DNA of 64,000 nt from contig JAZDJR010000018.1 in NCBI GenBank assembly GCA_043803815.1, forward strand, positions 32,001 through 96,000, given 5' to 3'. The stretch comes from Candidatus Micrarchaeota archaeon (lineage in GTDB: Archaea; Iainarchaeota; Iainarchaeia; Iainarchaeales; JAGVWC01). This document shows, in pieces, positions 1-64,000 of the stretch. Position 1 is the first letter of the stretch. Every line of letters begins with the position of its first letter. Both the position numbers and the translations under genes were made by a program. The notes under the pieces are model-generated. The model was not told the origin of the DNA and made no database searches. It worked only from the letters and a program-made list of their open reading frames with translations.

Positions 1-1
1 C

Positions 2-280
2 AATGTCAAAAACCCCGAAGCGGTTGCCAAGGTATTTCCGCACGGAACCGTTGAAATCAAGGCCAAAAAATTATTCGTCGCGGACGCCATGCGGCACATG
101 ATTTCGCACGAAGCCGCCGACCGGTTTCCCGGAGAAATCAAGATGGATTACGACGACAAAAAATTCGTATTAAGCATCGAAAGCTACCAGCAAAAGAAAA
201 ACGACGAAATCATACTGGAGGGAATCAAGGCGCTTCGCGAAAAAACCGACGAATTCAAAGCCGCACTCAAAGACCTTTAA
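2..280 (+). CDS. rpoD: DNA-directed RNA polymerase subunit D (Rpo3), C-terminal part, truncated by the window edge
   Basis: Open frame from base 2 ending ...KFVLSIESYQQKKNDEIILEGIKALREKTDEF, like the RpoD C-terminus; conserved position before tRNA-Leu and rpl18e. Confidence 0.8.
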   Translation, partial: NVKNPEAVAKVFPHGTVEIKAKKLFVADAMRHMISHEAADRFPGEIKMDYDDKKFVLSIESYQQKKNDEIILEGIKALREKTDEFKAALKDL

Positions 281-308
281 AGTTTAACCGCACCATAAAC
301 ATACGAAC

Positions 309-464
309 GCAGGAGTTCCGGAGCGGTCAAACGGACAGGACTTAAGCAGCTTTTTTCATCCTTTCTTCGAAAGGATAAAAAACCTGGGAAAAAATATCCT
401 TGGAAAAAAGCTGAAGAGATCCTGCGGCTTAGTGCCTTCGGCGGTTCGAATCCGCCCTCCTGCA
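309..464 (+). tRNA. tRNA-Leu(UAA) with a ~72-nt intron at 37/38 (347-418); CCA not encoded
   Basis: Acceptor stem GCAGGAG/CTCCTGC, D-loop GAGCGGTCAAA, anticodon stem CAGGA/TCCTG with CT-TAA-G, long variable arm, T-loop GGTTCGAATCC; intron ends pair (CAGCTTTTTTC/GAAAAAAGCTG) giving a relaxed bulge-helix-bulge. Confidence 0.92.
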
Positions 465-502
465 AATTTTCAGAAAAAAATGATAAAAAAGTGAAAAAAT
501 TT

Positions 503-871
503 ATGAAAAGAACCGGACCCACCAAAGAAGCCACGCGAATGCTCATCCGCCAGCTGGAAAAAGCAAGCGTCTGCCAAAAACGGGCATTGTGGAAAACCAT
601 TGCGCAGCAAATCGGAAAGCCCCGCCGCGAACGCTGCGCCATTAACGTCCAGAAACTTGAAAAATTATCCCAAAAATTCGCAAAAAAAACCATGGTTGTA
701 CCCGGAAAAGTCCTGGCCGCGGGAAACCTGACCAAGCCGATTTCGGTGGCTGCCTTGGAATACAGCGAACTGGGAAGGCAAAAAATCAAAAGCATGAAAG
801 GAAACGCATGGACCTTGGAAGAATTACTGGAATCCAAGGTAAAGCCGTCGGAAATCGTGATTGTAAAATGA
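503..871 (+). CDS. rpl18e: 50S ribosomal protein L18e (eL18)
   Basis: TGPT..., W..IA..., INV.KL, VVPGKVL.AG motifs; operon context. Confidence 0.93.
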   Translation: MKRTGPTKEATRMLIRQLEKASVCQKRALWKTIAQQIGKPRRERCAINVQKLEKLSQKFAKKTMVVPGKVLAAGNLTKPISVAALEYSELGRQKIKSMKGNAWTLEELLESKVKPSEIVIVK

Positions 872-1314
872 AAGAAATAGGCGCCCAAAAAACAGTCGAT
901 TTTTCAAACGCGATTCTAGGCCGCGCCGCATCGCGCGTCGCCAAAGCGCTCTTAAACGGCGAAAAAATCGTAATTGTAAACGCGGAAAAAGCCGTGATAC
1001 GCGGAACCAAATCCGGTGTTATGGAAAAATTCGTGCGAAGGCAAGGCTGGACCGCCAAGGGAAACACGGCCCTGCGAAGCGCCAACATGTCGCGCATGCC
1101 CGACCGCATCGTCAAATGGACCGTCAAGCACATGCTGCCCACGGAAAAATCGTCCGGCCGCACCGCGCTTGACCGATTGGAAGTTTACATGGGAATACCG
1201 AGCCGATTCGAAAAAAACATCGAAAAATGGCCGGAATTTGAAAACAAGGAAAAGAAAAACACGTGGACCCTGCGGCAAATCAGCCACGAGCTCGGATGGG
1301 ACCAAAAAGAATAA
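868..1314 (+). CDS. rpl13: 50S ribosomal protein L13 (uL13)
   Basis: ILGRAASRVAKALLNGEKIVIVNAEKAVI, PDRIVKWTVKHMLP; ATGA overlap with rpl18e. Confidence 0.93.
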   Translation: MKEIGAQKTVDFSNAILGRAASRVAKALLNGEKIVIVNAEKAVIRGTKSGVMEKFVRRQGWTAKGNTALRSANMSRMPDRIVKWTVKHMLPTEKSSGRTALDRLEVYMGIPSRFEKNIEKWPEFENKEKKNTWTLRQISHELGWDQKE

Positions 1315-1326
1315 GGAAAATCAGCT

Positions 1327-1761
1327 ATGGACGAAAAAACAATTGTCAAAAAAAAGAAAAAAGCCAAGGGAATCACGGCCAAAGCCAAGAAAAAAACAGC
1401 CGTTGCCCGCGCGGTTATCCGCCAGGGAAAAGGAGTCGTCCGCATCAACAAGCGAAACCTGCTGACTTTTCAGCCCCGCCAGATACAGGAATTTATCATG
1501 GAACCCCTTGAAATTGCGGCTGAAAAAGCCAAGGAAGTTTCCATCAGCATCAATGTCAACGGCGGCGGATTCATGACCCAGGCCGTTGCGGCCCGAAGCG
1601 CGATTGCCAAAGCGCTTGTCCTGTTTTTCAAGGATGAAAAGCTGAAAAAGAAAATGCTGGCTTATGACCGTTTATTGCTCGTTGATGACGTGCGCCGAAA
1701 AGAATCCAAAAAACAATTGGGAACCGGAGCGCGCCGCAGAAAACAAAAATCGAAAAGATAA
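1327..1761 (+). CDS. rps9: 30S ribosomal protein S9 (uS9)
   Basis: KKTAVARA, VNGGG..QA.A.R.AIAKAL, YDRLLLVDDVRRKE, C-terminal QKSKR. Confidence 0.95.
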   Translation: MDEKTIVKKKKKAKGITAKAKKKTAVARAVIRQGKGVVRINKRNLLTFQPRQIQEFIMEPLEIAAEKAKEVSISINVNGGGFMTQAVAARSAIAKALVLFFKDEKLKKKMLAYDRLLLVDDVRRKESKKQLGTGARRRKQKSKR

Positions 1762-1772
1762 GGTGATGAAAA

Positions 1773-1970
1773 ATGATGGTTCCAGTCCGGTGTTTTTCGT
1801 GCGGAAAAGTCGTGGGCGGCAAATTCGAAGAATTCAAAAAAAGGGTGGACAAAGGAGAAAAAGCGGGCAAAGTCCTCGACGAACTCGGTGTGGAACGCTA
1901 CTGCTGCCGGCGCATGCTCTTATCGCACGTGGATATCATTGACGAACTCATGAAATTCAGCGCAAAATAA
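1773..1970 (+). CDS. rpoN: RNA polymerase subunit N (Rpo10)
   Basis: PVRCFSCGK and RYCCRRM zinc motifs. Confidence 0.97.
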
Positions 1971-1996
1971 AAAAAAGTCTGAAAAAGGAAAACCAA

Positions 1997-2752
1997 ATGA
2001 CGATTGAAACCAAAAACGAAGCCGGCAGATTGCTGCCGATTGAAAAATACCTGACCACGGGAAGCCATATCGGCACCGCGTTTAAGACGCACCACATGAT
2101 GCCCTACGTTTTCAAAAAACGAAAAGACGGATTGTACGTGCTGGATGTTGAAACCATCGACAAGCGACTGCAGGAAGCCGCACGGTTTTTGGGCCAATTC
2201 CAATTAAGCAAAATCGCGGTTGTTTCGCGCCGGTTATACGGGCAAACCGCGGCCAACAAATTCGCCGAAATCTTGAATGCCAAGGCATTGACCGGGCGAT
2301 TCATTCCTGGAACATTCACCAATCCCCGGCAAAAACGGTTTATGGAACCCAGCGTGGTTTTGGTGCTCGACCCGGACTCGGACAGCCAGGCGGTTTTGGA
2401 AGCAAGCTCGGCCGGAATCCCGATAGTTGCATTGGCCACCACCAACAATTCGCTCAAGCACATCGACCTTGCGATTCCGATTAACAACAAGGGCCGCAAA
2501 AGCCTGGCGTTGGTCTTATGGGTGCTGACCCGCGAACTGCTAAAGTCCAACGGCCACATCAAAAGCGACGCCGATTTTTCGACCCCTTTGGAGCGCTTTG
2601 AGCACAAGGTGCCCAACAGCCGCGATTCCGAAGGAGAGGAAGAAGCCGTCCGCGAAGCCATTATGGAAAGCCGGCGCATCCGCTCCAAAGGCAAAAAAAG
2701 AGCCGCGCCGCGCGAACACCGCGAACGGTTCAGCTCCCCTCCTTCCCGCTAA
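1997..2752 (+). CDS. rps2: 30S ribosomal protein S2 (uS2) with a charged C-terminal tail
   Basis: GSHIGT, GRFIPGTFTNP, IPINNKGRKSLAL. Confidence 0.95.
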   Translation: MTIETKNEAGRLLPIEKYLTTGSHIGTAFKTHHMMPYVFKKRKDGLYVLDVETIDKRLQEAARFLGQFQLSKIAVVSRRLYGQTAANKFAEILNAKALTGRFIPGTFTNPRQKRFMEPSVVLVLDPDSDSQAVLEASSAGIPIVALATTNNSLKHIDLAIPINNKGRKSLALVLWVLTRELLKSNGHIKSDADFSTPLERFEHKVPNSRDSEGEEEAVREAIMESRRIRSKGKKRAAPREHRERFSSPPSR

Positions 2753-2899
2753 AAACGGCTATTTCCCTCAAAAAAAGGGGTTTTTAAAAGCCAAACCAAC
2801 ACCCTAATTCCTTGTTTAACTAGAAACAGTAAATTTAAATAGGGTTTTTGGCTTAATATATTAGTTAAAAAGTGAAAATAGCTTAGCGGTGAACTGTTC

Positions 2900-3661
2900 A
2901 TGAACGAAGGAAACGCGGTCCGATTACTCATTCGATTTGGATTAACCGAATACGAAGCAAAGACTCTTTCTACATTATTCAAGCTTAATCAGGCGCAGGC
3001 CCCCGAAATCAGCCGCCTCGCCGAAGTCCCAAAAACCCGCGTTTATGACGTGCTTGAAAAACTCGTGCAAAAAAAACTCGTCATGGAAGTCAATGGCCGC
3101 CCGAAAAAATACATGGTGGTCGAACTCGACAACGCGCTTAACCAGCTGGTCGAATCCAAAAAAAACGAATTATCCGAACTTGAAAACAGCACCTTGGAGC
3201 TGAAAAACACGTTCGCGAATTCAAGCGGCACCCAAGACGAAGACACCGGAGAAAAAGTGCTTAAAGTAAAAGACAAAAACGATTTTTTAAAAATCTTGTC
3301 CCAAGAAGTCGAAAAAGCGAAAAAAGAAGTCATCGGCTTTACCAAACTCAACCATCAGCATTCCTTGTTCCGCCAAATCATCAAAAACGCGGGGGACAAA
3401 AAAATCAACGTGCGATTGCTGACGCATTCTCCCGCGAACCTTGAAAGTATTTTCAAGGACGGCGACAAAAATTACCTGCAAACCAAAACCGCCAAGCACA
3501 ACCTGACCGCGTTTGTCATCGACAACAAGCGCGTAATACTCGCGCTTTCCGATTTGGAAAAAGACAAGCCCGATTACCACTTTTCCATCTGGCCCTCTAA
3601 TCCCCACCTGGCCAACGCGTTTACCGTTTATTTCGACAAGGTCTGGAACGAAAGCAAATAA
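2900..3661 (+). CDS. TrmB-family transcriptional regulator
   Basis: FGLTEYEAK...EISRLAEVPKTRVYDVLEKL..KKLV...GRPKKY N-terminal wHTH plus PLD-like C-terminal domain. Confidence 0.9.
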   Translation: MNEGNAVRLLIRFGLTEYEAKTLSTLFKLNQAQAPEISRLAEVPKTRVYDVLEKLVQKKLVMEVNGRPKKYMVVELDNALNQLVESKKNELSELENSTLELKNTFANSSGTQDEDTGEKVLKVKDKNDFLKILSQEVEKAKKEVIGFTKLNHQHSLFRQIIKNAGDKKINVRLLTHSPANLESIFKDGDKNYLQTKTAKHNLTAFVIDNKRVILALSDLEKDKPDYHFSIWPSNPHLANAFTVYFDKVWNESK

Positions 3662-3745
3662 AACTTTTTCAAAAAAAGCCGCGAATCCGGTTTCTCTTTA
3701 AACCCAAAACAGCCGCCAAAGGCGCGAGGAAACGGACCGTTATTT
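3659..3745. repeat. Intergenic dispersed repeat family B, copy 1 (copy 2 at 14322-14410)
   Basis: Core 3691-3716 TTTCTCTTTAAACCCAAAACAGCCGC matches 14356-14381 at 23/26 nt; flanks similar (TAAA.CTTTTT..AAAAAAAG.CC upstream, ACGGAC.GTT downstream). Confidence 0.65.
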
Positions 3746-4444
3746 TTTTGTAATCAGTATTACGCGCTTTGAAAACCCGCCGCGGATTTTCAGTTTTTTC
3801 TTTCGAATCAAATCCAGCTTTTTGGATGAAATTTTCTTGAATTGTCCGATGGCGTAAACGACTTCCAAAATATCCGCCAGTTCGTCCGTTTTTTCGGATT
3901 CCAAAAACTCCGCGGTTTCTTCGCCCAGTTTTTCCTTTAATTTTTTCCAATACTCGGTTTTTGTAGCTTTTCGAAACGATTGCCCCGGATACTTGGACTG
4001 GTCGGTTTGGGGAATCCTGTCGCGCACCAGCTTTTCGGCGTTGGACGCCAACGGCTTGGAGCTTTTGGTTTTCCAGTACTCGTTCAGGTAAGAAATCTTG
4101 TTTCCTTTCATTTTGAGAATCGTGATTCCGACCATGTGGTCGCGTCTCCATTTCTTGTCATGTTCCCAGCGGTGCGTATTGTCGCACACCCATTCGGCAA
4201 AGCCGGTTTTTCCGTCTTTTGAAACATAACAATCGCCCAAGCGAAATCGGATGTTTTTGGTGTCGCGGCCAATGACCGTGTCCCAGAACTTTTTGATTTG
4301 CGAATGGCCGCGGTAAGGCTTGGCCAGCGGGCTTTCCTGATAGGCGCCGTTTTTGGTAAAGCACTCCAAAATCATTGGAGTGTCCTGTTTTTCCCACGCC
4401 TTGCCATATTTTTGCATGATTTTTTTGACTTGCGAAACGTTCAT
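3740..4444 (-). CDS. NTF2/SnoaL-like domain fused to a MazG-like (all-alpha) NTP pyrophosphohydrolase domain
   Basis: N-terminal Y..AWE..D...ILECFT..G.YQE.P...Y.G...I..FW...FAEW (SnoaL-like); C-terminal KLVRDRIP...KL.EE..EF....DELADILEV. Confidence 0.75.
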   Translation of the reverse strand: MNVSQVKKIMQKYGKAWEKQDTPMILECFTKNGAYQESPLAKPYRGHSQIKKFWDTVIGRDTKNIRFRLGDCYVSKDGKTGFAEWVCDNTHRWEHDKKWRRDHMVGITILKMKGNKISYLNEYWKTKSSKPLASNAEKLVRDRIPQTDQSKYPGQSFRKATKTEYWKKLKEKLGEETAEFLESEKTDELADILEVVYAIGQFKKISSKKLDLIRKKKLKIRGGFSKRVILITKK

Positions 4445-4524
4445 GCAAAAAAAAGGTTCCTTTTGTTTTTTTAAGCAAACCCGCCTTCAGAGGATTTATA
4501 TCCTTTTTTTAGCACAGTTTTGGC

Positions 4525-6234
4525 ATGACAACAGCCCCTGAAATCGAAGCCATGGCTTTCAAATACGCCGTTAAAAACGCGGCTTTGCACGACGGCAAGG
4601 CCGATATGGGCGCGGTAGTCGGAAAGCTCAAGGCCTTGTTTCCGGATTTGGATATCAAGGAACTCGCTGGTTTTGCCCAAAACGCGGTCAAAAAAACGAA
4701 TGCACTTTCTTTGGACCAAATCAAATCAGAGTTCGCAATATTTGAAAAAGAAGGCTACGAATTAAAGCCGCACGAAAAAGAAGCGGGATTAACCAAACTG
4801 GACTGGGCTGAAAACGGCGAACCCGTGGTCACCAGGTTTGCGCCGAACCCAAGCAGTGTCATGCATTTCGGACACTTGCGCGCGGCTATTTTGTCCGCAC
4901 AGTACGCGAAAAAATACGGGGGAAAGTTCATTTTGCGGTTTGAGGATACCGATCCCAAGACCAAGCAGCCCTTGGCGGGAGTTGAAAAACAATACGATAT
5001 TGACCTAAAGTGGCTGGGCATTCCGCAAGACGAGATTTTTTACCAGTCCGACCGGTTTGAATTGTATTATGATTTTGTGCGAAAGCTTTTGGCCATGCAA
5101 AAGGCGTATGTGTGCACTTGCGACAACGATGCGTTTAAGGAATTAAAAAAGCAAAAAAAGCCCTGCCCTTGCCGCGAATTAGAACCAAAAGAACAGCTCA
5201 ATCGCTTTGAAAAAATGCTGAATCATTCCTATAAGGAAGGACAAGCGGTTTTGCGGGTAAAAACCGACTTGAATCATCCCGACCCGAGCATCCGCGACTG
5301 GTGGGCAGCCAAAATCGTGGACAAGCCGGTCCATCCGCGAAAAAAAAACACCTGGGTCTGGCCGGCGTACAATCTCGCGTGCGCAATCGACGACCATCTA
5401 ATGGGCGTTACTTTAATCCTTCGCGGGCAGGAACATTCGCAAAACGCGACCAAGCAAAAATACCTATATGATTATTTTGGGTGGAAATATCCGCACGCGA
5501 TTCATTTCGGAAGAATGCAATTAAAGGGATTTTTGCTGAGTAAAAGCAAGATTAACGAACTCATGAAAAGCGGGGAAATAACGTCCTGGGACGACCCGCG
5601 CCTGGCAACGGTGCAGGCGTTTCGCAGAAGGGGATTTGAGAGCGCCGCTTTGACCGAACTTATGACTGAAATCGGGCCAAAGCCGCAGGACGTTCAGGTT
5701 CCGTTGCAAAAGCTTGAGGGCTGGAACCGCAAAATAATTGACCCGATTGCGCAGCGAATCGTTTTTTTGCGGGAACCGATTGAGCTTGAAGTCAAAAACG
5801 CGCCGTCGTTTACGGCCAAACTAAACCGCCATCCCGAGTTTTCGGAAAAAGGGTTTAAGGAATACTCCTTCAAAAAAGGCAACCACGAGTTTCGGATTGA
5901 AAAACAGCAGGCCGAAGAATTGAAAATAGGGGAAAGCGTGCAGTTAAAGCAGGCTTACCTGATTAAAATTCTGGAAAAAACCCGCGGAAAAATCACGGCG
6001 GAATTTGTCGGAACCGAATTCCGGCCAAAGAGCGTCATTGTCCACTGGCTGGTTCCGAACCGCACAACAAAAGTCGAAGTGACCATGTCCGACGCCAAAC
6101 AGCTGACGGGAATGGCGGAAGACGAAGTGCTGAAATACAAAGCCGGCAGCCACCTGCAGTTTGAAAAATTCGGATACGTGGTTGTTGACCAAACCGGGAA
6201 AAAAGAGGTTTTGGTGTACTTTACCCAAGCCTAA
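4525..6234 (+). CDS. gltX: Glutamyl-tRNA synthetase (archaeal type)
   Basis: VVTRFAPNPS..HFGH (HIGH), LRFEDTDP, LSKS (KMSKS), WDDPRL.T. Confidence 0.96.
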   Translation: MTTAPEIEAMAFKYAVKNAALHDGKADMGAVVGKLKALFPDLDIKELAGFAQNAVKKTNALSLDQIKSEFAIFEKEGYELKPHEKEAGLTKLDWAENGEPVVTRFAPNPSSVMHFGHLRAAILSAQYAKKYGGKFILRFEDTDPKTKQPLAGVEKQYDIDLKWLGIPQDEIFYQSDRFELYYDFVRKLLAMQKAYVCTCDNDAFKELKKQKKPCPCRELEPKEQLNRFEKMLNHSYKEGQAVLRVKTDLNHPDPSIRDWWAAKIVDKPVHPRKKNTWVWPAYNLACAIDDHLMGVTLILRGQEHSQNATKQKYLYDYFGWKYPHAIHFGRMQLKGFLLSKSKINELMKSGEITSWDDPRLATVQAFRRRGFESAALTELMTEIGPKPQDVQVPLQKLEGWNRKIIDPIAQRIVFLREPIELEVKNAPSFTAKLNRHPEFSEKGFKEYSFKKGNHEFRIEKQQAEELKIGESVQLKQAYLIKILEKTRGKITAEFVGTEFRPKSVIVHWLVPNRTTKVEVTMSDAKQLTGMAEDEVLKYKAGSHLQFEKFGYVVVDQTGKKEVLVYFTQA

Positions 6235-6402
6235 CTGCTACATAACCCGTAGTTGGGAATGACTGGTTAAATCGCAATTTAAGGGAGGTATCGGAACCGT
6301 AGGTTCTGATTTTTAAAGGTTTTGCGACGATTTTAGGTATTAGTTTTCGGTTTTTTTGGTTCAGTACCGATGACGAAAGTGAGACTTTCGAGGTAAAGCT
6401 CG

Positions 6403-6476
6403 AAAAGTTTTTCCCAGGTTTCCGATTTTGGCAAAAGCCAAAAAGGGCCCATTCGAACATAGTTCGAATCGGGTTT
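6403..6476. repeat. Two-hairpin dispersed repeat family A, copy 1 (copy 2 at 50190-50261)
   Basis: About 60/74 identity to copy 2 by manual alignment; stems TTTTGGC/GCCAAAA and ATTCGAAC/GTTCGAAT show compensatory substitutions. Confidence 0.8.
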
Positions 6477-6523
6477 TGCCGATATGCAAAAAAGCTGTTT
6501 TCGAGGTAATTGGAGGAAATAGT

Positions 6524-6880
6524 ATGGTCACGATGAAAGATTCGATTCCAAAGGAATTGCAGCAAAAAGTTTTGGAACTGATTGAAAAGTCGCGCAAAAC
6601 CGGAAAGGTCCGCGTCGGCGTAAACGAAGTTACCAAAATGATTGAGCGCAACCAGGCCAAATTTGTGGCGATTGCGCAGGATGTTACTCCCGCGGAAATC
6701 GTTTTGCATTTGCCCGCGATTTGCAAGGAAAAAAATATTCCGTTCGGCTTTGTTTCCAGCAAAAAAGAGCTGGGCGAAAAAGCGGGGTTAAAAGTAGGCA
6801 CCAGCGCTTTGGCAATAGTCGAAGAAGGCGAGCACAAAAAAGAATTCGAGGCTTTGGGGAAAAAATTCGCCGAAATGTAA
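6524..6880 (+). CDS. rpl7ae: 50S ribosomal protein L7Ae (eL8)
   Basis: GKVRVGVNEVTKMIER..AKFVAIAQDVTPAEIVLHLP.IC.EK.IPF..V.SKKELG; SD GGAGG upstream. Confidence 0.96.
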   Translation: MVTMKDSIPKELQQKVLELIEKSRKTGKVRVGVNEVTKMIERNQAKFVAIAQDVTPAEIVLHLPAICKEKNIPFGFVSSKKELGEKAGLKVGTSALAIVEEGEHKKEFEALGKKFAEM

Positions 6881-6965
6881 TGGTTCATCGTAGCGAGGAA
6901 AAACAAAAATAAAATTCAATTCGAAAAATTAGTGTTTTTTTCGGGTTAAGAATCGGTGAAAGAAT

Positions 6966-7184
6966 ATGAGCGATAAGGGAACTCCGGCAGAAGTCGTTGA
7001 AGTAATCAAAAAAACCGGCATGCACGGCGAAGTCACGCAAGTGCTGTGCAAGATTTTGCAGGGGCCCGAACAGGGACGCGTCAAGCGCCGCAACGTGAAA
7101 GGCAACTGCCGGAAAGGCGACGTTTTGATTTTGCTTTCAACCGAACGCGAAGCAAAGGAAATCAGCGGAAAGAGGGGCGGTTAA
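6966..7184 (+). CDS. rps28e: 30S ribosomal protein S28e
   Basis: PAEVVEVI..TGMHGEVTQV.C.IL.G...GRV..RNVKG..R.GDVL.L..TEREA. Confidence 0.96.
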   Translation: MSDKGTPAEVVEVIKKTGMHGEVTQVLCKILQGPEQGRVKRRNVKGNCRKGDVLILLSTEREAKEISGKRGG

Positions 7185-7409
7185 ATGGCCAAATGCAGTT
7201 TTTGCGGAACGGATATCCACCGCGGCACGGGCAAGATGTACGTCAAAAAAGACGGCGTGGTTTTTTATTTTTGCTCGCTTAAATGCGAAAAAAACCTGCT
7301 TAAGTTGGGCCGACAGCCCCAAAAGACCAAATGGACCGGCGCGTTTCATACGCAAAAGCAGTTTGTCCAAAAGACCGCTGCCAAAAAAGCCAAGAAAGAA
7401 GGAACGTGA
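7185..7409 (+). CDS. rpl24e: 50S ribosomal protein L24e
   Basis: CSFCG..I..GTGKMYVKKDG.V.YFCS.KC.KN. Confidence 0.96.
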   Translation: MAKCSFCGTDIHRGTGKMYVKKDGVVFYFCSLKCEKNLLKLGRQPQKTKWTGAFHTQKQFVQKTAAKKAKKEGT

Positions 7410-7877
7410 ATGCACGAGCGGACCTTGGTTATCATCAAGCCCGACGCGATTCAGCGCGAACTGGCCGGCGAAATCATTTCCCGCATAGAACGCAAAGGCC
7501 TCAAAATAATCGCCATGAAAATGGAACTCTTGCCCATTAAAAAAGTGCAGGACCATTACGCGCACTTGGCGGGAAAAACTTTTTTTGACGAACTGGTTTC
7601 GTATATGTCTTCCATTCCGTCCATTTTGATGATTATTGAAGGAAAGGATTCGGTTGCGGTGGTTCGGCAGATGTGCGGAGTAACCAATGCGCGCCAGGCC
7701 GGAACAGGGACGATTCGCGGGGATTTTGGCATGAGCGTCATGAGCAATCTGGTTCATGCTTCCGAAAACAGCGACGCGGTCCAAACCGAAATCAACCGGT
7801 TTTTCAAGGCCGGCGAAATCCACGATTTTGAAAAAATTTCCTTTGAAACAATTTATGCGGCCGACGAGCGCGAGTGA
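7410..7877 (+). CDS. ndk: Nucleoside diphosphate kinase
   Basis: ERTLVIIKPDA, GTIRGDF, NLVHAS catalytic His. Confidence 0.96.
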   Translation: MHERTLVIIKPDAIQRELAGEIISRIERKGLKIIAMKMELLPIKKVQDHYAHLAGKTFFDELVSYMSSIPSILMIIEGKDSVAVVRQMCGVTNARQAGTGTIRGDFGMSVMSNLVHASENSDAVQTEINRFFKAGEIHDFEKISFETIYAADERE

Positions 7878-7884
7878 GGCGTTT

Positions 7885-8313
7885 GTGACCGAAGTCCGCG
7901 TTCAAAAACTTTCGCCGGACGCGAAAATTCCCGCTTACGCCAAAATTGGCGATGCAGGGGCCGATTTATATTCTAATGAAACCGTTTCTTTTTCACCCGG
8001 AGAGCACCGCTTGGTTTCAACGAGTATTGCGATGGCGGTTCCCAAAGGCCACGTGGGATTGATTAAGGATCGAAGCAGCTTGGCCGCCAAGCACGCATTG
8101 CATTGTCTGGGCGGGGTTATTGACGAGAATTATCGCCACGAATGGAAAATAATTATGATTAATTTGGGAAAAGAAGCCGTAACGCTTTCAAAGCATGAGC
8201 GCGTGGCGCAAGTGTTGTTTGTTCCGGTTTCGGTTGGAAACTTTTCTGAAACTGCGCAACTGGACGCAACTAACCGCCCTGACGGCGGGTTTGGTTCGAG
8301 CGGAAAAAATTGA
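7885..8313 (+). CDS. dut: Trimeric dUTP diphosphatase
   Basis: AGADL, DRSSLA, GVIDENY, ERVAQ, R..GGFGSSG motifs; GTG start inferred. Confidence 0.92.
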   Translation: MTEVRVQKLSPDAKIPAYAKIGDAGADLYSNETVSFSPGEHRLVSTSIAMAVPKGHVGLIKDRSSLAAKHALHCLGGVIDENYRHEWKIIMINLGKEAVTLSKHERVAQVLFVPVSVGNFSETAQLDATNRPDGGFGSSGKN

Positions 8314-8322
8314 GGCAAAATT

Positions 8323-8772
8323 ATGTCGGATGAAAAAAGAATCGGTGTTGGCGTCGGCGTCATGATAATGAAAAACGGCAAGGTCTTGCCTGGAAAGCGC
8401 CATGTGGACCCCGCCAAGGCAACCAGTCTGCTCAAGGGAGCCGGAACTTGGACAATGCCCGGCGGAAAAATGGATTTTGGCGAATCGTTTGAAGAATGCG
8501 CAAAGCGCGAAACTCTGGAAGAAACAGGAATCAAGCTGAAATCGGTTCGGGTGCTGTGCGTTTCCAACGACCGCGTTCCCGACGCGCATTTTGTCACCAT
8601 CGGACTTTACTCCGAGGATTTTTCGGAGGAACCGCAAGTTATGGAACCCGACAAGATAACGGAGTGGCACTGGTTTGATTTGGACCATTTGCCAAGCCCG
8701 ATTTTTTTTCCGAGCCAAAACGTGCTTGAAAAATACCATGCGAAAAAATTTTATTTAGGGGAAAAAAAATGA
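8323..8772 (+). CDS. NUDIX hydrolase (MutT/NUDT15-like)
   Basis: Nudix box GGKMDFGESFEECAKRETLEETG; EPDKITEWHWF. Confidence 0.9.
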   Translation: MSDEKRIGVGVGVMIMKNGKVLPGKRHVDPAKATSLLKGAGTWTMPGGKMDFGESFEECAKRETLEETGIKLKSVRVLCVSNDRVPDAHFVTIGLYSEDFSEEPQVMEPDKITEWHWFDLDHLPSPIFFPSQNVLEKYHAKKFYLGEKK

Positions 8773-10523
8773 TTCGAAAACCGATTATTACCGTGCTTGG
8801 TCACGTGGACCACGGAAAAACGACTTTTCTTGACCGGATACGCGGAACGTCGGTCGCTTCGCGCGAAGCAGGCGCGATTACTCAGCATATCGGCGCGACG
8901 GAAGTGCCGATTAAAGTCGTTAAAGACCTGGCGGGGTCCTTGATGCAACAATACAAGTTTGATTTGCAGATTACGGGACTGCTGTTTATCGACACGCCGG
9001 GCCACGAAGCATTTACGAATCTGCGCAAGCGCGGCGGCAGCATCGCGGACCTTGCGGTTGTAATCATCGATATTAATCAAGGGGTACAGCCGCAGACGAT
9101 TGAAGCCATCGATATTTTGCGCACGTTTAAGGTTCCGTTCATTGTCGGCTTGAACAAAATCGACAAAATGCCCGGCTGGAATCCGAGTTATGGAAGCATT
9201 ACCAACGGCTTGAAACTGCAGTCCGAATCCCTGTTGAATGCGCTGGATACCAAATTATACGGGGTTGTCGGAAAATTGTACGAAATGGGGTTTCAGGCGG
9301 AGCGATTTGACCGGGTTGCGGATTTTACCAAGCAGATTCCAATTATTCCGATTAGTTCCAAGCTGGGCGAAGGATTGCCGGAAATGCTGCTGTTTTTGGC
9401 TGGGCTTTCGCAAAAATTTTTGGAAAAAAAACTGACGATTCACGTGGAAGGTCCCGGCAAGGGAACGATTCTGGAGGTAAAAGAAGAGCGCGGCCTTGGA
9501 AAAACAATCGACGTGATTTTGTACGATGGCTCGCTTAAAGTAGGCGACGAAATCGTTTTGGGCGGAAAAAACGGCGTGATTAAAACAAAAGTCCGCGCCT
9601 TATTGGAACCCAAGCCGCTGAACGAAATGAACGATTCCAAGGAAAAATTCAACAATGTCAAGGAAGTCCATGCGGCTTCCGGAGTTAAAATCGCGGGGCC
9701 GAATCTGGACGATGCCTTGGCGGGTTCGCCGCTTTTGGTAGCCAGCGACGGAAGCGAGGAACAATGCATTTCCGACGAACTCAAAAGCCTGAAAATCGAG
9801 CAGGAAAGCGTCGGGCCAATTATCCGAACCGATGCTTTGGGAAGCCTTGAAGCCTTGGTGAAACTGGCGTCGGAAAAAGGGCTGAAGCCGCGCAATGCGG
9901 ATGTTGGGGATGTAAGCCGAAAAGACATTTTGGAAGCCGCTGCCGTCAGCCAGTCGGATCGGTTTAAAGGCGTTATTTTGGCGTTTAACGTCAAGGTTAA
10001 TTCGGACGCGGAAAAGCAGGCCCGTTTGTCCAATGTCAAAATATTTAAGGGCAACGTTATATATCGTATATTGGAAGAATTCGACCAATGGGTCAAAACC
10101 GAAAAAGACGCGGAAAAACAAGCCCGCCTGAAAAATCTGGTTTGGCCTTCCAAAATCCAATTATTGCCCAATCACGTATTTCGCAATTCCAAGCCCGCGA
10201 TTGCGGGTGTTCGGGTGCTTTGCGGCCGGCTCAAAGTCAACGCCTTGCTGATGAAGCCGAACGGAGAGCGCGTTGGAAAAGTTTTGGCGATTCAGTCCAA
10301 CAATGAAAGCGTGGAAACCGCGCAGGCCAACCAGGAAGTGGCGGTATCCATTGAAGACGCGGTGATTGGAAGAGGACTCGAGGAAAAAGACGAGCTGGTT
10401 GTTTTCCTGAGCGAAAACACGATTAAAGCGCTTGAAAAAATTCGGGACGATTTGTCCGAAGACGAAATTGAATTAATCAACGAGATGAAAAAAATAAATC
10501 TGAAGCGAGGAGATAACAAATGA
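8769..10523 (+). CDS. infB: Translation initiation factor IF-2/aIF5B
   Basis: IRKPIITVLGHVDHGKTT, EAGAITQHIGA, DTPGHEAF, NKID. Confidence 0.97.
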   Translation: MIRKPIITVLGHVDHGKTTFLDRIRGTSVASREAGAITQHIGATEVPIKVVKDLAGSLMQQYKFDLQITGLLFIDTPGHEAFTNLRKRGGSIADLAVVIIDINQGVQPQTIEAIDILRTFKVPFIVGLNKIDKMPGWNPSYGSITNGLKLQSESLLNALDTKLYGVVGKLYEMGFQAERFDRVADFTKQIPIIPISSKLGEGLPEMLLFLAGLSQKFLEKKLTIHVEGPGKGTILEVKEERGLGKTIDVILYDGSLKVGDEIVLGGKNGVIKTKVRALLEPKPLNEMNDSKEKFNNVKEVHAASGVKIAGPNLDDALAGSPLLVASDGSEEQCISDELKSLKIEQESVGPIIRTDALGSLEALVKLASEKGLKPRNADVGDVSRKDILEAAAVSQSDRFKGVILAFNVKVNSDAEKQARLSNVKIFKGNVIYRILEEFDQWVKTEKDAEKQARLKNLVWPSKIQLLPNHVFRNSKPAIAGVRVLCGRLKVNALLMKPNGERVGKVLAIQSNNESVETAQANQEVAVSIEDAVIGRGLEEKDELVVFLSENTIKALEKIRDDLSEDEIELINEMKKINLKRGDNK

Positions 10524-11011
10524 ACATTGTAATATCAGATCCCAAACTGCGCAAGGCATATTCCAAAAAAGTGGACGAAGTGCCGCCAGCGTTTTTGAAC
10601 AAAAAAATCGGTTCCACGGTTTCTTTGGATTCCGTTGGGCTGCACGGATTTGAGGCCAAAGTCACGGGCGGTTCGGACAAGGAAGGAACCCCCATGCACC
10701 CCGCGATGGAAGGAAGCGGCCGCAAAAAAATTTTATCCCATAAAGGAACCGGCTTTCGCCAGACCAATAAGGGCGAGCGCCGGCGCAAAAGCGTCCGCGG
10801 CAACACCGTGTTTAAGGACACGAGCCAGATCAACGTGGTGCTGACCAAAGGCGATTCGCAAAAGCTTTCCGAACAATTCGGCGGCCGGCCCAAAACCGAC
10901 GAAAAGAAAGTGTCGGTCAAGGAAGAAATGATTGCGCGCTCTTTAGCCGCGGTCGGAGACGATGCGGCAGCCGAAGCAGCCAAAACGATAAAGGGAAAAA
11001 CGAAGGGATAG
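10520..11011 (+). CDS. rps6e: 30S ribosomal protein S6e
   Basis: KVTGGSDKEGTPM, GERRRKSVRGN. Confidence 0.95.
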   Translation: MNIVISDPKLRKAYSKKVDEVPPAFLNKKIGSTVSLDSVGLHGFEAKVTGGSDKEGTPMHPAMEGSGRKKILSHKGTGFRQTNKGERRRKSVRGNTVFKDTSQINVVLTKGDSQKLSEQFGGRPKTDEKKVSVKEEMIARSLAAVGDDAAAEAAKTIKGKTKG

Positions 11012-11036
11012 TCCCTTTCCCTTTTTTATTTTTTTT
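11003..11036 (+). terminator. Hairpin plus T-tract terminator candidate after rps6e
   Basis: AAGGGA-TAG-TCCCTT followed by long T runs. Confidence 0.45.
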
Positions 11037-11100
11037 AAAAAAATTTTGGCGTTTAAAAAAACGCGTTTATTCCTGCGTTTTGCAAAAAATTGGTGAAATA

Positions 11101-12381
11101 GTGCCGGTTAAATCGAAAAAAGCATCTGAAAAAAAACCCGCTTTGAAAAAAAACGCGAAAGCGGCTTCCGCTTTGGCCAAAGCGATCTTAAGCAGCATCC
11201 AGCCCGTCGTTAACATCGGCATGGTCGGCCACGTCGACCACGGAAAGACGAGCCTCACGCACGGCTTGACCGGAAAATGGACGGACACGCATTCCGAAGA
11301 AATCAGGCGCGGCATTTCAATCCGCCTGGGCTACGCGGACGCGGTTATTTATGAATGCACGGCTTGCATGGGAAGCGAACGGTTTTCCACCGGCGCGACC
11401 TGCCTCAATTGCGGAAAAAAAGGAACCGAAGTCCGCCGGTTTTCGATTGTGGACGCTCCCGGCCATGAAACACTGATGACCACCATGCTTAGCGGCGCCG
11501 CGGTAATGAACGGCGCTATTTTGGTGATTGCGGCCAACGAACCCTGCCCGCAGCCTTCGACGACCGAACATATGATGGCTTTGAAAATTGCCGGAATTCA
11601 ACACATTATTGTCTGCCAAAACAAGGTGGACCTGGTGTCCAAAGAACTGGCTTTGGAAAATCACGGCCAGATTGTTTTGTTTTTAAAAGAACACGGCTAT
11701 GAAAACCTGCCCGTGATTCCGACCGCCGCGCATTTTAAAACCAATCTGGACCTGCTGATTGAAGCAATTCAAAAATATATTCCAACGCCGATTCACCATG
11801 AAAAAGACGCTTTGCGCCTTGTGGTGCTCCGCTCGTTTGACATCAATAAGCCCGGCACCTTGCCTGAAAAACTGCATGGCGGCGTGGTGGGCGGAAGCAT
11901 TGTTTCCGGAATTTTGAAAAACGGCGACGAAATCGAAATCAGCCCCGGAATTGAAAACGGCTTGATTAAAACAAAAGTAGTGGGAATTCAGACCACGTTT
12001 GGTTCCCTGGAAAAAGCGGTTCCGGGAGGTTTATTGGCGATTGAAACCACGCTCGACCCGAACCTGACGAAAAACGACCAAATGAAAGGCCAAATCGTCG
12101 CCAGTATCGGAACATTGCCCGAACCGGCCTTGAAATTAAGTTTAAAACTGTTCCCGTTCAAAAGATTGGTTACCGACGCTGTTTTTGACCTGAAACCAAG
12201 CGAAACCGTTGTTTTGACGGTTGGAACCATGACTGCCGTCGGAACCATTATCAAGATTTCAAAGGATACCGCAAGTCTGGTCCTCAAAAATCCCGTGGTG
12301 GTCGAACAGGACCAAAAAATCGTGATTTCAAAACGGCACAAAACCGGCTGGAGGCTGGCGGGCTATGGCATCCTTGCCTAA
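11101..12381 (+). CDS. eif2g: Translation initiation factor 2 subunit gamma
   Basis: QPVVNIGMVGHVDHGKTS, HSEEIRRGISIRLGY, Zn knuckle, DAPGHETLM; start codon uncertain. Confidence 0.95.
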   Translation: MPVKSKKASEKKPALKKNAKAASALAKAILSSIQPVVNIGMVGHVDHGKTSLTHGLTGKWTDTHSEEIRRGISIRLGYADAVIYECTACMGSERFSTGATCLNCGKKGTEVRRFSIVDAPGHETLMTTMLSGAAVMNGAILVIAANEPCPQPSTTEHMMALKIAGIQHIIVCQNKVDLVSKELALENHGQIVLFLKEHGYENLPVIPTAAHFKTNLDLLIEAIQKYIPTPIHHEKDALRLVVLRSFDINKPGTLPEKLHGGVVGGSIVSGILKNGDEIEISPGIENGLIKTKVVGIQTTFGSLEKAVPGGLLAIETTLDPNLTKNDQMKGQIVASIGTLPEPALKLSLKLFPFKRLVTDAVFDLKPSETVVLTVGTMTAVGTIIKISKDTASLVLKNPVVVEQDQKIVISKRHKTGWRLAGYGILA

Positions 12382-12733
12382 AATCGCGCTGGATACCAAC
12401 ATTGTATTGGAACAGCCAAGTCGATTGGAAGAACTGCGGGAAGTATTCGGGAACAAAATCGAAATTGCGATTCCAAAGCAGGTGGAAGAAGAACTCGGGG
12501 TTTTGGGAAACCGAAGCCAAAAAAACAAAAAAAAACTTGCGATTGCAAAAATGATTCTTAAAAAGGAAAACGTGGAAACAATAACGGTGAACGCCAAAAA
12601 CGCGGACGACGCATTGGTCGCCCTGTCCAAGGAAGGGTTTGCGATTCTGACCATGGATTCCAGATTAAACCAAAAAATCTTGAGGGAAAACGGCTCGCTG
12701 GTTGAAATCGAAAACAAAAAAATCAAAAAATAA
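12365..12733 (+). CDS. PIN-domain protein (Fcf1/Utp24-like)
   Basis: IALDTN, V.EEL, ADDAL, ILTMD..L; conserved position between eif2g and rpoE1. Confidence 0.8.
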   Translation: MASLPKIALDTNIVLEQPSRLEELREVFGNKIEIAIPKQVEEELGVLGNRSQKNKKKLAIAKMILKKENVETITVNAKNADDALVALSKEGFAILTMDSRLNQKILRENGSLVEIENKKIKK

Positions 12734-12880
12734 AAAGAAATCGGCTAAAACAAAAAAAAAGTTAAAAATTGAAATAAAAAAATAAAAGGAATGCAAAATA
12801 AAAAAAGCAATCGAATCAAAAAAGGAAAAAAACAAAATTGAATTAATTTTTTTAATAAATAGGAAAAAAGAGGTATCAAA

Positions 12881-13504
12881 ATGTACGCGTTGTTCAAAGT
12901 TCGGGATATGATTCGGGTTCCGCCAAAAGAATTTACCCATGATTTGAAGGCTTCGGTGCTAAAAATCGCGCAGCAGGATTATGAAGGCATTGTCGACGAC
13001 GAGCTCGGAATCGTTGTTGCCGTAACCGATGTGGACAGCGTCGGGGAGGGCAAAGTCGTTCCGGGAGACGGAGCCGCCTATTACGAAACCGTGTTCGACG
13101 CTTTGGTATTCAAGCCCGAAATTCAGGAAGTCGTGCACGGAAACGTTTCGGAAGTAACCGAATTCGGCGCGTTCGTAAAAATCGGCCCCATGGAAGGCCT
13201 TGTGCATGTCAGCCAAATCATGGACGATTACATCAATTACGACGCCAAAAGCGCTTCTTTTGTCGGACGGGAGTCCTCCAAAAAACTCATCGTCGAAGAC
13301 AACATTCTGGCGCGCATCGTGACCTGCAGCCTCAAAAACTCGGTCCAAAATTCCAAAATCGGACTGACCATGCGCCAAATCGGCCTTGGAAAAGAAGACT
13401 GGCTCAAAATCGACCAAAAAAACCGCGAAAAAAAAGAAAAAATGAAAAAAGAAATCGCCGCAAGGCCCGCGGGAAAAGCATCCGCCAAAAAACAGGAATC
13501 GTAA
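12881..13504 (+). CDS. rpoE1: RNA polymerase subunit E' (Rpo7)
   Basis: IRVPP, GKVVPGDGAAYY, FGAFV.IGPMEGLVHVSQIMDD, KIGLTMRQ.GLGK. Confidence 0.96.
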   Translation: MYALFKVRDMIRVPPKEFTHDLKASVLKIAQQDYEGIVDDELGIVVAVTDVDSVGEGKVVPGDGAAYYETVFDALVFKPEIQEVVHGNVSEVTEFGAFVKIGPMEGLVHVSQIMDDYINYDAKSASFVGRESSKKLIVEDNILARIVTCSLKNSVQNSKIGLTMRQIGLGKEDWLKIDQKNREKKEKMKKEIAARPAGKASAKKQES

Positions 13505-13516
13505 GGTGAAACAAAA

Positions 13517-13711
13517 ATGACGCAGGAAAAAGCGTGCCGCCAGTGCCGCAAAATCGTGGAAAACGAGGACAAATGCCCCATCTGCGGCTCCACCCAGTTC
13601 ACCACGTTTTGGCGCGGATTCGTCATGATTATCGACCCTGAAAAAAGCGAAATCGCAAAAAAAATGGGAATCCCCAACAACGGCAAGCACGCCCTGCGCA
13701 TGAGCCGCTGA
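13517..13711 (+). CDS. spt4: Transcription elongation factor Spt4 (RpoE'')
   Basis: KACRQC...CPICGS..FT..W.G.V.IIDPEKSEIAK. Confidence 0.95.
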   Translation: MTQEKACRQCRKIVENEDKCPICGSTQFTTFWRGFVMIIDPEKSEIAKKMGIPNNGKHALRMSR

Positions 13712-13738
13712 AAGAAACCGAAAAATTATTGGAAAGTG

Positions 13739-14131
13739 ATGAAAATGAAAATCGAAATCAAAAAAGAACATGAAAACAAAACCATCAACCGCCGCGAAAT
13801 CGAACTTTACGTTTCGGAATCCAAAACGACTCCTTCGCGCAAAGAATTGCTGGAAAAAATCGGCGACATGCTCAACCAAAAGCCGGCCAATTTGTCGATT
13901 CAAAAAATCGAACAGCAGTTCGGGACGCAGGCCAACCGCGTATGGGTACACCAGTACCCCGATGCCGCAACCAAACAGCGCTTTGAACTCGCCCCCTTAA
14001 TGGGACGCGACAGCGCGACCAAATTTACTTCCGACCTGCGCAAAAAACACAAGGCCGCACGGCAGGCCATCAAAGACGCGGGAAAACCCAAAACCGACAC
14101 GGCTGAAAAAGCCGCAGCGGAAAAAAAATAG
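13739..14131 (+). CDS. rps24e: 30S ribosomal protein S24e
   Basis: EN..INRRE, TPSRKE, I.QQFG; operon position. Confidence 0.85.
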   Translation: MKMKIEIKKEHENKTINRREIELYVSESKTTPSRKELLEKIGDMLNQKPANLSIQKIEQQFGTQANRVWVHQYPDAATKQRFELAPLMGRDSATKFTSDLRKKHKAARQAIKDAGKPKTDTAEKAAAEKK

Positions 14132-14141
14132 GCGATTAAAA

Positions 14142-14324
14142 ATGGCTGACTTGAAAAAGAAAAGCAACAAGCAAAAAAAAAGCGAATACTACGCCGTTTC
14201 CGGCGACAAGGCCGTTAGGAAAAAACTGGCCTGCCCCAAATGCGGCGCCGGAGTCTTCATGGCCGAACACAAAGACCGCCACAACTGCGGCAACTGCGGA
14301 TTCACCCAGATGAAATCCAAGTAA
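14142..14324 (+). CDS. rps27ae: 30S ribosomal protein S27ae
   Basis: CPKCGAGVFMAEHKDRHNCGNCG. Confidence 0.96.
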   Translation: MADLKKKSNKQKKSEYYAVSGDKAVRKKLACPKCGAGVFMAEHKDRHNCGNCGFTQMKSK

Positions 14325-14410
14325 AGCTTTTTTATAAAAAAAGGCCGGAAATCGATTTCTCCTTAAACCCAAAGCAACCGCTTGCGCGACGAGACGGACG
14401 GTTGCTATTT
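14322..14410. repeat. Intergenic dispersed repeat family B, copy 2, containing hairpin AGCAACCG/CGGTTGCT
   Basis: Similar to 3659-3745 (23/26-nt core); lies between convergent rps27ae and sua5. Confidence 0.65.
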
Positions 14411-15396
14411 TATTTTTTAGCCGCTTTTTGCAGCCGATTCAACAATGCGCGGCCGATTCCTTTTTCGCTTGGATAATCCACCAAAATTTTCGAAAAGCCC
14501 AGTTCGTCCGCTTTTCTAAACCAAAAAAACAGTTCCGTTGCCAGCATTTCGGGTGAGGCAAAGCGCTTCCACACCACTTTTTTCGGAATTTTAGTTCGCG
14601 GCTTTTTTTGCAGGGTTAAAACCAAGAGTTTTCCTTTTGATACCTGAACACGGTCGACCAGTTCCATCGAATGCACCAATTCGACAGTTGCTTTTGGCGC
14701 GTAGTGCCGATATTTCATTCCCGGCGCTTTGGCCACAATCTTTTTTTTATTTGAAGAAAAAACTTGGACGGTTCCGACCGCTTTTTCCAGCTGTTCCAAC
14801 GAAATTTTTCCCGGGCGCAGCAAAACGGGAATTGTTTTGGTGCAGTCGATGATGGTGGATTCAAGGCCAATCGGGGAAGGACCGGAGTCGATTACCCACT
14901 CTACACAATTCAATAAGTCGCGGTCCGCATGAAAGGCCCTTGTGGCCGATGGTTTTCCAGCGGTGTTCGCAGAAGGTGCGGCAATCGGAACCTTGGCAAG
15001 TTCGATTAGTTTTCGGGCTACGGGGTGCAAAGGAAAGCGGATTCCAACCGTGGAAAGCCCCGCGGTAACGATTCGGGGAACAATTTTTTTCTTTTTAAGG
15101 ACAATCGTTAGGGGGCCCGGCCAGAATCGTTTCATTAGAATCCTGGCTTTTTTGGGTATTTTTTTTGCGAGTTGATTGGCCTGTTTTTTGTTCGCAATGT
15201 GTACGATTAGGGGATTGTCCGCGGGCCTTTTTTTGGCCTTGAAAATTTTGCGGACCGCTTTTTCGTCGAATGCGTTTGCGCCAAGGCCGTACACGGTTTC
15301 GGTCGGAAAAACAACGAGTTTTCCTTTTCTAACGGAACGCCCGATTTCGCATAGAACCGCGAGGTTTGGTTTTTTCATCCGCACAATTTTAGTCAT
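14410..15396 (-). CDS. sua5: Threonylcarbamoyl-AMP synthase Sua5 (YrdC plus SUA5 domain)
   Basis: VVFPTETVYGLGA, K.RPADNPLIVH, FWPGPLT, APSAN, PGMKYRHYAP. Confidence 0.95.
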   Translation of the reverse strand: MTKIVRMKKPNLAVLCEIGRSVRKGKLVVFPTETVYGLGANAFDEKAVRKIFKAKKRPADNPLIVHIANKKQANQLAKKIPKKARILMKRFWPGPLTIVLKKKKIVPRIVTAGLSTVGIRFPLHPVARKLIELAKVPIAAPSANTAGKPSATRAFHADRDLLNCVEWVIDSGPSPIGLESTIIDCTKTIPVLLRPGKISLEQLEKAVGTVQVFSSNKKKIVAKAPGMKYRHYAPKATVELVHSMELVDRVQVSKGKLLVLTLQKKPRTKIPKKVVWKRFASPEMLATELFFWFRKADELGFSKILVDYPSEKGIGRALLNRLQKAAKK

Positions 15397-15449
15397 AGGA
15401 AAAAGAACCCAAAATAGTAATTTAAGCGCTTTGCTAAATACTGGAGATA

Positions 15450-16211
15450 ATGTCTACTTTGACTTTTTTGGGAACCGGCTCTTCGTACGGAGTCCCATCC
15501 CCCGGCTGCACCTGTTTTGTCTGCCGCAGGGGATTTAAGCCTTTGGCGACATGGTACCGCACGCGCTCCTCGGTTCTGGTGCAAAACAAGGGGTTCAGCA
15601 TTCTGGTGGATTGTTCCCCCGATTTTCGCGAACAGGCTTTGAGAAATAACATCCGCAAAATCGACCTTTGCTTGGTCACGCATTCCCATGCGGATGCCGT
15701 CGGCGGGATTCCCGACCTGCGAGGCTATTCATGCGAGGAAAGAAAAACCATTCCCGTTTTGGCCAATCCGAAAGCGCTGAAAAGCATCCGCAGGATGTTT
15801 TCGTACGCGTTTAATGAAAAAGTAAAAACATCCAAGCCGCAATTGGAACTTAAAAAAATGCCGAAAACGATGCGGCTGGCAGGAATGAGAATAACGCCGT
15901 TTGAAGTCATCCACCCTCCGCTTTTGACGCAGGGGTTTCGATTCAACGACCTGGCGTTCATTTCCGACATCAAACAACTCCCAAAAAAATCGGAAAAGCT
16001 TTTGGCAGGAATCAAAACTTTGATTATCATGGGGAACAGCGACAGGGAATATTACAGCCACCAGACGATTTTCGAATCCGTGAAAATGGCAAAAAGACTG
16101 AAAGCTAAAAGGGTTTTTTTCACGCACATCGGACACCGCATCGAACGCATAAAAGTAAAGCTTCCCAAGGGAATGCAACTGGCGCATGACGGATTAAAAA
16201 TAAAATTCTGA
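15450..16211 (+). CDS. MBL-fold metallo-hydrolase (PhnP-like)
   Basis: FLGTGSS.GVP..GC.C.VC, THSHADAVGG (HxHxD with the last H replaced by A), FTHIGH. Confidence 0.85.
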   Translation: MSTLTFLGTGSSYGVPSPGCTCFVCRRGFKPLATWYRTRSSVLVQNKGFSILVDCSPDFREQALRNNIRKIDLCLVTHSHADAVGGIPDLRGYSCEERKTIPVLANPKALKSIRRMFSYAFNEKVKTSKPQLELKKMPKTMRLAGMRITPFEVIHPPLLTQGFRFNDLAFISDIKQLPKKSEKLLAGIKTLIIMGNSDREYYSHQTIFESVKMAKRLKAKRVFFTHIGHRIERIKVKLPKGMQLAHDGLKIKF

Positions 16212-16241
16212 ATTAAAAAACAAAAGATTAAATTAATTTTT

Positions 16242-17252
16242 ATGAAAAAAAAACATTTAATTTGTTTAGGCTGCGAGGCGACGGCCCACACCTTTGGAAT
16301 AGGAATTGTCAATCAGGATTGTGAAATCCTGGCAAACGTTAAGGACACGTTTACTACGGAACAAGGCGGTTTGATTCCGCGCGAAGTTGCAGACCATCAC
16401 TTTCAGGTAGCTTTTGTTATCGTGCAAAAAGCCTTGGAAAAAAGCGGGGTTCAGCCAAACCAAATCGACGTTGTTTCTTTTTCTCAAGGACCGGGGCTTG
16501 GACCTTGCCTCAAAGTCGGCGCGCTTGCCGCACGCACCTTGGCGTTAACGTGGAACAAACCTTTGCTTGGCGTCAATCATCCCGTCAGCCACATCGAAAT
16601 CGGAAAAGCTTTGACCGACTGTCAAGACCCGATTGTGGTGTATGCCAGCGGCGCAAACACGCAAATCATCGGCTACCAAAACGGCCGCTACCGCGTATTC
16701 GGCGAAACGCTGGACACGGGAATCGGAAACGTATTGGATAGTTTTGGAAGAAGCATCGGAATCGGCTTTCCCGCCGGCCCGACTTTGGACCAATGGTATT
16801 TTGAAAAACACGACTATTTGGAACTGCCGTATTCGGTCAAGGGAATGGACCTCGTGTTTTCGGGCTTGCTTACGGCGGCCCAGCAAAAAGTGAAAACTTT
16901 TCCGAAAAAAGACGTTTCTTTTTCGCTTTTGCACACCGCGTTTGCGATGCTGACGGAAGTGACGGAACGGGCTTTGGCGCATACCGAAAAAAAAGAGGTT
17001 TTATTGGTGGGCGGAGTCGCGGCTTCCAAAGGGCTTCAAAAAATGATGCTGGAAATGTGCGAAAAAAGAAACGCAAAATTGTTTGTTCCACCCAGCGACG
17101 TTTGCACCGACCAAGGAGCCATGATTGCGTGGCAGGGATTAATCGAGTTTCGGTCGGGAAGAAAGCAAAAACTGGAGGATTCAAGAGTCAATCCGCTGTA
17201 CCGCGCTGATCAAGTTGAAGTGAGCTGGATAAAAAATAAAAAAACCGGCTGA
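16242..17252 (+). CDS. kae1: tRNA N6-threonylcarbamoyltransferase Kae1 (KEOPS)
   Basis: E.TAHT.G.GIV, GPGLGPCL, VNHPVSHIE, SGANTQ, GETLD, YSVKGMD. Confidence 0.96.
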   Translation: MKKKHLICLGCEATAHTFGIGIVNQDCEILANVKDTFTTEQGGLIPREVADHHFQVAFVIVQKALEKSGVQPNQIDVVSFSQGPGLGPCLKVGALAARTLALTWNKPLLGVNHPVSHIEIGKALTDCQDPIVVYASGANTQIIGYQNGRYRVFGETLDTGIGNVLDSFGRSIGIGFPAGPTLDQWYFEKHDYLELPYSVKGMDLVFSGLLTAAQQKVKTFPKKDVSFSLLHTAFAMLTEVTERALAHTEKKEVLLVGGVAASKGLQKMMLEMCEKRNAKLFVPPSDVCTDQGAMIAWQGLIEFRSGRKQKLEDSRVNPLYRADQVEVSWIKNKKTG

Positions 17253-17270
17253 ATTTATTTTATTTTAATT

Positions 17271-18380
17271 TTAAAGCAATTTCAGCGGGTCTTCGCATTT
17301 TCGCTTGAATGTTTTGGCAACGTCCCGGTTCACGAGTTTTCCGTTCAACGTGGTCAGGCCGTTTCTGAATCCTGCATCTTTTTTGAGCGCTGAAAGCCCG
17401 CTGTTCGCCAGTTTGAGCAGGTAGGGAAAGGTCGCATTTGTCAGCGCAAGCGTCGAGGTTTTGGGAAACGCGCCGGGCATGTTGGCAACGCAATAGTGCG
17501 TTATGCCGAATTTTTGAAAAACCGGGTCTTGGTGGGTGGTTGGTCGCGAGGTTTCAATGCAGCCGCCTTGGTCAATGGCTACATCCACAATCACGGAGCC
17601 GGCTTTCATTTTGGAAACAAGCCTGGCGGAAACCAGTTTCGGCGCTTTTTGGCCGAACACGTAAATCGCGCCGATCAGTAAGTCCGCGGTTGGAACAATT
17701 TTTTCGATGTTTTTCGAAGTCATTTCAAATGCTTTGGAGCCGGGAAATTGTTTTTTCAGTTCCGCGATTTTTTTGGGGTTGTGAACCAAAAAAGTCAATT
17801 GGGACTGCATTCCGTACGCGACTTGGCCAGCGGCAAAACCGACCGTTCCGGAACCCAAAATCACCACGTGGCAGGGGGCAACTCCCGAAACTTTGCTGAC
17901 TAAAATTCCTTTTCCGCCCGCGAACTTGGCAAGGTAATATGCGCCCATCAGGGGAACCATTTTTCCCGCGACTTCGCTCATCGGTTTTAACAAAGGGTGG
18001 TTTTTGGAGTCGCCGACGGTTTCATAGGCAATCGTTGCCAGACCGATTTTGAGCATTGTGTCCAATAATTTTTCGTTGGAGGCAAAATGAAAATACGTGA
18101 ACAAAATCCGGTTTTTTTGAATGAACGGCCATTCGATTGGCAGGGGTTCTTTGACTTTGACAATCAATTCGGATTGTTTCCAAACCGTTTGGGCGTTCGG
18201 CAAAACTTTGGCCCCGCTTTTTTTGTAATCCGAATCCGAAAAACCGCTTCCCATTCCCGCGTTTTTTTCAACCAGTACGGTGTGGCCTGCCAAAACGAGT
18301 TTGGAAGCGCCGCTTGGGGTAAGGCCGACGCGGTTCTCGTTGTTTTTAATTTCTTTTACGCAGCCGACAATCATACGCAT
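17271..18380 (-). CDS. ald: Alanine dehydrogenase (bacterial Ald type)
   Basis: KEIKNNENRVGLTP, VKVKEP, PMSEVAG, VDVAIDQGGCIET, HYCVANMPGA. Confidence 0.93.
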   Translation of the reverse strand: MRMIVGCVKEIKNNENRVGLTPSGASKLVLAGHTVLVEKNAGMGSGFSDSDYKKSGAKVLPNAQTVWKQSELIVKVKEPLPIEWPFIQKNRILFTYFHFASNEKLLDTMLKIGLATIAYETVGDSKNHPLLKPMSEVAGKMVPLMGAYYLAKFAGGKGILVSKVSGVAPCHVVILGSGTVGFAAGQVAYGMQSQLTFLVHNPKKIAELKKQFPGSKAFEMTSKNIEKIVPTADLLIGAIYVFGQKAPKLVSARLVSKMKAGSVIVDVAIDQGGCIETSRPTTHQDPVFQKFGITHYCVANMPGAFPKTSTLALTNATFPYLLKLANSGLSALKKDAGFRNGLTTLNGKLVNRDVAKTFKRKCEDPLKLL

Positions 18381-18481
18381 TCCTTTTCTTTGGCCGATTT
18401 GTTTTTTGTCTGCGGGAAATTAAACGCTTACAACAAAAGGAATAGTCAGGTTAAATAAAGTTTCCGATATTTCCCCGGAAA

Positions 18482-19588
18482 TCATTTTTGGCTTAGGATT
18501 CGCACGGTCCCTTGATTAGCGTCCACTTCAATCAGGTTTCCTGTCTTGATGGACTTAGTGACCGATTGGGTTCCGACGACGCAGGGTTTTTTGAGTTCGC
18601 GGCAGACGATAGCGGCATGACAGGTAATGCCCCCTTCGTCGGTTACAACGGCGGCGGCTTTTCGCATCGCGGGAACAAAGTCCGGCGAGGTCATTTCTGC
18701 GACGAGTATTTCTCCCCGATTCACTTCATGAATATTTTTCTTGTATAGGACCAGCCGGGCTTTTCCTTTCACCACGCCCGGATACGCCGCCATTCCCTTC
18801 AGTTCGGTTAAGTGTAAGTCTTTTGGGGTGTCCAAAAAAAGCCCGTTTTTTTCAAGCACCGCTTTCAGTCGCGGCATTGAAAAAAGTTTTCCCCGAAAAA
18901 TTGCGCAACCGGATTTTCTTTTTGCGATGCGCTTGACTTCTTTTTTGGTCAGGTTTCTTTTTTCCAGCAAAAAAACCTCTTCGGGCAGGATAATATCAAC
19001 GAGCGCTTTGTAACACGGGTATTGTTCGCAAAAAAAATTGACAAAAACAAAATCCAATTCCTCGGTCCACCGATGGGTTTTTTGCCGCATCTTTAGCGCT
19101 TCTTCGCGTATTTTTTCCGGCACCTCTTCAAAATCGGGAATCAAAAGACTGCTGTCCATGGGGGGCCACCAATGAAGCCAGTTGTTGTAAAAGTCCTGAA
19201 ACTCTTGCGGATTTTCGATTTTTTTTTGTTTGTTAAGGTAAGGCAGCATCGGGGTCAGGTACTGGTAAAAGCGTTTTTTCACCAGTTCAAAATACGCGGG
19301 ATTGGTGCGAAGCTGGTTTTTCACCCAGCGGTAAATATCATCCAGTTCGGTTTCATTGTTCCAGTTTTCCATTTTTCTTGACTTCACATTTTTGACAATG
19401 ACAAATCGGTTGATGGTATGACCCCACAATTCGGCGATGTGCAAAAAATCGGACTTGTACCAGACAGAGCCGTAAAACAGCGAGTGCTCCCGAACGAAAT
19501 GTTTTGAAAGCGGGCTTAACGTCCACACGGGTTTTTTGCGTTGCTTACTTTTGGAAATTTTTTTGGGCGCGGCAGAAGAATTTTGCAT
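18482..19588 (-). CDS. PEP-utilising enzyme mobile (phospho-His) domain protein with an uncharacterised N-terminus
   Basis: C-terminal LKG..A.PG...G..., ILVAEMTSPD, VTDEGGITCHAAIVCRE.KKPCVVG; no ATP-grasp domain recognised. Confidence 0.8.
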   Translation of the reverse strand: MQNSSAAPKKISKSKQRKKPVWTLSPLSKHFVREHSLFYGSVWYKSDFLHIAELWGHTINRFVIVKNVKSRKMENWNNETELDDIYRWVKNQLRTNPAYFELVKKRFYQYLTPMLPYLNKQKKIENPQEFQDFYNNWLHWWPPMDSSLLIPDFEEVPEKIREEALKMRQKTHRWTEELDFVFVNFFCEQYPCYKALVDIILPEEVFLLEKRNLTKKEVKRIAKRKSGCAIFRGKLFSMPRLKAVLEKNGLFLDTPKDLHLTELKGMAAYPGVVKGKARLVLYKKNIHEVNRGEILVAEMTSPDFVPAMRKAAAVVTDEGGITCHAAIVCRELKKPCVVGTQSVTKSIKTGNLIEVDANQGTVRILSQK

Positions 19589-19605
19589 GGTGAATTGCCC
19601 GCTTT

Positions 19606-20145
19606 TCATTTGAAGTTGAAAAATTCGCGGTATTGTTTTCGAAACGGCTTGGAGTAGCGATAAAGGTAGGCGACGATTCCCAATACGCCGAGAAAAAAAA
19701 GCACGTTGAACGGCCACTCAATGACGTTGTAGCTTGCGTCCAGGTAAATGAACGTGGCCAAAACCAAAACCATCGCCAAAAAAAATTCAAGGAACAGGAG
19801 TGCGGGAATGCGCGGCTCTTTTCTGGCCAAGTGAAATTTTTCCTTGGCGGTTTTTTTGATTTGGTGGCGATGTGAAATCAGGTAAATTCCAGTAAAAAGG
19901 CCCGTGAGGAGAGAGGCAATCGCCAGCCAGAACAGATATTGGTTGTACGGAGCGGGAATGATGTTAATCGTGGGACTGACGTAAACAAAAAGCCCGATGG
20001 CAAGCACTATGGCAAGCAGGATTTCAACCAGAATCAGCCATTTTACAGCGGGTTCTTTTTTGGCGCGCTCCAGCTGGTTTTTGGGGGCCGACCAGAAATT
20101 TTGGTGTTCGCGGCGAATCGTATGGTGGATTTTTTTTAAGGGCAT
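19606..20145 (-). CDS. Membrane protein made of two tandem ~70-aa repeats
   Basis: AKKEP..WLILVEILLA...YV.P..N.I..PYN repeated as ARKEP..LLFLEFFLA...YLD...NVI..PFN. Confidence 0.7.
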   Translation of the reverse strand: MPLKKIHHTIRREHQNFWSAPKNQLERAKKEPAVKWLILVEILLAIVLAIGLFVYVSPTINIIPAPYNQYLFWLAIASLLTGLFTGIYLISHRHQIKKTAKEKFHLARKEPRIPALLFLEFFLAMVLVLATFIYLDASYNVIEWPFNVLFFLGVLGIVAYLYRYSKPFRKQYREFFNFK

Positions 20146-20183
20146 TGCTTACAAAACGCGGGAATAGAATAAAAAAATAGCGA

Positions 20184-20714
20184 TTAAGCCAAAACCAGGG
20201 TTAAAACCCCGATTAGCCATAAAACGCGGAAAACGAATACATAATCAAAGACAAGCACGATTCCCAAAAGCAAAATCAGCGGAATGAAAACAAAAGGGGT
20301 TAAAACCAGCCAGGCGAGCCTAACCCAAACGGGGTTTGGGCCTGACAGTTTTTTTCCGAAACTTGCGGCAAACGCGTTAAACGTATTTTCCGCGTCGGGC
20401 TTGGAAGGAAAGCTGAAAATCACTAGGGAAACTCCGGCCCAGGCCGCCAAAACCGCCAAAGCGGGTTCCCTGGGAAGCGCTTGGCTTGCGGCTTTGAGCA
20501 AAAAATACCCAAGAAAATTGTTAATCAAAAGCGGGGCAAGCGAAATCACGAGTCCTGAAATGGCGTGCGGCTTGTCGTGCTGGACAAACGCTTCGGTCGT
20601 GTCGAACCATCTGACCTGGTGCACTTTTACTCCCGTGACCGCGCAAGCAAGAACGTGCGACAATTCGTGCAGCACAACGCCGGGAAAAAACAAAACCGTC
20701 AAAGGAAGTTTCAT
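20184..20714 (-). CDS. Membrane zinc metallopeptidase (M50-like/DUF3267-like)
   Basis: FPGVVLHELSH (HExxH), ISLAP, FPS..D, several hydrophobic segments. Confidence 0.75.
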   Translation of the reverse strand: MKLPLTVLFFPGVVLHELSHVLACAVTGVKVHQVRWFDTTEAFVQHDKPHAISGLVISLAPLLINNFLGYFLLKAASQALPREPALAVLAAWAGVSLVIFSFPSKPDAENTFNAFAASFGKKLSGPNPVWVRLAWLVLTPFVFIPLILLLGIVLVFDYVFVFRVLWLIGVLTLVLA

Positions 20715-20742
20715 GCTTTTTGCTCATTAAATTTTATTTTTG

Positions 20743-21171
20743 TTATTCCTTGTTTTCCGTGTCAAACTGCCGGTCGATGAGTTTGGCGCGCGCTTTCATT
20801 TTTTCAAAGATGCGGTCGATGTCTTCCTCGATTTCTTCAATCGTGCGCGTCACGCTTTTGGAGCGGCTGACATAAAAACGGCCCTCATGGACGATTAAGC
20901 CGCTGCGAATCAGGTTGTTTAAGTGGTTGATGACCGAACCGCGGCTCATGTTGACGCGCTGCGCAATCGCACTGCTGGTCAATCCTTCGCCTTTTTCGGT
21001 TGCGGAAACGATTTCCTTAAAAACCGCGGAAGCGGTTTTTTCCTTGTCGATTTCCTCGAAAAAACCGAGAGACTGGCAAATCCAATCCAGTTCGTTTTCA
21101 ATGTTTGTTGAAAAAGGAGGTTCGACCCTGCGGATGACCAACCGAAAAGAAGTTCTGCGAATGGGCTCCAT
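20743..21171 (-). CDS. Winged-helix transcriptional regulator divergent from grpE
   Basis: LTSSAIAQRVNMSRGSVINHLNNLIRSGLI HTH and coiled-coil C-terminus. Confidence 0.8.
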   Translation of the reverse strand: MEPIRRTSFRLVIRRVEPPFSTNIENELDWICQSLGFFEEIDKEKTASAVFKEIVSATEKGEGLTSSAIAQRVNMSRGSVINHLNNLIRSGLIVHEGRFYVSRSKSVTRTIEEIEEDIDRIFEKMKARAKLIDRQFDTENKE

Positions 21172-21227
21172 AATCAATACCCTTGAAAATAGGTTTAAAA
21201 AAAGAACGCTTAAAAAATGTTGTAAAA

Positions 21228-21244
21228 GTCTAAATGGTTTAGAC
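21228..21244. promoter_or_regulatory. Perfect inverted repeat GTCTAAA-N3-TTTAGAC, putative operator of the grpE-dnaK promoter
   Basis: Lies between a TATA-like element (CTTAAAAA, about 21209) and the grpE ATG at 21259. Confidence 0.6.
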
Positions 21245-21258
21245 AGAATGGTTTTGGT

Positions 21259-21849
21259 ATGAGTCTCATCGAAAAGGAACCCGCCAGCACAGTAGTAGAT
21301 GGCGCTCAAAAGGAGACCAAACCCCAAAAAGCCGTTAAAAACGAGGAAAACACTGGTTTAAAACCATTGGAAAGCAACCAAAGTGTTGAAAAAAAGGTGA
21401 CTGAGTTGCAAAAACAGCTGGATGAAATGACCGAACTGGTACAGCGCAATCGGGCGGAGTTTGAAAACTTTCAAAAAAGAATGGACCGCGAAAAGCCGGT
21501 TTTGGTGGCTGGCGGCCAGTTTCAGACATTATTGGCGTTTTTGCCGGTTTTTGAGTCGTTTGAACAGGCCTTGGAAAAAGCGGGGCCTGCTGAAAAAAAA
21601 GTGCTGGAACCCGTGCAAATCCAGTTTGTAAAAACCCTGCAAAAAATGGGGGTTATGGAAATGAAGTGCGTTGGAAAGCCGTTTGACCCGCATCGGCAGG
21701 AATGCCTATTAACCGCATCGGATCCAAAGCAAGCTGAAGGCGTTGTTTTGGAAGAATTGCAGAAGGGCTTTTTTTGGAACGGCCAGGTTTTGCGCCACGC
21801 CAAAGTCAAAATTAATCATTTGGAAAAATCAAGCGCCGAGGCAGTATAA
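21259..21849 (+). CDS. grpE: Nucleotide exchange factor GrpE
   Basis: R.RAEFENFQKR, LPV...FE.A, FDPH..E, V.EELQKG....VLRHAKV. Confidence 0.92.
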   Translation: MSLIEKEPASTVVDGAQKETKPQKAVKNEENTGLKPLESNQSVEKKVTELQKQLDEMTELVQRNRAEFENFQKRMDREKPVLVAGGQFQTLLAFLPVFESFEQALEKAGPAEKKVLEPVQIQFVKTLQKMGVMEMKCVGKPFDPHRQECLLTASDPKQAEGVVLEELQKGFFWNGQVLRHAKVKINHLEKSSAEAV

Positions 21850-22154
21850 TGTTTCCACCCGACAATTTTAATTTGATTCCCGACGAGGTAACGCCCGACC
21901 CGGATGATTTTAAAAGAATATAAAACAAAAGAAATGTTTATGAAAGAACACAACATAATGGAAAACACTCAAATCACACCCGTCCAAAAAACGCAAAAAA
22001 TGGGACGGGCGACGGTTGACTTGGCCGTTCACACGATTGATTATCACCGGTCGTTTATAGCGTCATAAGTTAAAACTAAAATAAGTTAAATCCAAAAATA
22101 AATGGCAACAAAAAATTTAAATTAATAAAAAATAAATTTGAAAAAGCGGGGGAA

Positions 22155-24041
22155 ATGAACATGGCAAAAGAAAAGACGATAGGCGTAGATTTGGGAACAA
22201 GTAATTCTGCAGCATCAGTATTGGAAGCGGGGCGTTCGACCATTGTTCCAAGCGCGGAAGGAGTCACCGCGTATGGAAAAGCGTTTCCAAGCGTAGTGGC
22301 ATTTACCAAAGACGGGCAATTGCTGGTCGGCGAACCGGCCCGCCGGCAGGCGGTTAACAATCCCGACGGAACGGTTTTTGCGGCCAAGCGAAAAATGGGA
22401 ACTGATTATAAATACAAAATTATGGGAAAAGAATATACGCCGCAGCAAATCTCGGCTTTTATTCTGCAAAAAATCAAGCGCGACGCGGAAAGCTTTTTGG
22501 GCGTTCCGGTAAACAAAGCGGTCATTACCGTTCCCGCTTATTTTGACGACAACCAGCGCCAGGCCACCAAAGATGCGGGCCAAATCGCGGGCCTTGAAGT
22601 GGTGCGCATTATCAACGAGCCGACCGCGGCATCCTTGGCGTACGGCCTGGACAAGCAAACCAAAGACCACAAAATTCTGGTGTTTGATTTGGGTGGCGGA
22701 ACGCTGGATGTCACGATTATGGAATTCGGTCAGGGAGTTTTTGAGGTAAAATCCACGAGCGGAGATACGCAATTGGGCGGAACCGACATGGACAAATTAA
22801 TTCTTGACTATGTGGTCGCCGAATTCAAAAAACAGGAAGGCGTGGATTTGATGAAGGATTCGCGCGCGATTCAACGTCTCCGAGAAGCCTGCGAAAAAGC
22901 CAAAATTGAGTTATCAAGCGTACTTACGACTGAAATTAACCTGCCATATATTACCGCGGACCAAAACGGCCCAAAGCATTTGGCGGTTAATTTGACGCGC
23001 GCCAAACTCGAAGAAATCATCGGCCCATTGGTCAAGCGCTGCGAAGCGCCCGTCAACCATGCGCTTGCGGATTCAAAGCTTTCACCCGCGGACATTGACA
23101 AAATTATTCTGGTCGGCGGACCGACGCGCATGCCCGTCATTCAAAGCTTTGTTGAAAAAGTGGTGGGCAAAAAAGTCGAGCGCGGAGTCGACCCCATGGA
23201 ATGCGTAGCCATGGGCGCCGCGATTCAGGCGGGAGTTTTAGCGGGAGAAGTCAAGGATGTTTTGCTTTTGGACGTGACGCCGCTTTCTCTCGGAATAGAA
23301 ACTTTGGGCGGGGTTTTTACCAAATTAATCGAGCGCAACACGACCATTCCGACCAAAAAAAGCCAGATTTTCTCGACGGCCGCGGATAACCAGACCGCGG
23401 TTGACATTCATGTGCTGCAGGGAGAACGCCCCATGGCAGCCAGCAACAAAACCCTTGGAAGATTCCAATTGGTCGGAATTTTGCCCGCGCCGCGCGGAGT
23501 TCCGCAGGTGGAAGTGTCCTTTGATTTGGACGCGAACGGAATCGTCCACGTGGCAGCCAAGGATTTGGGTACCGGAAAAGAACAATCCATCAGAATTGTG
23601 GCTTCTCAAAAATTATCCGAAGACGAAATCGAGCGCATGAAAAAAGAAGCCGAAGCCCACGCGGAGGAGGACAAAAAATTCCGCGAAAAAACCGAAATTT
23701 TGAACACGGCGGACGCAACGACTTACGCGACCGACCAGATGCTGTCCGAAATGAAGGAAAAAATGAGCGGTCAAGAACTCGAGCAAATCAAAAAACAAAA
23801 CGACGAATTAAAGGAACTGCTCAAAACCGAACCCAAAGATGCGGACAAAATCAAATCAAAGCTGGATGAATTAAACCAAGTCGTGCAAAAAGCGGCCACC
23901 GAAGTATACAAAAAAGCAGGGGCAAGCGGCGGCAAGGGAGCGGGCGGTTCGAGTTCCGGTGCGAACCAATCCGGTTCGCGTTCGGATAATAAACCAGATG
24001 ACGATAACGTGGTAGACGCGGATTATAAGGTGGAAAAATAG
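22155..24041 (+). CDS. dnaK: Chaperone DnaK (Hsp70)
   Basis: [50 protein letters not shown]. Confidence 0.98.
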
Positions 24042-24081
24042 CGTCGCAAGCGTTAAATCCAAGTAATTTCGTATTAAATTT

Positions 24082-24762
24082 ATGCCGCCAAAATCTGCTA
24101 CGCACGTTTGGAAGTCAGTTGCTGACGTGAAACGGGTTTGGTTTGTTCGCAAACAGGGCAAAGAAGTTACGTTAAATCAAGGCGGAGAAGCCCGAATCAT
24201 TTTGGGAAGGGTGCTGTTTAAAGACGGCAAAAGGCACCCTATCGCCATTAAATATTTTCACACCCCGATAAAAGATTCGGTCGCAGAAAGGTATACTGAG
24301 GTTATAGAAAAATTGCGCGCGGCCAAGGTGCGAACGGCAAAAATGGCAATGATGAAAATTCCAACCGAACGCTCGCCCAATGGCGAGTGGGTTCAAATAT
24401 CCGAAGCGTTCGGTTCTAATTTTAATAAAATAAAACTAAATCCCGCATTATGGGGCGATCTTCAAACTATTCAACAAAAAACAGCCGCCATGACAGAACT
24501 GTGTAAGATAGCAAAAGCCGGATTGTATCCCGCAATCGATGCGATTGAAGGAATCCAAGGTAAAAACGAAGCAATAGTTGTCGATATAGGGAGTTTAATT
24601 AAATTGCGAACACCCGCAAGATGCGCTCAAGGGCTGTTTTTTGCGATTTCAATGATGACCGCAGACATTCACGAGCGCAGCCAATTAATTCAATATGTAA
24701 GCCAGTCCATTAGAACTAATCCGGAATTATTTGAACCATGGAAAACATTAATAGCAAAATAG
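24082..24762 (+). CDS. Orphan degenerate protein-kinase-like fold protein between dnaK and dnaJ
   Basis: Gly loop QGGEA, IAIKYF (VAIK-like), VVDIG (DFG-like), no HxD..N loop; AT-rich codon usage unlike neighbours. Confidence 0.55.
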   Translation: MPPKSATHVWKSVADVKRVWFVRKQGKEVTLNQGGEARIILGRVLFKDGKRHPIAIKYFHTPIKDSVAERYTEVIEKLRAAKVRTAKMAMMKIPTERSPNGEWVQISEAFGSNFNKIKLNPALWGDLQTIQQKTAAMTELCKIAKAGLYPAIDAIEGIQGKNEAIVVDIGSLIKLRTPARCAQGLFFAISMMTADIHERSQLIQYVSQSIRTNPELFEPWKTLIAK

Positions 24763-24777
24763 TGAAGTGAATATCAC

Positions 24778-25929
24778 ATGTCTGAAAAACGCGATTATTA
24801 CGACGTGCTGGGCCTTTCCAAGAGCGCTGGCGCGGATGACGTGAAGTCGGCGTATAAACGTTTGGCCAAAGAATATCATCCCGATGTTTCCAAAGACCCG
24901 AAAGCCAAGGAAAAGTTCCAGGAAGTTTTGGAAGCGTATTCGGTTTTAAGCGACGGCCAAAAACGGCAGAATTACGACCAGTTCGGACATGCGGCGGAAG
25001 GATTCTCGGGTTATTCAGGCGGCGGATTCGGGGGATTTGGCGGAGCGGGAATGGATTTTGATTTTTCGGAATTGTTTGAAAACTTCGGCGGCTTTGAAGG
25101 GTTCGGTTCTTTTGCGGATATTTTTGGCGGCCAAAGCCGGCGTTCCCGCGGTTCCGCGGCGGGAGAAAACCTGCGGGTGGACTTAATGATAAGTTTGCGC
25201 GACGCCGCTAGCGGCGCTTCAAAAGAAATTGAAGTGCACAGAACCGAAAAATGCGAATCGTGCAGCGGAAGCGGTTCGGAACAAGGAAGTTCCCGCGAAA
25301 CCTGTTCCACGTGCCGCGGGCACGGAGTGGTGCAAAACAGCCAGCGCACGCCGTTCGGGATTTTCAGCGTTCAAACCACCTGTCCCAAGTGCAAAGGACA
25401 AGGAACAGTCATCAAAAACCCGTGCAAGATTTGCAAGGGAAAAGGAATTCAAAAAAATTCGCGCAAAATCGAGGTCCGGATTCCCGCGGGAATCGAAACC
25501 GGAATGCACCTGCGCTTGAACGAGGAAGGAAATGCAAGCTCAAGCGGCGGAAAAAACGGGGACTTGTTTGTGGTTGTTTTTGTGGAAACCGACGAAGTGT
25601 TCAAGCGCGACGGAGTGGACTTATTCGTCGAATCGGCGTTGTCGTTTGCGGAAGCCGCTTTGGGAACCAACCTGCGTGTCCCGACTTTGAACGGCCATGC
25701 GTCCGTAAAAATTCCGGCTGGAACGCAAACCGGAACGATTTTTCGCTTAAAAGGCGAAGGCGTCAAGGACCTGAAAACCGGGCGCAAAGGCGACGAGTTT
25801 GTCAAAGTCATGGTCGTGACGCCGTCCAAATTGTCCAAAGAAGAGCGGGAGCTGTTTGAAAAACTCGGCAAAAACGGGGTTGCCCAAAAACGCGAAGGGA
25901 TTTTTGACAAGCTGAAAAAAGGGCTGTGA
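24778..25929 (+). CDS. dnaJ: Chaperone DnaJ
   Basis: J-domain HPD, G/F-rich region, four CxxCxGxG motifs. Confidence 0.97.
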   Translation: MSEKRDYYDVLGLSKSAGADDVKSAYKRLAKEYHPDVSKDPKAKEKFQEVLEAYSVLSDGQKRQNYDQFGHAAEGFSGYSGGGFGGFGGAGMDFDFSELFENFGGFEGFGSFADIFGGQSRRSRGSAAGENLRVDLMISLRDAASGASKEIEVHRTEKCESCSGSGSEQGSSRETCSTCRGHGVVQNSQRTPFGIFSVQTTCPKCKGQGTVIKNPCKICKGKGIQKNSRKIEVRIPAGIETGMHLRLNEEGNASSSGGKNGDLFVVVFVETDEVFKRDGVDLFVESALSFAEAALGTNLRVPTLNGHASVKIPAGTQTGTIFRLKGEGVKDLKTGRKGDEFVKVMVVTPSKLSKEERELFEKLGKNGVAQKREGIFDKLKKGL

Positions 25930-25983
25930 TTTGGAATGAAATTTTTGTAAGCCGCCGAAAAATGTGCCAGTCGGTAAATCGAT

Positions 25984-26454
25984 TCAGTTTTTTTGCAGTT
26001 CGTCCAGTATGAACCGAATCAGGTCGGTTGTAATGTAAAGCGTGGAATGAGTTTTGAGTTTTTGGACATATTCAACGGTTTGTTTTTTTGAAAATATTTT
26101 TTTTTTGTATGCTTTGAGTAAAATTCCAACGGTTCCGTGAGGCTCCAAATCGAATTGTTCGGCAGTAGTGCGCGCATCCAAGTCGTCCGTCAAAAAAAGC
26201 GGGATTTTTTCGGTTTTGGCGAGCGCGATGCATTCGCTTTCCCCAAGGCCCAGTGCAAACTCGTTTTGAAGAATTTGCACCAAATCGGTTTCAAAACCGG
26301 ATTTAATTTTTACAAAATTGGGAATCTGCCGAACTTCTTCTTGGACCGCGGGCGGGCTGACGCAATCAAAAATAGAAAGTGCGGCTACAGCCCCGATTTC
26401 GTTAAGGTGAATCAACGGCCCCGAGTCCACGACGGCTTTTATCTTAGGCCCCAT
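25984..26454 (-). CDS. PIN-domain toxin (VapC/DUF3368-like)
   Basis: AVVDSGPLIHL, LGLGESECIALA, FLTDDLDAR, HGTVGIL. Confidence 0.85.
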   Translation of the reverse strand: MGPKIKAVVDSGPLIHLNEIGAVAALSIFDCVSPPAVQEEVRQIPNFVKIKSGFETDLVQILQNEFALGLGESECIALAKTEKIPLFLTDDLDARTTAEQFDLEPHGTVGILLKAYKKKIFSKKQTVEYVQKLKTHSTLYITTDLIRFILDELQKN

Positions 26455-26624
26455 GCAACATCCTCTTTAATGGCCGCGGCCAGCCGTTCGGATTTCATTT
26501 TTCGAACCAGTTCGCGCACGCCGTCGCGGATGACTTCGCTTCGGTTGGCATACCATCCGCTTTCAATCAACTCATCGATTTCTTGCACGAGTTTAGGCGT
26601 TATTTTAGCGGGAATCGTATCCAT
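26439..26624 (-). CDS. Ribbon-helix-helix (CopG/ParD-like) antitoxin
   Basis: IDELIESGWYANRSEVIRDGVRELV; overlaps the PIN gene. Confidence 0.85.
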   Translation of the reverse strand: MDTIPAKITPKLVQEIDELIESGWYANRSEVIRDGVRELVRKMKSERLAAAIKEDVAWGLR

Positions 26625-26639
26625 CGGTTCACCTCATAA

Positions 26640-26657
26640 GTATCACCAGGGTAATAC
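26640..26657. promoter_or_regulatory. Imperfect palindrome GTATCACC-AG-GGTAATAC, likely RHH autoregulatory operator
   Basis: 7/8 arm match directly upstream of the antitoxin SD and start. Confidence 0.5.
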
Positions 26658-26780
26658 TATAAAAGAATATCGAATGGCAACACTTCGGCAGGCCAAAACG
26701 CGGCAGCCTCTTTGACAAATTAAAAAAAGGGTTTAACCGAAAAAACCTTTAAATAAACGATTTTCCTTTGTTTTGCGGTT

Positions 26781-27335
26781 ATGAAAGCCGTTTTCGGTCT
26801 GGTTTTAGTGCTTATTTTATTGACGGCGGGCTGCGTCCAAAGCGGCGGTTTTTCGGGAAATTACCGGGAGTTCAAGGCCGCGTTGGAGCGCAACGGGACA
26901 AACGAAACCGTTTTATTGCCCCCTACTTTGGAACAACTGCGCGGCCTTCAAATCGAATTATTCGGATTGCAATCCGCGGTTGAACAGCAGGCAAGCGGAC
27001 AGGACAAGGAAGCCTCTTTGGCTTTGCTTGATTTGGAAGGCGATTTGGTGAACATGCAGGAAAATTATTTTTTGGGAACCGAACAGACCCAGTTTGTCAA
27101 TTACGCTTTTTTGTCATGCGACTCCAAAAGCAACATTAAGCGCGCCACGGCATTTTTTGACAAGGCCGGGCAGCGGGCGGATTTGGCGGCCAAAAAAAGC
27201 GGCGCATTTGCGATTAATTACAAAAATTTTGCGGACCAGACTCCGATTGATTTTTCCAATCTTTCGGCTTTGGTCAACCGGTCCAAAGCCCTGTTTTCAA
27301 ACCTGAAAGGCCAGGCGCAAAAGTTTTGCCAGTAG
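26781..27335 (+). CDS. Hypothetical lipoprotein
   Basis: Signal peptide with lipobox LTAGC; helical body. Confidence 0.65.
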   Translation: MKAVFGLVLVLILLTAGCVQSGGFSGNYREFKAALERNGTNETVLLPPTLEQLRGLQIELFGLQSAVEQQASGQDKEASLALLDLEGDLVNMQENYFLGTEQTQFVNYAFLSCDSKSNIKRATAFFDKAGQRADLAAKKSGAFAINYKNFADQTPIDFSNLSALVNRSKALFSNLKGQAQKFCQ

Positions 27336-27342
27336 GGAAAAA

Positions 27343-27966
27343 ATGAAAGACGAATTGCTTTTCTTTGGTGCGGAAGCCGAAATTCACCAAACTGTTTTTT
27401 TAGGCTTGCCGGCGGCTTACAAAAAGCGCATTTTGAAAAATTACCGCGAAAAAAAACTGGACGACAAAATCCGGTTTCAGCGGATGCAAACCGAAGTGAA
27501 TCTGCTGCATAAAGCCAAAGCCGCGGGGGTGCGAACCCCGGTTGTATATGGGGTTGACAAAAAAAACGCGGGTTTTTGGATGGAATTTTTGGCAGGAAAG
27601 CGGCTCAAAGACGAACTAAATAAAAAAAAGCCGAGATTAAGCGGCTTTGCGTTGTGTTCACGAGCCGGTGAAATGATTGCGTTTTTGCATCAGAAAGGCT
27701 TGGTTCATGGGGATTTGACCACCAGCAATTTTATGGCAAGCCAAAACGAACTGGTTTTGTTCGATTTTGGATTGGGTTTTTTTTCGGAAAAAACCGAGGA
27801 TTTGGCAACCGACCTTTTGAACCTAAAAAAAACGTTTGGCGCCACGCACCCCGACCGCGAAAAAGAGTGGGAAAAACTGCTGGATTCCTACCAAAAAAAT
27901 TTTGTTTCGGGAAAAAAAGTCGTCGGACAACTGGCCAAAATCGAAAGCCGCGGCCGCTATTACTGA
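27343..27966 (+). CDS. bud32: KEOPS kinase Bud32
   Basis: GAEA, KKR..K.YR..LD, GV.TP, VHGDLTTSN, FDFGL, ED.A.DL, C-terminal RGRY. Confidence 0.94.
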   Translation: MKDELLFFGAEAEIHQTVFLGLPAAYKKRILKNYREKKLDDKIRFQRMQTEVNLLHKAKAAGVRTPVVYGVDKKNAGFWMEFLAGKRLKDELNKKKPRLSGFALCSRAGEMIAFLHQKGLVHGDLTTSNFMASQNELVLFDFGLGFFSEKTEDLATDLLNLKKTFGATHPDREKEWEKLLDSYQKNFVSGKKVVGQLAKIESRGRYY

Positions 27967-27987
27967 TTTGTTCGGTTTTGGTTTTTT

Positions 27988-28341
27988 TTATTTCAGGCAC
28001 AGCAGGTGTTCGGCTCCGGGCAGTACGATGACGCCTTTGGTCGCGAAAAAACCCGCGAGTATGAGCATAAGAACCAGCCAGACCCAAAACGAAATCGCGA
28101 TTTCTTTTTGTTTTTCCCCGAAATCCAAATGGGCTTGTTTGCTGACCAGTAACCGGACTAGTAGGACTACGAGCGGAAATCCAAGCAATCCCAGATAGGC
28201 GACAAAAGGAAGCAAAAACAGCAGATTTTGGGGGCAAACGCGGCCGCTGGCGGCCAGCCACAGCCAATAGGCCGACAAAACAAGGGAGAACAAAATCGGA
28301 ATTAAAAGCAAAATGCGCAGTTTTAGGGAACCTTTGGCCAT
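27988..28341 (-). CDS. Small hypothetical membrane protein (3 TM)
   Basis: Three hydrophobic segments; SD-like GTGA upstream. Confidence 0.55.
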   Translation of the reverse strand: MAKGSLKLRILLLIPILFSLVLSAYWLWLAASGRVCPQNLLFLLPFVAYLGLLGFPLVVLLVRLLVSKQAHLDFGEKQKEIAISFWVWLVLMLILAGFFATKGVIVLPGAEHLLCLK

Positions 28342-28469
28342 GGAATCACGAGTTTAAGCAATCTATTTAAACCTTTTTAGGGAATAATAACTCATCGTTT
28401 TGTAAAACTGGCTGTTTTGCACCTATTAGGGCAAATCGGCAAAAAAACTGTTGATTCTTTTTTGAGGAA

Positions 28470-28976
28470 TTGGTTGTGAAAAAAGCGGAAAGCGTAAACG
28501 CGGCGGCGGCGGAAACTCCGGTAAGCCAAGCGGCTGAAAAGCCGGCCAAAAAAGCCAAAAGCCCGAAGTCCGCGAAAGCCGCTTCAAAAAATGCTTCCGA
28601 ATTTTCGGCCAGCGAAGTCCATGAAATGGTTTTGGCTTTGGCCAATCAGGGGTATTCGGGTTCGCAAATCGGCGCCTTGCTTCGCGACCAGCATCATATT
28701 TTTAGCGTTCGGGAAATAACCCAAAAGCCGATTGCGCAGATTTTGTCGGAAAACAAGCTTATCGGTGATGTGCCAGAGGATTTATTGGCTTTAATCCGAA
28801 GAGTTATCCACTTGGATAAGCATTTGGCGGAAAACAAAAAGGATTTTTCGGCCAAGCGCGGTTCCCAATTGACGGTTTCCAAAATCCGGCGCCTTGTCAA
28901 GTATTACCACAAAACAAAGCAGCTACCCAAAGACTGGCATTATAGCATTGAAACTGCGCGCTTATTGGTGAAGTAA
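28470..28976 (+). CDS. rps15: 30S ribosomal protein S15 (uS15), Ala/Lys-rich N-terminus
   Basis: SQIG..LRDQH, PEDL..LI, HL..N.KD...KRG.QL..SKIRRLVKYY. Confidence 0.93.
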   Translation: MVVKKAESVNAAAAETPVSQAAEKPAKKAKSPKSAKAASKNASEFSASEVHEMVLALANQGYSGSQIGALLRDQHHIFSVREITQKPIAQILSENKLIGDVPEDLLALIRRVIHLDKHLAENKKDFSAKRGSQLTVSKIRRLVKYYHKTKQLPKDWHYSIETARLLVK

Positions 28977-28986
28977 AGGTGAAATT

Positions 28987-29637
28987 ATGCCCGCAATGAT
29001 TGAAGAAGCCGGTGTTTCCAAGGACGCCAAGGAAAAGAAAGGCAAAAAAATTGTCAAGCGAAAAACCGTCGACAAGTGGAAGAAAAAAAAATGGTTCACG
29101 CTGATTGCCCCCGATTTTTTTGACAAGCAAATTTTGGGCGAAACTCCGGCTGAAGAAGACGAAATGGTCCGAAACCGCGTTATCCGCTTAAGCGCCGCGG
29201 AAGTAACCAAGCAGCCCAAATTCGGCCACGTGAGCCTGAGTTTTAAGGTGAACGGCGTTTCAGGCCAAAAAGCGCAGACGATTTTTGTCGGCCACGAGAT
29301 GCAGGAAGGGTATATACGGCGTTTGGTCCGGCGGCGCTCGAGCAAAATTACGGTTGTTCAAACCGTCACCACCAAAACCGGCGAAAAGCTTCGCGTGAAA
29401 GCCGTTGCTTTTACGAACCGAAAAGCGACCGGCCCGCAGGAAACCGAAATCCGAAAGCGAATGGAAAAAGAAATGGCGGATGCCGCCCAAAAAAAAGAGT
29501 TCGGACAGTTTGTGCAGGAACTTATTTTCGGCAACGCTTCCAGCGGCTTATTCAAGGTCATCAAGCCGATTATTCCGATTAAGCGCGTGGAAATTCAAAA
29601 GTCGCAGCTTATCGAAGAAAAAAACAAAGCGGGTTAA
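28987..29637 (+). CDS. rps3ae: 30S ribosomal protein S3Ae (eS1)
   Basis: DKWKKKKWF.L.AP..F, GHE....YIRRLVRRRSSKI, PIKRVEI.KS. Confidence 0.94.
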   Translation: MPAMIEEAGVSKDAKEKKGKKIVKRKTVDKWKKKKWFTLIAPDFFDKQILGETPAEEDEMVRNRVIRLSAAEVTKQPKFGHVSLSFKVNGVSGQKAQTIFVGHEMQEGYIRRLVRRRSSKITVVQTVTTKTGEKLRVKAVAFTNRKATGPQETEIRKRMEKEMADAAQKKEFGQFVQELIFGNASSGLFKVIKPIIPIKRVEIQKSQLIEEKNKAG

Positions 29638-29648
29638 ACGGTTTTGGA

Positions 29649-30323
29649 ATGACCTCTATTTGGGAAGCCGGGCTTGTTCTTATTTTTTTGGTCCTGTTTT
29701 CGTACGCTTCGTACAAAAAACGCTGGCTGGACAACGAAGGCATTCTCATCGGCTGGATTTTGGGGCTGAGCATTTTTTTGCTTGGCGACTCGCCGGCCTT
29801 TGTAACGCTTTTGGTTTTTTTTGCTGTGGGCGAAGCCGCAACGCATTTTGTCAAAAGCCACAAAAAATGGCACCCCCAGCGCTCGACGGTTAATATTTTG
29901 GGAAACGCGTTGGCCGCAATTGTCGCCTTGCTTTTGCAGTCGCCGCTTGGTTTTTTTGCCGCGATTTCGGCGTCTTTGGCGGACACCATGTCCAGCGAAA
30001 TCGGCTGCACGTCAAGTGAAAAGCCGGTTTTGATTACGACGTTTAAGCCGGTGGAAACCGGAGTTGACGGCGCGGTCAGCAAAAAAGGATTGCTTGCGGC
30101 GGTGCTGGGCTCTTTGGTCATTGCGGCCTGCGCTTTGGTTTTTGGCCAGTCTTGGGGCCATATTTTGATTATTATTTTTGCGGGAATTTTCGGAAGCCTG
30201 TTGGATAGTTTGCTTGGCGCTACTGTTCAAAAGCGCGGCTGGATGGATAACAACGAAGTCAATTTTTTTTCCAGCGCAATGTCCGCATTGATCGCGGTAA
30301 TGGTTTTAGCCCCGATTTTGTAA
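29649..30323 (+). CDS. DUF92 (TMEM19/VTE6-like) membrane protein
   Basis: R...NILGN, ADTMSSEIG, LITTFKPVETGVDGAVS, DSLLGATVQ, NNEVNF. Confidence 0.9.
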   Translation: MTSIWEAGLVLIFLVLFSYASYKKRWLDNEGILIGWILGLSIFLLGDSPAFVTLLVFFAVGEAATHFVKSHKKWHPQRSTVNILGNALAAIVALLLQSPLGFFAAISASLADTMSSEIGCTSSEKPVLITTFKPVETGVDGAVSKKGLLAAVLGSLVIAACALVFGQSWGHILIIIFAGIFGSLLDSLLGATVQKRGWMDNNEVNFFSSAMSALIAVMVLAPIL

Positions 30324-30371
30324 CCCGCTTGGATTAAATGCGTTTTTGTATAAACAGATAAAAGTGAAACC

Positions 30372-30881
30372 ATGAATTGGTGGCTGGCTGCAGTCGTATT
30401 GGTTTTGCCGATGTATTTTGCCAATTCCAGCGCCATGATTTTTGGCGGAAAAACCCCGCTGGATTTGGGGTATAACGCATGGGATGGCCGGCGCTTTTTT
30501 GGCAAGGGAAAGACTTTCAAGGGAACTTTTTTCGGCATTTTTTTCGGGACTTTGTCCGCCGTGATTATTTCGTATTTGTTTCCCGAGACTACGCTAGAAA
30601 TGACCAAAAATTATGTCTTCCTCGGCTTTGCGGTTTCGGTCGGCGCAATCGTCGGCGACCTCGCGGGCAGTTTTGCCAAGCGCAGGATGGGCTTTGAAAG
30701 CGGCTCCGAAGTTTTGGGTCTTGACCAGCTCAATTTTTTGGTCGGTGGAATCGCCTTGGGCTGGATTTTTTTTGTTCCTTCCATTGAACAGCTTGTTTTT
30801 TTGGCCGTTTTGACCGTGCTGGTTCACCGTTTGGCCAACTGGATTGCGTTTAAAACCAAACTCAAAAAAGTGCCGTGGTAA
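30372..30881 (+). CDS. carS: CDP-archaeol synthase (DUF46)
   Basis: PMYFANS, P.D.G....DGRR.FG.GKT.KG, GDL.GSF.KRR, LDQL. Confidence 0.9.
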   Translation: MNWWLAAVVLVLPMYFANSSAMIFGGKTPLDLGYNAWDGRRFFGKGKTFKGTFFGIFFGTLSAVIISYLFPETTLEMTKNYVFLGFAVSVGAIVGDLAGSFAKRRMGFESGSEVLGLDQLNFLVGGIALGWIFFVPSIEQLVFLAVLTVLVHRLANWIAFKTKLKKVPW

Positions 30882-30885
30882 AAAC

Positions 30886-31317
30886 ATGCGCCGCTGGCTA
30901 AGACAAAAATGGGGTTCGTTTTTGGCCAATCACCGCCAAAAAAAGCAGGAACGTGCACAACCGGCGCGGTTTGTCCCGACCGAGCGGTTTAATTTTTTGT
31001 TCAGAGAAATCGAGCGGCTGCATCTTCGGCTTCCCGAAAACGGACAAAGTGTGCTTTACCGGTTAAACGATAACGACTTGTCGCAGATTATTGCGGTTTG
31101 TTTTCCGGATAGCCATCCGTAGCAGCTTTCAAAGCCGCTGACCCCTAAAATTTTGGAAAACCGGCAATGGATGCTGGATGGGGCCCTCAGTTTTTTTGAG
31201 CGGCAATTGCAGGGGGAAGCGCCTGTGCCCCTGAATAAACCGGGTGTGTCTTACAGCGACCCGCTGCATTCGTATGTGCTGGAGTTTGCCAAACGACAAC
31301 GGGTTTTGAAAAAAATG
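30886..31317 (+). pseudogene. Probable disrupted orphan gene (in-frame TAG at 31120-31122 and a later frameshift)
   Basis: Arg/Lys-rich ORF MRRWLRQKW... continues in frame past TAG (QLSKPLTPKILENRQW) and then in a shifted frame (ALSFFERQLQGE...LHSYVLEFAKRQRVL). Confidence 0.4.
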
Positions 31318-31818
31318 TCATTCGACTAGTTCGCTTGGATTGCGGACCTTGGCTATTTTTTTGGTTAAAAAATACCAGACCGCGAGGATTAACACCGCGG
31401 TTGAAATCCAACTCGCGGTATGAACAATGTCCGCGGTTGCGATTCCATAGTGTTTTCCCATCCACAAGACAACATACAGGCGAAGCAGGTTCAGCACAAA
31501 CAATACGAACCCGCAGGCAATCCACAGCTTGAGCTTGGTTTTCAAATCGGGTTTTTTTACTGCAAAAATGACGGCGGCCAGTATTGCTGCGCTGGCAAGG
31601 CCCGTGCACTGGTTGTCGATTTGAAAAACGCCGCTTGGAACAAGGATTTGGTTTTGGGCAAACGGCAGGTTAAGCAGGCCGGCTTCAAAGGATGCAAGCG
31701 AATCGTTCAGCCGGGAAAAATCCGCGATTACAATCAGGAATTGAAGCAAAAAATAAACCAAAAAGAATTTGGCTAAAAAAAGCAGGAGTATTTTTTGTTT
31801 TTTGGAAAAAAATTGCAT
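31318..31818 (-). CDS. Exosortase/archaeosortase family protein
   Basis: Catalytic triad pattern: QCTG (Cys), NLLRL (Arg), DIVH (His) in a multi-TM protein. Confidence 0.85.
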   Translation of the reverse strand: MQFFSKKQKILLLFLAKFFLVYFLLQFLIVIADFSRLNDSLASFEAGLLNLPFAQNQILVPSGVFQIDNQCTGLASAAILAAVIFAVKKPDLKTKLKLWIACGFVLFVLNLLRLYVVLWMGKHYGIATADIVHTASWISTAVLILAVWYFLTKKIAKVRNPSELVE

Positions 31819-31857
31819 TACACACTATTGAACCCAAATTATAAAATTCTTTGGGTT

Positions 31858-33495
31858 TTAGTCTGCGGACTTGTTTTTTTTGCCGAAATAATACTGGGCA
31901 AAGTCGGAAAACGCGGGGCGTGTAATCAATAATCCGACGGCAACGCCGGCAATCGTGGTTACCGCAAAGCCAACGAGTTTTCCAAGGCCGAATCCCAAAA
32001 ATATGATTGGAAGCATGGTTGCCAGTACGGTTGAGGCGGACGCCAGGATAATGTAAAGAGCGCGTTTGGTTCGTGAAATGATGGATTCAGAATGATCGGT
32101 TTGGCTTCCGCGGCGGATTTCATCGGTAATGATGATTTGCTGGTTGACTCCGGTTCCAATCGCGGCGATGATTCCGGCAATGGATGCCAGGTCCAGATTC
32201 CAATTCACAAACGATGCAAAGCCGAGTACGACGATGACTTCGCAAAGCGATGTAAACCCGAGCGCTATTGCAACCGGAATTTCGCGGTAGCGCACAAAAA
32301 TAATCAGCATGACCATGAGCAATGCCAAAACACCCATCCAAACGGCATCCTGCAAAAATTCCTGTCCCAAAAACGGGGAAACCGTTTCTTTTCCGATGTC
32401 GCGGACCGCAATCGGCAGTGAACCGGATTGCAATAAAATCGTCAATGAATCAAGATTTTTTTGGGCGACTTCCGAAGTCGCGGCGCTTCCTTGGATTTGG
32501 AGTTCGGACAATACTTTAACGTCTTTGACATCCGATACGTACGGGTCAAGGCCGGTAACGCCGGGGTTTAAGCGGATGATTTCGCGCGTGCCAAGTGCGT
32601 TCCAGATAAACGGTGTGCTTGCTGGACCCGGAGTTTTAAGCACGCTAAAACCAAGCGATTCCAGGTGCTGCACCAGTCCGATGGATGCCGAGTCGGGAAC
32701 CACGGCGTTCGGATGTTTGGCTCGCAATGCCAAAAGTTCGGCATCGGTATTTTGGTCGAAATTATTTTCGTCAACTGCGATTACGGGAATCCCTGCGTTT
32801 TCAATCAGGTCGTCAATCGTCAGGCCGGACGGAACTTTGATGGCATGTTCGTCCGATGCCCACGTTTCTTCATCTTGGGTTCGCTGGTCATCGGTAAAAA
32901 TTACAATGGCTTCGTCGGGACGGTCAATGAAAAAATACGTAAATTTGCATTCGTAATCGGGCTGTCCGGCTGAATTGGTTCCGATTAAGTCGCATTGATG
33001 AAACGTTAGTTCGGCAAACCGCTTGGCCGCGCTTGGTTTTAGTATAAACGGCAGGCTCCATTCGAAACCGCCGGCGGATGACGGACGGATGCCGTAACCG
33101 CTCGCGGCGTCCTTGGAAATTCTGACAAAATCGCTACCGGTAAAGAGGACTTGGCCGTCCAAGGTAGCTTCGAATTTTCCTTGGCGCAGCAAAAGCGATT
33201 CAAGTTCCTTGACTTGTTCAGGATCGGTTTCGGCAATGTCCGCAAAAACGACGTCTTCGCCAGCAAACGACACGGTAGCATCGCGCAACCCCGTAAAGTT
33301 CAATCGCTGTTCGATAATCGAGCGGATTTGTTCTTTTTCTTGGGCATTGGCTGCGGGCTTGGCAAGCTTGACCTGAAAACTGGTTCCGCCCTTAAAATCA
33401 ATTCCGTAGGACAGCCCCGAAAAGACAATGCCGAAAACGGAAATCGCAAGCGCGATTATCAAAAGCCACACGCGCCATTTGGAAAACAGTTGCAT
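31858..33495 (-). CDS. secD: Protein translocase subunit SecD
   Basis: YGIDFKGGT, LQSGSLP, VSPFLG, LDLASIAGIIAAIGTGVNQQIIITDE, GFAVTTI.GV. Confidence 0.92.
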   Translation of the reverse strand: MQLFSKWRVWLLIIALAISVFGIVFSGLSYGIDFKGGTSFQVKLAKPAANAQEKEQIRSIIEQRLNFTGLRDATVSFAGEDVVFADIAETDPEQVKELESLLLRQGKFEATLDGQVLFTGSDFVRISKDAASGYGIRPSSAGGFEWSLPFILKPSAAKRFAELTFHQCDLIGTNSAGQPDYECKFTYFFIDRPDEAIVIFTDDQRTQDEETWASDEHAIKVPSGLTIDDLIENAGIPVIAVDENNFDQNTDAELLALRAKHPNAVVPDSASIGLVQHLESLGFSVLKTPGPASTPFIWNALGTREIIRLNPGVTGLDPYVSDVKDVKVLSELQIQGSAATSEVAQKNLDSLTILLQSGSLPIAVRDIGKETVSPFLGQEFLQDAVWMGVLALLMVMLIIFVRYREIPVAIALGFTSLCEVIVVLGFASFVNWNLDLASIAGIIAAIGTGVNQQIIITDEIRRGSQTDHSESIISRTKRALYIILASASTVLATMLPIIFLGFGLGKLVGFAVTTIAGVAVGLLITRPAFSDFAQYYFGKKNKSAD

Positions 33496-33497
33496 CA

Positions 33498-34556
33498 CTA
33501 TGCATACACCTTTTTTTTGTGGTTGGCATGGTTTAAGAGCATGGGTGCGTTCAAAAGCCACGAGGTCACGACGTCGCCGACCAGGCCGAAAAACAACACT
33601 GCTGAAATTTCAAATATGACCATAATTTGGGTATAATAGGAAAACACCAGCATGACAAACAGCGTTCCAAGCGTGGTTGCCGTCATCGTCATTCCGGTTT
33701 TAAACGAGTCCCATGTGCGGTCTTCGTTGGAACCGCCGCTTTTGGTTTTAAATAATCGCACGCTGAGTAAAATTTCAGTATCCACCGCATATCCGATAAG
33801 CATCATTAATGCGGGCAGGGTGGTTAACGACAAGGGAATTGCCAATAGCGCCATGCCCGCCAAAGCAACAATAATATCGATGACTACTGCAAGCAGGATT
33901 CCCAAAGTTGGATAAAATTCCCGGAAAAACAAAAAAATCACCAAGGTGACCAAAGCCAGCCCGATGATGACCACGTTAACCGCGTTTTGCCAAAAAGCGT
34001 TTCCAAGGGCGCTTCCAACGGTGCGAAACGAAAACCGCGCGTTTTCCTGCGAAACATTCAAAAAGGTCAATACGGCGTTCTGCAAATCCAAATTGAATTG
34101 GTTTTGCGCGTTTGTCAGGGATTCGCGGGCCAATGCAACGGTTTGGTTTTCGGATAGCGTTGAAAAATCCTGAATTTGCGTTTTGGAACGCAATAATTCC
34201 AGGGCTTGCACGGCTTTTTCCTTTGCGGCTTGCGGATCTTGTATCAGTTCGTTTTCAGCGTCGCCTACCAATTGACGCGCTTGCACAAATACGGAGTATT
34301 CCTTAAACTGGATGCGAACCCCCTGGCTTGTACCTGTGACTTTGAATTCTTCCAAACTGAATTCTTGGTCCAAAAAATCCGAAAGCGCATGGGCATCGAC
34401 GGTTTGGCCGGTCTGGACAGTCAAGAGCGAACCGCCGACAATGTCCAAGCCGGTGGTCAAGCCGGGAGAAACAAACGCCAAAAAAGCGGCGATTACCGCC
34501 ATGACCAGCGGAATAACAATGTAATACTTGTGGTTGCCCAAATAGATGTTTTCCAA
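33498..34556 (-). CDS. secF: Protein translocase subunit SecF
   Basis: GLDIVGG, VGSALG, LMMLIGYAVDTEILL, TGMTMTATT, GLVGD; start uncertain. Confidence 0.92.
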   Translation of the reverse strand: MENIYLGNHKYYIVIPLVMAVIAAFLAFVSPGLTTGLDIVGGSLLTVQTGQTVDAHALSDFLDQEFSLEEFKVTGTSQGVRIQFKEYSVFVQARQLVGDAENELIQDPQAAKEKAVQALELLRSKTQIQDFSTLSENQTVALARESLTNAQNQFNLDLQNAVLTFLNVSQENARFSFRTVGSALGNAFWQNAVNVVIIGLALVTLVIFLFFREFYPTLGILLAVVIDIIVALAGMALLAIPLSLTTLPALMMLIGYAVDTEILLSVRLFKTKSGGSNEDRTWDSFKTGMTMTATTLGTLFVMLVFSYYTQIMVIFEISAVLFFGLVGDVVTSWLLNAPMLLNHANHKKKVYA

Positions 34557-34641
34557 GGTAAAAACCCGCAAAAAAAGCCGTTCTTTTGTATTAAAATAAG
34601 GTCGGGCAAAAACCATTTAAACCCGACGAATGTGATAAAAA

Positions 34642-35637
34642 ATGCGATTCAAATTCCCGACAGTGCAACGTTCCCAGGAACTGCTCGATTTTGCGTTTAA
34701 AACCGCGCGCGAGCAGCAGCCCAAAACGAACAAGAAAATGCGCTCAACCGAGCGCTATGCCAAGGACCTTGAAAAAACCCGGATTGAAAACGGCGCGGAG
34801 ATTCTGGAGGACAAAATCAAAAAAATCGCGGACAGCTTTCCGGATTTTGAGCAATTGCCGCAGTTTTATCAGGAGCTTTGCGACGCCAGTTTCGGCTTGG
34901 ACGAAACCAAGCGGCGGTTGGGCCATGTGCGTTCAAGTTCCAAGATTATTTCCAAGTTAAAGCGCGAAACCATCGGCAAGATTTTCAAAAGCCGTTCGGT
35001 GCACGAAATCCGAAAGCATTCGACCGCTTTTTACGGCCGCGTCTCTTCGGTTGTCAAAAAACTGGACAGGGATTTGGTGGAACTGGAAAAAAGCCGGCGA
35101 TTACTGGTCGGTTTTCCCAATATCCAAACGCAACTGCCGACGGTTGTGCTTGCGGGTTTTCCAAACGTCGGAAAAACGACTCTTTTGGCGGCCTTGACCG
35201 GAAGTGTGCCGGAAATCGCGCCGTATCCGTTCACCACCAAGGGGCTCAAACTGGGGTATATTCATGAAAAATACTGGACGATTCAAATCATCGACACGCC
35301 GGGATTACTGGACCGCCAGTTTGCCAAAATGAACGCGATTGAAAAAAAAGCATTGGCCGCGATTTCAAAACTTGCGGACCGGATTATTTTTGTTTTTGAC
35401 CCGACCTGGACCAGCGGCTTTTCGGTTGAACAGCAAACCAAACTGCTTAACGACATGCGCCTTGAGTTCGAGCCGTCCAAAGTCTGGATTGCGTTTACCA
35501 AAACCGATTTGGCAACACCCGAGGAAATAAAAACCGCCCAGGAACAGGCGGGCAAGGGTTTTTTGGTCAATCCCCAAAACGTCGCACAACTCCGGCAAAA
35601 GCTGATTGAATGGGCCAAAGAAAAACCGCCGCAATAA
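34642..35637 (+). CDS. NOG1-family GTP-binding protein
   Basis: AGFPNVGKTT, PEIAPYPFTTKG, IDTPGLLDR, N.IE..A. Confidence 0.92.
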   Translation: MRFKFPTVQRSQELLDFAFKTAREQQPKTNKKMRSTERYAKDLEKTRIENGAEILEDKIKKIADSFPDFEQLPQFYQELCDASFGLDETKRRLGHVRSSSKIISKLKRETIGKIFKSRSVHEIRKHSTAFYGRVSSVVKKLDRDLVELEKSRRLLVGFPNIQTQLPTVVLAGFPNVGKTTLLAALTGSVPEIAPYPFTTKGLKLGYIHEKYWTIQIIDTPGLLDRQFAKMNAIEKKALAAISKLADRIIFVFDPTWTSGFSVEQQTKLLNDMRLEFEPSKVWIAFTKTDLATPEEIKTAQEQAGKGFLVNPQNVAQLRQKLIEWAKEKPPQ

Positions 35638-35761
35638 TCCGCTTAAAAATCGGGCAGTGCCAACAGCGGGTTTAAAACCGTTTTTGTGGAGTTATGGTAG
35701 TATCAGGCAAGTGGATAACGGAAAATTTTTCCGCTTGGCCTCTGTTTTGGAGTTGGGGAAA

Positions 35762-36040
35762 GTGAACAAAAAGGCGATGGATGAGCTCAAAGGCGTTGCG
35801 GATTTGATGCGCAATGTGGGAAAGGATTCGACCGTTCCGCGCAATATCCGTTCGACGGTTTTGATGGCTTCAGACAAAATAGGAAAGGGGGAGTGCGACA
35901 TCGAAGTCGAAATCGGCTCCGCGATTTATTCGATGGAAGACATTGCCAACGACATCAATATGCCGTCGCATACGCGCACCGAACTGTGGAACATTATCAG
36001 TTCCCTTGAGCGCATCAAAGAAACCCTCAACAAAAAATAA
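35762..36040 (+). CDS. UPF0147 family protein
   Basis: D.TVPRNIR, D.NMP.HTRT..WNI.S.LE. Confidence 0.88.
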   Translation: MNKKAMDELKGVADLMRNVGKDSTVPRNIRSTVLMASDKIGKGECDIEVEIGSAIYSMEDIANDINMPSHTRTELWNIISSLERIKETLNKK

Positions 36041-36046
36041 GGCCGC

Positions 36047-37606
36047 TTGCCCTTCAGGAAAAAAGGGTTTTGGAATTTGGAAGAAACACAGGCGATTTCG
36101 GATAACCGCGAATTCATTGTTGGTCAGGCGCAGGCCAAAAATCTGGTGCTAAGCCCGGATGCGCTTGACTTATTGGAAAAAGCGACCAAAATTGAAATCG
36201 AAAAAACATTGGACAGCCTGTCCGAACAAAACCTGTTTATTATCAAGGGCTGCGATGTCGAGTCCAAATTGCTGCGCACCAAAATCGCGCCCGCGGAAGT
36301 CGAAGTCAAGTCCCGCACGGCTTGGACTCCGATTGCCAAAGAATATTCGGCTAATTTTCGGGTCCGAAGCGACCTGCAGGTTCCGCAGGATTCGATTTGC
36401 GAGGGAACCGTCAATGATTACGTGCAGATGTTCCAAAGCCGGTTTGAATTTTTGTCGGCTTTGCTCAAAAACCGTTCGGGTTTTTCTCCGCGCCCCATCG
36501 GAAAACTGGGGGAAAACGCGGCAAAGCGCGACGTCGATTTTATCGGAATGGTTACGGACAAATGGGTCACCAAAAAGGGGCATCTGGCTTTTCGTTTCGA
36601 GGATTTGGAAAACCAGTGCATTGCCTTGGCGTTAAAAGACAAGCCTGAAATCGTCGAAAAATGCCAGCGCATTGCCTTGGACGAAGTGGTCGGGTTGCGG
36701 GGCTCCAAAGGATTCGGCGATTTGATTATTATCAAGGAAGTTTTGCAGCCCGATTTGCCCATCATGCCCCCCAAAACCATTTCCGAACCCTTGTCCGTCT
36801 GCGTGATTTCGGATATTCATGCGGGTTCCAAATTGTTTTTGGAAAAAGAATTCAAGCGGTTTTTGTCCTGGATTAACGGCAAAGTCGGCGGAGAAAGCGA
36901 ACGCGAAGCCGCGGGCAAAATCAAATACCTGTATATTTGCGGGGACAACGTGGACGGAATCGGGGTTTATCCAAACCAGGAAAAGGGCCTTTTGATTCCG
37001 ACCATTGCCGGGCAATACGAAGAGCTAGAAGAATTATTGCTGCAAATTCCCGAGTACATTGAAATTGCGATGATTCCCGGCCAGCACGATGCCGTGCGCT
37101 GGGCCGACCCCCAGCCCGCTATTTCCAAAAAATATGTTCCGCGTTTGCATGCCTTGTCCAATTTTCACCTGATGCCGTCTCCCGGCTGGACCCAGATGGA
37201 AGACATGGCGGTTGTGCAGTATCACGGCGCGTCTTTGCACGAATTGTACGGCGTGGTCAAGAACCTGAGCATGACCAAACCCGAACTGGCCATGGTGGAA
37301 ATTTTAAAGCGCCGGAGCTTTTTGACGAATTTCGGAAGCAAGCAGCCCTATGCGCCTGAAAAAAAAGATTATTCCGTAATGCGCGAAGCACCCGACTTTT
37401 ATCTTGGCGGCGACATGCATCATTACGGCACGAGCCAGTACCGCGGCTGCACGGTCATTAACGGCGCGTGCTTTCAGTCGCAAACCGACTTTGAAGTGCG
37501 CATGGGACACGTCCCGACTCCGGGAATCGTTGCCGTAATCGACCTGCAAAACCGCCAGGTCAAAACCAAAAACATGACGGATGACACCTGGGAGACGATG
37601 CCGTGA
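36047..37606 (+). CDS. polB: DNA polymerase D small subunit DP1
   Basis: OB fold plus calcineurin-like motifs ISDIH.GS, GDNVDGIGVYPNQ, PGQHD, HG.S, GDMH, FQSQT.F. Confidence 0.93.
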   Translation: MPFRKKGFWNLEETQAISDNREFIVGQAQAKNLVLSPDALDLLEKATKIEIEKTLDSLSEQNLFIIKGCDVESKLLRTKIAPAEVEVKSRTAWTPIAKEYSANFRVRSDLQVPQDSICEGTVNDYVQMFQSRFEFLSALLKNRSGFSPRPIGKLGENAAKRDVDFIGMVTDKWVTKKGHLAFRFEDLENQCIALALKDKPEIVEKCQRIALDEVVGLRGSKGFGDLIIIKEVLQPDLPIMPPKTISEPLSVCVISDIHAGSKLFLEKEFKRFLSWINGKVGGESEREAAGKIKYLYICGDNVDGIGVYPNQEKGLLIPTIAGQYEELEELLLQIPEYIEIAMIPGQHDAVRWADPQPAISKKYVPRLHALSNFHLMPSPGWTQMEDMAVVQYHGASLHELYGVVKNLSMTKPELAMVEILKRRSFLTNFGSKQPYAPEKKDYSVMREAPDFYLGGDMHHYGTSQYRGCTVINGACFQSQTDFEVRMGHVPTPGIVAVIDLQNRQVKTKNMTDDTWETMP

Positions 37607-37624
37607 GCCAAAAACAATTCGATT
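37598..37624 (+). repeat. Direct repeat, left copy (ATGCCG-tgagc-CAAAAACAATTCGATT); right copy is the DP2 start 38447-38468
   Basis: 16-nt perfect match 37609-37624 = 38453-38468, preceded by ATGCCG in both copies. Confidence 0.85.
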
Positions 37625-37697
37625 GGCAGAACCGCGGCATCCTGCTCAAGGACTTCTGCAACAAAAGAAAATGGATAGAGCACAACGAGGAATAAAA

Positions 37698-38426
37698 ATG
37701 GCGCATCTAAGCAGTTCAAGAAGAGGGCCGAGAAAAGAACCTCGACGTGGAGACAATATTTTGAATGTATTGGAACAGACACGTTGGGTTGGATGTAAGG
37801 GAACTACGCGGCGCGTCTATACCCACAATCGTGGACGTGGCTATATTGCTGACGTTGGCAATAAGACCAAGCAAGTTACTGACCTGATTTTACACCTTCA
37901 AAGAAAGGGAATTTTTGTTCCACGCATTACTAAAGTATACTCTGAAAATCATTTTGTGGAATTTGAAAAAGGGGGAAAAACATTCGCAAATTTTCTTGCA
38001 AAACTTTCCTCCGAATCAGAACGCGTGAAAAAAATGCCGGCCGCGGTCCGTCTAAGGCGGCTGCAACAGCAAAAACGAGCGAACTATCAAATATTAACAA
38101 AGATTTTCCGCATGATGGGAAGGGTGCATTCATTAGGCATCCGTCACGGTCATCCGCACCCTGGAAATATTGTTCTTCAAGGAAATCGGGTCGGCTTGAT
38201 TGATTTCAAATTTGCCCATTGGGTTTCAAAGGAATGCTGGAAATCCCATAATTCCCTCTTTTTGGGATTTTGGGATGACTATATGTGGTTGGGCAAAATC
38301 CTCAGTCGGTTAGCAATCCAACCCAAAAAAAGGACTGCTTTGTGGCGGGGACTCGTTAGTCGATATCCCTGTTCTGAAGAAATCAAACAACAATTAATGA
38401 AACGAATAGAACAATGGTCAGGATAA
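37698..38426 (+). CDS. Orphan RIO/Bud32-like kinase-fold protein with atypical catalytic loop HGHPHPGN
   Basis: GIFVPRI, MGRVHSLGIRHGHPHPGNIV, LIDF; basic N-terminus; AT-rich codon usage. Confidence 0.7.
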   Translation: MAHLSSSRRGPRKEPRRGDNILNVLEQTRWVGCKGTTRRVYTHNRGRGYIADVGNKTKQVTDLILHLQRKGIFVPRITKVYSENHFVEFEKGGKTFANFLAKLSSESERVKKMPAAVRLRRLQQQKRANYQILTKIFRMMGRVHSLGIRHGHPHPGNIVLQGNRVGLIDFKFAHWVSKECWKSHNSLFLGFWDDYMWLGKILSRLAIQPKKRTALWRGLVSRYPCSEEIKQQLMKRIEQWSG

Positions 38427-38446
38427 CAAAAAAAGAAGTGAAAAAA

Positions 38447-41400
38447 ATGCCGCAAAAACAATTCGATTTGAGATTAAAGCTGATTTGCCATCCTCCTGTG
38501 CAGAAATATTACGAACGGCTGATGGCCAAGGCCACAAAAGAAATCGCTTTGGCGCAGTTGGCGCGCAAATCGGGAGTCGACTTGGAATCCGACATCGAGA
38601 CTTTGCCGGCCTTGGACTTGGCGGACCGCTGCGAAAGCATCATCGGTCCCGCGGGAATCGCGAAGCGTTACCGCGAAGAATTTGTGAAAACCAACGACCG
38701 GATTAAAACGATTTTTTTGCTGTTCCGCGAAATGATGGAGCAAACCGGATGGTACCGCGAGGCCGACCCGCAAAAACGCCTGGACCAGTCGATTCGAACC
38801 GCCTTGGTGCTGGTAACCGAAGGCGCGGTTGTTGCTCCGCTGGACGGCGTTCCGCGGATATTGATTTCAAAGAATCCGGACGGTTCGCAGTACGTGGATA
38901 TTTATTTTGCGGGGCCGATTCGCGCGGCCGGCGGAACCGCGACCGTGTTTCCCCTGATTTTGGGGGATTTTGCGCGCAAACTGCTGAATCTGGACCGATA
39001 CAAGCCCACCGACGACGAGGTGGAGCGGTATGTGGAAGAAACCGCGATTTATGACGAAATCGTTTCGCGGCAATACAAATTAAAGGAAGACGAAGTGCGG
39101 AAAATTATCCGCAATTGCACGGTGTGCATTAACGGAGAGCCGACCGAAGACCGCGAAGTGTCCGTGCACCGCGACTTGGACCGCGTCCTTTCCAATCAGG
39201 TTCGCGGCGGCGCGTGCCTGGTCATCAGCGAAGGAGTCGCGTTAAAGGCGCGGAAAATCATTTCGTATGCCAAGCAGCTTGAACTGGACTGGAACTGGCT
39301 TGAACAAATAATTAAAGTCGAAAAAAGCGACGGTTCGAAAAAAGGATTGAGCGTTAATGACAATTTTTTGGAGCGCATGGCCGCCGGACGTCCCATTTTT
39401 TCCTATCCCTTGCGAATCGGCGGTTTTCGCCTGCGCTACGGAAGAGGCCGCAATACCGCGGCCATGGGAAAAGCGATTCATCCGGCTACCATGTATGTTT
39501 TGGACGAATTTATCGCGGTTGGAACGCAGTTAAAAGTCGAGCGCCCGGGAAAAGCCGCGGAAGTGTTTCCCTGCGATTCGATTGAAGGGCCGATTGTGCG
39601 GTTGTTCAACGGCACGGTTTTGCAAATCGATTCGGTTGCCATGGCTAATCAGTATCGCACCCAAATCGAACGGATACTGTTTTTGGGGGACCTGCTCGCA
39701 ACGGTAGGGGACTTCCGGAAAAGCGGCCATCCCTTGGTTCCGGTCGGATACTGCGAGGAATGGTGGCTTTGCGAACTTTCAAAAGCGCTAAGCGAAGGAA
39801 AAAAAACAGAGGTATCGCTTGAAGCGATTCTAAAAAAACCCAAAATAGTTTCGATTAAGCAATCCCTGCAATTAAACAGCGATTTGGGGGTGCCCTTGCA
39901 TTCCAATTTTGTTTATTATTATAAGGCATTGGATTCCAAATTATTCATCGAATTGTACAACGGGTTGTATGGCGCAAGGCAGCTGCAAGGCGAAAACGGA
40001 ATCGGGTTGGAACTTTCAAACGAAGCCGATGTCAAAAGCGCCTTTGAAAAAATCGGGGTTCCGCATTCGCTTGAAAACGACGCCAAAACCATCCGAATCG
40101 GCGAGCAAACCGGCTTGGCTTTGCTGAAAACATTCGGCGTTTTGGACAACCGGACCATTGACCCGACCCAAATCACCAACGACAATATTTTGGAAGTATT
40201 GAACCTGACAAGCGGCTTAATCATCCGCGACAAATGCGGCACTTTTATCGGCTGCCGCATGGGCCGACCCGAAGCAAGCCATCCGCGCAAAATGATTGGA
40301 AATCCCCACACTTTGTTTCCCATCGGAACGTTTGGCGGCCCCACGCGCTCGATTAACAAAGCCGCGGTCACGAACGAAAAAAGCATTTCGCAAAAAAACG
40401 AAATCGAAGTCGAAATCGCCTTGTTTGAATGCCCCGAGTGCCGCCAAATTTCGTCTTTTCCGCAATGCGGCCATTGCCGAGCCAAAACCATTCCGCGGTA
40501 CTGGTGCAAAAAATGCGAAGCCCCCGCCGCTCCCGACCGTTGCCCGAAGTGCGCGGGAAAAACGAACCGGTATAGCTTGCGCAAAATTGAGCTGAACGAA
40601 ATCGTCAGCCAGGCCGCCAAAAACGTGGGAATCAAAATGCCGCCTTTGGTCAAAGGGGTCAGGGGATTAATCAACGAAACCAAGGAAGTCGAGCCATTGG
40701 AAAAAGGGATTTTGCGCGCGAATTACGACTTGCACGTGTTTCGCGACGCGACAATTCGCTATGAAATGCTTAATGCGGCCATCACGCATTTTAAGCCGGT
40801 TGAAATTCAGACTCCGGTTAGCCGGCTTCGCGAACTCGGATACGAATTTGACATGGATGGAAAACCGCTGGAGACCGAAGACCAAATGGTGGAATTGTTT
40901 CCGCAGGATGTCATCATTAACGAGGAAGCGGGGGATTTTTTTGTAAAAGTCGCCAAGTTTTTGGACGACGAGCTTTCGCGCCTGTACGGAGTGACGGAAT
41001 ATTTCAAAAAAAACAAGCGCGACGAAATGGTCGGCGAACTCGTACTCGGCCTTGCGCCGCACACTTCCGCAGCGGTGGTCGGAAGAATCATCGGCTACAC
41101 CAAATCGCGCCTCGGCTGGGGGCACCCGTATTTTCACCTGGCCAAGCGGCGCAACATCGACGGCGACCAGGATTCCATGATGCTTTTGATGGATGCCCTG
41201 CTGAATTTTTCGAATCATTACCTGCCGTCCAGCCGCGGCGGAAGAATGGACGCGCCTTTGGTGTTCACGATTGCGCTTACGCCAAACGAAGTGGACGACG
41301 AAGTGTACGATATGGATACCGGAACAAGCTATCCGCTGGAATTGTATGAAAAAGCGCAGGAATTTGCCAAAGCCGAAAGCGTTTCCATCGATATTATCCT

Positions 41401-41902
41401 AAAACGGCTTGGAAAACCCGAACAATATTCCGGAATCAAGTTTTCGCATTCCACCGGCCGCTTTGACGAAGGACCGCACACCACGCGCTACGTGCAATTG
41501 CAAAGCATGGAAGACAAGTTAAACGCGCAAATCCGGCTGCAGAAAAAAATCGCGGCTGTTGACCTCAAGAATTCCTTGGAACTGGTGCTGCAGTCCCATT
41601 TTTTGCCGGATATTGTCGGAAACATCCGCAGTTTTTCAAAGCAGCAGATGCGCTGCACCAAATGCAACGCCAAATACCGGCGCGTTCCGCTTAAAGGCCT
41701 TTGCACCAAATGCGGCGGCCATATTATCCTGACGATTGCGCAGGGTTCGGTACGCAAATATTTGGAACTGGCCAAAAACGTGGTGCACCAAAACAACCTG
41801 TCCAATTATCTAGCCCAGCGCCTGGACCTGATTGAAGACGAAATTAATTCCGTGTTCAAACCCGAAAAGACGACGCAAAAATCCTTGTTCGAATTCGCGT
41901 GA
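38447..41902 (+). CDS. polC: DNA polymerase D large subunit DP2 (no intein)
   Basis: TEG.V.APLDG, AGPIRAAGGT, GGFRLRYGR, RMGRPE, HLAKRRNIDGDQD, GGRMDAPL, C-terminal Zn fingers. Confidence 0.97.
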   Translation: MPQKQFDLRLKLICHPPVQKYYERLMAKATKEIALAQLARKSGVDLESDIETLPALDLADRCESIIGPAGIAKRYREEFVKTNDRIKTIFLLFREMMEQTGWYREADPQKRLDQSIRTALVLVTEGAVVAPLDGVPRILISKNPDGSQYVDIYFAGPIRAAGGTATVFPLILGDFARKLLNLDRYKPTDDEVERYVEETAIYDEIVSRQYKLKEDEVRKIIRNCTVCINGEPTEDREVSVHRDLDRVLSNQVRGGACLVISEGVALKARKIISYAKQLELDWNWLEQIIKVEKSDGSKKGLSVNDNFLERMAAGRPIFSYPLRIGGFRLRYGRGRNTAAMGKAIHPATMYVLDEFIAVGTQLKVERPGKAAEVFPCDSIEGPIVRLFNGTVLQIDSVAMANQYRTQIERILFLGDLLATVGDFRKSGHPLVPVGYCEEWWLCELSKALSEGKKTEVSLEAILKKPKIVSIKQSLQLNSDLGVPLHSNFVYYYKALDSKLFIELYNGLYGARQLQGENGIGLELSNEADVKSAFEKIGVPHSLENDAKTIRIGEQTGLALLKTFGVLDNRTIDPTQITNDNILEVLNLTSGLIIRDKCGTFIGCRMGRPEASHPRKMIGNPHTLFPIGTFGGPTRSINKAAVTNEKSISQKNEIEVEIALFECPECRQISSFPQCGHCRAKTIPRYWCKKCEAPAAPDRCPKCAGKTNRYSLRKIELNEIVSQAAKNVGIKMPPLVKGVRGLINETKEVEPLEKGILRANYDLHVFRDATIRYEMLNAAITHFKPVEIQTPVSRLRELGYEFDMDGKPLETEDQMVELFPQDVIINEEAGDFFVKVAKFLDDELSRLYGVTEYFKKNKRDEMVGELVLGLAPHTSAAVVGRIIGYTKSRLGWGHPYFHLAKRRNIDGDQDSMMLLMDALLNFSNHYLPSSRGGRMDAPLVFTIALTPNEVDDEVYDMDTGTSYPLELYEKAQEFAKAESVSIDIILKRLGKPEQYSGIKFSHSTGRFDEGPHTTRYVQLQSMEDKLNAQIRLQKKIAAVDLKNSLELVLQSHFLPDIVGNIRSFSKQQMRCTKCNAKYRRVPLKGLCTKCGGHIILTIAQGSVRKYLELAKNVVHQNNLSNYLAQRLDLIEDEINSVFKPEKTTQKSLFEFA

Positions 41903-41957
41903 ACGGCGATTGACGGAAAAAAACGCACAGATAAGTATTCTGAACCAAACAACAGTA

Positions 41958-42302
41958 ATGGCAGCCAAACAGGATAAGCAAGAAAACAAATTCTTGTATT
42001 TTCTTGATGATGAAGAACAAAACTATATTTTTGTCCGCATTCGCATTATGAATGACGGCGTTACTTTGGAGTCATTTGCCATGATGCAAGTTTCAATCAT
42101 CAACCAAAAAAAACACGAAATCACGCGATATGATTCAAGCATCCGCGAAGCCATTAATGTCCATAAGTGGTACTGCAAAGGAAACCCAAAAGAGTTTATC
42201 CAAAAACCGTTAACCTGGGAAACCTTAATCGGGTTTGAAGAAGAAATCTGGCAAAAATGGCGGCAGTATTTGTTTTTATACAAGGAAAAGAAAGGTTTAT
42301 AA
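41958..42302 (+). CDS. Putative toxin-like protein upstream of an HTH gene (DUF6516-like architecture)
   Basis: I.RYDS...H motif, small size, paired with a downstream HTH gene. Confidence 0.5.
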   Translation: MAAKQDKQENKFLYFLDDEEQNYIFVRIRIMNDGVTLESFAMMQVSIINQKKHEITRYDSSIREAINVHKWYCKGNPKEFIQKPLTWETLIGFEEEIWQKWRQYLFLYKEKKGL

Positions 42303-42318
42303 CGACAAAAGTTATAAA
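42296..42318. promoter_or_regulatory. Palindrome TTTATAAC-N7-GTTATAAA upstream of the HTH gene
   Basis: Perfect 8-bp arms. Confidence 0.55.
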
Positions 42319-42332
42319 TAGTTTGTGGGAAC

Positions 42333-42695
42333 ATGAAAAAACTGGTATTTAAAATCGGCGGCACTTTTCGCCAGGATGCCGTGGCGTTTGCCAAAGGTTC
42401 AAAGAAACCCGAATCGGGAACCACTACGGTTTATTTGAGAGATTTCAAGCACCTTCGCGAAATGCTGACCCCGAAAAAATTGGCTTTGCTGGATGCCATG
42501 ATTTCTTTTGCCGATGCAAAGCAAAACGTTTCCCAAATTGCCAAAAAACTGAAGCGAAAACAGGAAGCGGTCAGCCGCGACCTGGCGGTTCTGGAAAAAA
42601 ACGGGTTAATACACAAAACCAAGCACAAACAGCATGTACATCCTGCTCTTTCGTTTTCCATTATTCAAATCGAGCTGGGTAAAGCAATCGCATAG
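42333..42695 (+). CDS. HVO_A0114-like HTH DNA-binding protein (putative antitoxin)
   Basis: LREMLTPKKLALL...VSQIAKKLKRKQEAVSRDLAVLEKNGLI. Confidence 0.75.
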   Translation: MKKLVFKIGGTFRQDAVAFAKGSKKPESGTTTVYLRDFKHLREMLTPKKLALLDAMISFADAKQNVSQIAKKLKRKQEAVSRDLAVLEKNGLIHKTKHKQHVHPALSFSIIQIELGKAIA

Positions 42696-42713
42696 TTTAC
42701 TTTAAATCTTGTT

Positions 42714-43493
42714 TTAGGATTGCGGCGTCCATTTTACCGGCGTCAGATAGGGAATGTGCAAAACGCCAGCCTGGGCAAGAATAAGGATTAAAACAATCAG
42801 CCCCAAAACCGCGATTCGAAAACGGTTGTCGGTGCCGAGTTTTTCCCGAAACCATTTTGAAGCCGGATTGTCCCACAAAAATCCGAGAATGCCTTTGATG
42901 ATGTCGACTAAATAGCGAATCCAGTTGCCGGGGTTTCGCAAGTCGGAAACGGTTTCCCCGACCAGTTCATGCCCTGTTTTGGAGCGGTAGGGAACGTCGG
43001 TTTCGGAAACCAGTTCGCTGTTTACGGCACTGAATTGGAATTCCAATTGCCGACCTTCGATTGAAGCGTCGCAAAGCCAGACCGGAACGTAAAGTGGCCG
43101 AAGGCCGGAAATGACAATGCTTTCTTTTCCCAAATTGTATTTGGCCGCGATTTTTAACTGGGACAATCGTTCGGCTTCTCTTCCGTTGATTCGAAAACGC
43201 ACCACTTTGGTGTGGCTTTCGTCGGGACGAAGGACCAATTGGCTTTCGAATTCATCAAGCAAAGGCCCCAGTTCGTCCTCGATTTCCGCGGTCTGGCCGT
43301 TCATCGCGGTAACGCCGGTTTCCCCTTCGCTCGTGGAAACCGCTCCGCTTTCGTCCGCGGTTTCGACAAACGAGTGGTAGCCGAAAAACCAGTAGGGAAA
43401 AAACCATAATTCGGGGTGGTTTATTTCATAATCGTCCCATTCTTTTTCTTCCAACAGTTCCTTGACTTGGGCTATGACTTCTTCTGAAGTCAT
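42714..43493 (-). CDS. Hypothetical membrane-anchored protein with duplicated L.(F/Y).P.W modules
   Basis: LWFFPYWFF and LYVPVWL motifs, acidic body, C-terminal TM. Confidence 0.65.
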   Translation of the reverse strand: MTSEEVIAQVKELLEEKEWDDYEINHPELWFFPYWFFGYHSFVETADESGAVSTSEGETGVTAMNGQTAEIEDELGPLLDEFESQLVLRPDESHTKVVRFRINGREAERLSQLKIAAKYNLGKESIVISGLRPLYVPVWLCDASIEGRQLEFQFSAVNSELVSETDVPYRSKTGHELVGETVSDLRNPGNWIRYLVDIIKGILGFLWDNPASKWFREKLGTDNRFRIAVLGLIVLILILAQAGVLHIPYLTPVKWTPQS

Positions 43494-43588
43494 GACAATG
43501 GGAAACGTCGAGTGGTTGAGGCGCATGCTAAACAAAAGAGTCCAAGAGGAATATTTAATCTTATTGAAAAAAACGAATTTTGGGGATT

Positions 43589-43629
43589 AAAAAAAGTAAA
43601 AAAAGGGGAGTCCCCGAAAGCTGGGGATT
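43589..43629 (-). terminator. Hairpin plus T-tract terminator candidate after sepF
   Basis: On the minus strand ATCCCC-AGCTTTC-GGGGAC followed by T runs. Confidence 0.45.
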
Positions 43630-43648
43630 GTCCGAAAATTGCAAAAAT

Positions 43649-44005
43649 TTATGCCTTGCGCTTGACGATTTTAATCATGCTGGGCGTAACGAGCACTTTT
43701 TCGTTGGATACCATGGCCAAGTCGCCTTTCATGCCTTCGACCTGCATTCGCAGGCTTCCGACGAGTTCGCGAAGCCGGACAACGTTGCGTTTTTTCATTT
43801 CACCGATGTTCAAAAGGATAAAGTTCCCCATTTGGAGTTCTTTAACCGCGTTTTCCACGTCTTTTTCCGTGGTGAGTTCGACCGGTTTGACGAGCGCTTT
43901 GGCGTCCGCGTACTGGTCTTCTTCGGTTTCGGTGTCCATGTTGTTAAGAAATTCATCCATGTCTACATCGTCTTGTCGACGAAAAACTTTTTCCAAAAAA
44001 GTCAT
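43649..44005 (-). CDS. sepF: Cell division protein SepF (DUF552)
   Basis: VKP..L....D.......L..GN..LLNI, GDLA.V....VLVTPS.IKI. Confidence 0.85.
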   Translation of the reverse strand: MTFLEKVFRRQDDVDMDEFLNNMDTETEEDQYADAKALVKPVELTTEKDVENAVKELQMGNFILLNIGEMKKRNVVRLRELVGSLRMQVEGMKGDLAMVSNEKVLVTPSMIKIVKRKA

Positions 44006-44223
44006 TGTTTTCACTCCCCTATAAAAAAAACTATTCTATTTTACTATGCAAAGTATATTTTAAACTATTTGTTAATCAAACCGCCAAAAGAAGCCCGAAA
44101 ATAGCAGAGTCTACATAAAAAAAATGTAAAAAAGATAGTTCGAAAAACCAACCTGCATTATCGGAAGTGGTTTTGTTCCACAACTCCAAGTTGTTTTTAA
44201 TTGTTTGAATCATCAAACACTGG

Positions 44224-45453
44224 ATGACTTTTACTTCGGATTCTCCCAATTTGTTTGACCGCCTGTACAAGGACCAAAAAACGGTTTTTTTGGACAAAAA
44301 CGCGATTTCGCCGCATTTTGTTCCCAGCCATCTGCCGTTTCGCGAGAACCAATTAAACGAAATTTCGCAGATTTTTTCCGTTGCGTTAAGCGGAAAAAAA
44401 CCCGGCAATCTTTTTTTGTACGGCAAGCCAGGCGCGGGAAAAACCGCGGTATGCAAGCGCGTTTTATCCCAATTATTGGAGTTTGGCAGGAACAAATCGC
44501 TTTCGGTAAGCGGAACCTACATCAATTGCCGGACGCACAATTCCAAGTACCGCGTGCTTTCCAAAATCGTCAAGGACCTGTTTTCCGAAGAAAGCTTTTT
44601 GGGCTATTCGGCGTCGTTTATGTACGACAAAATGCTGGACGGCATTTCCAAAAACAAATTTTCATACATTGTTATTTTGGATGAAATCGACAAAATCAAG
44701 GACTTAGACGAGCTTGTTTATTCGCTTACGCGCTCAAACGACGAGCTTTCCGCGGGCAGCGTCGCGATTACGGGAATTTCAAACAATGTTTTTTTCAAGG
44801 ACCGATTGGACCCGCGAAGCAAGTCAAGCCTGTGCGAGCACGAAATGGTTTTCAGCCCGTATAACGCCGAAGAGCTTCGCCAAATTTTAAACGAGCGCGT
44901 CAATGTCGCGTTCAAGCCCGATTGCATCGAGGAAAGCGCGGTTAATCTGGCCGCGGCAATGGCGGCCGGCGAAAGCGGCGATGCGCGCCAAGCCGTCATG
45001 CTTTTGCAAAAAGCCGGCGAACTGTGCGATGCCAAAAAGCTTGCTAAAATAACGGATGTTGAAGTGCAGGCCGCGAAAAAAAAAGTCGAGGAAGAAATTA
45101 TTTTGAACATGATTGCGACTTTGCCCAAGCATCAGCAATTATTGCTTTTGGCGATTGCCAATTTGTCCGTGCAAAAGCGTTCGCAGCAGCGCATCGCGGG
45201 GGATAGCCGGGAACAGCCCTTGTTTTCGGGGGAAGTATACGAGGAATACGCGAAAACCGCGAAAAGCCTTCGGGAATCGCCGGTGTCTTCGCGCTGGTAC
45301 CGCCAGTACGTTTCCGAACTGGAAATGTTCGGCTTGTTGATTACCGCGGCGTCAGGCCAGGGCATCCGCGGAAACACGCGGCTGATTAAATTGAGCTTTG
45401 ACCCCAAAAAAATAATGGACGCCGTGCAAAAAGAAATCGCGGCGAACAATTAG
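44224..45453 (+). CDS. cdc6: Orc1/Cdc6 replication initiator
   Basis: LP.RE.Q, YGKPGAGKT (Walker A), ILDEID (Walker B), LDPR.KSSL, GDAR, wHTH with ELEMFGL. Confidence 0.95.
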   Translation: MTFTSDSPNLFDRLYKDQKTVFLDKNAISPHFVPSHLPFRENQLNEISQIFSVALSGKKPGNLFLYGKPGAGKTAVCKRVLSQLLEFGRNKSLSVSGTYINCRTHNSKYRVLSKIVKDLFSEESFLGYSASFMYDKMLDGISKNKFSYIVILDEIDKIKDLDELVYSLTRSNDELSAGSVAITGISNNVFFKDRLDPRSKSSLCEHEMVFSPYNAEELRQILNERVNVAFKPDCIEESAVNLAAAMAAGESGDARQAVMLLQKAGELCDAKKLAKITDVEVQAAKKKVEEEIILNMIATLPKHQQLLLLAIANLSVQKRSQQRIAGDSREQPLFSGEVYEEYAKTAKSLRESPVSSRWYRQYVSELEMFGLLITAASGQGIRGNTRLIKLSFDPKKIMDAVQKEIAANN

Positions 45454-45473
45454 GAAAAGGATGTGATAAGAAA

Positions 45474-45785
45474 ATGGAAAAATTCTGCCAGGTTTTAATC
45501 AGCGCCACAAGCAAAAAAGAAGCCGACCGGATTTCGGACAATTTGGTCCAAAAACGGCTGGTGGCGGGTTCTTTGATTCTTAAAGGTCCTTCGCGTTACT
45601 GGTGGGAAGGAAAAATCGTTGAAAAGGAATATTTCAATGTGCAGGCGTTTTCGGTTTTCAAAAACAAGGACAAAATTATTTCTGAAGCAAAAAAAGGCCA
45701 CAGCGACGAGTGCCCCATCATCGCTTTTTTTGCCATGGACGGGAACGCGGATTTCCTGAAATGGATTCGAGAATCGGTCGAATAA
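45474..45785 (+). CDS. cutA: Divalent-cation tolerance protein CutA
   Basis: EA..I...LV..RLVA, S.YWWEGKI, H..ECP.I, GN.DFL.WI. Confidence 0.85.
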   Translation: MEKFCQVLISATSKKEADRISDNLVQKRLVAGSLILKGPSRYWWEGKIVEKEYFNVQAFSVFKNKDKIISEAKKGHSDECPIIAFFAMDGNADFLKWIRESVE

Positions 45786-45825
45786 CTTCGGTTTTTCAGG
45801 TCCCGATTCGGTTCGGATAAGTGGT

Positions 45826-47973
45826 TTAGCCGTACCGCGAACCGCGACTTTCGCGCTTTTTTTGTCCCAGATTCTGCTTGATTTGTTCCGCGATTTTTTC
45901 TCCGCCCAAAAGGCGTCCCAGGTCCGCAACGTCGATTTTTTGCAGGTCCAAGACCGTTCGCACGTTGTTTTGGAACAGGCGCCTGGCGCGTGACCGCCCG
46001 ATGCCGCGCACTTCGCATAGCATCAAGAGTTCTTCTCGCACGCCGAACTGCAATCGCTTTCGCAGTTTGGCCAGTTTTTCGGGATGATTTTCCAGTTTTA
46101 GCAGCTGGCAGAGTTCAAAAGCCGCGTATCCCAGCCAGTCGCAAACCAATAGTTTGGAGCGCAAAATGCCCGGCGCCACGTTAAACTCGTCCGCAAGGCG
46201 GCTGTCGGGGGTTTCGTTTATCCATTGCTCGAAAACTTTTGCTGTGAAAAACTTTTTGGCCAGATTCGGGTCGGCATAGAGTTCGACGTTGATGTTAACG
46301 GGAATTTCGTCCTGCGAGTTGACAAGTTCTTCCAAAAGCCGCGGTTCCATTTTTTTAGGGTAATTCAGCAAAGGCGAAAGTTCGCCGGTATTGGAAAACA
46401 AAAACAGGTAAGTCATCGCGGAAAACGGCCTTTTTTGCTTTAGCGCGGCAATCAGACCGGCCGCGGAAAGCGGGTCGAGGTACAGTTCGGATACGCGTTT
46501 TCCAAGTTCGGTGGCTTCGAATCTTTTTTCGCTGGATTTTACGAATCCGAGTTCTTCCAGTTCAACCAGTATCCCGCTTAGTTTGGACAAAAGTTCTGTG
46601 GTTTGCTTGAACTGGAACGCGTAAAATGTCTTGGAAAAAAAATCTTCCAAAGACTGCAAATCAAACACGAAATTGGTCGCAATCGCGGCCAGCAAGTGGG
46701 TTCGCAGCACGGGTTCAATCGACAGGCGCGACTCGACTTCTTCGATTTCGCCGCGGACATAATTTTCCATTAAATCGTCGATTTCGGATTCGCTGGACGC
46801 CAAAATCACGGCTTCGCCGGCAACGTCAAACTTGGGCCTTCCCGCGCGACCCGCCATTTGCTTGTACTCGGAAACCGAAATGCGCGTGGAACCGCCCCAG
46901 GAGCCGTCGTAGCGGTGCAGAGAGGGAATAATTACGCGAAACGCGGGTACGTTAATTCCGGCGGCCAAAGTAGGCGTTGAACTGATTAGTTTAATCCTGT
47001 TTTTTTTAAACGCGGATTCGACGATGCGACGCTGTTTTTCAACGAGTCCCGCGTGGTGAAACGCCGCGCCGCGGAAAACCAACTGCGCGAGTTTTCGGCA
47101 CTGGTCGGTCGGCTGTTCCAGCGCATTGAGAATGGCAACGGACGCTTTTTGGAGAATTTCGCGGTCCTGTTCCGAAAGTTTTTTTTCTGTAATCGCGGAT
47201 AATTTTTCTGCGAAACTTTCGCTTTTTGGCCGGCTGTTGGCAAACACGAGGCATTGCTTGTTTTTTTGGTTTAATGTGTCTGCAACGATTTTGGCCACGC
47301 TTTCTTTTTCAGATGCGGCAATTTTTTCGACGCGATTTTCAAATTTTATTTTGCCGTCAAAATAAACGCCTTCGTCAAGTGTGACGGGGCGATAATCGCT
47401 TTGCACCAAATCCGCGGACAGCCAGTCCGCAATCTGGCTGGAATTGGGAATAGTCGCGCTTAATGCCAATACGCGAAGCTGCGGATTGATTAGGCGCAGT
47501 TTGGTAATTGCCATTTCGACTGCGGGGCCGCGGTCGCTGCCCATGATATGCACTTCGTCCACAACCAGCAATCCGACTTGCGAAAGCCAGTCGGCTTTGT
47601 GGCGAAGCAAGGATTCCAGCTTTTCGGTCGTGGAAAAAATCAAATCGTAGTTTTTCAGGTACTGACTGCTGGAATCAAAGTCTCCGGTGGAAATCGCCAT
47701 GCGGATTTTGAGTTGGCCAAACTTGGTTTTCCAGTCGGAATAATGCTCGCTGGCCAATGCTCGAAGCGGGCAGGTGTAAACGACTTTTTGTTTTTTGTTC
47801 AAAATCGAGTCAAGCGCGCAGAGTTCGGCAACCACGGTTTTGCCCGAAGCTGTGGGCGCGGCTACGACTACGCTTTGGTCAAACAGGCGGCTGGAAAGCG
47901 CCTTTTCCTGCATGGGATTAAACTTTTCAAAGCCGTTGGCTTGGCGAACCAACTCGGGAATGTCAAAGGTCAT
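45826..47973 (-). CDS. hel308: Ski2-like ATP-dependent DNA helicase Hel308
   Basis: APTASGKT, VVDEVH, LSATI.N, FHHAGL, TPTLAAGIN.PA, QMAGRAGRP, C-terminal HhH. Confidence 0.93.
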   Translation of the reverse strand: MTFDIPELVRQANGFEKFNPMQEKALSSRLFDQSVVVAAPTASGKTVVAELCALDSILNKKQKVVYTCPLRALASEHYSDWKTKFGQLKIRMAISTGDFDSSSQYLKNYDLIFSTTEKLESLLRHKADWLSQVGLLVVDEVHIMGSDRGPAVEMAITKLRLINPQLRVLALSATIPNSSQIADWLSADLVQSDYRPVTLDEGVYFDGKIKFENRVEKIAASEKESVAKIVADTLNQKNKQCLVFANSRPKSESFAEKLSAITEKKLSEQDREILQKASVAILNALEQPTDQCRKLAQLVFRGAAFHHAGLVEKQRRIVESAFKKNRIKLISSTPTLAAGINVPAFRVIIPSLHRYDGSWGGSTRISVSEYKQMAGRAGRPKFDVAGEAVILASSESEIDDLMENYVRGEIEEVESRLSIEPVLRTHLLAAIATNFVFDLQSLEDFFSKTFYAFQFKQTTELLSKLSGILVELEELGFVKSSEKRFEATELGKRVSELYLDPLSAAGLIAALKQKRPFSAMTYLFLFSNTGELSPLLNYPKKMEPRLLEELVNSQDEIPVNINVELYADPNLAKKFFTAKVFEQWINETPDSRLADEFNVAPGILRSKLLVCDWLGYAAFELCQLLKLENHPEKLAKLRKRLQFGVREELLMLCEVRGIGRSRARRLFQNNVRTVLDLQKIDVADLGRLLGGEKIAEQIKQNLGQKKRESRGSRYG

Positions 47974-48046
47974 ACTATTATGGTTGACCGTTGCTTTTTT
48001 TGGGGGTTGGTCAAGCACCTGAATTTGGGAGTTTTGGGGCAAGGGA

Positions 48047-48292
48047 TTACAACTCGCTTTGGGTTTCGCTTGTGTTTTGAAGCATGACGAACTCGTAGGC
48101 TTTTTGCAGGGCAAGGACTGCTTTGGGCAGGTCTGCGGGTTTGAAGGAAGAGCTGGATTTCCATTCCCCGCTTTCGGTTTTGTATCGCTTTTCAATCGAA
48201 ACCGAAAAATACGGCTTTCCTTCTTTGCCCGCGTTTTCCCAAATCGCGGCGGTTATGCCGGCCACCGAGATTTTTTGGATTGGGGCAGTCAT
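48047..48292 (-). CDS. Small putative ssDNA-binding protein (PC4/Whirly-like fold)
   Basis: ITAAIWEN...YFSVSIEKRYK...GEWKSSSSF...DLPK; strong SD AGGAGGTGA. Confidence 0.65.
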   Translation of the reverse strand: MTAPIQKISVAGITAAIWENAGKEGKPYFSVSIEKRYKTESGEWKSSSSFKPADLPKAVLALQKAYEFVMLQNTSETQSEL

Positions 48293-48323
48293 TTTTTCAC
48301 CTCCTTTTAAAAAATAAAAAAAA

Positions 48324-48446
48324 TTAGGCGGTGATCCTAATCAATCGCCCCAGCCGGCCTGTTTTTTGGAAGGGTTCGGTTTGGATGCTTTGCAGCAGGC
48401 GAAACACGTTAAAGTCCAGGTTTAATTCTTCGATAGTATTTTTCAT
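48324..48446 (-). CDS. 40-aa small ORF (MKNTIEELNLDFNVFRLLQ...)
   Basis: SD GGTGA at normal spacing from the ATG; co-oriented upstream of the PC4-like gene. Confidence 0.4.
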   Translation of the reverse strand: MKNTIEELNLDFNVFRLLQSIQTEPFQKTGRLGRLIRITA

Positions 48447-48691
48447 TACATCACCGGAAACTAGTTCGCTTGGCTTGCTTTTAAATCGGCGGAGGCGGGT
48501 CATTGCCGGTGAAAACCGGTGCATTGGCAGGGTTTGCCGTGCAATGAATTCAGCGGCAATGACGCCCCAAAAAAGCTAAGAATCCAGGCATACAATAGTG
48601 GACTAAGAAATAGCCGAACCAATCGGACAAAGCGGCTATTAACCGGAAATCGGAAGCCGCCAAAAAACGTTCTTCAAAACCCCCTTTAAAT

Positions 48692-48712
48692 ATATATGCC
48701 TTAAACATATAT
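48692..48712. promoter_or_regulatory. Palindrome ATATATG-N7-CATATAT overlapping a TATA-like element upstream of the second toxin-HTH pair
   Basis: Perfect 7-bp arms right after TTTAAATA. Confidence 0.5.
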
Positions 48713-48777
48713 GTGCGCTTTTCGGAGCGCTTGTAAGGGGTGATGGATAGTGACTAAAACGACAAGGGTTTTTGACA

Positions 48778-49092
48778 ATGAAAGCAAGACAAGTACTCAA
48801 CGAGGTGTTCACCCCGAGCAAAAACTTCGCCTGCCGATTGCTGGCTTGGGAGGTTCGCGGTGACAAAAGATTTTCCGAAAACTTCAAGTACGCTTTTGTG
48901 CTGCTCCACGAAAACGAAAGGGTGCTTGCCTACGACAATTGCGAGGGAAAAGGCCACCACAGGCATTATGGCAAACAACAGGGACCAAACACCGGCACGC
49001 CCGAAATAAAATCGAAAAAAGACATTGAAAAACTCGCAAGAACTTTCATGACCGAAGTGACCGCAATAATAAAAAAAACCAAAAACGAATAA
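48778..49092 (+). CDS. DUF6516/TumE-like putative toxin
   Basis: FKYAFVL......VLAYDN..GKGHHRHYG. Confidence 0.75.
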   Translation: MKARQVLNEVFTPSKNFACRLLAWEVRGDKRFSENFKYAFVLLHENERVLAYDNCEGKGHHRHYGKQQGPNTGTPEIKSKKDIEKLARTFMTEVTAIIKKTKNE

Positions 49093-49142
49093 AAAAAATG
49101 AAGCCAAAAAAGAAATTATAATAAAACTCTATAATGATGATT

Positions 49143-49583
49143 ATGAAAGAAGAAATGAAATTCAATAAGGTCTTAATCCGAATAGCGTCTTTTGAACAAG
49201 TAATGCAAGAGACCGTTGAAACCCTGTGGAATGTCAAAAAAGGAAAAAAGGCCAAGGCCGCGCGGAAAACCCTCACTTTTCCGGACCTTGAAACCCTGCG
49301 GGAAATCCTTACGGATGAACGAATCCGCCTGCTCCAAACCCTGCACACCCAAAAACCCAAAAGCGTCTATGAACTCGCCAAAAAACTGGGCCGCAAATAT
49401 CCCAACGTGTTCAACGACGTAAAAAAACTCGAGAACCTGGGACTCGTCACGCTAAACCTAGAAAAAAACAAGTCGGAACCCACGGCAACCTACAAAAGCC
49501 TCAAAATCGAAATACCCCTGACAATTCCCATACTAAATCGCTTCAAGGTTCAACAAGCCAAACACAATCGCGTCATTCCTTGA
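49143..49583 (+). CDS. HVO_A0114-like HTH DNA-binding protein (putative antitoxin)
   Basis: LTF.D...L..ILT..R..LL......P.S.YELAK.LGR.Y.NV..DV..LE.LGLV. Confidence 0.8.
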   Translation: MKEEMKFNKVLIRIASFEQVMQETVETLWNVKKGKKAKAARKTLTFPDLETLREILTDERIRLLQTLHTQKPKSVYELAKKLGRKYPNVFNDVKKLENLGLVTLNLEKNKSEPTATYKSLKIEIPLTIPILNRFKVQQAKHNRVIP

Positions 49584-50100
49584 TGCCATAATGGGCCAAA
49601 AGCTGTCCCGTATGCCAAGCCTTGGCGTCGGCTTTGGAAAAACCCAGTTTGGAAAATGTTACGAACAATTGTTTTTCGCTCGTGGCTTCGATTTCCAAAA
49701 ATAAAGGGATTTTTTTGAAGGCACCTAAGAATTTGTCCAGTTCGATTCGGTTTTTTCCAAGGCGGTACGATTCGCGTTTTTTGGAATACGACAAAACCGG
49801 CCTGAATCCAAGGCGCCGGATAAATCTTTGGCAGTCGCTCCAGTCGGATACTTCAAATTCGATTTCTTCGGACGAAACCGACTTTTGGGTCGGCAGGCGC
49901 GTTTTGAACGTCAAAAAAGTTTTGGCGGTAGTTTGGCGCAGGCGCAGCACCTGGCCGTTTTTGGACAAGTGGCGGCCGGGAAAATCGAAATAAATCGTTT
50001 TTAGGACTCCTGAAAAAATCTTTTTGGCTTTGAGCTTTTTCAGGCGAGCCAAAACCTGCATTTTGTTTATTTCCAAAACCTTAACTTCGATTTCGTTCAT
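49573..50100 (-). CDS. CYTH-domain protein (class IV adenylate cyclase-like)
   Basis: N-terminal EIEVK (ExExK), LRLR, LTFK, E.E..V, KKRESY, FLEIE. Confidence 0.88.
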   Translation of the reverse strand: MNEIEVKVLEINKMQVLARLKKLKAKKIFSGVLKTIYFDFPGRHLSKNGQVLRLRQTTAKTFLTFKTRLPTQKSVSSEEIEFEVSDWSDCQRFIRRLGFRPVLSYSKKRESYRLGKNRIELDKFLGAFKKIPLFLEIEATSEKQLFVTFSKLGFSKADAKAWHTGQLLAHYGIKE

Positions 50101-50189
50101 CTGAAAACCAGAAAATGCTTTGTCAAAAAATAATTTCGCGAAGCGAATTTTCTTTTTTCCCGAAGGGCTTTTTTCGCAAACATTTTCCC

Positions 50190-50261
50190 AAAAGGTTTTC
50201 CGAGGTTCCCGTTTTTGCCAAAGGCAAAAAGGGCCCATTCAAGCGCGCTTGAATCGGGTTT
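50190..50261. repeat. Two-hairpin dispersed repeat family A, copy 2
   Basis: Homologous to 6403-6476; stems TTTTTGCC/GGCAAAAA and ATTCAAGC/GCTTGAAT. Confidence 0.8.
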
Positions 50262-50281
50262 CTTTTGCGAAAAGAAAAAAC

Positions 50282-50947
50282 TCACTTTTTGCTCCAGTTT
50301 TCTATTTCGCGCAGCATGGCGATTTCGTTTTTGGATTCTTCGAGCTGTTTTTGCAGGCTGGTCACGTTTTTTTGGCTTTGTTCGAGGCGGAATTTTTTTT
50401 GTTCGTCCGCGAGCTTTGCAACGCGCGGGTTGTCCTTGTAAACAATGCTGGTGGAAACGGTTTCGGTCAATTGTTTTCGGTATTCCAAGTCGTTGACAAA
50501 AGTATTAATCATGGGATGGTATTTGGGGTGCGAAACGAGGTGCACGGGAAGTTTTACCGCGTCGGCGTCTTTGCGGTAATCGGGATCGGTGAGGTATTTT
50601 TGGGTGTGCTGCCAGTATAATTTGTCGCCGAATTTTTTGACGTTGTTGGTGACATCCGACAGCTGCGCGGTGCGGTGCTGGCCTTTCCAGTCGTTGACGC
50701 GGCGTTCAATGTCGGTTTTTTGCTTTTCCAGTTTTTGGATTTCTTTGCGAAGCTTTAGCTTGGTGGGATAAATTACTTCGGGCCAGGCTCCGTTGGTTGG
50801 AATGCCTGCCAAGGAAATCACACCGCCGCGCTCAAAATAGCGCTTTATATGCTGTACACGATTGGAATCCTTGTTTTTTTCAACGAGTTCGCCGAATTTG
50901 GCGCTAAAGGATTCAAAGGAAGAAAAAACGAGTTCTTTGTTTTGCAT
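50282..50947 (-). CDS. Hypothetical coiled-coil protein
   Basis: 221-aa ORF with genome-typical codon usage and two heptad-rich stretches. Confidence 0.65.
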   Translation of the reverse strand: MQNKELVFSSFESFSAKFGELVEKNKDSNRVQHIKRYFERGGVISLAGIPTNGAWPEVIYPTKLKLRKEIQKLEKQKTDIERRVNDWKGQHRTAQLSDVTNNVKKFGDKLYWQHTQKYLTDPDYRKDADAVKLPVHLVSHPKYHPMINTFVNDLEYRKQLTETVSTSIVYKDNPRVAKLADEQKKFRLEQSQKNVTSLQKQLEESKNEIAMLREIENWSKK

Positions 50948-51039
50948 ACCATACAGTAACGCATTGGCGTTAAAAAAAACAACGGTTGGTCATGGCGATT
51001 AAAAAGCTGGTTTGCCTCGGAAAAACTCGTTTTTTGGGG

Positions 51040-53007
51040 TCATGGTTTTTGGCAGTATGCCAAAGCCGGGTGGTCCGCGCAGACGATTTGGGTCAAGGCA
51101 TTGATTTGGGCTTGTTGTTGCTTGACCAGTTCGATGGTGTAAAAAGGCAGTTTGTCAGCGGCATATCCTTTGGTGGTGCCGTCGTCTCGGTAGAGTTCGG
51201 GCAATACCTGTTGGAGGTCTTCCGCAATATAACCAAAGTCCTTTTGGCCGTTGGCTTTCCAAGTGAACGATTTGGGCTGAAGCAAAAGAATGCGTTTTGA
51301 ATCCAATTGAACGGGTTGAATGTTGGTCTTGTAGTCGCGCGAGGAAGGATTGGTATTTGTCAGGACGCCGGCATTTGAATAAACCGGACCGTTGGTTGTC
51401 AGATTGAATATTTTCACGCCGCCACCGGCTTGTAACCTCATTCTTTCGGTTCCTCCAGCACTGGGATTTCTATCCTCATAGAAAATCAGCGCGCCTGTGC
51501 CATCAGAAACCCCGAATCCCCAATCCTTTGAACCGGCATCGGTTAGTTGAATAAAAGCCCCGCCAGCATTGGCGATGCGAAGGCCGATTTGATTACGCGT
51601 GACGGGGGCCAGAATATCAAGGGGTACGGAAGGACTTGTGGCACCGATTCCCACGTTGCCGCCATAGGATTGCAGTACCAGCGATCCTGCCAAAGTTCCA
51701 TCATTGACGTCAATGTCCGCGTAGCGCTGAGCAGGGTCGGAACTGGTTTTGAGACCCATGCGAAGTACCATCGCATCGCCAGCCAGGGGCTCACTGGTCG
51801 CCAAATAAAGAAGGTGCATGAGTGGGCTATTTTGGGTTTTGAGAGTACTGGTTCGGATATCCAAGTTTACACCCGGATTGTTGGTATTGATTCCGACGCC
51901 GCCCCATTGCGCAAAGGTCATAATGGGAGTAGGGGTTTCGCCCGCGTTCGCATTTCCATTATAAACCCGCAATCCCCCCATGGTCGCAGGGATGGCTTTG
52001 GTGGTGATGTAAAAGTTGCTGGTTGGAGTAACACTGCTTCCGATTTGGATTTCTTTTGAAACTTCTAGGAACGTGTGGGGTGTCGTTGTTCCAATGCCCA
52101 CGTTGCCACCTGCTGCTATTCTCATAACTTCTGTTCCTGCTGCGCCAGAAGCTCTATTTTCAACAAAAGTTAATGCGTTTGAGCCGTCAGCTACACCTAA
52201 CGCCCAATCTTTGGTTCCACCATCAACTAATTGGATAAATGCACCGGCCGTATTTGCAATTCTAAGCCCTATTTGATTTGACCCAATTGGAGAAACAATA
52301 TCAAGAGGAACAGTTGGTCCCGCCGTCCCAATTCCGACTTTGCCGGTTTGTGTTATTCTAACCGCATCATCAATGTTGCCCGCCCGAACACTAACAGCAC
52401 CAGCTCCAGGATCATAAAATCCGGCGGAACGGGCATTGTTTAAGAAAATCCCCTGCCCAGTAATTGCTCCCGCTACTTCTAATTTATTACCGCTTAGCGG
52501 ACTCGCCGTCCCAATTCCGACATTTCCGTTTCCAACAATGGTTAATCTGTTACCTGCCGCAGTATTATCTCTTATACTGAAGTTCCCGTCAGGAGCCACG
52601 CGCAACTGCCAGCTTCTCAAAGTATTGTCGATATCAATATGCGGAACAGCATTTGTAGAAGAGCTGACTCTCAACTTAGTATTGCCCGAGCTTGCCACTT
52701 CCAACACTCCGACAGGACTCGTGGTTCCAATGCCGACGTTGCCGTCGTTATAATACAGGTTTTTGTCGGGTGTCTGAATCCAATAACCGCTTCCACCGCT
52801 TCCGCCCAAGTTTTGAAAAATATAGTTGATGGTTTCTTGAAGCGTGTGAGTCGCATTGGGAGACGGATTCGGCAGTATGCTCATGCTGGAAGGAGTCAAT
52901 ACGTTGACTTGGATTCCGATGTGCCCCGGATTGGGTGCGGTTTGAGCGGCAACTAAAACGGTTAAAAGAACCGCAAAAAAAACAATTAAAAATACTGAGT
53001 TTCGCAT
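51040..53007 (-). CDS. Secreted tail-fibre-like repeat protein with a C-terminal intramolecular chaperone (peptidase S74) domain
   Basis: Signal peptide; six GxVGIGT-type repeats; SSRDYKTNI (Ser/Lys dyad), FGYIAE.L..V.PEL and coiled-coil end. Confidence 0.85.
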   Translation of the reverse strand: MRNSVFLIVFFAVLLTVLVAAQTAPNPGHIGIQVNVLTPSSMSILPNPSPNATHTLQETINYIFQNLGGSGGSGYWIQTPDKNLYYNDGNVGIGTTSPVGVLEVASSGNTKLRVSSSTNAVPHIDIDNTLRSWQLRVAPDGNFSIRDNTAAGNRLTIVGNGNVGIGTASPLSGNKLEVAGAITGQGIFLNNARSAGFYDPGAGAVSVRAGNIDDAVRITQTGKVGIGTAGPTVPLDIVSPIGSNQIGLRIANTAGAFIQLVDGGTKDWALGVADGSNALTFVENRASGAAGTEVMRIAAGGNVGIGTTTPHTFLEVSKEIQIGSSVTPTSNFYITTKAIPATMGGLRVYNGNANAGETPTPIMTFAQWGGVGINTNNPGVNLDIRTSTLKTQNSPLMHLLYLATSEPLAGDAMVLRMGLKTSSDPAQRYADIDVNDGTLAGSLVLQSYGGNVGIGATSPSVPLDILAPVTRNQIGLRIANAGGAFIQLTDAGSKDWGFGVSDGTGALIFYEDRNPSAGGTERMRLQAGGGVKIFNLTTNGPVYSNAGVLTNTNPSSRDYKTNIQPVQLDSKRILLLQPKSFTWKANGQKDFGYIAEDLQQVLPELYRDDGTTKGYAADKLPFYTIELVKQQQAQINALTQIVCADHPALAYCQKP

Positions 53008-53060
53008 GGTTTCGCTTTAACAAACGGGATTTTGGTATTTATTCGTTTCTATGCAATTAA

Positions 53061-53411
53061 ATGACCCTGAAACCGATTGAAACCGGCCAAAAATGGATTT
53101 TGGCAATCGTCATTTTGGCACTGGTATTGCTGGCGGTTGGCTGGTTTGGTTTTGACCAGTACTCCAAAAACCAGGCTTTGCAGGCCGAAGCGGAATTGCA
53201 AAACATGTACCGACAAGGCGTTGTAGACGGACAAAACCTGGCGTTGCAAGCGGTGCAAGAACGCATTTTGAGTTCATTGCAGCAAAACGGTTATTTGGAT
53301 GTTTCGTTTACGGACGACCAAAACCAAACGCGCTCGGAACGGTTATGGTCCCAATCCGTGATTCAAAACCAGCTAAACGACCAACGCGCGGATGCCAATT
53401 CGAAATCGTGA
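53061..53411 (+). CDS. Hypothetical single-TM protein
   Basis: N-terminal TM and Gln-rich ectodomain (Y.QG...GQ..A). Confidence 0.65.
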   Translation: MTLKPIETGQKWILAIVILALVLLAVGWFGFDQYSKNQALQAEAELQNMYRQGVVDGQNLALQAVQERILSSLQQNGYLDVSFTDDQNQTRSERLWSQSVIQNQLNDQRADANSKS

Positions 53412-53461
53412 CCAAAGCCAAAATTTTAATAGTCAAAACGCGCAAATCTTATGGCGAACAA

Positions 53462-54610
53462 ATGGAAAAACATTGTTTAATTCCGCTTTTTTTATTGGGC
53501 TTTTTTTTGGCTTCGGTTCACGCGCAAACCCCGAATACGCTGCAGTGTTATACGGGCATGATAAGTTCGTGCAATCCGGGTTTTACGCCCGTCATTTTTA
53601 TTTCCGGCCAAGACAACGCGCACGCATCCGAAACCGCGGACCAAGGTTATGTTCCGGTGTGCTGCAAAAACATGGCGGGTTCTTTAAGCGTTTCAACCAA
53701 TTCCACCAATCCCGCGTGCGCAACTCCGGACAACAACGTTTTTTTGGGATTGTATTCAACCAATTCAAGCACGCCGGCAACGAATTCCCACGGAGAATTC
53801 AACGCGGAAGCGGACGGTTCGTACGATTGGGCCAATTCCGCCAACGCGAACCGGCAATTGTGCTTGAATGCGGGCAGCCAACCGATGTCATGCTGGCGAA
53901 GCAGCCAAGAATGCGATTTGCAAAACTCGGCCTGCGTGCTGGCCATTGCCAATGTTTCCGGCGGGGAAAGTGGGCATGTGGCGGCCTGCGAAACGTACGC
54001 TATTCCCGGAGCATATGATTATGTTTGTTGTTCCACCAGTCCACTGATGCCCACACAGCCGGGCATTCATTTAGTTATTGATTCGCTTTCATTGATTCAG
54101 CAGCCCGCGGGCGGCGGGCCGAGTGTTGAAGTGCCTTTGGCTTCCATTCCGGCAATTTCGGTTCAGCAAACCCCCATTGCCGGAATCAAAGCACGGATAA
54201 AAAATTTGGGAATGGCGACTTGCCCGAACGCCACGCTGCGTTTTTGGTTTGCCAACGACGACGGCCAAACCATTTTGCCCACTACGGCAACGGGTGCAAC
54301 TGATTATACTGAAATCACGCCAGTTTCAATTAGTGCGGGCGATTCGGTACTGCTAACACTGTTGGATAATCAAAATCCAGTCCAGTTCGCACCAGAAAAC
54401 GATTTGGCCATGAATTCGCAGAACTTGGCTCCCAATGTCTACTTGCTGAGCGTGGACGCGTATTGCGATACGGTGCGCCATAATTCCAAACGCGCGTTTT
54501 TTTCCGTGTTTAACACATTTTCAATTCCCGTTCCCGAACTTCCATTTTGGTTGGTTTTATTGATTGCACTGGCTTTTGCAGGAGTGCTGACCGCCAAAAA
54601 CCAAAAATAA
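53462..54610 (+). CDS. Cys-rich secreted surface protein with CARDB-like domain and C-terminal VPEL-TM-basic sorting signal
   Basis: Signal peptide, NAHA/NSHG/GHVA repeats with CC, ARIKNLG (CARDB-like), ends IPVPELPFWLVLLIALAFAGVLTAKNQK. Confidence 0.72.
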   Translation: MEKHCLIPLFLLGFFLASVHAQTPNTLQCYTGMISSCNPGFTPVIFISGQDNAHASETADQGYVPVCCKNMAGSLSVSTNSTNPACATPDNNVFLGLYSTNSSTPATNSHGEFNAEADGSYDWANSANANRQLCLNAGSQPMSCWRSSQECDLQNSACVLAIANVSGGESGHVAACETYAIPGAYDYVCCSTSPLMPTQPGIHLVIDSLSLIQQPAGGGPSVEVPLASIPAISVQQTPIAGIKARIKNLGMATCPNATLRFWFANDDGQTILPTTATGATDYTEITPVSISAGDSVLLTLLDNQNPVQFAPENDLAMNSQNLAPNVYLLSVDAYCDTVRHNSKRAFFSVFNTFSIPVPELPFWLVLLIALAFAGVLTAKNQK

Positions 54611-54626
54611 TACCATTAAAAAATGG

Positions 54627-54977
54627 TTGAATGGCAAGATGGATATGGCTTCGTTGACATATGAAAAACCAAACGAAAGAAAAACGCTTTTGCTTGGTAT
54701 CGCCTTGATTATTTTAATTGCATTTATCACAGCTGGATTTCCTTTGATTGGACAGGCACTGTCCAAAACAACGCAAGCCGCACTATCCGAACGCACCGCT
54801 TGTTATTCGCAAAACTGCGCCATCGGACTGGAAAACTGCCTGAACAATTCCGCGGCTATATTTAGCGCTTGCCAAAACCGGCACCAAACCAGCTGTTTTA
54901 ACGCGCAGCAAAACGCCGATGCCGCGTGCGAGCAACAATTCCGGCAATGCATTCAAAACTGCAAAAACGGCTCATGA
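54627..54977 (+). CDS. Small Cys-rich single-TM protein
   Basis: TM followed by 8 Cys in Cx3-4C spacing; start uncertain. Confidence 0.55.
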   Translation: MNGKMDMASLTYEKPNERKTLLLGIALIILIAFITAGFPLIGQALSKTTQAALSERTACYSQNCAIGLENCLNNSAAIFSACQNRHQTSCFNAQQNADAACEQQFRQCIQNCKNGS

Positions 54978-55032
54978 AAACTTTACAACCCAATTTTAAG
55001 CCTTGTGCAAATAAAATTATAGCGGTGAATTT

Positions 55033-55365
55033 ATGTTTCCCGGCATGGGCAATCCTGCCCAAATGAAGCAGATGTTAAAGCAGTTCGGAATCAAGACCGA
55101 CGAGCTCAAAGTCAAGCGCGTGGTTTTTGAAACCGATGCCAAAAAAATCGTTTTTGACAGCCCGCAGGTTACGGTTATGGATACGCGGGGCCAAAAAATT
55201 TATTCTGTCATCGGCGAGAGCCGCGAGGAAAACGCGGGGGTTTCGCAGGAAGACGCCGAACTCGTGGCAAGCCAAGCCAAGGTAAGCAGCGCGGTTGCCA
55301 AAAAAGCATTGGAAGAAAGCGACGGCGACATCGCGCAGGCCATAGTCAAACTCAAAAAAGAATAA
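55033..55365 (+). CDS. nac: Nascent polypeptide-associated complex protein (aNAC)
   Basis: NP.QMKQM.KQ.GI, P.VT.M...GQ..Y, UBA-like D.ELVA.QA.VS...A..AL....GDIA.AI. Confidence 0.92.
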   Translation: MFPGMGNPAQMKQMLKQFGIKTDELKVKRVVFETDAKKIVFDSPQVTVMDTRGQKIYSVIGESREENAGVSQEDAELVASQAKVSSAVAKKALEESDGDIAQAIVKLKKE

Positions 55366-55393
55366 ACAAGAAAAAAGAATTTGAAAAACTTTT

Positions 55394-55876
55394 TTATTGG
55401 ACCAAATCGCCGATGTAAAACCGGTTAAGCATTCCGGACGGCGGTACTTGAGAATTGGTTCCGCCGGTTGGCAGGTTGTCGAACACGGTGGTCGCGTCGG
55501 TTCCGCAGCTTGGAACCATTGATTGTCCGTTGGGAATAAACGAGACAAAACGCGCCATGGAATAGACTTTGCCGTGAATAATCATCCAGCAATCCGAAGC
55601 CGAATGGTGGACGGCAACTTCGGCAGCGGTTCGGTTTTGAGGCGGCCCGAAATTTAAGTCTTCGAATCCGCCTGGCGGTCCGCGAACCGTTCCGTTGCGG
55701 TCTCTTCCGAATCCGCGGTTTTGGTCAAAGCCGCGGTTAAAGTCGCGGTTGCCGCGAAAGCGGTTTTGGTCCGCGGAATTGTTGGGGTTGGTGGACGAAC
55801 TTGGAGCGGTGCAGCCCGCCAATACCAAAACTGTTGCAAGCGCCAACGCCAAAAAAATTTTTTGTTTTACTCGCAA
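55394..55876 (-). CDS. Lipoprotein with a cytochrome b5-like domain lacking the heme histidines
   Basis: Lipobox LAGC; EVA.H.S..DCW.IIHGKVY, GTDAT..F, FYIG; HPGG replaced by IPNG. Confidence 0.72.
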   Translation of the reverse strand: MRVKQKIFLALALATVLVLAGCTAPSSSTNPNNSADQNRFRGNRDFNRGFDQNRGFGRDRNGTVRGPPGGFEDLNFGPPQNRTAAEVAVHHSASDCWMIIHGKVYSMARFVSFIPNGQSMVPSCGTDATTVFDNLPTGGTNSQVPPSGMLNRFYIGDLVQ

Positions 55877-55926
55877 TTTGGTTTTCGCCTTTATTTTTTA
55901 TTTTTTTTCTTTATTTTTTGTTTTTT

Positions 55927-57222
55927 TTATTCGTAGCGCAAAGCGTCGATGGGTTTGAGCCTGGACGCGGTTCGCGCGGGAACGATTCCGGCCAAGACTC
56001 CGATGACTGTGGACAATACAATGGCTTCAACCAACAGGATTGGCGTGACGAGAGTGGTGATACCGCCGCCTCCTGCGATTCCGCCGGCAATGCGAAGCCC
56101 CGCTTCGGTCAGGCCGTAAGAAATTAATGTTCCCAAAATTGCGCCGATTACTCCGCCGACCAGGCCGAATAAGGCGGATTCAATGACAAAGAGGCGCAAT
56201 ACTTCATAGTTGGATGCACCCAAGGCTTTCAGGATTCCGATTTCGTGCGTTTTTTCAAGAACCGAAGTAAACATGCTGTTGGCAACTCCGATGGCGCCCA
56301 CCAATAGGGAAACCGCGGCGATTGCGCCCAAAAACAGGGTTAGGGTATCGGTAACGCTGCTGACTTGCTGCTGAATCGCCTGCGCGGAAGTAATCGTAAA
56401 GTCCTGGTTTTGGCTGGTTACTTTTCGCGAAATCAATAAAGACTGGGTCAATTGCGAAACCGTGTTGTCCGCTTGGCTTACGTCCGCCACTTTTAATTGG
56501 ATGGAAGAATAGGTATCCTTGTTGATGTCCGTGAGAACATTCCAGGCCGAAGTGTAAGGGATATAAACGCTGTTGTCCCCGCCTCCGCCGCCGAATCCGC
56601 CTCCGCTGGAAGCAAGTATTCCGACAACTGTGAAAGGCTTGTCGTTTAAGATAATTGGGCGACCCAAGGTAATGGGCAATTTGAAAGTGGAATTGGCTAC
56701 GCGGCTTCCGATAACAACCGCCTGCGAATCGCTCGGGGTCAAAAATCGGCCGCTGGCCAAAGTAAGGTTGGTCATTTGTTTCCAGGGCAAGGGGTCGATT
56801 CCCTGTACGCTGACGTCGGCTTTTTCGGAAAGGAAAACCAGGTCGCTTCGGCCCGAAACAATTCTATTTAGTAGCAGCACCTGCGGGTTTTGCTGGATAA
56901 CCTGAAAATCTTTTTTGGTCAGTTCGGGAGTCGTGCTGTTGGAAGTGGAAGTCGCAGTCCTGCCGCCACTTGTGCCTTCTCCGCCGCCGCGAACGTTTCC
57001 AAAAAATCCGCCCGCGCGGTTAAATCCGGGAGAAATCGTGACTTGGTCCGCGCCGAATCCGGATAACCGCGCACTGATGCTTGCTTGCGCGCCTTCGCCG
57101 ATGGAAATAATGGATACTACCGCGGCTACACCGATAATGATTCCGAGTAACGTCAGCCAGGCGCGCAGCCTGCGATGCAGAATGCTGTTGACGGACAGCT
57201 CGAACGAGTCGGCGAATCGCAC
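55927..57222 (-). CDS. ABC transporter permease (MacB/FtsX type)
   Basis: R..LT.LGIIIGVAAVV, IAAVSLLVGAIGVANSMFTSVLEKTHEIGILKALGA, PIDALRYE. Confidence 0.93.
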   Translation of the reverse strand: MRFADSFELSVNSILHRRLRAWLTLLGIIIGVAAVVSIISIGEGAQASISARLSGFGADQVTISPGFNRAGGFFGNVRGGGEGTSGGRTATSTSNSTTPELTKKDFQVIQQNPQVLLLNRIVSGRSDLVFLSEKADVSVQGIDPLPWKQMTNLTLASGRFLTPSDSQAVVIGSRVANSTFKLPITLGRPIILNDKPFTVVGILASSGGGFGGGGGDNSVYIPYTSAWNVLTDINKDTYSSIQLKVADVSQADNTVSQLTQSLLISRKVTSQNQDFTITSAQAIQQQVSSVTDTLTLFLGAIAAVSLLVGAIGVANSMFTSVLEKTHEIGILKALGASNYEVLRLFVIESALFGLVGGVIGAILGTLISYGLTEAGLRIAGGIAGGGGITTLVTPILLVEAIVLSTVIGVLAGIVPARTASRLKPIDALRYE

Positions 57223-57225
57223 GAT

Positions 57226-58689
57226 CTATCCTCCGTTCTGCTTTCGCTTGAAAAACCAAATGAGAATTCCAAAGGACAGGATTCCAGCGACTGCCGCGCT
57301 GATAAGGCTTGCAGCGAACAGGTAAACGCTGGCTAAAAACAGCGCGATGACTATGATGAGAAACAGGCCGAACTTTTTCCAGTCTTTTTTGGAACGAAAA
57401 TAGTTATAGGCGATTCCTCCAAGGCCGATGACAGCCAACAAGGCCCAGGGCAGCCAGGACAAATTGTTTCGCTGCTGGAACTGGGTTGCGGCAATGTTTG
57501 CGTTTCCAGTGGTCGCATTTAACGCGACTTCTTTGACTACGCTTTGGCGCTGGCCGGTCGTATCCGTATAATCGATGGTTACTTTTAAGGTCTGCGAAGC
57601 TGGTGAAAATCCTGTTCCGCCTGTGCCTGTTCCACCGGTTCCGCTGGTGCCGCCGGTTCCAGTAGTTCCACCGGCTCTGCGTCCTGCACCAAAACCGCTT
57701 CCTTGGTTCTGGTCGATGCTAACGGTCGGCACTTGAAAATTGGCGAGCGTAAAATCGCCTTTGTTCAGGTTTCCCAAAATGGCCACGTTGCTTCCGACTA
57801 TTCGGATGCCGTCTTGGGGAAGAATTTTGACGACTACGGCTCCGGCGTTGTTGGAGCCGATATTGGCAATGCTGACGGATAATTGCCCCGAGGTCTGGTT
57901 ATCGATGCTGGCTTCAAAATCGGTAGTTCCGCCTACGACAAGCCCCACTTGCGAAGTTTGGATTTGGGTTCCGTTGTTGTCGACAAAGGAAACCGTGACA
58001 TCCAGCGAATACACTCCGGTTGCTATGTTAGGGTCGGCTACAACCGTGTATGAAACGGGAACGTTTGAGTCGGCTTCCAATTGGTCGATGTAGCGCTTGT
58101 TGTCGGTTCCCAAGGGCAGCACCAAATTGTTTTTTTCCTGCCAGGAAAGCGAAATATTGGAAATGGAAGTTTCGCTCAGGTTTTGAAGCGAAAAAACAAT
58201 CGTGGTCGGCGATGACGGACTGATGACGTTGGGCGAAACCGAAACATCGATGTTTTTTTGGGTTTTGAAAACAGGAATCGCGAGCGTTTCTTTTTGGCTG
58301 ACCGGCTGATTGTCCCGCAAATAAATAAGGTTTACAAAAAGAGGATAATATCCCGCGATGGTTCCTGGCTTGACCCGAAACGAAAACACCAAAGTTTTGG
58401 TTGAATCGGGAGAAATAAGCGAAATAAAATCGCTTGGCTTTACGGGTTCAAACTGGTTTCCCAGCTCCAGCTGGGCGTTCAAATCGATTACCGGCAAAAG
58501 CGTGGCACGGTTATGAACAGCCAAGGCCAGGCTGACCGTATCGCCCGAACGAATCGATGCGGGTAAATAGGTGGTTTGGGAAATTTCAATCAGGTTGGAA
58601 TACTCCGCGGTCGCGGCGTGCACAAACGGAATAATTGCCGCCAATGCAAAAACGAGGCTTATCGCCAGTGCGAATTTTTTTTCGTTCAT
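57226..58689 (-). CDS. COG1361 S-layer-domain protein
   Basis: Signal peptide, Ig-like repeats (G.Y.L.V..., IANIG...A, LGNLNKGDFT), Gly/Thr linker, C-terminal TMs; lies between ABC ATPase and permease. Confidence 0.8.
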   Translation of the reverse strand: MNEKKFALAISLVFALAAIIPFVHAATAEYSNLIEISQTTYLPASIRSGDTVSLALAVHNRATLLPVIDLNAQLELGNQFEPVKPSDFISLISPDSTKTLVFSFRVKPGTIAGYYPLFVNLIYLRDNQPVSQKETLAIPVFKTQKNIDVSVSPNVISPSSPTTIVFSLQNLSETSISNISLSWQEKNNLVLPLGTDNKRYIDQLEADSNVPVSYTVVADPNIATGVYSLDVTVSFVDNNGTQIQTSQVGLVVGGTTDFEASIDNQTSGQLSVSIANIGSNNAGAVVVKILPQDGIRIVGSNVAILGNLNKGDFTLANFQVPTVSIDQNQGSGFGAGRRAGGTTGTGGTSGTGGTGTGGTGFSPASQTLKVTIDYTDTTGQRQSVVKEVALNATTGNANIAATQFQQRNNLSWLPWALLAVIGLGGIAYNYFRSKKDWKKFGLFLIIVIALFLASVYLFAASLISAAVAGILSFGILIWFFKRKQNGG

Positions 58690-59396
58690 TTTCTTTTCTC
58701 CTTTTTTTTGTTTTTTACATCGGAAACGATTTTGCCGTCCCGCATCGTGACAATCCGGTCGGCGACTGCGGCAATATCGTTTTCGTGGGTAACCAGCACG
58801 ATTGTTTTGGATTCTTTTTTGTTCAGGTTCTCAAACAAAGACATTATTTCCACACTTGTTTTGGTGTCCAGATTTCCCGTGGGTTCGTCCGCCAGCATCA
58901 GTGAAGGCGTTGTGGACAATGCGCGCGCAACGGCGATGCGCTGGCGCTCCCCGCCGGACAGCTGTCCGGGCAGGTGGTTTTTCCGGTTTTCCAGCCCCAC
59001 AAGCCGAACCAGCTCGTTTACTTTTTTCGTGATTTCAGCGGGATTAAACTCGTGGATTTTCATGGGGAGCGCGATGTTTTCCGACACGTTTAAGGTGGGA
59101 TACAAATTAAAATTCTGGAAAACAAAACCGATTTTTTTTCCGCGAATCCTGGCCACTTGGTTTTCGGACAGGCTCGTAATATCGGTTCCGTCAATCAATA
59201 CCTTTCCGCCGGTCGGCGAGTCCAAGGCGCCAATCAGGTTTAACATTGTCGATTTTCCGGAGCCAGACGCTCCCATAATCGCCACAAACTCGCCATCGTA
59301 AATTTTCAGGTCAATGTTGCGAACCGCGGTGACTTCCACCAAATCCAAATGATACACTTTGGAGACATTCTGCAGTTCCAAAACGAGTTTAGCCAT
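58686..59396 (-). CDS. ABC transporter ATP-binding protein (LolD/MacB type)
   Basis: GASGSGKST, LSGGERQR, LADEPTGNLD, VTH. Confidence 0.95.
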   Translation of the reverse strand: MAKLVLELQNVSKVYHLDLVEVTAVRNIDLKIYDGEFVAIMGASGSGKSTMLNLIGALDSPTGGKVLIDGTDITSLSENQVARIRGKKIGFVFQNFNLYPTLNVSENIALPMKIHEFNPAEITKKVNELVRLVGLENRKNHLPGQLSGGERQRIAVARALSTTPSLMLADEPTGNLDTKTSVEIMSLFENLNKKESKTIVLVTHENDIAAVADRIVTMRDGKIVSDVKNKKKEKRK

Positions 59397-59549
59397 ATAA
59401 AACCATTTCCTTGTCCTTTTGCCGGCTTTTTCGTTCGCCCTTAAAAGGGCTCGGGATTTGCCCCTGTTTTAAATGGGATTGTACGCGTTAATAATACGAA
59501 GTGAAATCACCTGAAACGCAACGTTAACCCTTTTGAAAAAGGTTGAAAT

Positions 59550-60143
59550 ATGAAACAAGCCGAAACGGGATTTAAAACCAAGAAAAAATATGTTTTGATA
59601 ATGGTGCTGTGCTTTTTGTACGGCGGTTTTGCGCTTTTTTTGTTTGCAACCGAAGCATACACTGCCTATTGGAGAGCCGACATTTTGAACACTTCGCGCT
59701 TTGGCCCTCCCGATGATTTTAACCGGGGCCAGCCTCCCGATTTTAACCGGCTGGCGGATAACAATCAAAACTCGGTTGCCGGCCGCTTTCCCCGCGACCC
59801 CGTTGCCGCCTTGACTTCTCCCGCGGCACTGATTGAACTTTTTGGCGGAATTATATCTTTATTGGCGGGACTTGGAATTTGGAACCTGATTCGCGAAAAA
59901 GAAATCAAAAAAATAAAGGAAGAAACCGCCAACCATTTGCTTTTGCCTGAAGAACGCGCCATTATCGAAGCCGTCAAAAAATCCGGGCTGGAATCCACCC
60001 AAGCAAGGCTTGCCAAGGAAACTGGGCTTTCGCGCGTGCAGATTCACCGCACCCTTAACCGCCTGGAAGCCAAAGGGCTTTTGGAAAAGCACAAGTACGG
60101 CTTGACCAATAAAATTATTTTGAAAAAAGAAATATTTGAATAA
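59550..60143 (+). CDS. Membrane-anchored HTH regulator (COG2512-like)
   Basis: Two TMs and C-terminal TQARLAKETGLSRVQIHRTLNRLEAKGLLEK..YGLTN. Confidence 0.82.
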   Translation: MKQAETGFKTKKKYVLIMVLCFLYGGFALFLFATEAYTAYWRADILNTSRFGPPDDFNRGQPPDFNRLADNNQNSVAGRFPRDPVAALTSPAALIELFGGIISLLAGLGIWNLIREKEIKKIKEETANHLLLPEERAIIEAVKKSGLESTQARLAKETGLSRVQIHRTLNRLEAKGLLEKHKYGLTNKIILKKEIFE

Positions 60144-60212
60144 ATAATTGCTCAACAAAAAAGCCAATCGTTTGGAATTAGGAATTTGCATTCAGAAAAA
60201 GTGCGGGACTTT

Positions 60213-61646
60213 TTATTGGTTGGGCGAAAGCACGGAATCCAGTTCGGTTTGGATTGCAACCGCATCCGTTACCGCTGTTCTGCGCGTGGTAAACTGCACC
60301 ACGACATGCACCGAATTGTTCACATCGGTTCCGGGAACCACGCGGCCGTCAATTGTTCCGCCGGGAACGCTGAACACGGCGTTGGAATCGGATAATTCGG
60401 TTGCGTTAAACGTTGCCTGCTGAAACACGGTCACGGTTTGCGCGTCGTGCCACAAAGCCGCTTTGAGTTGGTCTGCGGTTTGCTTTGAAACCAACGGCAA
60501 ATCCGAATTCAGCTTGAGGGCGCCTTGGATTTGCACGCCGGGCAAAAATACCGCCTTGTCCAAAGCCACAGAAACGCTTTGCAAATAATCCAAGACTTTT
60601 TCCCGGTATGACAGCCATTCCGCCTTATTGGAGTGAACATCAATCGTGGCTTGGTAGGGCAACTGGTTTGTATACGCCTGCACGGGATTAGTTGGGTTAA
60701 TCGTTGCCAAAAACGCGAGGAACGCGGGGACATCCAGCTGCGCGTTCACGGAAAAACGCAGATGCGAATCCGGCCGAACCGAAACGGGAAACAACTGAAT
60801 TCCGGGAACCGTGCTGAGTTTTTCTTCCCAAAACGCGGCATTGGCGTCTTGGTTTGAATCCGGCAAATAATCCGCCTGAATAATCAGTCCCAAGTTAGGG
60901 GCCAGTTCGGCAACAGCCAGATCAACGGAAGCCAAACGGCTCACGGATTTGGTGTTTTCGTTCGAGTTTTGAATTTCAAACGCCTGCACGGACTGCAGAT
61001 TCGAACCGGTCAAGGAAACCTGCAATTGAACCTGCAAAGAATCGTTGGTCAGAGTCAAAAAATCCAGCTTGGCCGGAACCAGCTGGGTGTCAAACGTGTA
61101 ATCCCTTGAAACATTAAGGTCCTGATTGGCCAGATTCACGGTTTTGGGAATCTCGACAAAACCGTTTTTTACAAACGAAAATGAACCCAATACTCCCGCA
61201 GTCTTTTCGGTTAATGCGGAAGTAAGCGCTTCAAAAGTGGTTTTTTTGCCGTCAAACGAAATCTCGGCATAATAAACAAAACCTTGTCCTTGCATCTGAA
61301 CACGCGAGCTCAACTGGCGAATACCCGAAACCGCCGAAACCAAGGCATCAATTTTTTGGATGTCAACTTCGCTTGTTTGTGCAACCAAAGTAAACGACGG
61401 CAGCAGGCTTTTTACTTTCGCGGGCACTACCGCGGTATAGGTTAGCGGCGTTCCTTCGGTATTGGACAGCGGCGCAGTCGAACCGTTCGGATTCGAGGAG
61501 CCGTTATCGCTATTGGATAACAAAGCAAACGCAATCGTGGAACCCACCATAATGACGACAATGGCCAGGGCGAAAATCTGGGTGCCGCTGAGTTTTTTGG
61601 ACCAAACGGATTCCTTAGAATTTTTTTTGACTGTATTTTTGGCCAT
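60213..61646 (-). CDS. Hypothetical membrane-anchored surface protein
   Basis: Basic N-terminus, TM IMVGSTIAFA, large S/T/N/V-rich ectodomain. Confidence 0.7.
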   Translation of the reverse strand: MAKNTVKKNSKESVWSKKLSGTQIFALAIVVIMVGSTIAFALLSNSDNGSSNPNGSTAPLSNTEGTPLTYTAVVPAKVKSLLPSFTLVAQTSEVDIQKIDALVSAVSGIRQLSSRVQMQGQGFVYYAEISFDGKKTTFEALTSALTEKTAGVLGSFSFVKNGFVEIPKTVNLANQDLNVSRDYTFDTQLVPAKLDFLTLTNDSLQVQLQVSLTGSNLQSVQAFEIQNSNENTKSVSRLASVDLAVAELAPNLGLIIQADYLPDSNQDANAAFWEEKLSTVPGIQLFPVSVRPDSHLRFSVNAQLDVPAFLAFLATINPTNPVQAYTNQLPYQATIDVHSNKAEWLSYREKVLDYLQSVSVALDKAVFLPGVQIQGALKLNSDLPLVSKQTADQLKAALWHDAQTVTVFQQATFNATELSDSNAVFSVPGGTIDGRVVPGTDVNNSVHVVVQFTTRRTAVTDAVAIQTELDSVLSPNQ

Positions 61647-61831
61647 AGAGCATCCCGACAAAAATTGGCTTCCGAAAAAAAACTGATACCAAGTTCTTTT
61701 TACTTTAAACTATTGAAAACAAAATTGAATAAAAAAGGGTGGTTTTGGTTAGGACAAGGCCTTAAAAATGCTTTCGGACGAAAAGTGCATAATACGGTTT
61801 TTGAACTTATTAATCATTAAAGGACGTTAAA

Positions 61832-62599
61832 ATGACTTCCAGCGAATCCGACACCAAACCAAGCCAAGCGACTGCCAAACCAAAAGTACTGCCCGTTGTT
61901 CTCGTGGATTACACTGGAACCGACCTGGTCAGCGGACAATTGTTTGAATCGACCAATGCCAAACACGCGCAGGAAGGAAATATTTTTAATCCGCGGATTA
62001 CCTACAAACCCGTGCCGATTATTTTAGGCATGCACGAACTGATTCCGGCTTTGGAAAAAGAACTCGAACAGATGAACGAAGGCGAAACCAAAACCGTCCA
62101 ATTGGAGCCCAAAGAGGGGTACGGCGAACGAAACCCGGACAAAATCCGGATTTTGTCCCTCAAGGATTTTCGCGAACAAAAAATGAATCCCGTACCTGGG
62201 CTCATCATCGAAGCCGACGGAATGCAGGGCAAAGTCCAGTCTGTTTCCGGCGGGCGCGTGCGATGCGATTTTAACCATCCGCTGGCAGGAAAAAAAATCC
62301 GGTACGAAATTACCATGAGAAAAAAAATAACCGAGCCGAAAGAAAAAGTCTCCATGCTACTAGCCAAATTTTTTCCCACCACGCCGGTTGAAAACATAAC
62401 GGTCAAGGATAACGAAGCCGTCATTGAACTGCCAAGCGAACTGGACTCAAAGCCAGAAGCCGAAATCCTAAAAAAAGTTTTTGAAAGAATGCTCAAAGAG
62501 CATGTCGGGTTTTCCAAAGTCGAATTCGCAAAACCCAAAACCGAAAAAAAGGACACGGCAGAAAAGGATTCCAAAGACGAAAAAACCGATTCGGAATAA
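61832..62599 (+). CDS. slyD: FKBP-type peptidyl-prolyl isomerase (long archaeal SlyD type)
   Basis: VDYTG, FEST, P.EGYGER, SVSGGRVRCDFNHPLAGK. Confidence 0.92.
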   Translation: MTSSESDTKPSQATAKPKVLPVVLVDYTGTDLVSGQLFESTNAKHAQEGNIFNPRITYKPVPIILGMHELIPALEKELEQMNEGETKTVQLEPKEGYGERNPDKIRILSLKDFREQKMNPVPGLIIEADGMQGKVQSVSGGRVRCDFNHPLAGKKIRYEITMRKKITEPKEKVSMLLAKFFPTTPVENITVKDNEAVIELPSELDSKPEAEILKKVFERMLKEHVGFSKVEFAKPKTEKKDTAEKDSKDEKTDSE

Positions 62600-62773
62600 T
62601 TCAGCGATTTTTTAACCGTTTTTTTGCAGGCGCCGAAAAATAAACTTTGGGTTTTTGATTTCAAAAAAGCGATTTTTCGGCGACAGGCCGCTTTTGGCCC
62701 TTAAAAACAAGGCTTTTAAAAGGTTTGGGGTTTATTGGTTATTGAACTTTTACTGTTTTTACAGGTTTTTTTG

Positions 62774-63409
62774 ATGACAGCCAATACACCCGAACTCAAA
62801 ACCGGCACCACTACGGTCGGCGTAATCGCAAACGACGCCGTGATTTTGGCCGCGGATATGCGGGCTTCTTTGGGCCACATCGCCTATGACGAAGAAAACG
62901 ACAAATTAAGCGAAATTACCAAGCATATCGGCCTGACCAACGCGGGAAGCGTCGGCGACACCATGACCATTGTGCGGTTTTTGCGCTCGCACACCAAAAT
63001 GTACGAATTGGAACGCGAACACGAAATCTCGCCCAAAGCCCTGGTCACTTACCTTGCTAATGTTTTAAGCAGCCGGTATTGGGAAGTCCAATATCTGGTC
63101 GGCGGATTCGGCGACAAGCCCCAATTGTTTGAAGTCGCGCCCGGCGGAGCCATTCTGGAAAGAAACAAATACGCGGTCTCGGGCTCGGGAACCGAATTTG
63201 CGCTTACCACCCTTGATGTCGGATACAAGGAAAATCTGTCCCGCGAAGACGCGATTACCCTTGCCATCGCGGCGATTTCAAGCGGCAAAAGACGCGACAT
63301 TTTTTCCGGCGGACAATCGGTCTCGGTCATGATTATCGACCAGAACGGCACCGCCCGCCTGCCCCAAAAACAGGTTGAAAAATACCTGAAAACCAGCAAA
63401 AATATATAA
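62774..63409 (+). CDS. psmB: Proteasome subunit beta
   Basis: Propeptide ending KTG followed by TTTVG, AAD.RAS, AGSVGD, SGSG, RD..SG. Confidence 0.93.
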   Translation: MTANTPELKTGTTTVGVIANDAVILAADMRASLGHIAYDEENDKLSEITKHIGLTNAGSVGDTMTIVRFLRSHTKMYELEREHEISPKALVTYLANVLSSRYWEVQYLVGGFGDKPQLFEVAPGGAILERNKYAVSGSGTEFALTTLDVGYKENLSREDAITLAIAAISSGKRRDIFSGGQSVSVMIIDQNGTARLPQKQVEKYLKTSKNI

Positions 63410-63553
63410 CCCATTTTTGCGGCAGCTGAAAATTATTTTTTTGCCAATTGCCTTCCACTTTTAAAATTATTAGAGAATAGACCGGCTTAAAAAAATTATT
63501 TTTGGTTTTTGCCGAACAAAAACCGAAACGAATCCGAAAACGGGAAATCGCTT

Positions 63554-64000
63554 ATGGATATCCAAAAAGAAGTCGAATCAATCGTCAATACGGTCCTGCC
63601 GCCGCAAACGCAGGTGTCCAAAGTCGAAATGGAAGGCCCCGAAGTCGCGATTTACACCAAAAATCCCGGCGCTTTTTTCGAAAACGAAAACCTGGTCGCG
63701 CGAATCGCGTTTGAACTCAAAAAACGGGTGAATATCCGGACCGACAAAAGCCTTTTGGCAGACCCCGAAGCCGCCAGGCAAAAAATACTGGAAATTGTTC
63801 CCAAAGACGCGGGCATTGTTGAAATCATGTTCAACACCCCGTTTTCCGAAGTCATGATTGAAAGTGTGAAGCCCGGCCTGGTCATCGGAAAAGGCGGCGA
63901 AACTTCCAAGCGAATTATCATTGAAACCGGCTGGACGCCGAACATTATCCGCGCTCCGACTTCTCCCAGCGAAATTCTGAAAGGAATCCGCCATCACCAG
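63554..64000 (+). CDS. Beta-CASP ribonuclease aCPSF1/FttA, N-terminal KH domains, truncated by the window edge
   Basis: MDIQKEVE...EGPEVAIYTKNP...LKKRVNIR.D...IESVKPGLVIGKGG...GWTP.IIRAP; follows psmB as in most archaea. Confidence 0.9.
   Translation, partial: MDIQKEVESIVNTVLPPQTQVSKVEMEGPEVAIYTKNPGAFFENENLVARIAFELKKRVNIRTDKSLLADPEAARQKILEIVPKDAGIVEIMFNTPFSEVMIESVKPGLVIGKGGETSKRIIIETGWTPNIIRAPTSPSEILKGIRHHQ

Follow-up and report, generated by a model that had tools for sequence, protein, structure and literature searches.

A dispersed, structure-conserved repeat of a DPANN archaeal lineage in gene spacers, tRNA introns and the rpl7ae leader

A two-hairpin element occurs at positions 6403-6476 and 50190-50261 of the window, the whole 64,000-nucleotide stretch of DNA analysed here, and raises the question of whether its conserved structure marks a non-coding RNA motif or a REP- or MITE-like mobile repeat. 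The nearest counterparts of the host GluRS are found in Candidatus Micrarchaeota and Iainarchaeum MAGs. A sequence-only reading of the window had posed these two alternatives, leaning towards a DNA-level element, and had described a match of about 60 of 74 nt between the copies, three compensatory pairs, and an invariant linker and tail. All of these descriptions hold. Global alignment of the two copies gave 60 identical columns out of 74, compared to a mean of 38 and a maximum of 48 for 2000 random 72-mers from the window. One compensatory pair lies in hairpin 1 (GGC/GCC in copy 1, GCC/GGC in copy 2) and two in hairpin 2 (ATTCGAAC/GTTCGAAT in copy 1, ATTCAAGC/GCTTGAAT in copy 2), and the linker AAAAAGGGCCC and tail CGGGTTT have the same letters in both.

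Copy 1 lies, as had been proposed, on the sense strand in the leader of rpl7ae (ATG at 6524), downstream of a class-I aaRS gene (4525-6234). Its match to model R1 (6408-6478, 82.5 bits; all features of this copy are given on the forward strand) includes a 5’ module (6408-6421; T-run, CCCAGG, TTT), which in the fold forms the 5’ strand of an outer helix and pairs with the 3’ end; the fold has 15 outer pairs, versus 4.2 with the 3’ flank shuffled. Hairpin 1 (6421-6447) has the base TCC/GGG, an unpaired G followed by an A.A mismatch, the stem TTTTGGC/GCCAAAA and the loop AAAA, and hairpin 2 (6448-6473) the base CCC/GGG, the stem ATTCGAAC/GTTCGAAT, the loop ATA and a bulged C at 6470. From the sequence and fold, a third hairpin (TTTTGC-CGATAT-GCAAAA) and the right-end motif AAGCTGT occupy 6474-6498. 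The inserted unit, delimited by sequence, fold and a gap in the related contig X2, spans 6397-6498; it starts with an inverted target copy, CTCGAAA, from about 6399, and its end, GCAAAAAA(A)GCTG, recurs in the C17 and C23 copies and on a separate X1 contig.

A K-turn-like hairpin at 6366-6394 of the forward strand (ACC-GAT-GA-C-GAAAG-TGAGA-CTTTC-GA-GGT; K-turn assigned by eye) belongs to the host context outside the repeat. K-turns in L7Ae leaders have been described (PMC5539422, PMC6298567), and in the relatives G001 and G002, which have short rpl7ae leaders, this same motif stands directly before the ribosome-binding site. Searching for direct repeats around copy 1, we identified an 11-bp repeat, TTTCGAGGTAA, with a left copy, the duplicated target, at 6386-6396 and a right copy at 6499-6509, the latter followed by GGAGG (6512-6516) and the rpl7ae start codon; a repeat of equal length was reached by 0 of 200 shuffles. 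On contig X2, from a related metagenome, 6382 is joined to 6497, skipping 114 nt of copy 1. Contig X1, approximately 92% identical, retains the insert, and G001, G002 and G003 have no R1 match in their rpl7ae leaders. Copy 1 is a recent insertion: 113-114 nt were added immediately 3’ of the K-turn hairpin in the rpl7ae leader, and 11 bp of the target were duplicated.

Copy 2 likewise lies where it had been placed, with a minus-strand gene on either side: a 221-aa ORF (50282-50947), for which no Pfam family was found, and a CYTH-domain gene (49573-50100). It occupies the spacer after the ORF. Its R1 match on the forward strand (50194-50263, 78.7 bits) contains a 5’ module (50196-50207; TTTT-CCGAGG-TT), hairpin 1 (50208-50233; CCC, a bulged G, TTTTTGCC-AAA-GGCAAAAA, GGG) and hairpin 2 (50234-50258; CCC, ATTCAAGC-GC-GCTTGAAT, a bulged C, GGG), and 22 of its 22 modelled pairs are Watson-Crick. 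The extra hairpin previously noted after copy 2 is present at 50259-50277 (TTTCTTTT-GCG-AAAAGAAA, from the sequence), as the third hairpin of this copy, with 4 nt between its end and the 221-aa ORF’s stop codon (50282-50284). We additionally identified 34 nt, comprising AAAGGGCCC, the entire hairpin 2 and TTT, that are identical between copy 2 and the copy on contig C8.

The conserved core of the element, approximately 52 nt, consists of two adjacent hairpins in mirror arrangement, each closed by a 3-bp C-N-C/G-N-G helix and carrying one bulged base. Read 5’ to 3’, the first half runs C-N-C, bulged base, 8-bp stem-loop, G-N-G, and the second C-N-C, 8-bp stem-loop, bulged base, G-N-G. The core mostly sits within a four-helix unit of 85-115 nt, in which the 5’ module (a T-run and a CCNNGG-like sequence) pairs with a 3’ GGCYG end, and a T/A-rich third hairpin follows the core; the predicted fold of this unit is a four-helix junction. 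Complementarity between the 5’ module and the 3’ end amounts to a helix of 5-9 bp rather than a long inverted repeat. Across 31 loci, this outer helix has at least 4 pairs around the core in 22, and a mean of 6.6 pairs versus 3.2 with the 3’ flank shuffled.

In line with the selection on structure suggested earlier from two copies, covariation is very strong in two separate alignments, A5 and A8, the latter a repeat of the test with 60 loci absent from the earlier work. Paired cells, a figure affected by the preference of the model search itself for well-paired copies, amount to 97.4% in A5 (71.1% in shuffles, and at most 55% in slid controls) and 97.4% in A8 (72.1% in shuffles). The covariation scores are 0.630 versus 0.157 shuffled for A5, and 0.585 versus 0.141 for A8, each reached by 0 of 500 shuffles. 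Both sides have changed in 21 of the 22 pairs of A5, and the covarying middle base of the 3-bp base helices in A8 is CG in 61 cases, GC in 33 and AU in 9.

We investigated the distribution of the repeat in the genome and its relatives, as the sequence-only reading had proposed. That reading had the element present twice, 44 kb apart, which is correct for the window, but too low a count for the genome (1.08 Mb), which contains at least nine loci. Of 61 relatives, 20 have matches at E<=1e-3; the number per genome, counted over both strands, runs from 0 to 36, and copy number across close relatives ranges from 0 to approximately 20. In a sample of the phylum, 13 of 151 genomes have matches at E<=1e-6. 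The family is a dispersed repeat of one DPANN archaeal lineage, found in gene spacers, tRNA introns and tRNA flanks. Rfam gave no match at gathering score across the entire window, none at E<=1 in the copy 1 region (5900-7000), and none around the other copies except to tRNA models, in keeping with the earlier description of the motif as undescribed. From bacteria, small structured repeats are familiar; in the literature searched, we found none described from DPANN archaea.

Copies within tRNA genes, or at most 100 nt away, account for 25 of 95, and the other 70 are away from any tRNA predicted by ARAGORN, which misses long-intron tRNAs. Reversed copies occur in a 107-nt intron of tRNA-Glu(CTC) and a 168-nt intron of tRNA-Tyr(GTA), and a forward copy in the tRNA-Arg(GCG) intron of G003. 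All three fill or occupy canonical-position introns, and a further reversed copy is placed by ARAGORN in an intron of G001 tRNA-Leu(AAG). The copy in tRNA-Glu has the right end of its unit next to the 5’ splice site. The host tRNA introns have relaxed helix-bulge-helix borders, built from the anticodon arm and ends specific to the intron, not from the repeat. Around copy 1, a scan for BHB motifs gave only weak T/A-rich candidates, none at the insertion borders; on the minus strand, one candidate of the weak or low-complexity class (8+4+4 pairs) spans copy 2. ARAGORN predicts only 22 tRNAs in the genome, and standard tRNA finders miss genes because the introns are long and repeat-filled. We rejected a tRNA or split-tRNA half at copy 1, as the T-loop-like GTTCGAAT is not conserved in copy 2, ARAGORN found no tRNA in the entire window, and Rfam gave no tRNA match near copy 1.

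New sites have received copies of the unit, and orthologous sites differ in whether they contain it. The G003 tRNA-Arg(GCG) intron contains the outer helix, core and third hairpin, and its G000 counterpart is a simple hairpin; a syntenic region of G041 is without two copies found in G015. Two loci in G026, set in unrelated flanks, show no difference over 83 columns that start at the T-run and stop at the end of the outer helix, and nested copies occur at C36:278-399 and L042:465-588. Significant flanking direct repeats were identified in 4 of 32 copies (10, 11, 11 and 20 bp), and 27 of the 32 have no direct repeat of at least 8 bp beyond the shuffle level; a fifth significant repeat was rejected as a target duplication, being the end of an adjoining short module. 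A classical transposase footprint would not show such variable repeat lengths, and no target duplication of fixed length was found. Copies within the genome have mostly diverged through compensatory changes and are not near-identical, a pattern equally compatible with long-term selection on each copy and with an active-copy lineage.

The type of pairing bears on whether DNA or RNA is recognised. Across 35 loci (four weak rows from L054-L056 omitted) we counted 736 Watson-Crick, 9 G-U, 6 A-C and 12 other pairs, and across 62 further copies 1284, 5, 17 and 20, respectively, so that G-U pairs are not commoner than other mismatches; for comparison, 12 tRNAs of the same genome have 238 Watson-Crick and 18 G-U pairs (7%). 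The pattern of the element is symmetric under reverse complementation, and both orientations relative to host transcripts are represented among the copies. Since pairing is Watson-Crick only on both strands, the pattern symmetric and both orientations used, the hairpins are probably recognised as folded DNA. We consider the element to be a dispersed, non-autonomous, structure-conserved mobile repeat acting at the DNA level, similar to REP/BIME or MITE sequences, with a probability of roughly 0.6. Its hairpins would be selected and recognised as single-stranded or extruded DNA rather than as RNA, by a putative trans-acting enzyme, and copies would persist where they do little harm, in gene spacers, tRNA introns and tRNA flanks. 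Of the two possibilities raised at the outset, the DNA-level one is thus favoured by insertion polymorphism, by the occurrence of both orientations and by strict Watson-Crick pairing without G-U excess. Transcripts such as tRNA precursors and mRNA leaders must nevertheless include many of the copies, and template-switch correction between hairpin arms could produce perfect stems, partly replacing selection.

A role in the transcripts themselves, as a host cis-acting element for 3’ ends, processing, stability or insulation that is transcribed together with tRNAs and mRNAs, would explain why many copies start a few nt past a stop codon or tRNA 3’ end. The C17 copy starts 10 nt past the thermosome stop, copy 2 likewise ends close to a stop, and copies in L015, L060, L061, L048 and L044 lie 10-34 nt 3’ of tRNAs. 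Such an element, possibly spread by duplication and retained for function, as with bacterial REP hairpins protecting mRNA ends, would also accord with the T-runs opening the unit on either strand, the sense-strand copies in the rpl7ae and rpl1 leaders, and the structure conserved across families. We nonetheless regard it as rather unlikely, given the copies in both orientations relative to host transcripts, the lack of G-U excess on either strand, unlike the genome’s own tRNAs, and the orthologous sites in close relatives without the element. Furthermore, a simple terminator scan leaves the core hairpins unflagged, and the T5-T7 runs would be harmful in tRNA introns if they were efficient terminators.

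The intron copies raise an alternative that we consider improbable: an intron-like RNA element with relaxed bulge-helix-bulge borders, removed by the tRNA splicing endonuclease from any transcript containing it, even from the rpl7ae leader, so that its spread would be that of archaeal introns. The three canonical-position introns and the tRNA-Leu copy, the splice-site position in tRNA-Glu amid relaxed-border host introns, and the candidate motif spanning copy 2 point this way. However, the tRNA splice motifs come from the anticodon arm and intron ends, the copy 1 candidates are weak and away from the insertion borders, 70 of the 95 copies lie away from predicted tRNAs, and strict Watson-Crick pairing on both strands is unexpected for an element acting only as RNA. 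Least probable is an independently transcribed family of small ncRNA genes with a cloverleaf-like fold, despite the four-helix junction topology of approximately 100 nt, the strong covariation and the frequent tRNA-gene neighbours. By reading, we found no consistent TATA promoter-like sequence at a fixed upstream distance, and copies inside introns and adjoining stop codons and start regions, the use of both orientations, the lack of an Rfam match and the variable copy number in close relatives all argue against it.

For the DNA-level mobile repeat, a further possibility, more speculative and rather unlikely, is that it inserts as a four-way-junction element at or near tRNA genes, with target duplications of 10-20 bp. 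Landing in existing introns or in anticodon loops, it would create, enlarge and reshuffle the tRNA introns of DPANN archaea, and fragmentation of tRNA genes there could also follow. How introns arrive is still open according to a 2026 preprint (10.64898/2026.10.13.758758), and insertion of this kind, if true, would be a concrete route. The family joins three usually separate matters, namely intergenic hairpin repeats, tRNA intron content and insertions into regulatory leaders, and the leader hit by copy 1 is the K-turn leader of the gene for a K-turn-binding protein. Should the element be mobile as DNA and take up residence in the introns and flanks of tRNA genes, archaeal intron growth and change would have a testable route, and the movement would also illustrate the tolerance of selfish DNA in very small genomes. 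Strong covariation by itself, moreover, can falsely point to a functional RNA.

The HUH (TnpA/RAYT) partner suggested earlier was not borne out. Of the 20 genomes with the element, 8 have Y1_Tnp (PF01797), versus 10 of the 41 without it; no PF01797 match was found in G015, the highest-copy genome searched (36 element matches), or in G003 (15), and the G000 matches, on C21 and at the start of C8, have no element copy adjoining. TnpB shows no clear association (8 of 20 versus 11 of 41). A Pfam family was assigned to 56 of 85 flanking ORFs, none of them a transposase, integrase or reverse transcriptase; we call the element non-autonomous because no mobilising gene was found among these ORFs.

Bacterial REP/BIME/REPIN sequences are short, non-autonomous, extragenic imperfect palindromes with bulges, often arranged as inverted pairs after genes, and their structure is better conserved than their sequence. 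The element resembles them in its core of two mirror-arranged bulged hairpins at non-coding sites, its non-autonomy, its frequent position after genes and its retention of structure over sequence. Unlike REP, it is archaeal, forms a four-helix junction, occurs also in tRNA introns, and has neither a Y1 (RAYT-type) association nor, from reading the sequences, a conserved GTAG-type 5’ tetranucleotide. With MITEs and Rickettsia-type palindromic elements it shares small size, absence of genes, dispersal, presence/absence polymorphism, short terminal complementarity (here the outer helix) and target duplications in some copies; unlike MITEs, it has direct repeats in only 4 of 32 copies, of 10 to 20 bp, no parent insertion sequence with the same ends found among the 85 flanking ORFs, and, within the genome, copies without the look of a recent burst. 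In Thermoproteales, transposed tRNA introns (Fujishima et al. 2010) reportedly have related sequences in common among different tRNAs and vary between relatives in one and the same tRNA. The element is alike in both respects, although the module is not the intron itself, carries no splice motif, and is away from predicted tRNA genes in 70 of 95 copies (long-intron tRNAs being missed by ARAGORN). Finally, integron attC sites are single long imperfect hairpins with an integrase and cassette array, whereas the element has two hairpins and a junction and neither of these; the two would be alike in recognition of fold over sequence, and have in common conserved extrahelical bases and short conserved ends.

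The sequence-only reading held that the two copies of the double-hairpin repeat, copy 1 at 6403-6476 and copy 2 at 50190-50261, agree at about 60 of 74 nt, and a global alignment returned exactly 60/74 identical columns, against a mean of 38 and a maximum of 48 for 2000 random 72-mers of the window. Reading the sequences confirmed that the six differences within the hairpins make up three compensatory pairs, and that the linker AAAAAGGGCCC and the tail CGGGTTT have the same letters in both copies. The gene settings likewise held. On the sense strand, copy 1 separates rpl7ae (ATG at 6524) from a class-I aminoacyl-tRNA synthetase gene (4525-6234), and ORF translations indicate that rps28e, rpl24e and ndk come after rpl7ae. 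Both neighbours of copy 2 are minus-strand genes, a CYTH-domain gene (49573-50100) and, at 50282-50947, a 221-aa ORF to which no Pfam family was assigned. The sole ortholog of the CYTH-domain gene was found in the related genome G002, which has no repeat copy. ARAGORN predicted no tRNA and no Rfam family matched in the window, and split-tRNA halves or a tRNA at the two copies were rejected, as none were found there.

Both copies are real, but their description as an element present twice undercounts the family, which has nine loci in the window's own genome (G000). A fuzzy search and a hairpin descriptor, applied to this genome (1.08 Mb, 36 contigs), identified extra copies with other stem sequences. 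A covariance model built from four copies (R1; 71 positions, 22 pairs) matched C8:31142, C14:41800, C14:45763, C17:1273, C18:38408 (copy 1), C18:82194 (copy 2), C23:9939, C36:10397 and a nested pair at C36:278-399. Extended to relatives, as had been proposed, the search identified more copies, with matches at E<=1e-3 in 20 of 61 genomes, the window's own included. Matches per genome, counted on both strands, ranged from 0 to 36 and were patchy across families; in a sample of the phylum, 13/151 genomes matched at E<=1e-6. The assumed DPANN affiliation of the host was right, since its GluRS most closely resembles the enzyme from a Candidatus Micrarchaeota MAG (59%), followed by Candidatus Iainarchaeum MAGs (46-50%). 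We found no published account of such a repeat in DPANN archaea in a literature search that had most subscription journals outside its reach.

The core consists of two neighbouring hairpins, each with an 8-bp stem that frequently starts with ATT and ends with AAT. A 3-bp helix, C-N-C with G-N-G, closes each of these stems. One base bulges out of each hairpin, from the 5' strand in hairpin 1 and from the 3' strand in hairpin 2, an arrangement that yields the central hexamer G-N-G-C-N-C. In relatives with CGC...GCG-CCC...GGG the joint change is confined to the 5' triplet and the hexamer's first half, and in those with CCC...GGG-CAC...GTG to its second half and the 3' triplet. Because triplets and hexamer halves change in these separate pairs (CGC with GCG, CAC with GTG), a three-way junction with an outer CCCG/CGGG helix is excluded, and the relatives fit only a model of two extended hairpins.

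Covariation, which the sequence-only reading had proposed to check, was strong in two alignments. The first has 71 rows, drawn from 39 loci in both orientations; of its cells, 97.4% were paired versus 71.1% in shuffles, both sides changed at 21 of the 22 pairs, and the covariation score of 0.630 (0.157 shuffled) was reached by 0/500 shuffles; slid controls were at most 55% paired. A second set of 60 more loci from five relatives, chosen from R1 matches blind to context, gave 97.4% paired cells versus 72.1%, and a score of 0.585 versus 0.141, again reached by 0/500 shuffles. Fitting to the model favours pairing in both alignments, a minor concern given the effect size and the slid controls. The bulged bases of the two hairpins were mutually complementary in 23/35 loci of the first alignment (G/C 15, T/A 5, A/T 3), where a rough calculation from marginal frequencies gives about 14; they could form a tertiary pair, or represent the same base shown by each hairpin on its own strand.

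The core mostly sits inside a larger unit, in which a 5' T-run and CCNNGG-like module pairs with a GGCYG-like 3' end, and a T-rich/A-rich hairpin separates the core from that end. Folding of 31 loci with DNA energy parameters gave at least four outer pairs in 22 of them and a mean outer helix of 6.6 pairs, versus 3.2 with a shuffled 3' flank. The predicted structure of the unit is thus a four-helix junction of about 85-115 nt. We additionally identified a short form without the core (T-run, CCNNGG, one T/A-rich hairpin and a GCTG end) in two tRNA-Ser introns of G000 (C29:62449-62588 and C8:~31290-31400) and beside the C23 copy (C23:~10040-10080). Another module, an AACCTTT-hairpin plus GCGAAAAA(A)TACG, is common to the tRNA-Arg(GCG) and tRNA-Pro(GGG) introns of this genome.

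Many copies lie in or near tRNA genes. In the first set, 13/33 loci overlap an ARAGORN-predicted tRNA gene or lie within 72 nt of one, and 12 of the 62 copies of the second set overlap one or lie within 100 nt. The combined 25/95 is a lower bound, because ARAGORN and Rfam missed two intron-bearing tRNAs until their introns were removed: tRNA-Tyr(GTA) (C14:41660-42012, minus strand) and tRNA-Glu(CTC) (C14:45623-45981, minus strand), with introns of 168 and 107 nt, respectively, at position 37/38. ARAGORN predicts only 22 tRNAs in G000, which is 86% complete, so further tRNAs are probably hidden by long repeat-filled introns. A DNA search for tRNA-Glu orthologs in the relatives G001-G003 returned nothing beyond short matches to repeat copies and T-arms. 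A 2026 preprint (10.64898/2026.10.13.758758) treats the arrival of archaeal tRNA introns as a question that is still open. For C7:12985-13079 the ARAGORN call is tRNA-Ile(GAT), its intron placed at position 36; read as a bulge-helix-bulge (outer helix 5 bp, middle 4 bp with one mismatch, inner 5 bp), the locus instead becomes tRNA-Phe(GAA) with a 21-nt intron at 37/38. ARAGORN's sole Phe call in this genome needs an implausible 866-nt intron.

The site of copy 1 could be compared between genomes. A promoter-like TTTTTAAAGG and a K-turn-like hairpin upstream of rpl7ae are conserved in G000, G001 and G002 (window 6308-6394 and the rpl7ae upstream regions L067 and L068). The hairpin, assigned as a K-turn by eye, comprises ACC, a 3-nt bulge, GA, a stem-loop, GA and GGT, and it adjoins or overlaps the ribosome-binding site in three same-family genomes. 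L7Ae is reported to bind such a leader K-turn (PMC5539422, PMC6298567). In the window the hairpin is intact (6366-6394) and the unit is inserted directly 3' of it, between 11-bp direct repeats TTTCGAGGTAA (6386-6396 and 6499-6509); a repeat of this length arose in 0/200 shuffles. Duplication of the target places a second 3' strand of the K-turn beside the ribosome-binding site GGAGG (6512-6516), so that the 5' strand could conceivably find its partner either nearby or on the far side of the insert. At its left end (6397-6406) the insert repeats the neighbouring target in inverted form (CTCGAAA versus TTTCGAG), which makes a hairpin of target and insert across the junction. An inverted left end with a direct repeat on the right is not a classical transposase footprint.

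Copies are present or absent at matching sites. A 256-nt sediment metagenome contig aligns over ~240 nt with 10 differing letters plus 3 gaps; it joins window position 6382 straight to 6497, and 114 nt of the copy 1 region are absent. A 1696-nt groundwater contig, about 92% identical, reads through the insert. In the same-family genomes G001 and G002 the rpl7ae leader is short and has no such unit, and in G003 it contains other modules and no core. The exons of tRNA-Arg(GCG) are near-identical between G000 and G003; the G003 intron contains an outer helix (AAGCCT/AGGCTT), the core and a third hairpin, and G000 has at the matching place a plain hairpin, AACCTTTT-AGG-AAAAGGTT. Two copies of G015 have no counterpart in the syntenic interval of its congener G041, where gene content differs as well. 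At 465-1571 of the G015 locus L042 (G015:C2:25708-28778), two inverted copies bracket about 0.9 kb with small ORFs, and the syntenic G041:C99:4590-5248 has different small ORFs instead.

Further traces of copying were identified within genomes. Two loci on separate contigs of G026 share 83 identical alignment columns, exactly from the T-run to the end of the outer helix, and have unrelated flanks, which delimits the copied unit. Cores lie within the hairpin loop of another core at C36:278-399 and L042:465-588, and in the tRNA-Glu intron the arms of a T/A hairpin enclose the core. Significant flanking direct repeats (10, 11, 11 and 20 bp) were found at 4/32 copies, two of them duplicating an end of the adjoining tRNA gene: on C8 the final 19-20 nt of a tRNA-Ser, in G011 the initial 11 nt of a tRNA. 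A significant 10-bp repeat at L044, with one copy in a tRNA T-arm, was left uncounted as it lies far from the unit borders, and in the remaining 27 of the 32 copies no direct repeat of at least 8 bp exceeded chance. At C23, a 12-bp "direct repeat" was rejected as a target duplication, being really the right end of the adjacent short-form module.

We considered whether the repeat acts as DNA or as RNA. The host might use it in RNA, as a 3'-end or processing element. Some copies closely follow stop codons: that on C17 begins 10 nt past the thermosome stop codon, and 4 nt separate the end of copy 2 from another. Copies also occur in the leaders of the ribosomal protein genes rpl7ae and rpl1 (C36:10397). 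A scan for bacterial-type terminators does not flag the core hairpins, and a reading as terminators of that type was rejected. Alternatively, the repeat might be removed as intron-like RNA; our bulge-helix-bulge scan recognised the real borders of tRNA introns in the relaxed form of the motif alone, and around the window copies it gave many candidates in low-complexity sequence.

Three lines agree with the earlier lean towards a DNA-level element, namely strand symmetry, occurrence in both orientations and strict Watson-Crick pairing. R1 matches nearly every copy on the opposite strand too, because the pattern is reverse-complement symmetric. Relative to the transcript, the repeat is reversed in the tRNA-Tyr, tRNA-Glu and G001 tRNA-Leu introns and forward in that of G003 tRNA-Arg, and copies 5' and 3' of tRNA genes occur in both orientations in each place. 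Stem pairs in 35 loci, leaving out four weak rows (L054-L056), comprised 736 Watson-Crick, 9 G-U, 6 A-C (G-U on the opposite strand) and 12 others, and 62 further copies gave 1284, 5, 17 and 20, respectively. By comparison, twelve intron-less tRNAs of G000 had 18 G-U among 256 pairs and zero other mismatches. An RNA under selection on one strand should accept G-U there and the repeat stems do not, which points to DNA, with the caveat that the search with R1 is biased towards well-paired copies. Even without selection, stems could also become perfect through template-switch correction between the arms of a hairpin.

Candidate mobilising partners were sought among neighbouring genes and across genomes. 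Pfam families were assigned to 56/85 flanking ORFs, all ordinary cellular genes, with no transposase, integrase or reverse transcriptase among them. The HUH (TnpA/RAYT) partner proposed earlier was not borne out, as Y1_Tnp occurs in 8/20 genomes with the repeat and 10/41 without. TnpB was rejected as a partner, showing no clear association (above cut-off in 8/20 with the repeat versus 11/41 without). G015, with the highest copy number, had zero Y1 matches, and G026 zero TnpB matches.

The best-supported explanation is that the repeat is non-autonomous and spreads as DNA. Its hairpins would be kept as a recognition feature for a trans-acting enzyme, and it would persist in spacers, introns and tRNA flanks. 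The REP/MITE-like character first suggested for it is supported, its way of working being similar to that of both kinds of element, but the repeat lacks the RAYT link that defines REP/BIME elements and the fixed-length target duplication that defines MITEs.

Follow-up and report, generated by a model that had tools for sequence, protein, structure and literature searches.

The operon for the replicative DNA polymerase PolD in a DPANN-type archaeon (Candidatus Micrarchaeota; genome metagenome-assembled, 36 contigs, 1.08 Mb, 85.6% complete) carries, as a derived feature, one inserted gene at the 5′ end of DP2, the gene for the large subunit, and this operon is a recurrent insertion site in the order to which the genome belongs. 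The inserted gene stands between two copies of the DP2 start, and a footprint with the same anatomy is found at four other loci of the genome, around three VapBC pairs and one HEPN-MNT pair. We favor, tentatively, an origin of the PolD insert in DNA of a related lineage that was taken in by homology-assisted integration, without a locally encoded integrase or transposase. Overall, the interpretation of a sequence-only reading, which had proposed an att-like cassette at this junction, is partly supported. Positions refer to the window, the whole stretch of 64,000 nt that was analyzed, and the features of the PolD locus placed in it below lie on its forward (+) strand.

Architecture of the PolD locus and its counterparts in relatives

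DP1, the small-subunit gene, occupies 36047-37606 as the longest ORF (519 aa; the true start is perhaps slightly downstream), matches the Pfam families DNA_pol_E_B and Metallophos, has a homologue in 41 of 41 relatives, and ends in TGA at 37604-37606. DP2 (38447-41902, 1151 aa) starts MPQKQFDL and contains the Pfam domains PolC_DP2_N, PolC_DP2_central, and PolC_DP2_cat (E-values of 4e-90 to 3e-120). A perfect 16-nt direct repeat, CAAAAACAATTCGATT, occurs twice at this junction, its copies being 844 nt apart: the right copy (38453-38468) corresponds to DP2 codons 3-8, while the left copy (37609-37624) is preceded by ATGCCG (37598-37603) and TGAGC, the same ATGCCG recurring at 38447-38452. The duplication may be described as 16 nt without mismatch or as 22/27 with a 5-nt indel included. 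The left copy belongs to a relic ORF of 30 codons (37603-37695), which begins VSQKQFDW at a GTG overlapping the DP1 stop (GTGA), has a copy of DP2 codons 3-7 as its own codons 3-7, and terminates (TAA, 37693-37695) 2 nt ahead of the cargo ATG at 37698. The cargo gene (37698-38426, 242 aa) lies inside the PolD operon and is co-oriented with it, a point on which the sequence-only reading is supported, and by sequence reading a Shine-Dalgarno-like GAGGA (37687-37691) stands 6 nt upstream of its start codon. The functional ribosome-binding and start module of DP2 (38438-38452) consists of GTGA, six further A, and ATG CCG. The 15-mer GTGAAAAAAATGCCG, which forms this module, also occurs within the cargo gene at Met113 (38025-38039), where it is unexplained; GTGAAAAAAATG has 13 occurrences genome-wide, mostly at gene starts. 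The inserted segment itself measures 822 nt (37625-38446), with no Rfam match in it. The PolD operon adjoins an Orc1/Cdc6 gene. The sequence-only reading had placed the repeat, ATGCCG, the GTG mini-ORF, and the kinase-fold gene correctly.

Exact matches to CAAAAACAATTCGATT number only two in the 1.08-Mb assembly, both at the PolD locus, and one-mismatch matches add four further sites (two for the reversed control). Genome-wide, 69 exact direct repeats of at least 16 nt occur within 1.5 kb of each other, vs. six in a mirror control and six in a reverse-complement control; from the genome-wide background, the chance of a repeat pair bracketing exactly the PolD insert is estimated at ~1e-6 to 1e-5. 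Chance is an unlikely explanation for this pair.

In all three genomes of the same family, DP1 and DP2 abut, with the DP1 stop and DP2 start overlapping by 4 nt or standing 9 nt apart. The only or best candidate for the DP2 start overlaps the DP1 stop by 4 nt in two of them, as a GTG in G001 and an ATG in G002, and in G003 the start (ATG GAA CAA AAA AAA TTT GAT TTA) has 14/16 letters of the core in a single copy, counted by eye. The mini-ORF, previously interpreted as a relay that maintains translational coupling, is most simply what is left of the original DP2 start, displaced and now reading on into the inserted segment; DP2 of G001 likewise appears to begin with a GTG that overlaps the DP1 stop. 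Coupling through the mini-ORF would not be required, as the cargo has a Shine-Dalgarno-like motif of its own. For 136 other genomes of the order, DP1 and DP2 could both be placed on a single contig; of these, 124 have less than 300 nt between the aligned ends of the two genes (median 60), and discrete ORFs are inserted at the junction in nine. The cargo at this junction differs in other genomes of the order, which counts in support of the earlier reading, but the three inserts examined for border repeats (G011, G027, and G013) have none.

A near relative is represented in the groundwater run X1, where contig record 5 (1464 nt, ~94% identical to the window) follows 37525-37624, continues with 60 other letters in place of the 822-nt segment, and resumes from 38447 to 39750, with 83 differences in 1304 nt of DP2. 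As no X1 contig covers 37661-38415, this independent assembly both confirms the two flanks and lacks the cargo. The ~94% relative does not offer a clean empty site with a single copy: both flanks are kept, apparently with both copies of the repeat, and the 60 letters remain between them. The insertion at the DP2 5′ end is real and derived, as judged from the empty sites of the three same-family genomes and from the contig without the segment.

The kinase-like cargo

Matches to Pfam, NCBIfam, and the family alignment, together with structure prediction, indicate that the cargo protein has a protein-kinase-like fold of the atypical Bud32/PRPK-like type. Pfam reports APH (5.3e-5) with weak Kdo and ABC1 matches, and NCBIfam reports arch_bud32 at 1.8e-9 and 37.4 bits, below the 125-bit cut-off. 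The AF2 model (pLDDT 85, pTM 0.79) finds PRPK, Bud32, and WaaP as its best Foldseek matches (E ~1e-6, TM ~0.6). Like Bud32/PRPK (KEOPS) and small atypical kinases, the protein has a kinase fold of ~230 aa; unlike Bud32/PRPK, in which the HxD loop holds the catalytic Asp, the cargo family has His at this position. The catalytic loop is the variant HGHPHPGN, the family consensus being HGHPH, and His152 is nearly invariant in the family where Bud32-type matches carry the catalytic Asp (HGDLT); in the family alignment, neither Asn157 of the catalytic loop nor Asp169, which binds metal, varies. A canonical Bud32/PRPK identity was rejected on the basis of HGH instead of HGD and of the sub-threshold arch_bud32 score. 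A canonical Bud32/RIO-like gene is present separately in the genome, at 27343-27966.

The gene is not the orphan that it was first taken for, as it belongs to a fast-evolving family of 441 cluster representatives (E ≤ 1e-10). The family is common in the order yet patchy, with at most four matches per genome in varied contexts, and the homologues in G003, G002, and G011 are located on contigs other than the one bearing PolD. The reported AT-richness of the cargo gene is modest (GC 0.433 vs. 0.466 for the genome); its GC3 of 0.384 falls at the 4th percentile of ORFs of at least 150 aa. The GC3 of DP1 and DP2 is 0.62-0.63; this compositional contrast between cargo and flanks was counted in favor of the homology-assisted reading.

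Further cassettes and known insertion systems

When the genome was scanned for further cargo between duplicated gene ends, as the sequence-only reading had suggested, four more cassettes were found, each beside a duplicated end of a conserved gene. On C19, a VapBC pair (PIN_2 6.9e-27, VapB 5e-8) lies within the 5′ end of a PrgI-like gene, with a core of 32 nt (39/42 overall); the first five codons of the two copies encode MSYSI and MSYQI with different codons. On C7, a PIN and MazE-like pair lies at the 5′ end of the SRP RNA gene (RF01857, 113.6 bits) with a core of 46 nt, upstream of which a promoter-like 30 nt is ~75% alike between copies. On C4, a HEPN and nucleotidyltransferase pair is found at the 3′ end of ScpB, with a core of 24 nt followed by ~75% identity through the stop, and the peptide (N/S)FDDSFLD is retained in both copies. 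On C35, a VapBC pair adjoins the 5′ end of a DUF192 gene with a core of 16 nt. Every duplication, that at PolD included, combines a perfect core of 16-46 nt with a diverged outer part, and an abrupt border beside the core is seen at 5/5 loci; past the core, an imperfect match continues over 6/7 nt (C7), 5/7 nt (C19), or ~20 nt with a gap (C35).

The toxin-antitoxin genes are absent at the matching loci of the relatives examined (nine for SRP RNA, seven for ScpB, nine for the PrgI-like gene). In six relatives, the PrgI-like gene directly follows the upstream gene, and the same probably holds for one of the two paralogues examined in our genome. Gene-start duplications are no more frequent upstream than in a downstream control (17 vs. 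22 genome-wide at a score of at least 16), and the footprint is therefore rare and not a pervasive process. Spurious ORFs are left by the insertions, of 30 codons at PolD and of 252 codons on C19.

The claim that no integrase is encoded locally stood up: no integrase lies within or beside the PolD insert, and Pfam searches of the ORFs scanned in 26-53 kb of the window found no recombinase or transposase family. Two tyrosine recombinases are encoded elsewhere, both remote (C7:6896-7381 and C29:58225-58719), and no serine recombinase was found in the 85.6% complete genome. Neither terminal inverted repeats nor an attC-like inverted repeat was detected in 37560-38500. An integron gene cassette is disfavored by the absence of both an attC-type inverted repeat and a nearby integrase, and an IS- or MITE-type transposon by the absence of terminal inverted repeats and by duplications of variable length (16 to 46 nt).

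Among the kinds of event described so far, the nearest is insertion with long target duplication, which was reported for restriction-modification units of bacteria (Nobusato et al., 2000; Furuta, Abe and Kobayashi, 2010, PMC2853133). In the cases described there, the inserts have no mobility genes, and a translation start or stop frequently falls within their unique direct repeats, which measure tens of bp; the target gene is thereby left intact (PMC2853133). The inserts here share with those described cases a small self-contained unit, the lack of an integrase or transposase, unique direct repeats, empty sites in relatives, and a differing GC content; at PolD, the insert is absent from the related site, and no mobility gene lies beside it. 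They differ in cargo (kinase-like at PolD, toxin-antitoxin pairs at the other four loci), in the host being a DPANN-type archaeon, and in repeat copies that are mosaics of a perfect core with an outer part that has diverged, which suggests a homologous donor copy. The PolD repeat (16-27 nt) is shorter than the 30-bp criterion given by Furuta et al. (2010), which is exceeded by the repeats on C19 (32 nt, 39/42) and C7 (46 nt).

Homology-facilitated illegitimate recombination, documented in naturally transformable bacteria, combines, as described in PMC6382021, one homologous anchor with one illegitimate join at 3-10 bp of microhomology (reported by de Vries and Wackernagel in 2002 and by Prudhomme et al., 2002; PMC6382021). 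The route proposed here would likewise need no mobile-element enzyme; that process, however, was demonstrated by experiment in bacteria with RecA, whereas our archaeon is uncultured, and duplication of the anchor end is not its usual described outcome. The anchors in transformable bacteria are reportedly longer than the 50-110 nt implied here.

Classical integrative elements, which target tRNA or tmRNA genes, have an attachment site that carries a replacement end of the target gene. The PolD insert resembles them in having direct repeats at both ends, with the element copy restoring the gene and the native end displaced to the other side, but the cassettes have no integrase, measure <1 kb, target the starts or ends of protein genes and the 5′ end of SRP RNA, and by inspection share no common core.

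Routes of entry

In the homology-assisted reading, DP1 and DP2 would at first have abutted, the DP2 start overlapping the DP1 stop, and an 822-nt one-gene segment would then have entered a few codons inside the DP2 5′ end. We infer a donor among related archaea in which the cargo lay beside the donor's somewhat divergent DP2 start; this copy would have paired with the resident DP2 5′ end, and joining may have occurred through a circular intermediate by a single crossover, or through one homologous and one illegitimate join as in homology-facilitated illegitimate recombination. The products would be a displaced native start (GTG-AGC and the 16-nt core) coupled to the DP1 stop and opening a meaningless, perhaps translated, 30-codon ORF; a cargo gene with its own Shine-Dalgarno sequence, presumably transcribed within the PolD operon; and a substitute DP2 start (GTGA, six further A, ATG-CCG, and the core).

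A different origin of the two copies is suggested by the perfect core, which adjoins a part only 60-80% alike that still resembles a working gene end or promoter. By our own arithmetic, uniform decay would leave a perfect 46-nt core with a probability of 0.75^46, or ~2e-6, and decay of one in-place duplication therefore fits poorly. At PolD the diverged outer part comprises 6 nt only (GTGAGC vs. ATGCCG), and the donor-copy argument there rests on analogy with the other four loci. The donor arrangement was not seen in 79 DP2 loci from metagenomes and genomes, none of which has a kinase-family gene beside DP2. The ~94% relative, with both copies and 60 letters between them, is predicted by no simple version of the homology-assisted model.

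An origin by target duplication in place is possible though unlikely. At the boundary of DP1 and DP2, a fragment would have been captured by a staggered break or by template switching during replication, and the 16-27 nt between the nicks copied on both sides, with differences outside the core arising later, e.g., by a 5-nt deletion creating the ATG start. The anatomy is that of the bacterial restriction-modification inserts described by Furuta et al. (2010; PMC2853133), the repeat lengths vary by locus (16, 32, 46, 24, and 16 nt), and ATGCCG plus the 16-mer occurs on both sides with a 5-nt indel; indeed, the ATGCCG ahead of the left copy, at its 5-nt offset, equally fits a 27-nt duplication in place followed by a 5-nt deletion. 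Uniform drift, however, does not predict the perfect cores of 24-46 nt beside 15-45 nt of only 60-80% identity on C7, C19, and C4, where the outer changes are synonymous, conservative, or preserve a promoter-like box, and the near relative retains two copies, not one.

The route first proposed, in which a recombinase supplied in trans would insert a minimal cassette at a specific, att-like site, appears doubtful. The direct repeats bracket the cargo exactly, the stretch that distinguishes our genome from the near relative (822 nt vs. 60 letters) runs exactly from one repeat border to the other, the target gene is restored by a substitute end, and the two remote tyrosine recombinases are candidate enzymes. 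Restoration of the target by element-borne tRNA ends is typical of classical integrative elements, and some elements borrow the host Xer recombinase or an integron integrase. Against this route, inspection found no motif shared among the five cores, and since these also differ in length, two recombinases would have to provide as many as five specificities; furthermore, neither a recombinase in or near the cassette nor an attC-like or inverted-repeat structure accompanies it, and the other PolD-junction cargo examined has repeat-free borders.

Improbable in our judgment is that the duplicated DP2 start predates the kinase gene, a small earlier event shared with the near relative having produced the old start, a spacer, and the new start, and the kinase gene having arrived subsequently, either in an event of its own or when recombination in DP1 and DP2 exchanged the allele. 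The ~94% contig, with its flanks to 37624 and from 38447 and only 60 letters between, is what this history would leave, but two events with identical borders would be required, cargo and duplication occur together at four other loci, and the 60 letters may equally be the decayed remnant of a deleted cargo, as neutral divergence between the two lineages is high. A chimeric join of strain variants as the source of the repeat is most improbable: the genome is assembled from a metagenome, and the only run found, X1, contains 0.07 of the sampled words, but two misjoins would be needed, assemblers usually work with words longer than a 16-nt repeat, the independent X1 assembly has both flanks with the left 16-mer region, and the cargo ORF is intact and from a family common in the order.

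The homology-assisted reading suggests a testable mechanism, entry from related lineages aided by homology. The footprint can be read from sequence in an archaeal genome that is very small and nearly devoid of intergenic space, and that gains small selfish or defense-type genes without mobile-element enzymes; it extends insertion with long target duplication, poorly understood in bacteria, to archaea and to toxin-antitoxin cargo, cautions annotators that such insertions leave spurious ORFs, and brings to attention a Bud32-like family that is widespread and unstudied and has His in place of the catalytic Asp. More speculatively, and with a probability that we consider low, small selfish modules such as toxin-antitoxin pairs and the Bud32-like kinase may move independently of recombinases in these streamlined archaea, each carrying along an imitation of the end of some conserved host gene. 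If so, the imitation would both aim integration by short homology and replace the displaced end, with its promoter or ribosome-binding site and start codon, and would in effect serve as an integrase-free attachment site; the PolD operon beside Orc1/Cdc6 would then be a preferred landing pad, as its flanks are conserved across lineages and it is always expressed.

Anatomy and origin of the insert between DP1 and DP2

Every element that the sequence-only reading listed at the PolD junction was found in the window. The ORF of the small PolD subunit, DP1 (36047..37606), ends in TGA (37604-37606), and a GTG at 37603 that overlaps this stop opens a 30-codon ORF ending at 37695. The cargo, a 242-aa kinase-like ORF (P0001, 37698..38426), begins 2 nt past that end with a GAGGA motif 6 nt 5′ of its ATG, and the large subunit, DP2, starts at ATG 38447. 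The 16-mer CAAAAACAATTCGATT lies at 37609 and 38453, both copies being in frame with a start codon; ATGCCG stands 5′ of each, with TGAGC between ATGCCG and the 16-mer in the left copy. In the assembly of the source genome (G000; 1.08 Mb, 36 contigs, 85.6% complete) the exact 16-mer has two sites, both at this junction. The genome has 69 exact direct repeats of at least 16 nt with copies no more than 1.5 kb apart, vs. 6 in a mirror control and 6 in a reverse-complement control, and from these counts it is very unlikely (about 1e-6 to 1e-5) that a background repeat pair hits both borders of one given insert. A perfect 15-mer, GTGAAAAAAATGCCG, is shared by the cargo (38025-38039, at Met113) and the ribosome-binding/start module of DP2 (38438-38452). 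Its first 12 nt, GTGAAAAAAATG, are a common ribosome-binding/start module with 13 copies in the genome, which partly explains the repeat; the copy within the cargo could be an internal start or a templated junction patch.

The insertion is derived, as had been proposed, by comparison both with same-family genomes and with a closer relative. The junction is empty in the three same-family genomes G001-G003, where the DP2 start shares 4 nt with the DP1 stop (GTGA in G001, ATGA in G002) or stands 9 nt from it (G003). The one sequencing run found, public groundwater data with a word share of 0.07, contains a contig about 94% identical to the window that matches 37525-37624, continues with 60 other letters and resumes at 38447-39750, and 37661-38415 is covered by no contig of that run. 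A near relative thus lacks the 822-nt segment 37625-38446 and keeps both flanks, and the presence of both flanks on an independent contig argues against an assembly artefact. Homology searches with DP2 did not recover this relative: the N-terminus found nothing closer than 61% identity among metagenome contigs, and residues 1-435 had no match above 72% in a homologous-protein search. Among genome contigs the N-terminus had no match above 64% identity. An order-wide survey searched 196 genomes; among the matches listed, both gene ends lay on one contig in 136 (G000 excluded), and the distance between the aligned ends of DP1 and DP2 was below 300 nt in 124 of these 136, with a median of 60 nt.

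The flanking ORFs scanned with Pfam (26-53 kb of the window) include SecDF, a NOG1-type GTPase, UPF0147, PolD, HTH regulators, Orc1/Cdc6 and a Hel308-type helicase. An Rfam scan of 36000-43000 gave no match. With Orc1/Cdc6 (44224-45453) and the Hel308-type helicase (45826-48195) 2.3-6 kb beyond DP2, the PolD operon is probably near a replication origin. Directly 3′ of DP2, an AT-rich stretch (41832-42800, GC 0.37-0.43) holds a 156-aa ORF with a weak DUF7718 match and an HVO_A0114-type HTH gene, and may be another variable islet; a second HVO_A0114-type gene lies at 49134-49583.

The cargo gene and its family

The cargo had been described as an orphan, a status that did not survive comparison with other genomes. 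Matches to its protein (E ≤ 0.01, 24-44% identity, the weakest being true Bud32 genes) were found in 16 of 41 genomes, G000 counted, with up to four per genome, and a 15-member profile of the family, run against 1.84 billion proteins, retrieved 441 cluster representatives (E ≤ 1e-10). A homologous-protein search for close relatives of P0001 returned the window's own protein as its sole match. The family consensus reads G..H..G..HGHPH..NI....R..LIDFKLA, with DW, F..DY and YP blocks after it. No member of the alignment departs from Asn157 or Asp169, and His152 is nearly invariant; in the Bud32-type matches the catalytic Asp (HGDLT) occupies the place of His152. The AlphaFold model of the cargo (pLDDT 85, pTM 0.79) has its best structural matches in PRPK, Bud32 and WaaP, with TM about 0.6. 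The NCBIfam model arch_bud32 scored the cargo at 37 bits, well below its cut-off of 125, and PADLOC gave weak kinase-domain matches only (PD-T4-6, 1.6e-4). A canonical Bud32/RIO-like gene is encoded separately in the window (27343-27966).

None of 79 other DP2 loci has a kinase-family gene beside DP2. The neighbourhood of the G003 homologue is syntenic with contig C32 of G000, where G000 carries other genes; in its place stand a LAGLIDADG-type homing-endonuclease-like ORF and a pilin-like ORF (C32, 5815-6378). The match to the G002 homologue breaks into two pieces that differ in frame, suggestive of a frameshift. The GC3 of the cargo is 0.384, the 4th percentile of the genome, vs. 0.62-0.63 for DP1 and DP2.

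Duplicated gene ends at other loci, and the PolD junction across the order

A check for similar cassettes among the local direct repeats listed genome-wide bore out the expectation that the pattern recurs: at four further loci of G000, 0.7-0.8 kb of cargo is bracketed by a duplicated end of the adjoining conserved gene. On contig C19 (locus L152, 101-2264), the 5′ end of a PrgI-like gene is interrupted by an oppositely oriented PIN_2 and VapB pair, flanked by copies that agree at 39 of 42 positions and include a perfectly repeated core of 32 nt; their first five codons encode MSYSI and MSYQI, with differing codons. The displaced start and the stop of the preceding gene overlap (ATGA), and the 252-codon ORF that begins there, antisense to the cassette, is one we read as spurious. 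In six relatives, and probably in one of two G000 paralogues examined, the upstream gene is immediately followed by the PrgI-like gene. On C7 (L165, 1277-2280), the duplicated end is that of the SRP RNA gene: its first 46 nt recur without mismatch 730 nt upstream, and a PIN and MazE-like pair in the orientation of the RNA gene occupies the space between the copies. The two copies are about 75% alike over the 30 nt before the RNA start, a stretch that includes a promoter-like A-rich box. Since the pair stands on the strand of the RNA between duplicated RNA starts, the original SRP RNA promoter may drive the cassette.

At the 3′ end of ScpB on C4 (L166, 655-2062), a HEPN and nucleotidyltransferase pair is followed by a diverged, displaced copy of the final ~25 codons of ScpB; here the core is 24 nt, identity continues at about 75% through the stop codon and past it, and both copies keep the peptide (N/S)FDDSFLD. 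The ORFs downstream of ScpB in G001-G003 differ from this pair and, judged from their sequences, are read as a small heat-shock protein and RNase HII. On C35 (L185, 246-1400), the duplicated 5′ end belongs to a DUF192 gene, has a core of 16 nt and adjoins a PIN_2 VapBC pair. The toxin-antitoxin genes were absent at the corresponding loci of the relatives examined, which comprised 9 SRP RNA, 7 ScpB and 9 PrgI-like loci. A possible sixth case lies outside the window at C18:127691/128611, where a 17-nt direct repeat brackets RHH and PIN genes; C18:127000-129600 (L186) is a small cluster of RHH, PIN and nucleotidyltransferase genes. A comparison of all gene starts with their upstream 2.5 kb gave no excess over the downstream control (17 vs. 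22 at a score of at least 16); duplicated-end insertions are rare events and leave no pervasive signal.

Several other repeats were rejected as cassette borders: 61887/63238 on C35 is a chance 17-mer in two unrelated enzymes, 6126/7711 on C11 spans three consecutive genes of similar size, assumed to be tandem paralogues, and repeats on C5, C14 and C16 are internal to single long genes. On C12 (2338/3701), 47-nt copies that are ~79% identical, with a 15-nt perfect core, lie just past the stops of two consecutive minus-strand genes, and could be a shared terminator or another cassette border.

Among the matches listed, the aligned ends of DP1 and DP2 were at least 300 nt apart in 12 of the 136 genomes of the order, and these 12 junctions were inspected together with that of G107. 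Four (G104, G105, G106, G108) share a conserved ~200-aa gene on the same strand, without family assignment, for which membership in the kinase family was ruled out (hhalign probability 0.2). G011 and G027 carry different unknown genes (285 and 255 aa), each starting across the DP1 stop and ending against or over the DP2 start; in G013 the gene is TnpB/Cas12f-like and oppositely oriented. G075 has a TrmB-family regulator with a small hydrophobic-looking ORF without family match, G177 a 128-aa ORF on the opposite strand, and G107 an ORF related to type II/type IIG methyltransferases upstream of DP2. The remaining gaps reflect low-complexity N-terminal extensions of DP2 (G048, G142) or a low-complexity spacer (G174). 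Of the check first proposed, different cargo between the same repeats, the different cargo was found; direct repeats were absent from the insert borders in G011, G027 and G013, the junctions searched. Within the order, the DP1-DP2 junction is a repeatedly used site of insertion.

Some relatives stand out for their PolD frames (G028:C44, G038, G026, G049, G054, G075, G169 and others): several DP2 frames reach 1600-1700 aa, and a 972-aa DP1 frame in G028 matches as two separated pieces; the overlong frames and the split match suggest inteins in PolD genes of the order. Four contigs (L120, L121, L123, L128) titled Chloroflexota, Falkowbacteria or Thaumarchaeota carry archaeal PolD ~55-60% identical to that of the window, and these titles are likely binning or labelling errors.

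Mechanism and relation to described insertions

Where the loci are better resolved, the two gene ends are mosaics: the perfect core adjoins the cargo border, and the outer part, which extends to the gene terminus and past it, is only 60-80% identical and still functional-looking, its codon changes being synonymous or conservative or its promoter-like box preserved. Such mosaics are expected if a resident end was joined by a cargo-borne end from a related lineage, and on the strength of this structure we favour homology-assisted integration. Either a circular intermediate bearing the cargo with a gene-end copy could have entered by a single crossover, or one join could have been homologous and the other illegitimate, as outlined for homology-facilitated illegitimate recombination in transformable bacteria (PMC6382021). 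At PolD, GTG-AGC and the core would be the displaced native DP2 start, G001 having the same GTGA overlap, and GTGA, six further A, ATG-CCG and the core would be its substitute. The cargo would share the transcript of the PolD operon and rely on its own GAGGA for translation, and the stop of the relic ORF, 2 nt 5′ of the cargo ATG, may allow re-initiation. The sequence-only reading had given the mini-ORF a relay role in translational coupling; the cargo has its own GAGGA, and since the arrangement has, by a rough estimate, a ~10% chance of arising without selection, the relay is regarded as unproven.

At the PolD locus, ATGCCG on both sides with a 5-nt indel fits a long target duplication made in place well; the mosaic copies of the better-resolved loci are not predicted by one such duplication with uniform drift after it. 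The informative outer part at PolD is only 6 nt, so that this locus taken alone does not separate such an event from a duplication that predated the cargo, or from site-specific integration by a recombinase acting in trans. The trans-acting recombinase would account for repeats that bracket the cargo exactly and for a near relative that differs from the window exactly between the repeat borders, and two tyrosine recombinases are encoded elsewhere in the genome, in which no serine recombinase was found and TnpB had no match at cut-off. An att-type mechanism, as first proposed, finds no support in the cargo ends, which have neither terminal inverted repeats nor an attC-like structure; the accompanying claim that no integrase is local held, no recombinase or transposase being found among the flanking ORFs scanned with Pfam. 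Target-primed reverse transcription, considered for the A-rich tail of the cargo, was rejected because the C19 cargo has an AT-rich stretch that reads as promoter-like and lies on the opposite strand.

Taken together, the initial observation is confirmed and its interpretation partly supported. The closest described kind of event is the "insertion with long target duplication" of bacterial restriction-modification units, for which Furuta et al. (2010; PMC2853133) describe inserts without mobility genes and unique flanking repeats such as 46 bp; in their account no archaeal case survived the screen. The abstracts reached by a literature search describe no PolD-operon insertions and no archaeal toxin-antitoxin cassettes with duplicated gene ends. 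Compared with the described long target duplications, what is new is the host domain and the classes of cargo; the insertion here is inside an essential replication operon, and the mosaic structure of the repeats gives a hint at the mechanism.
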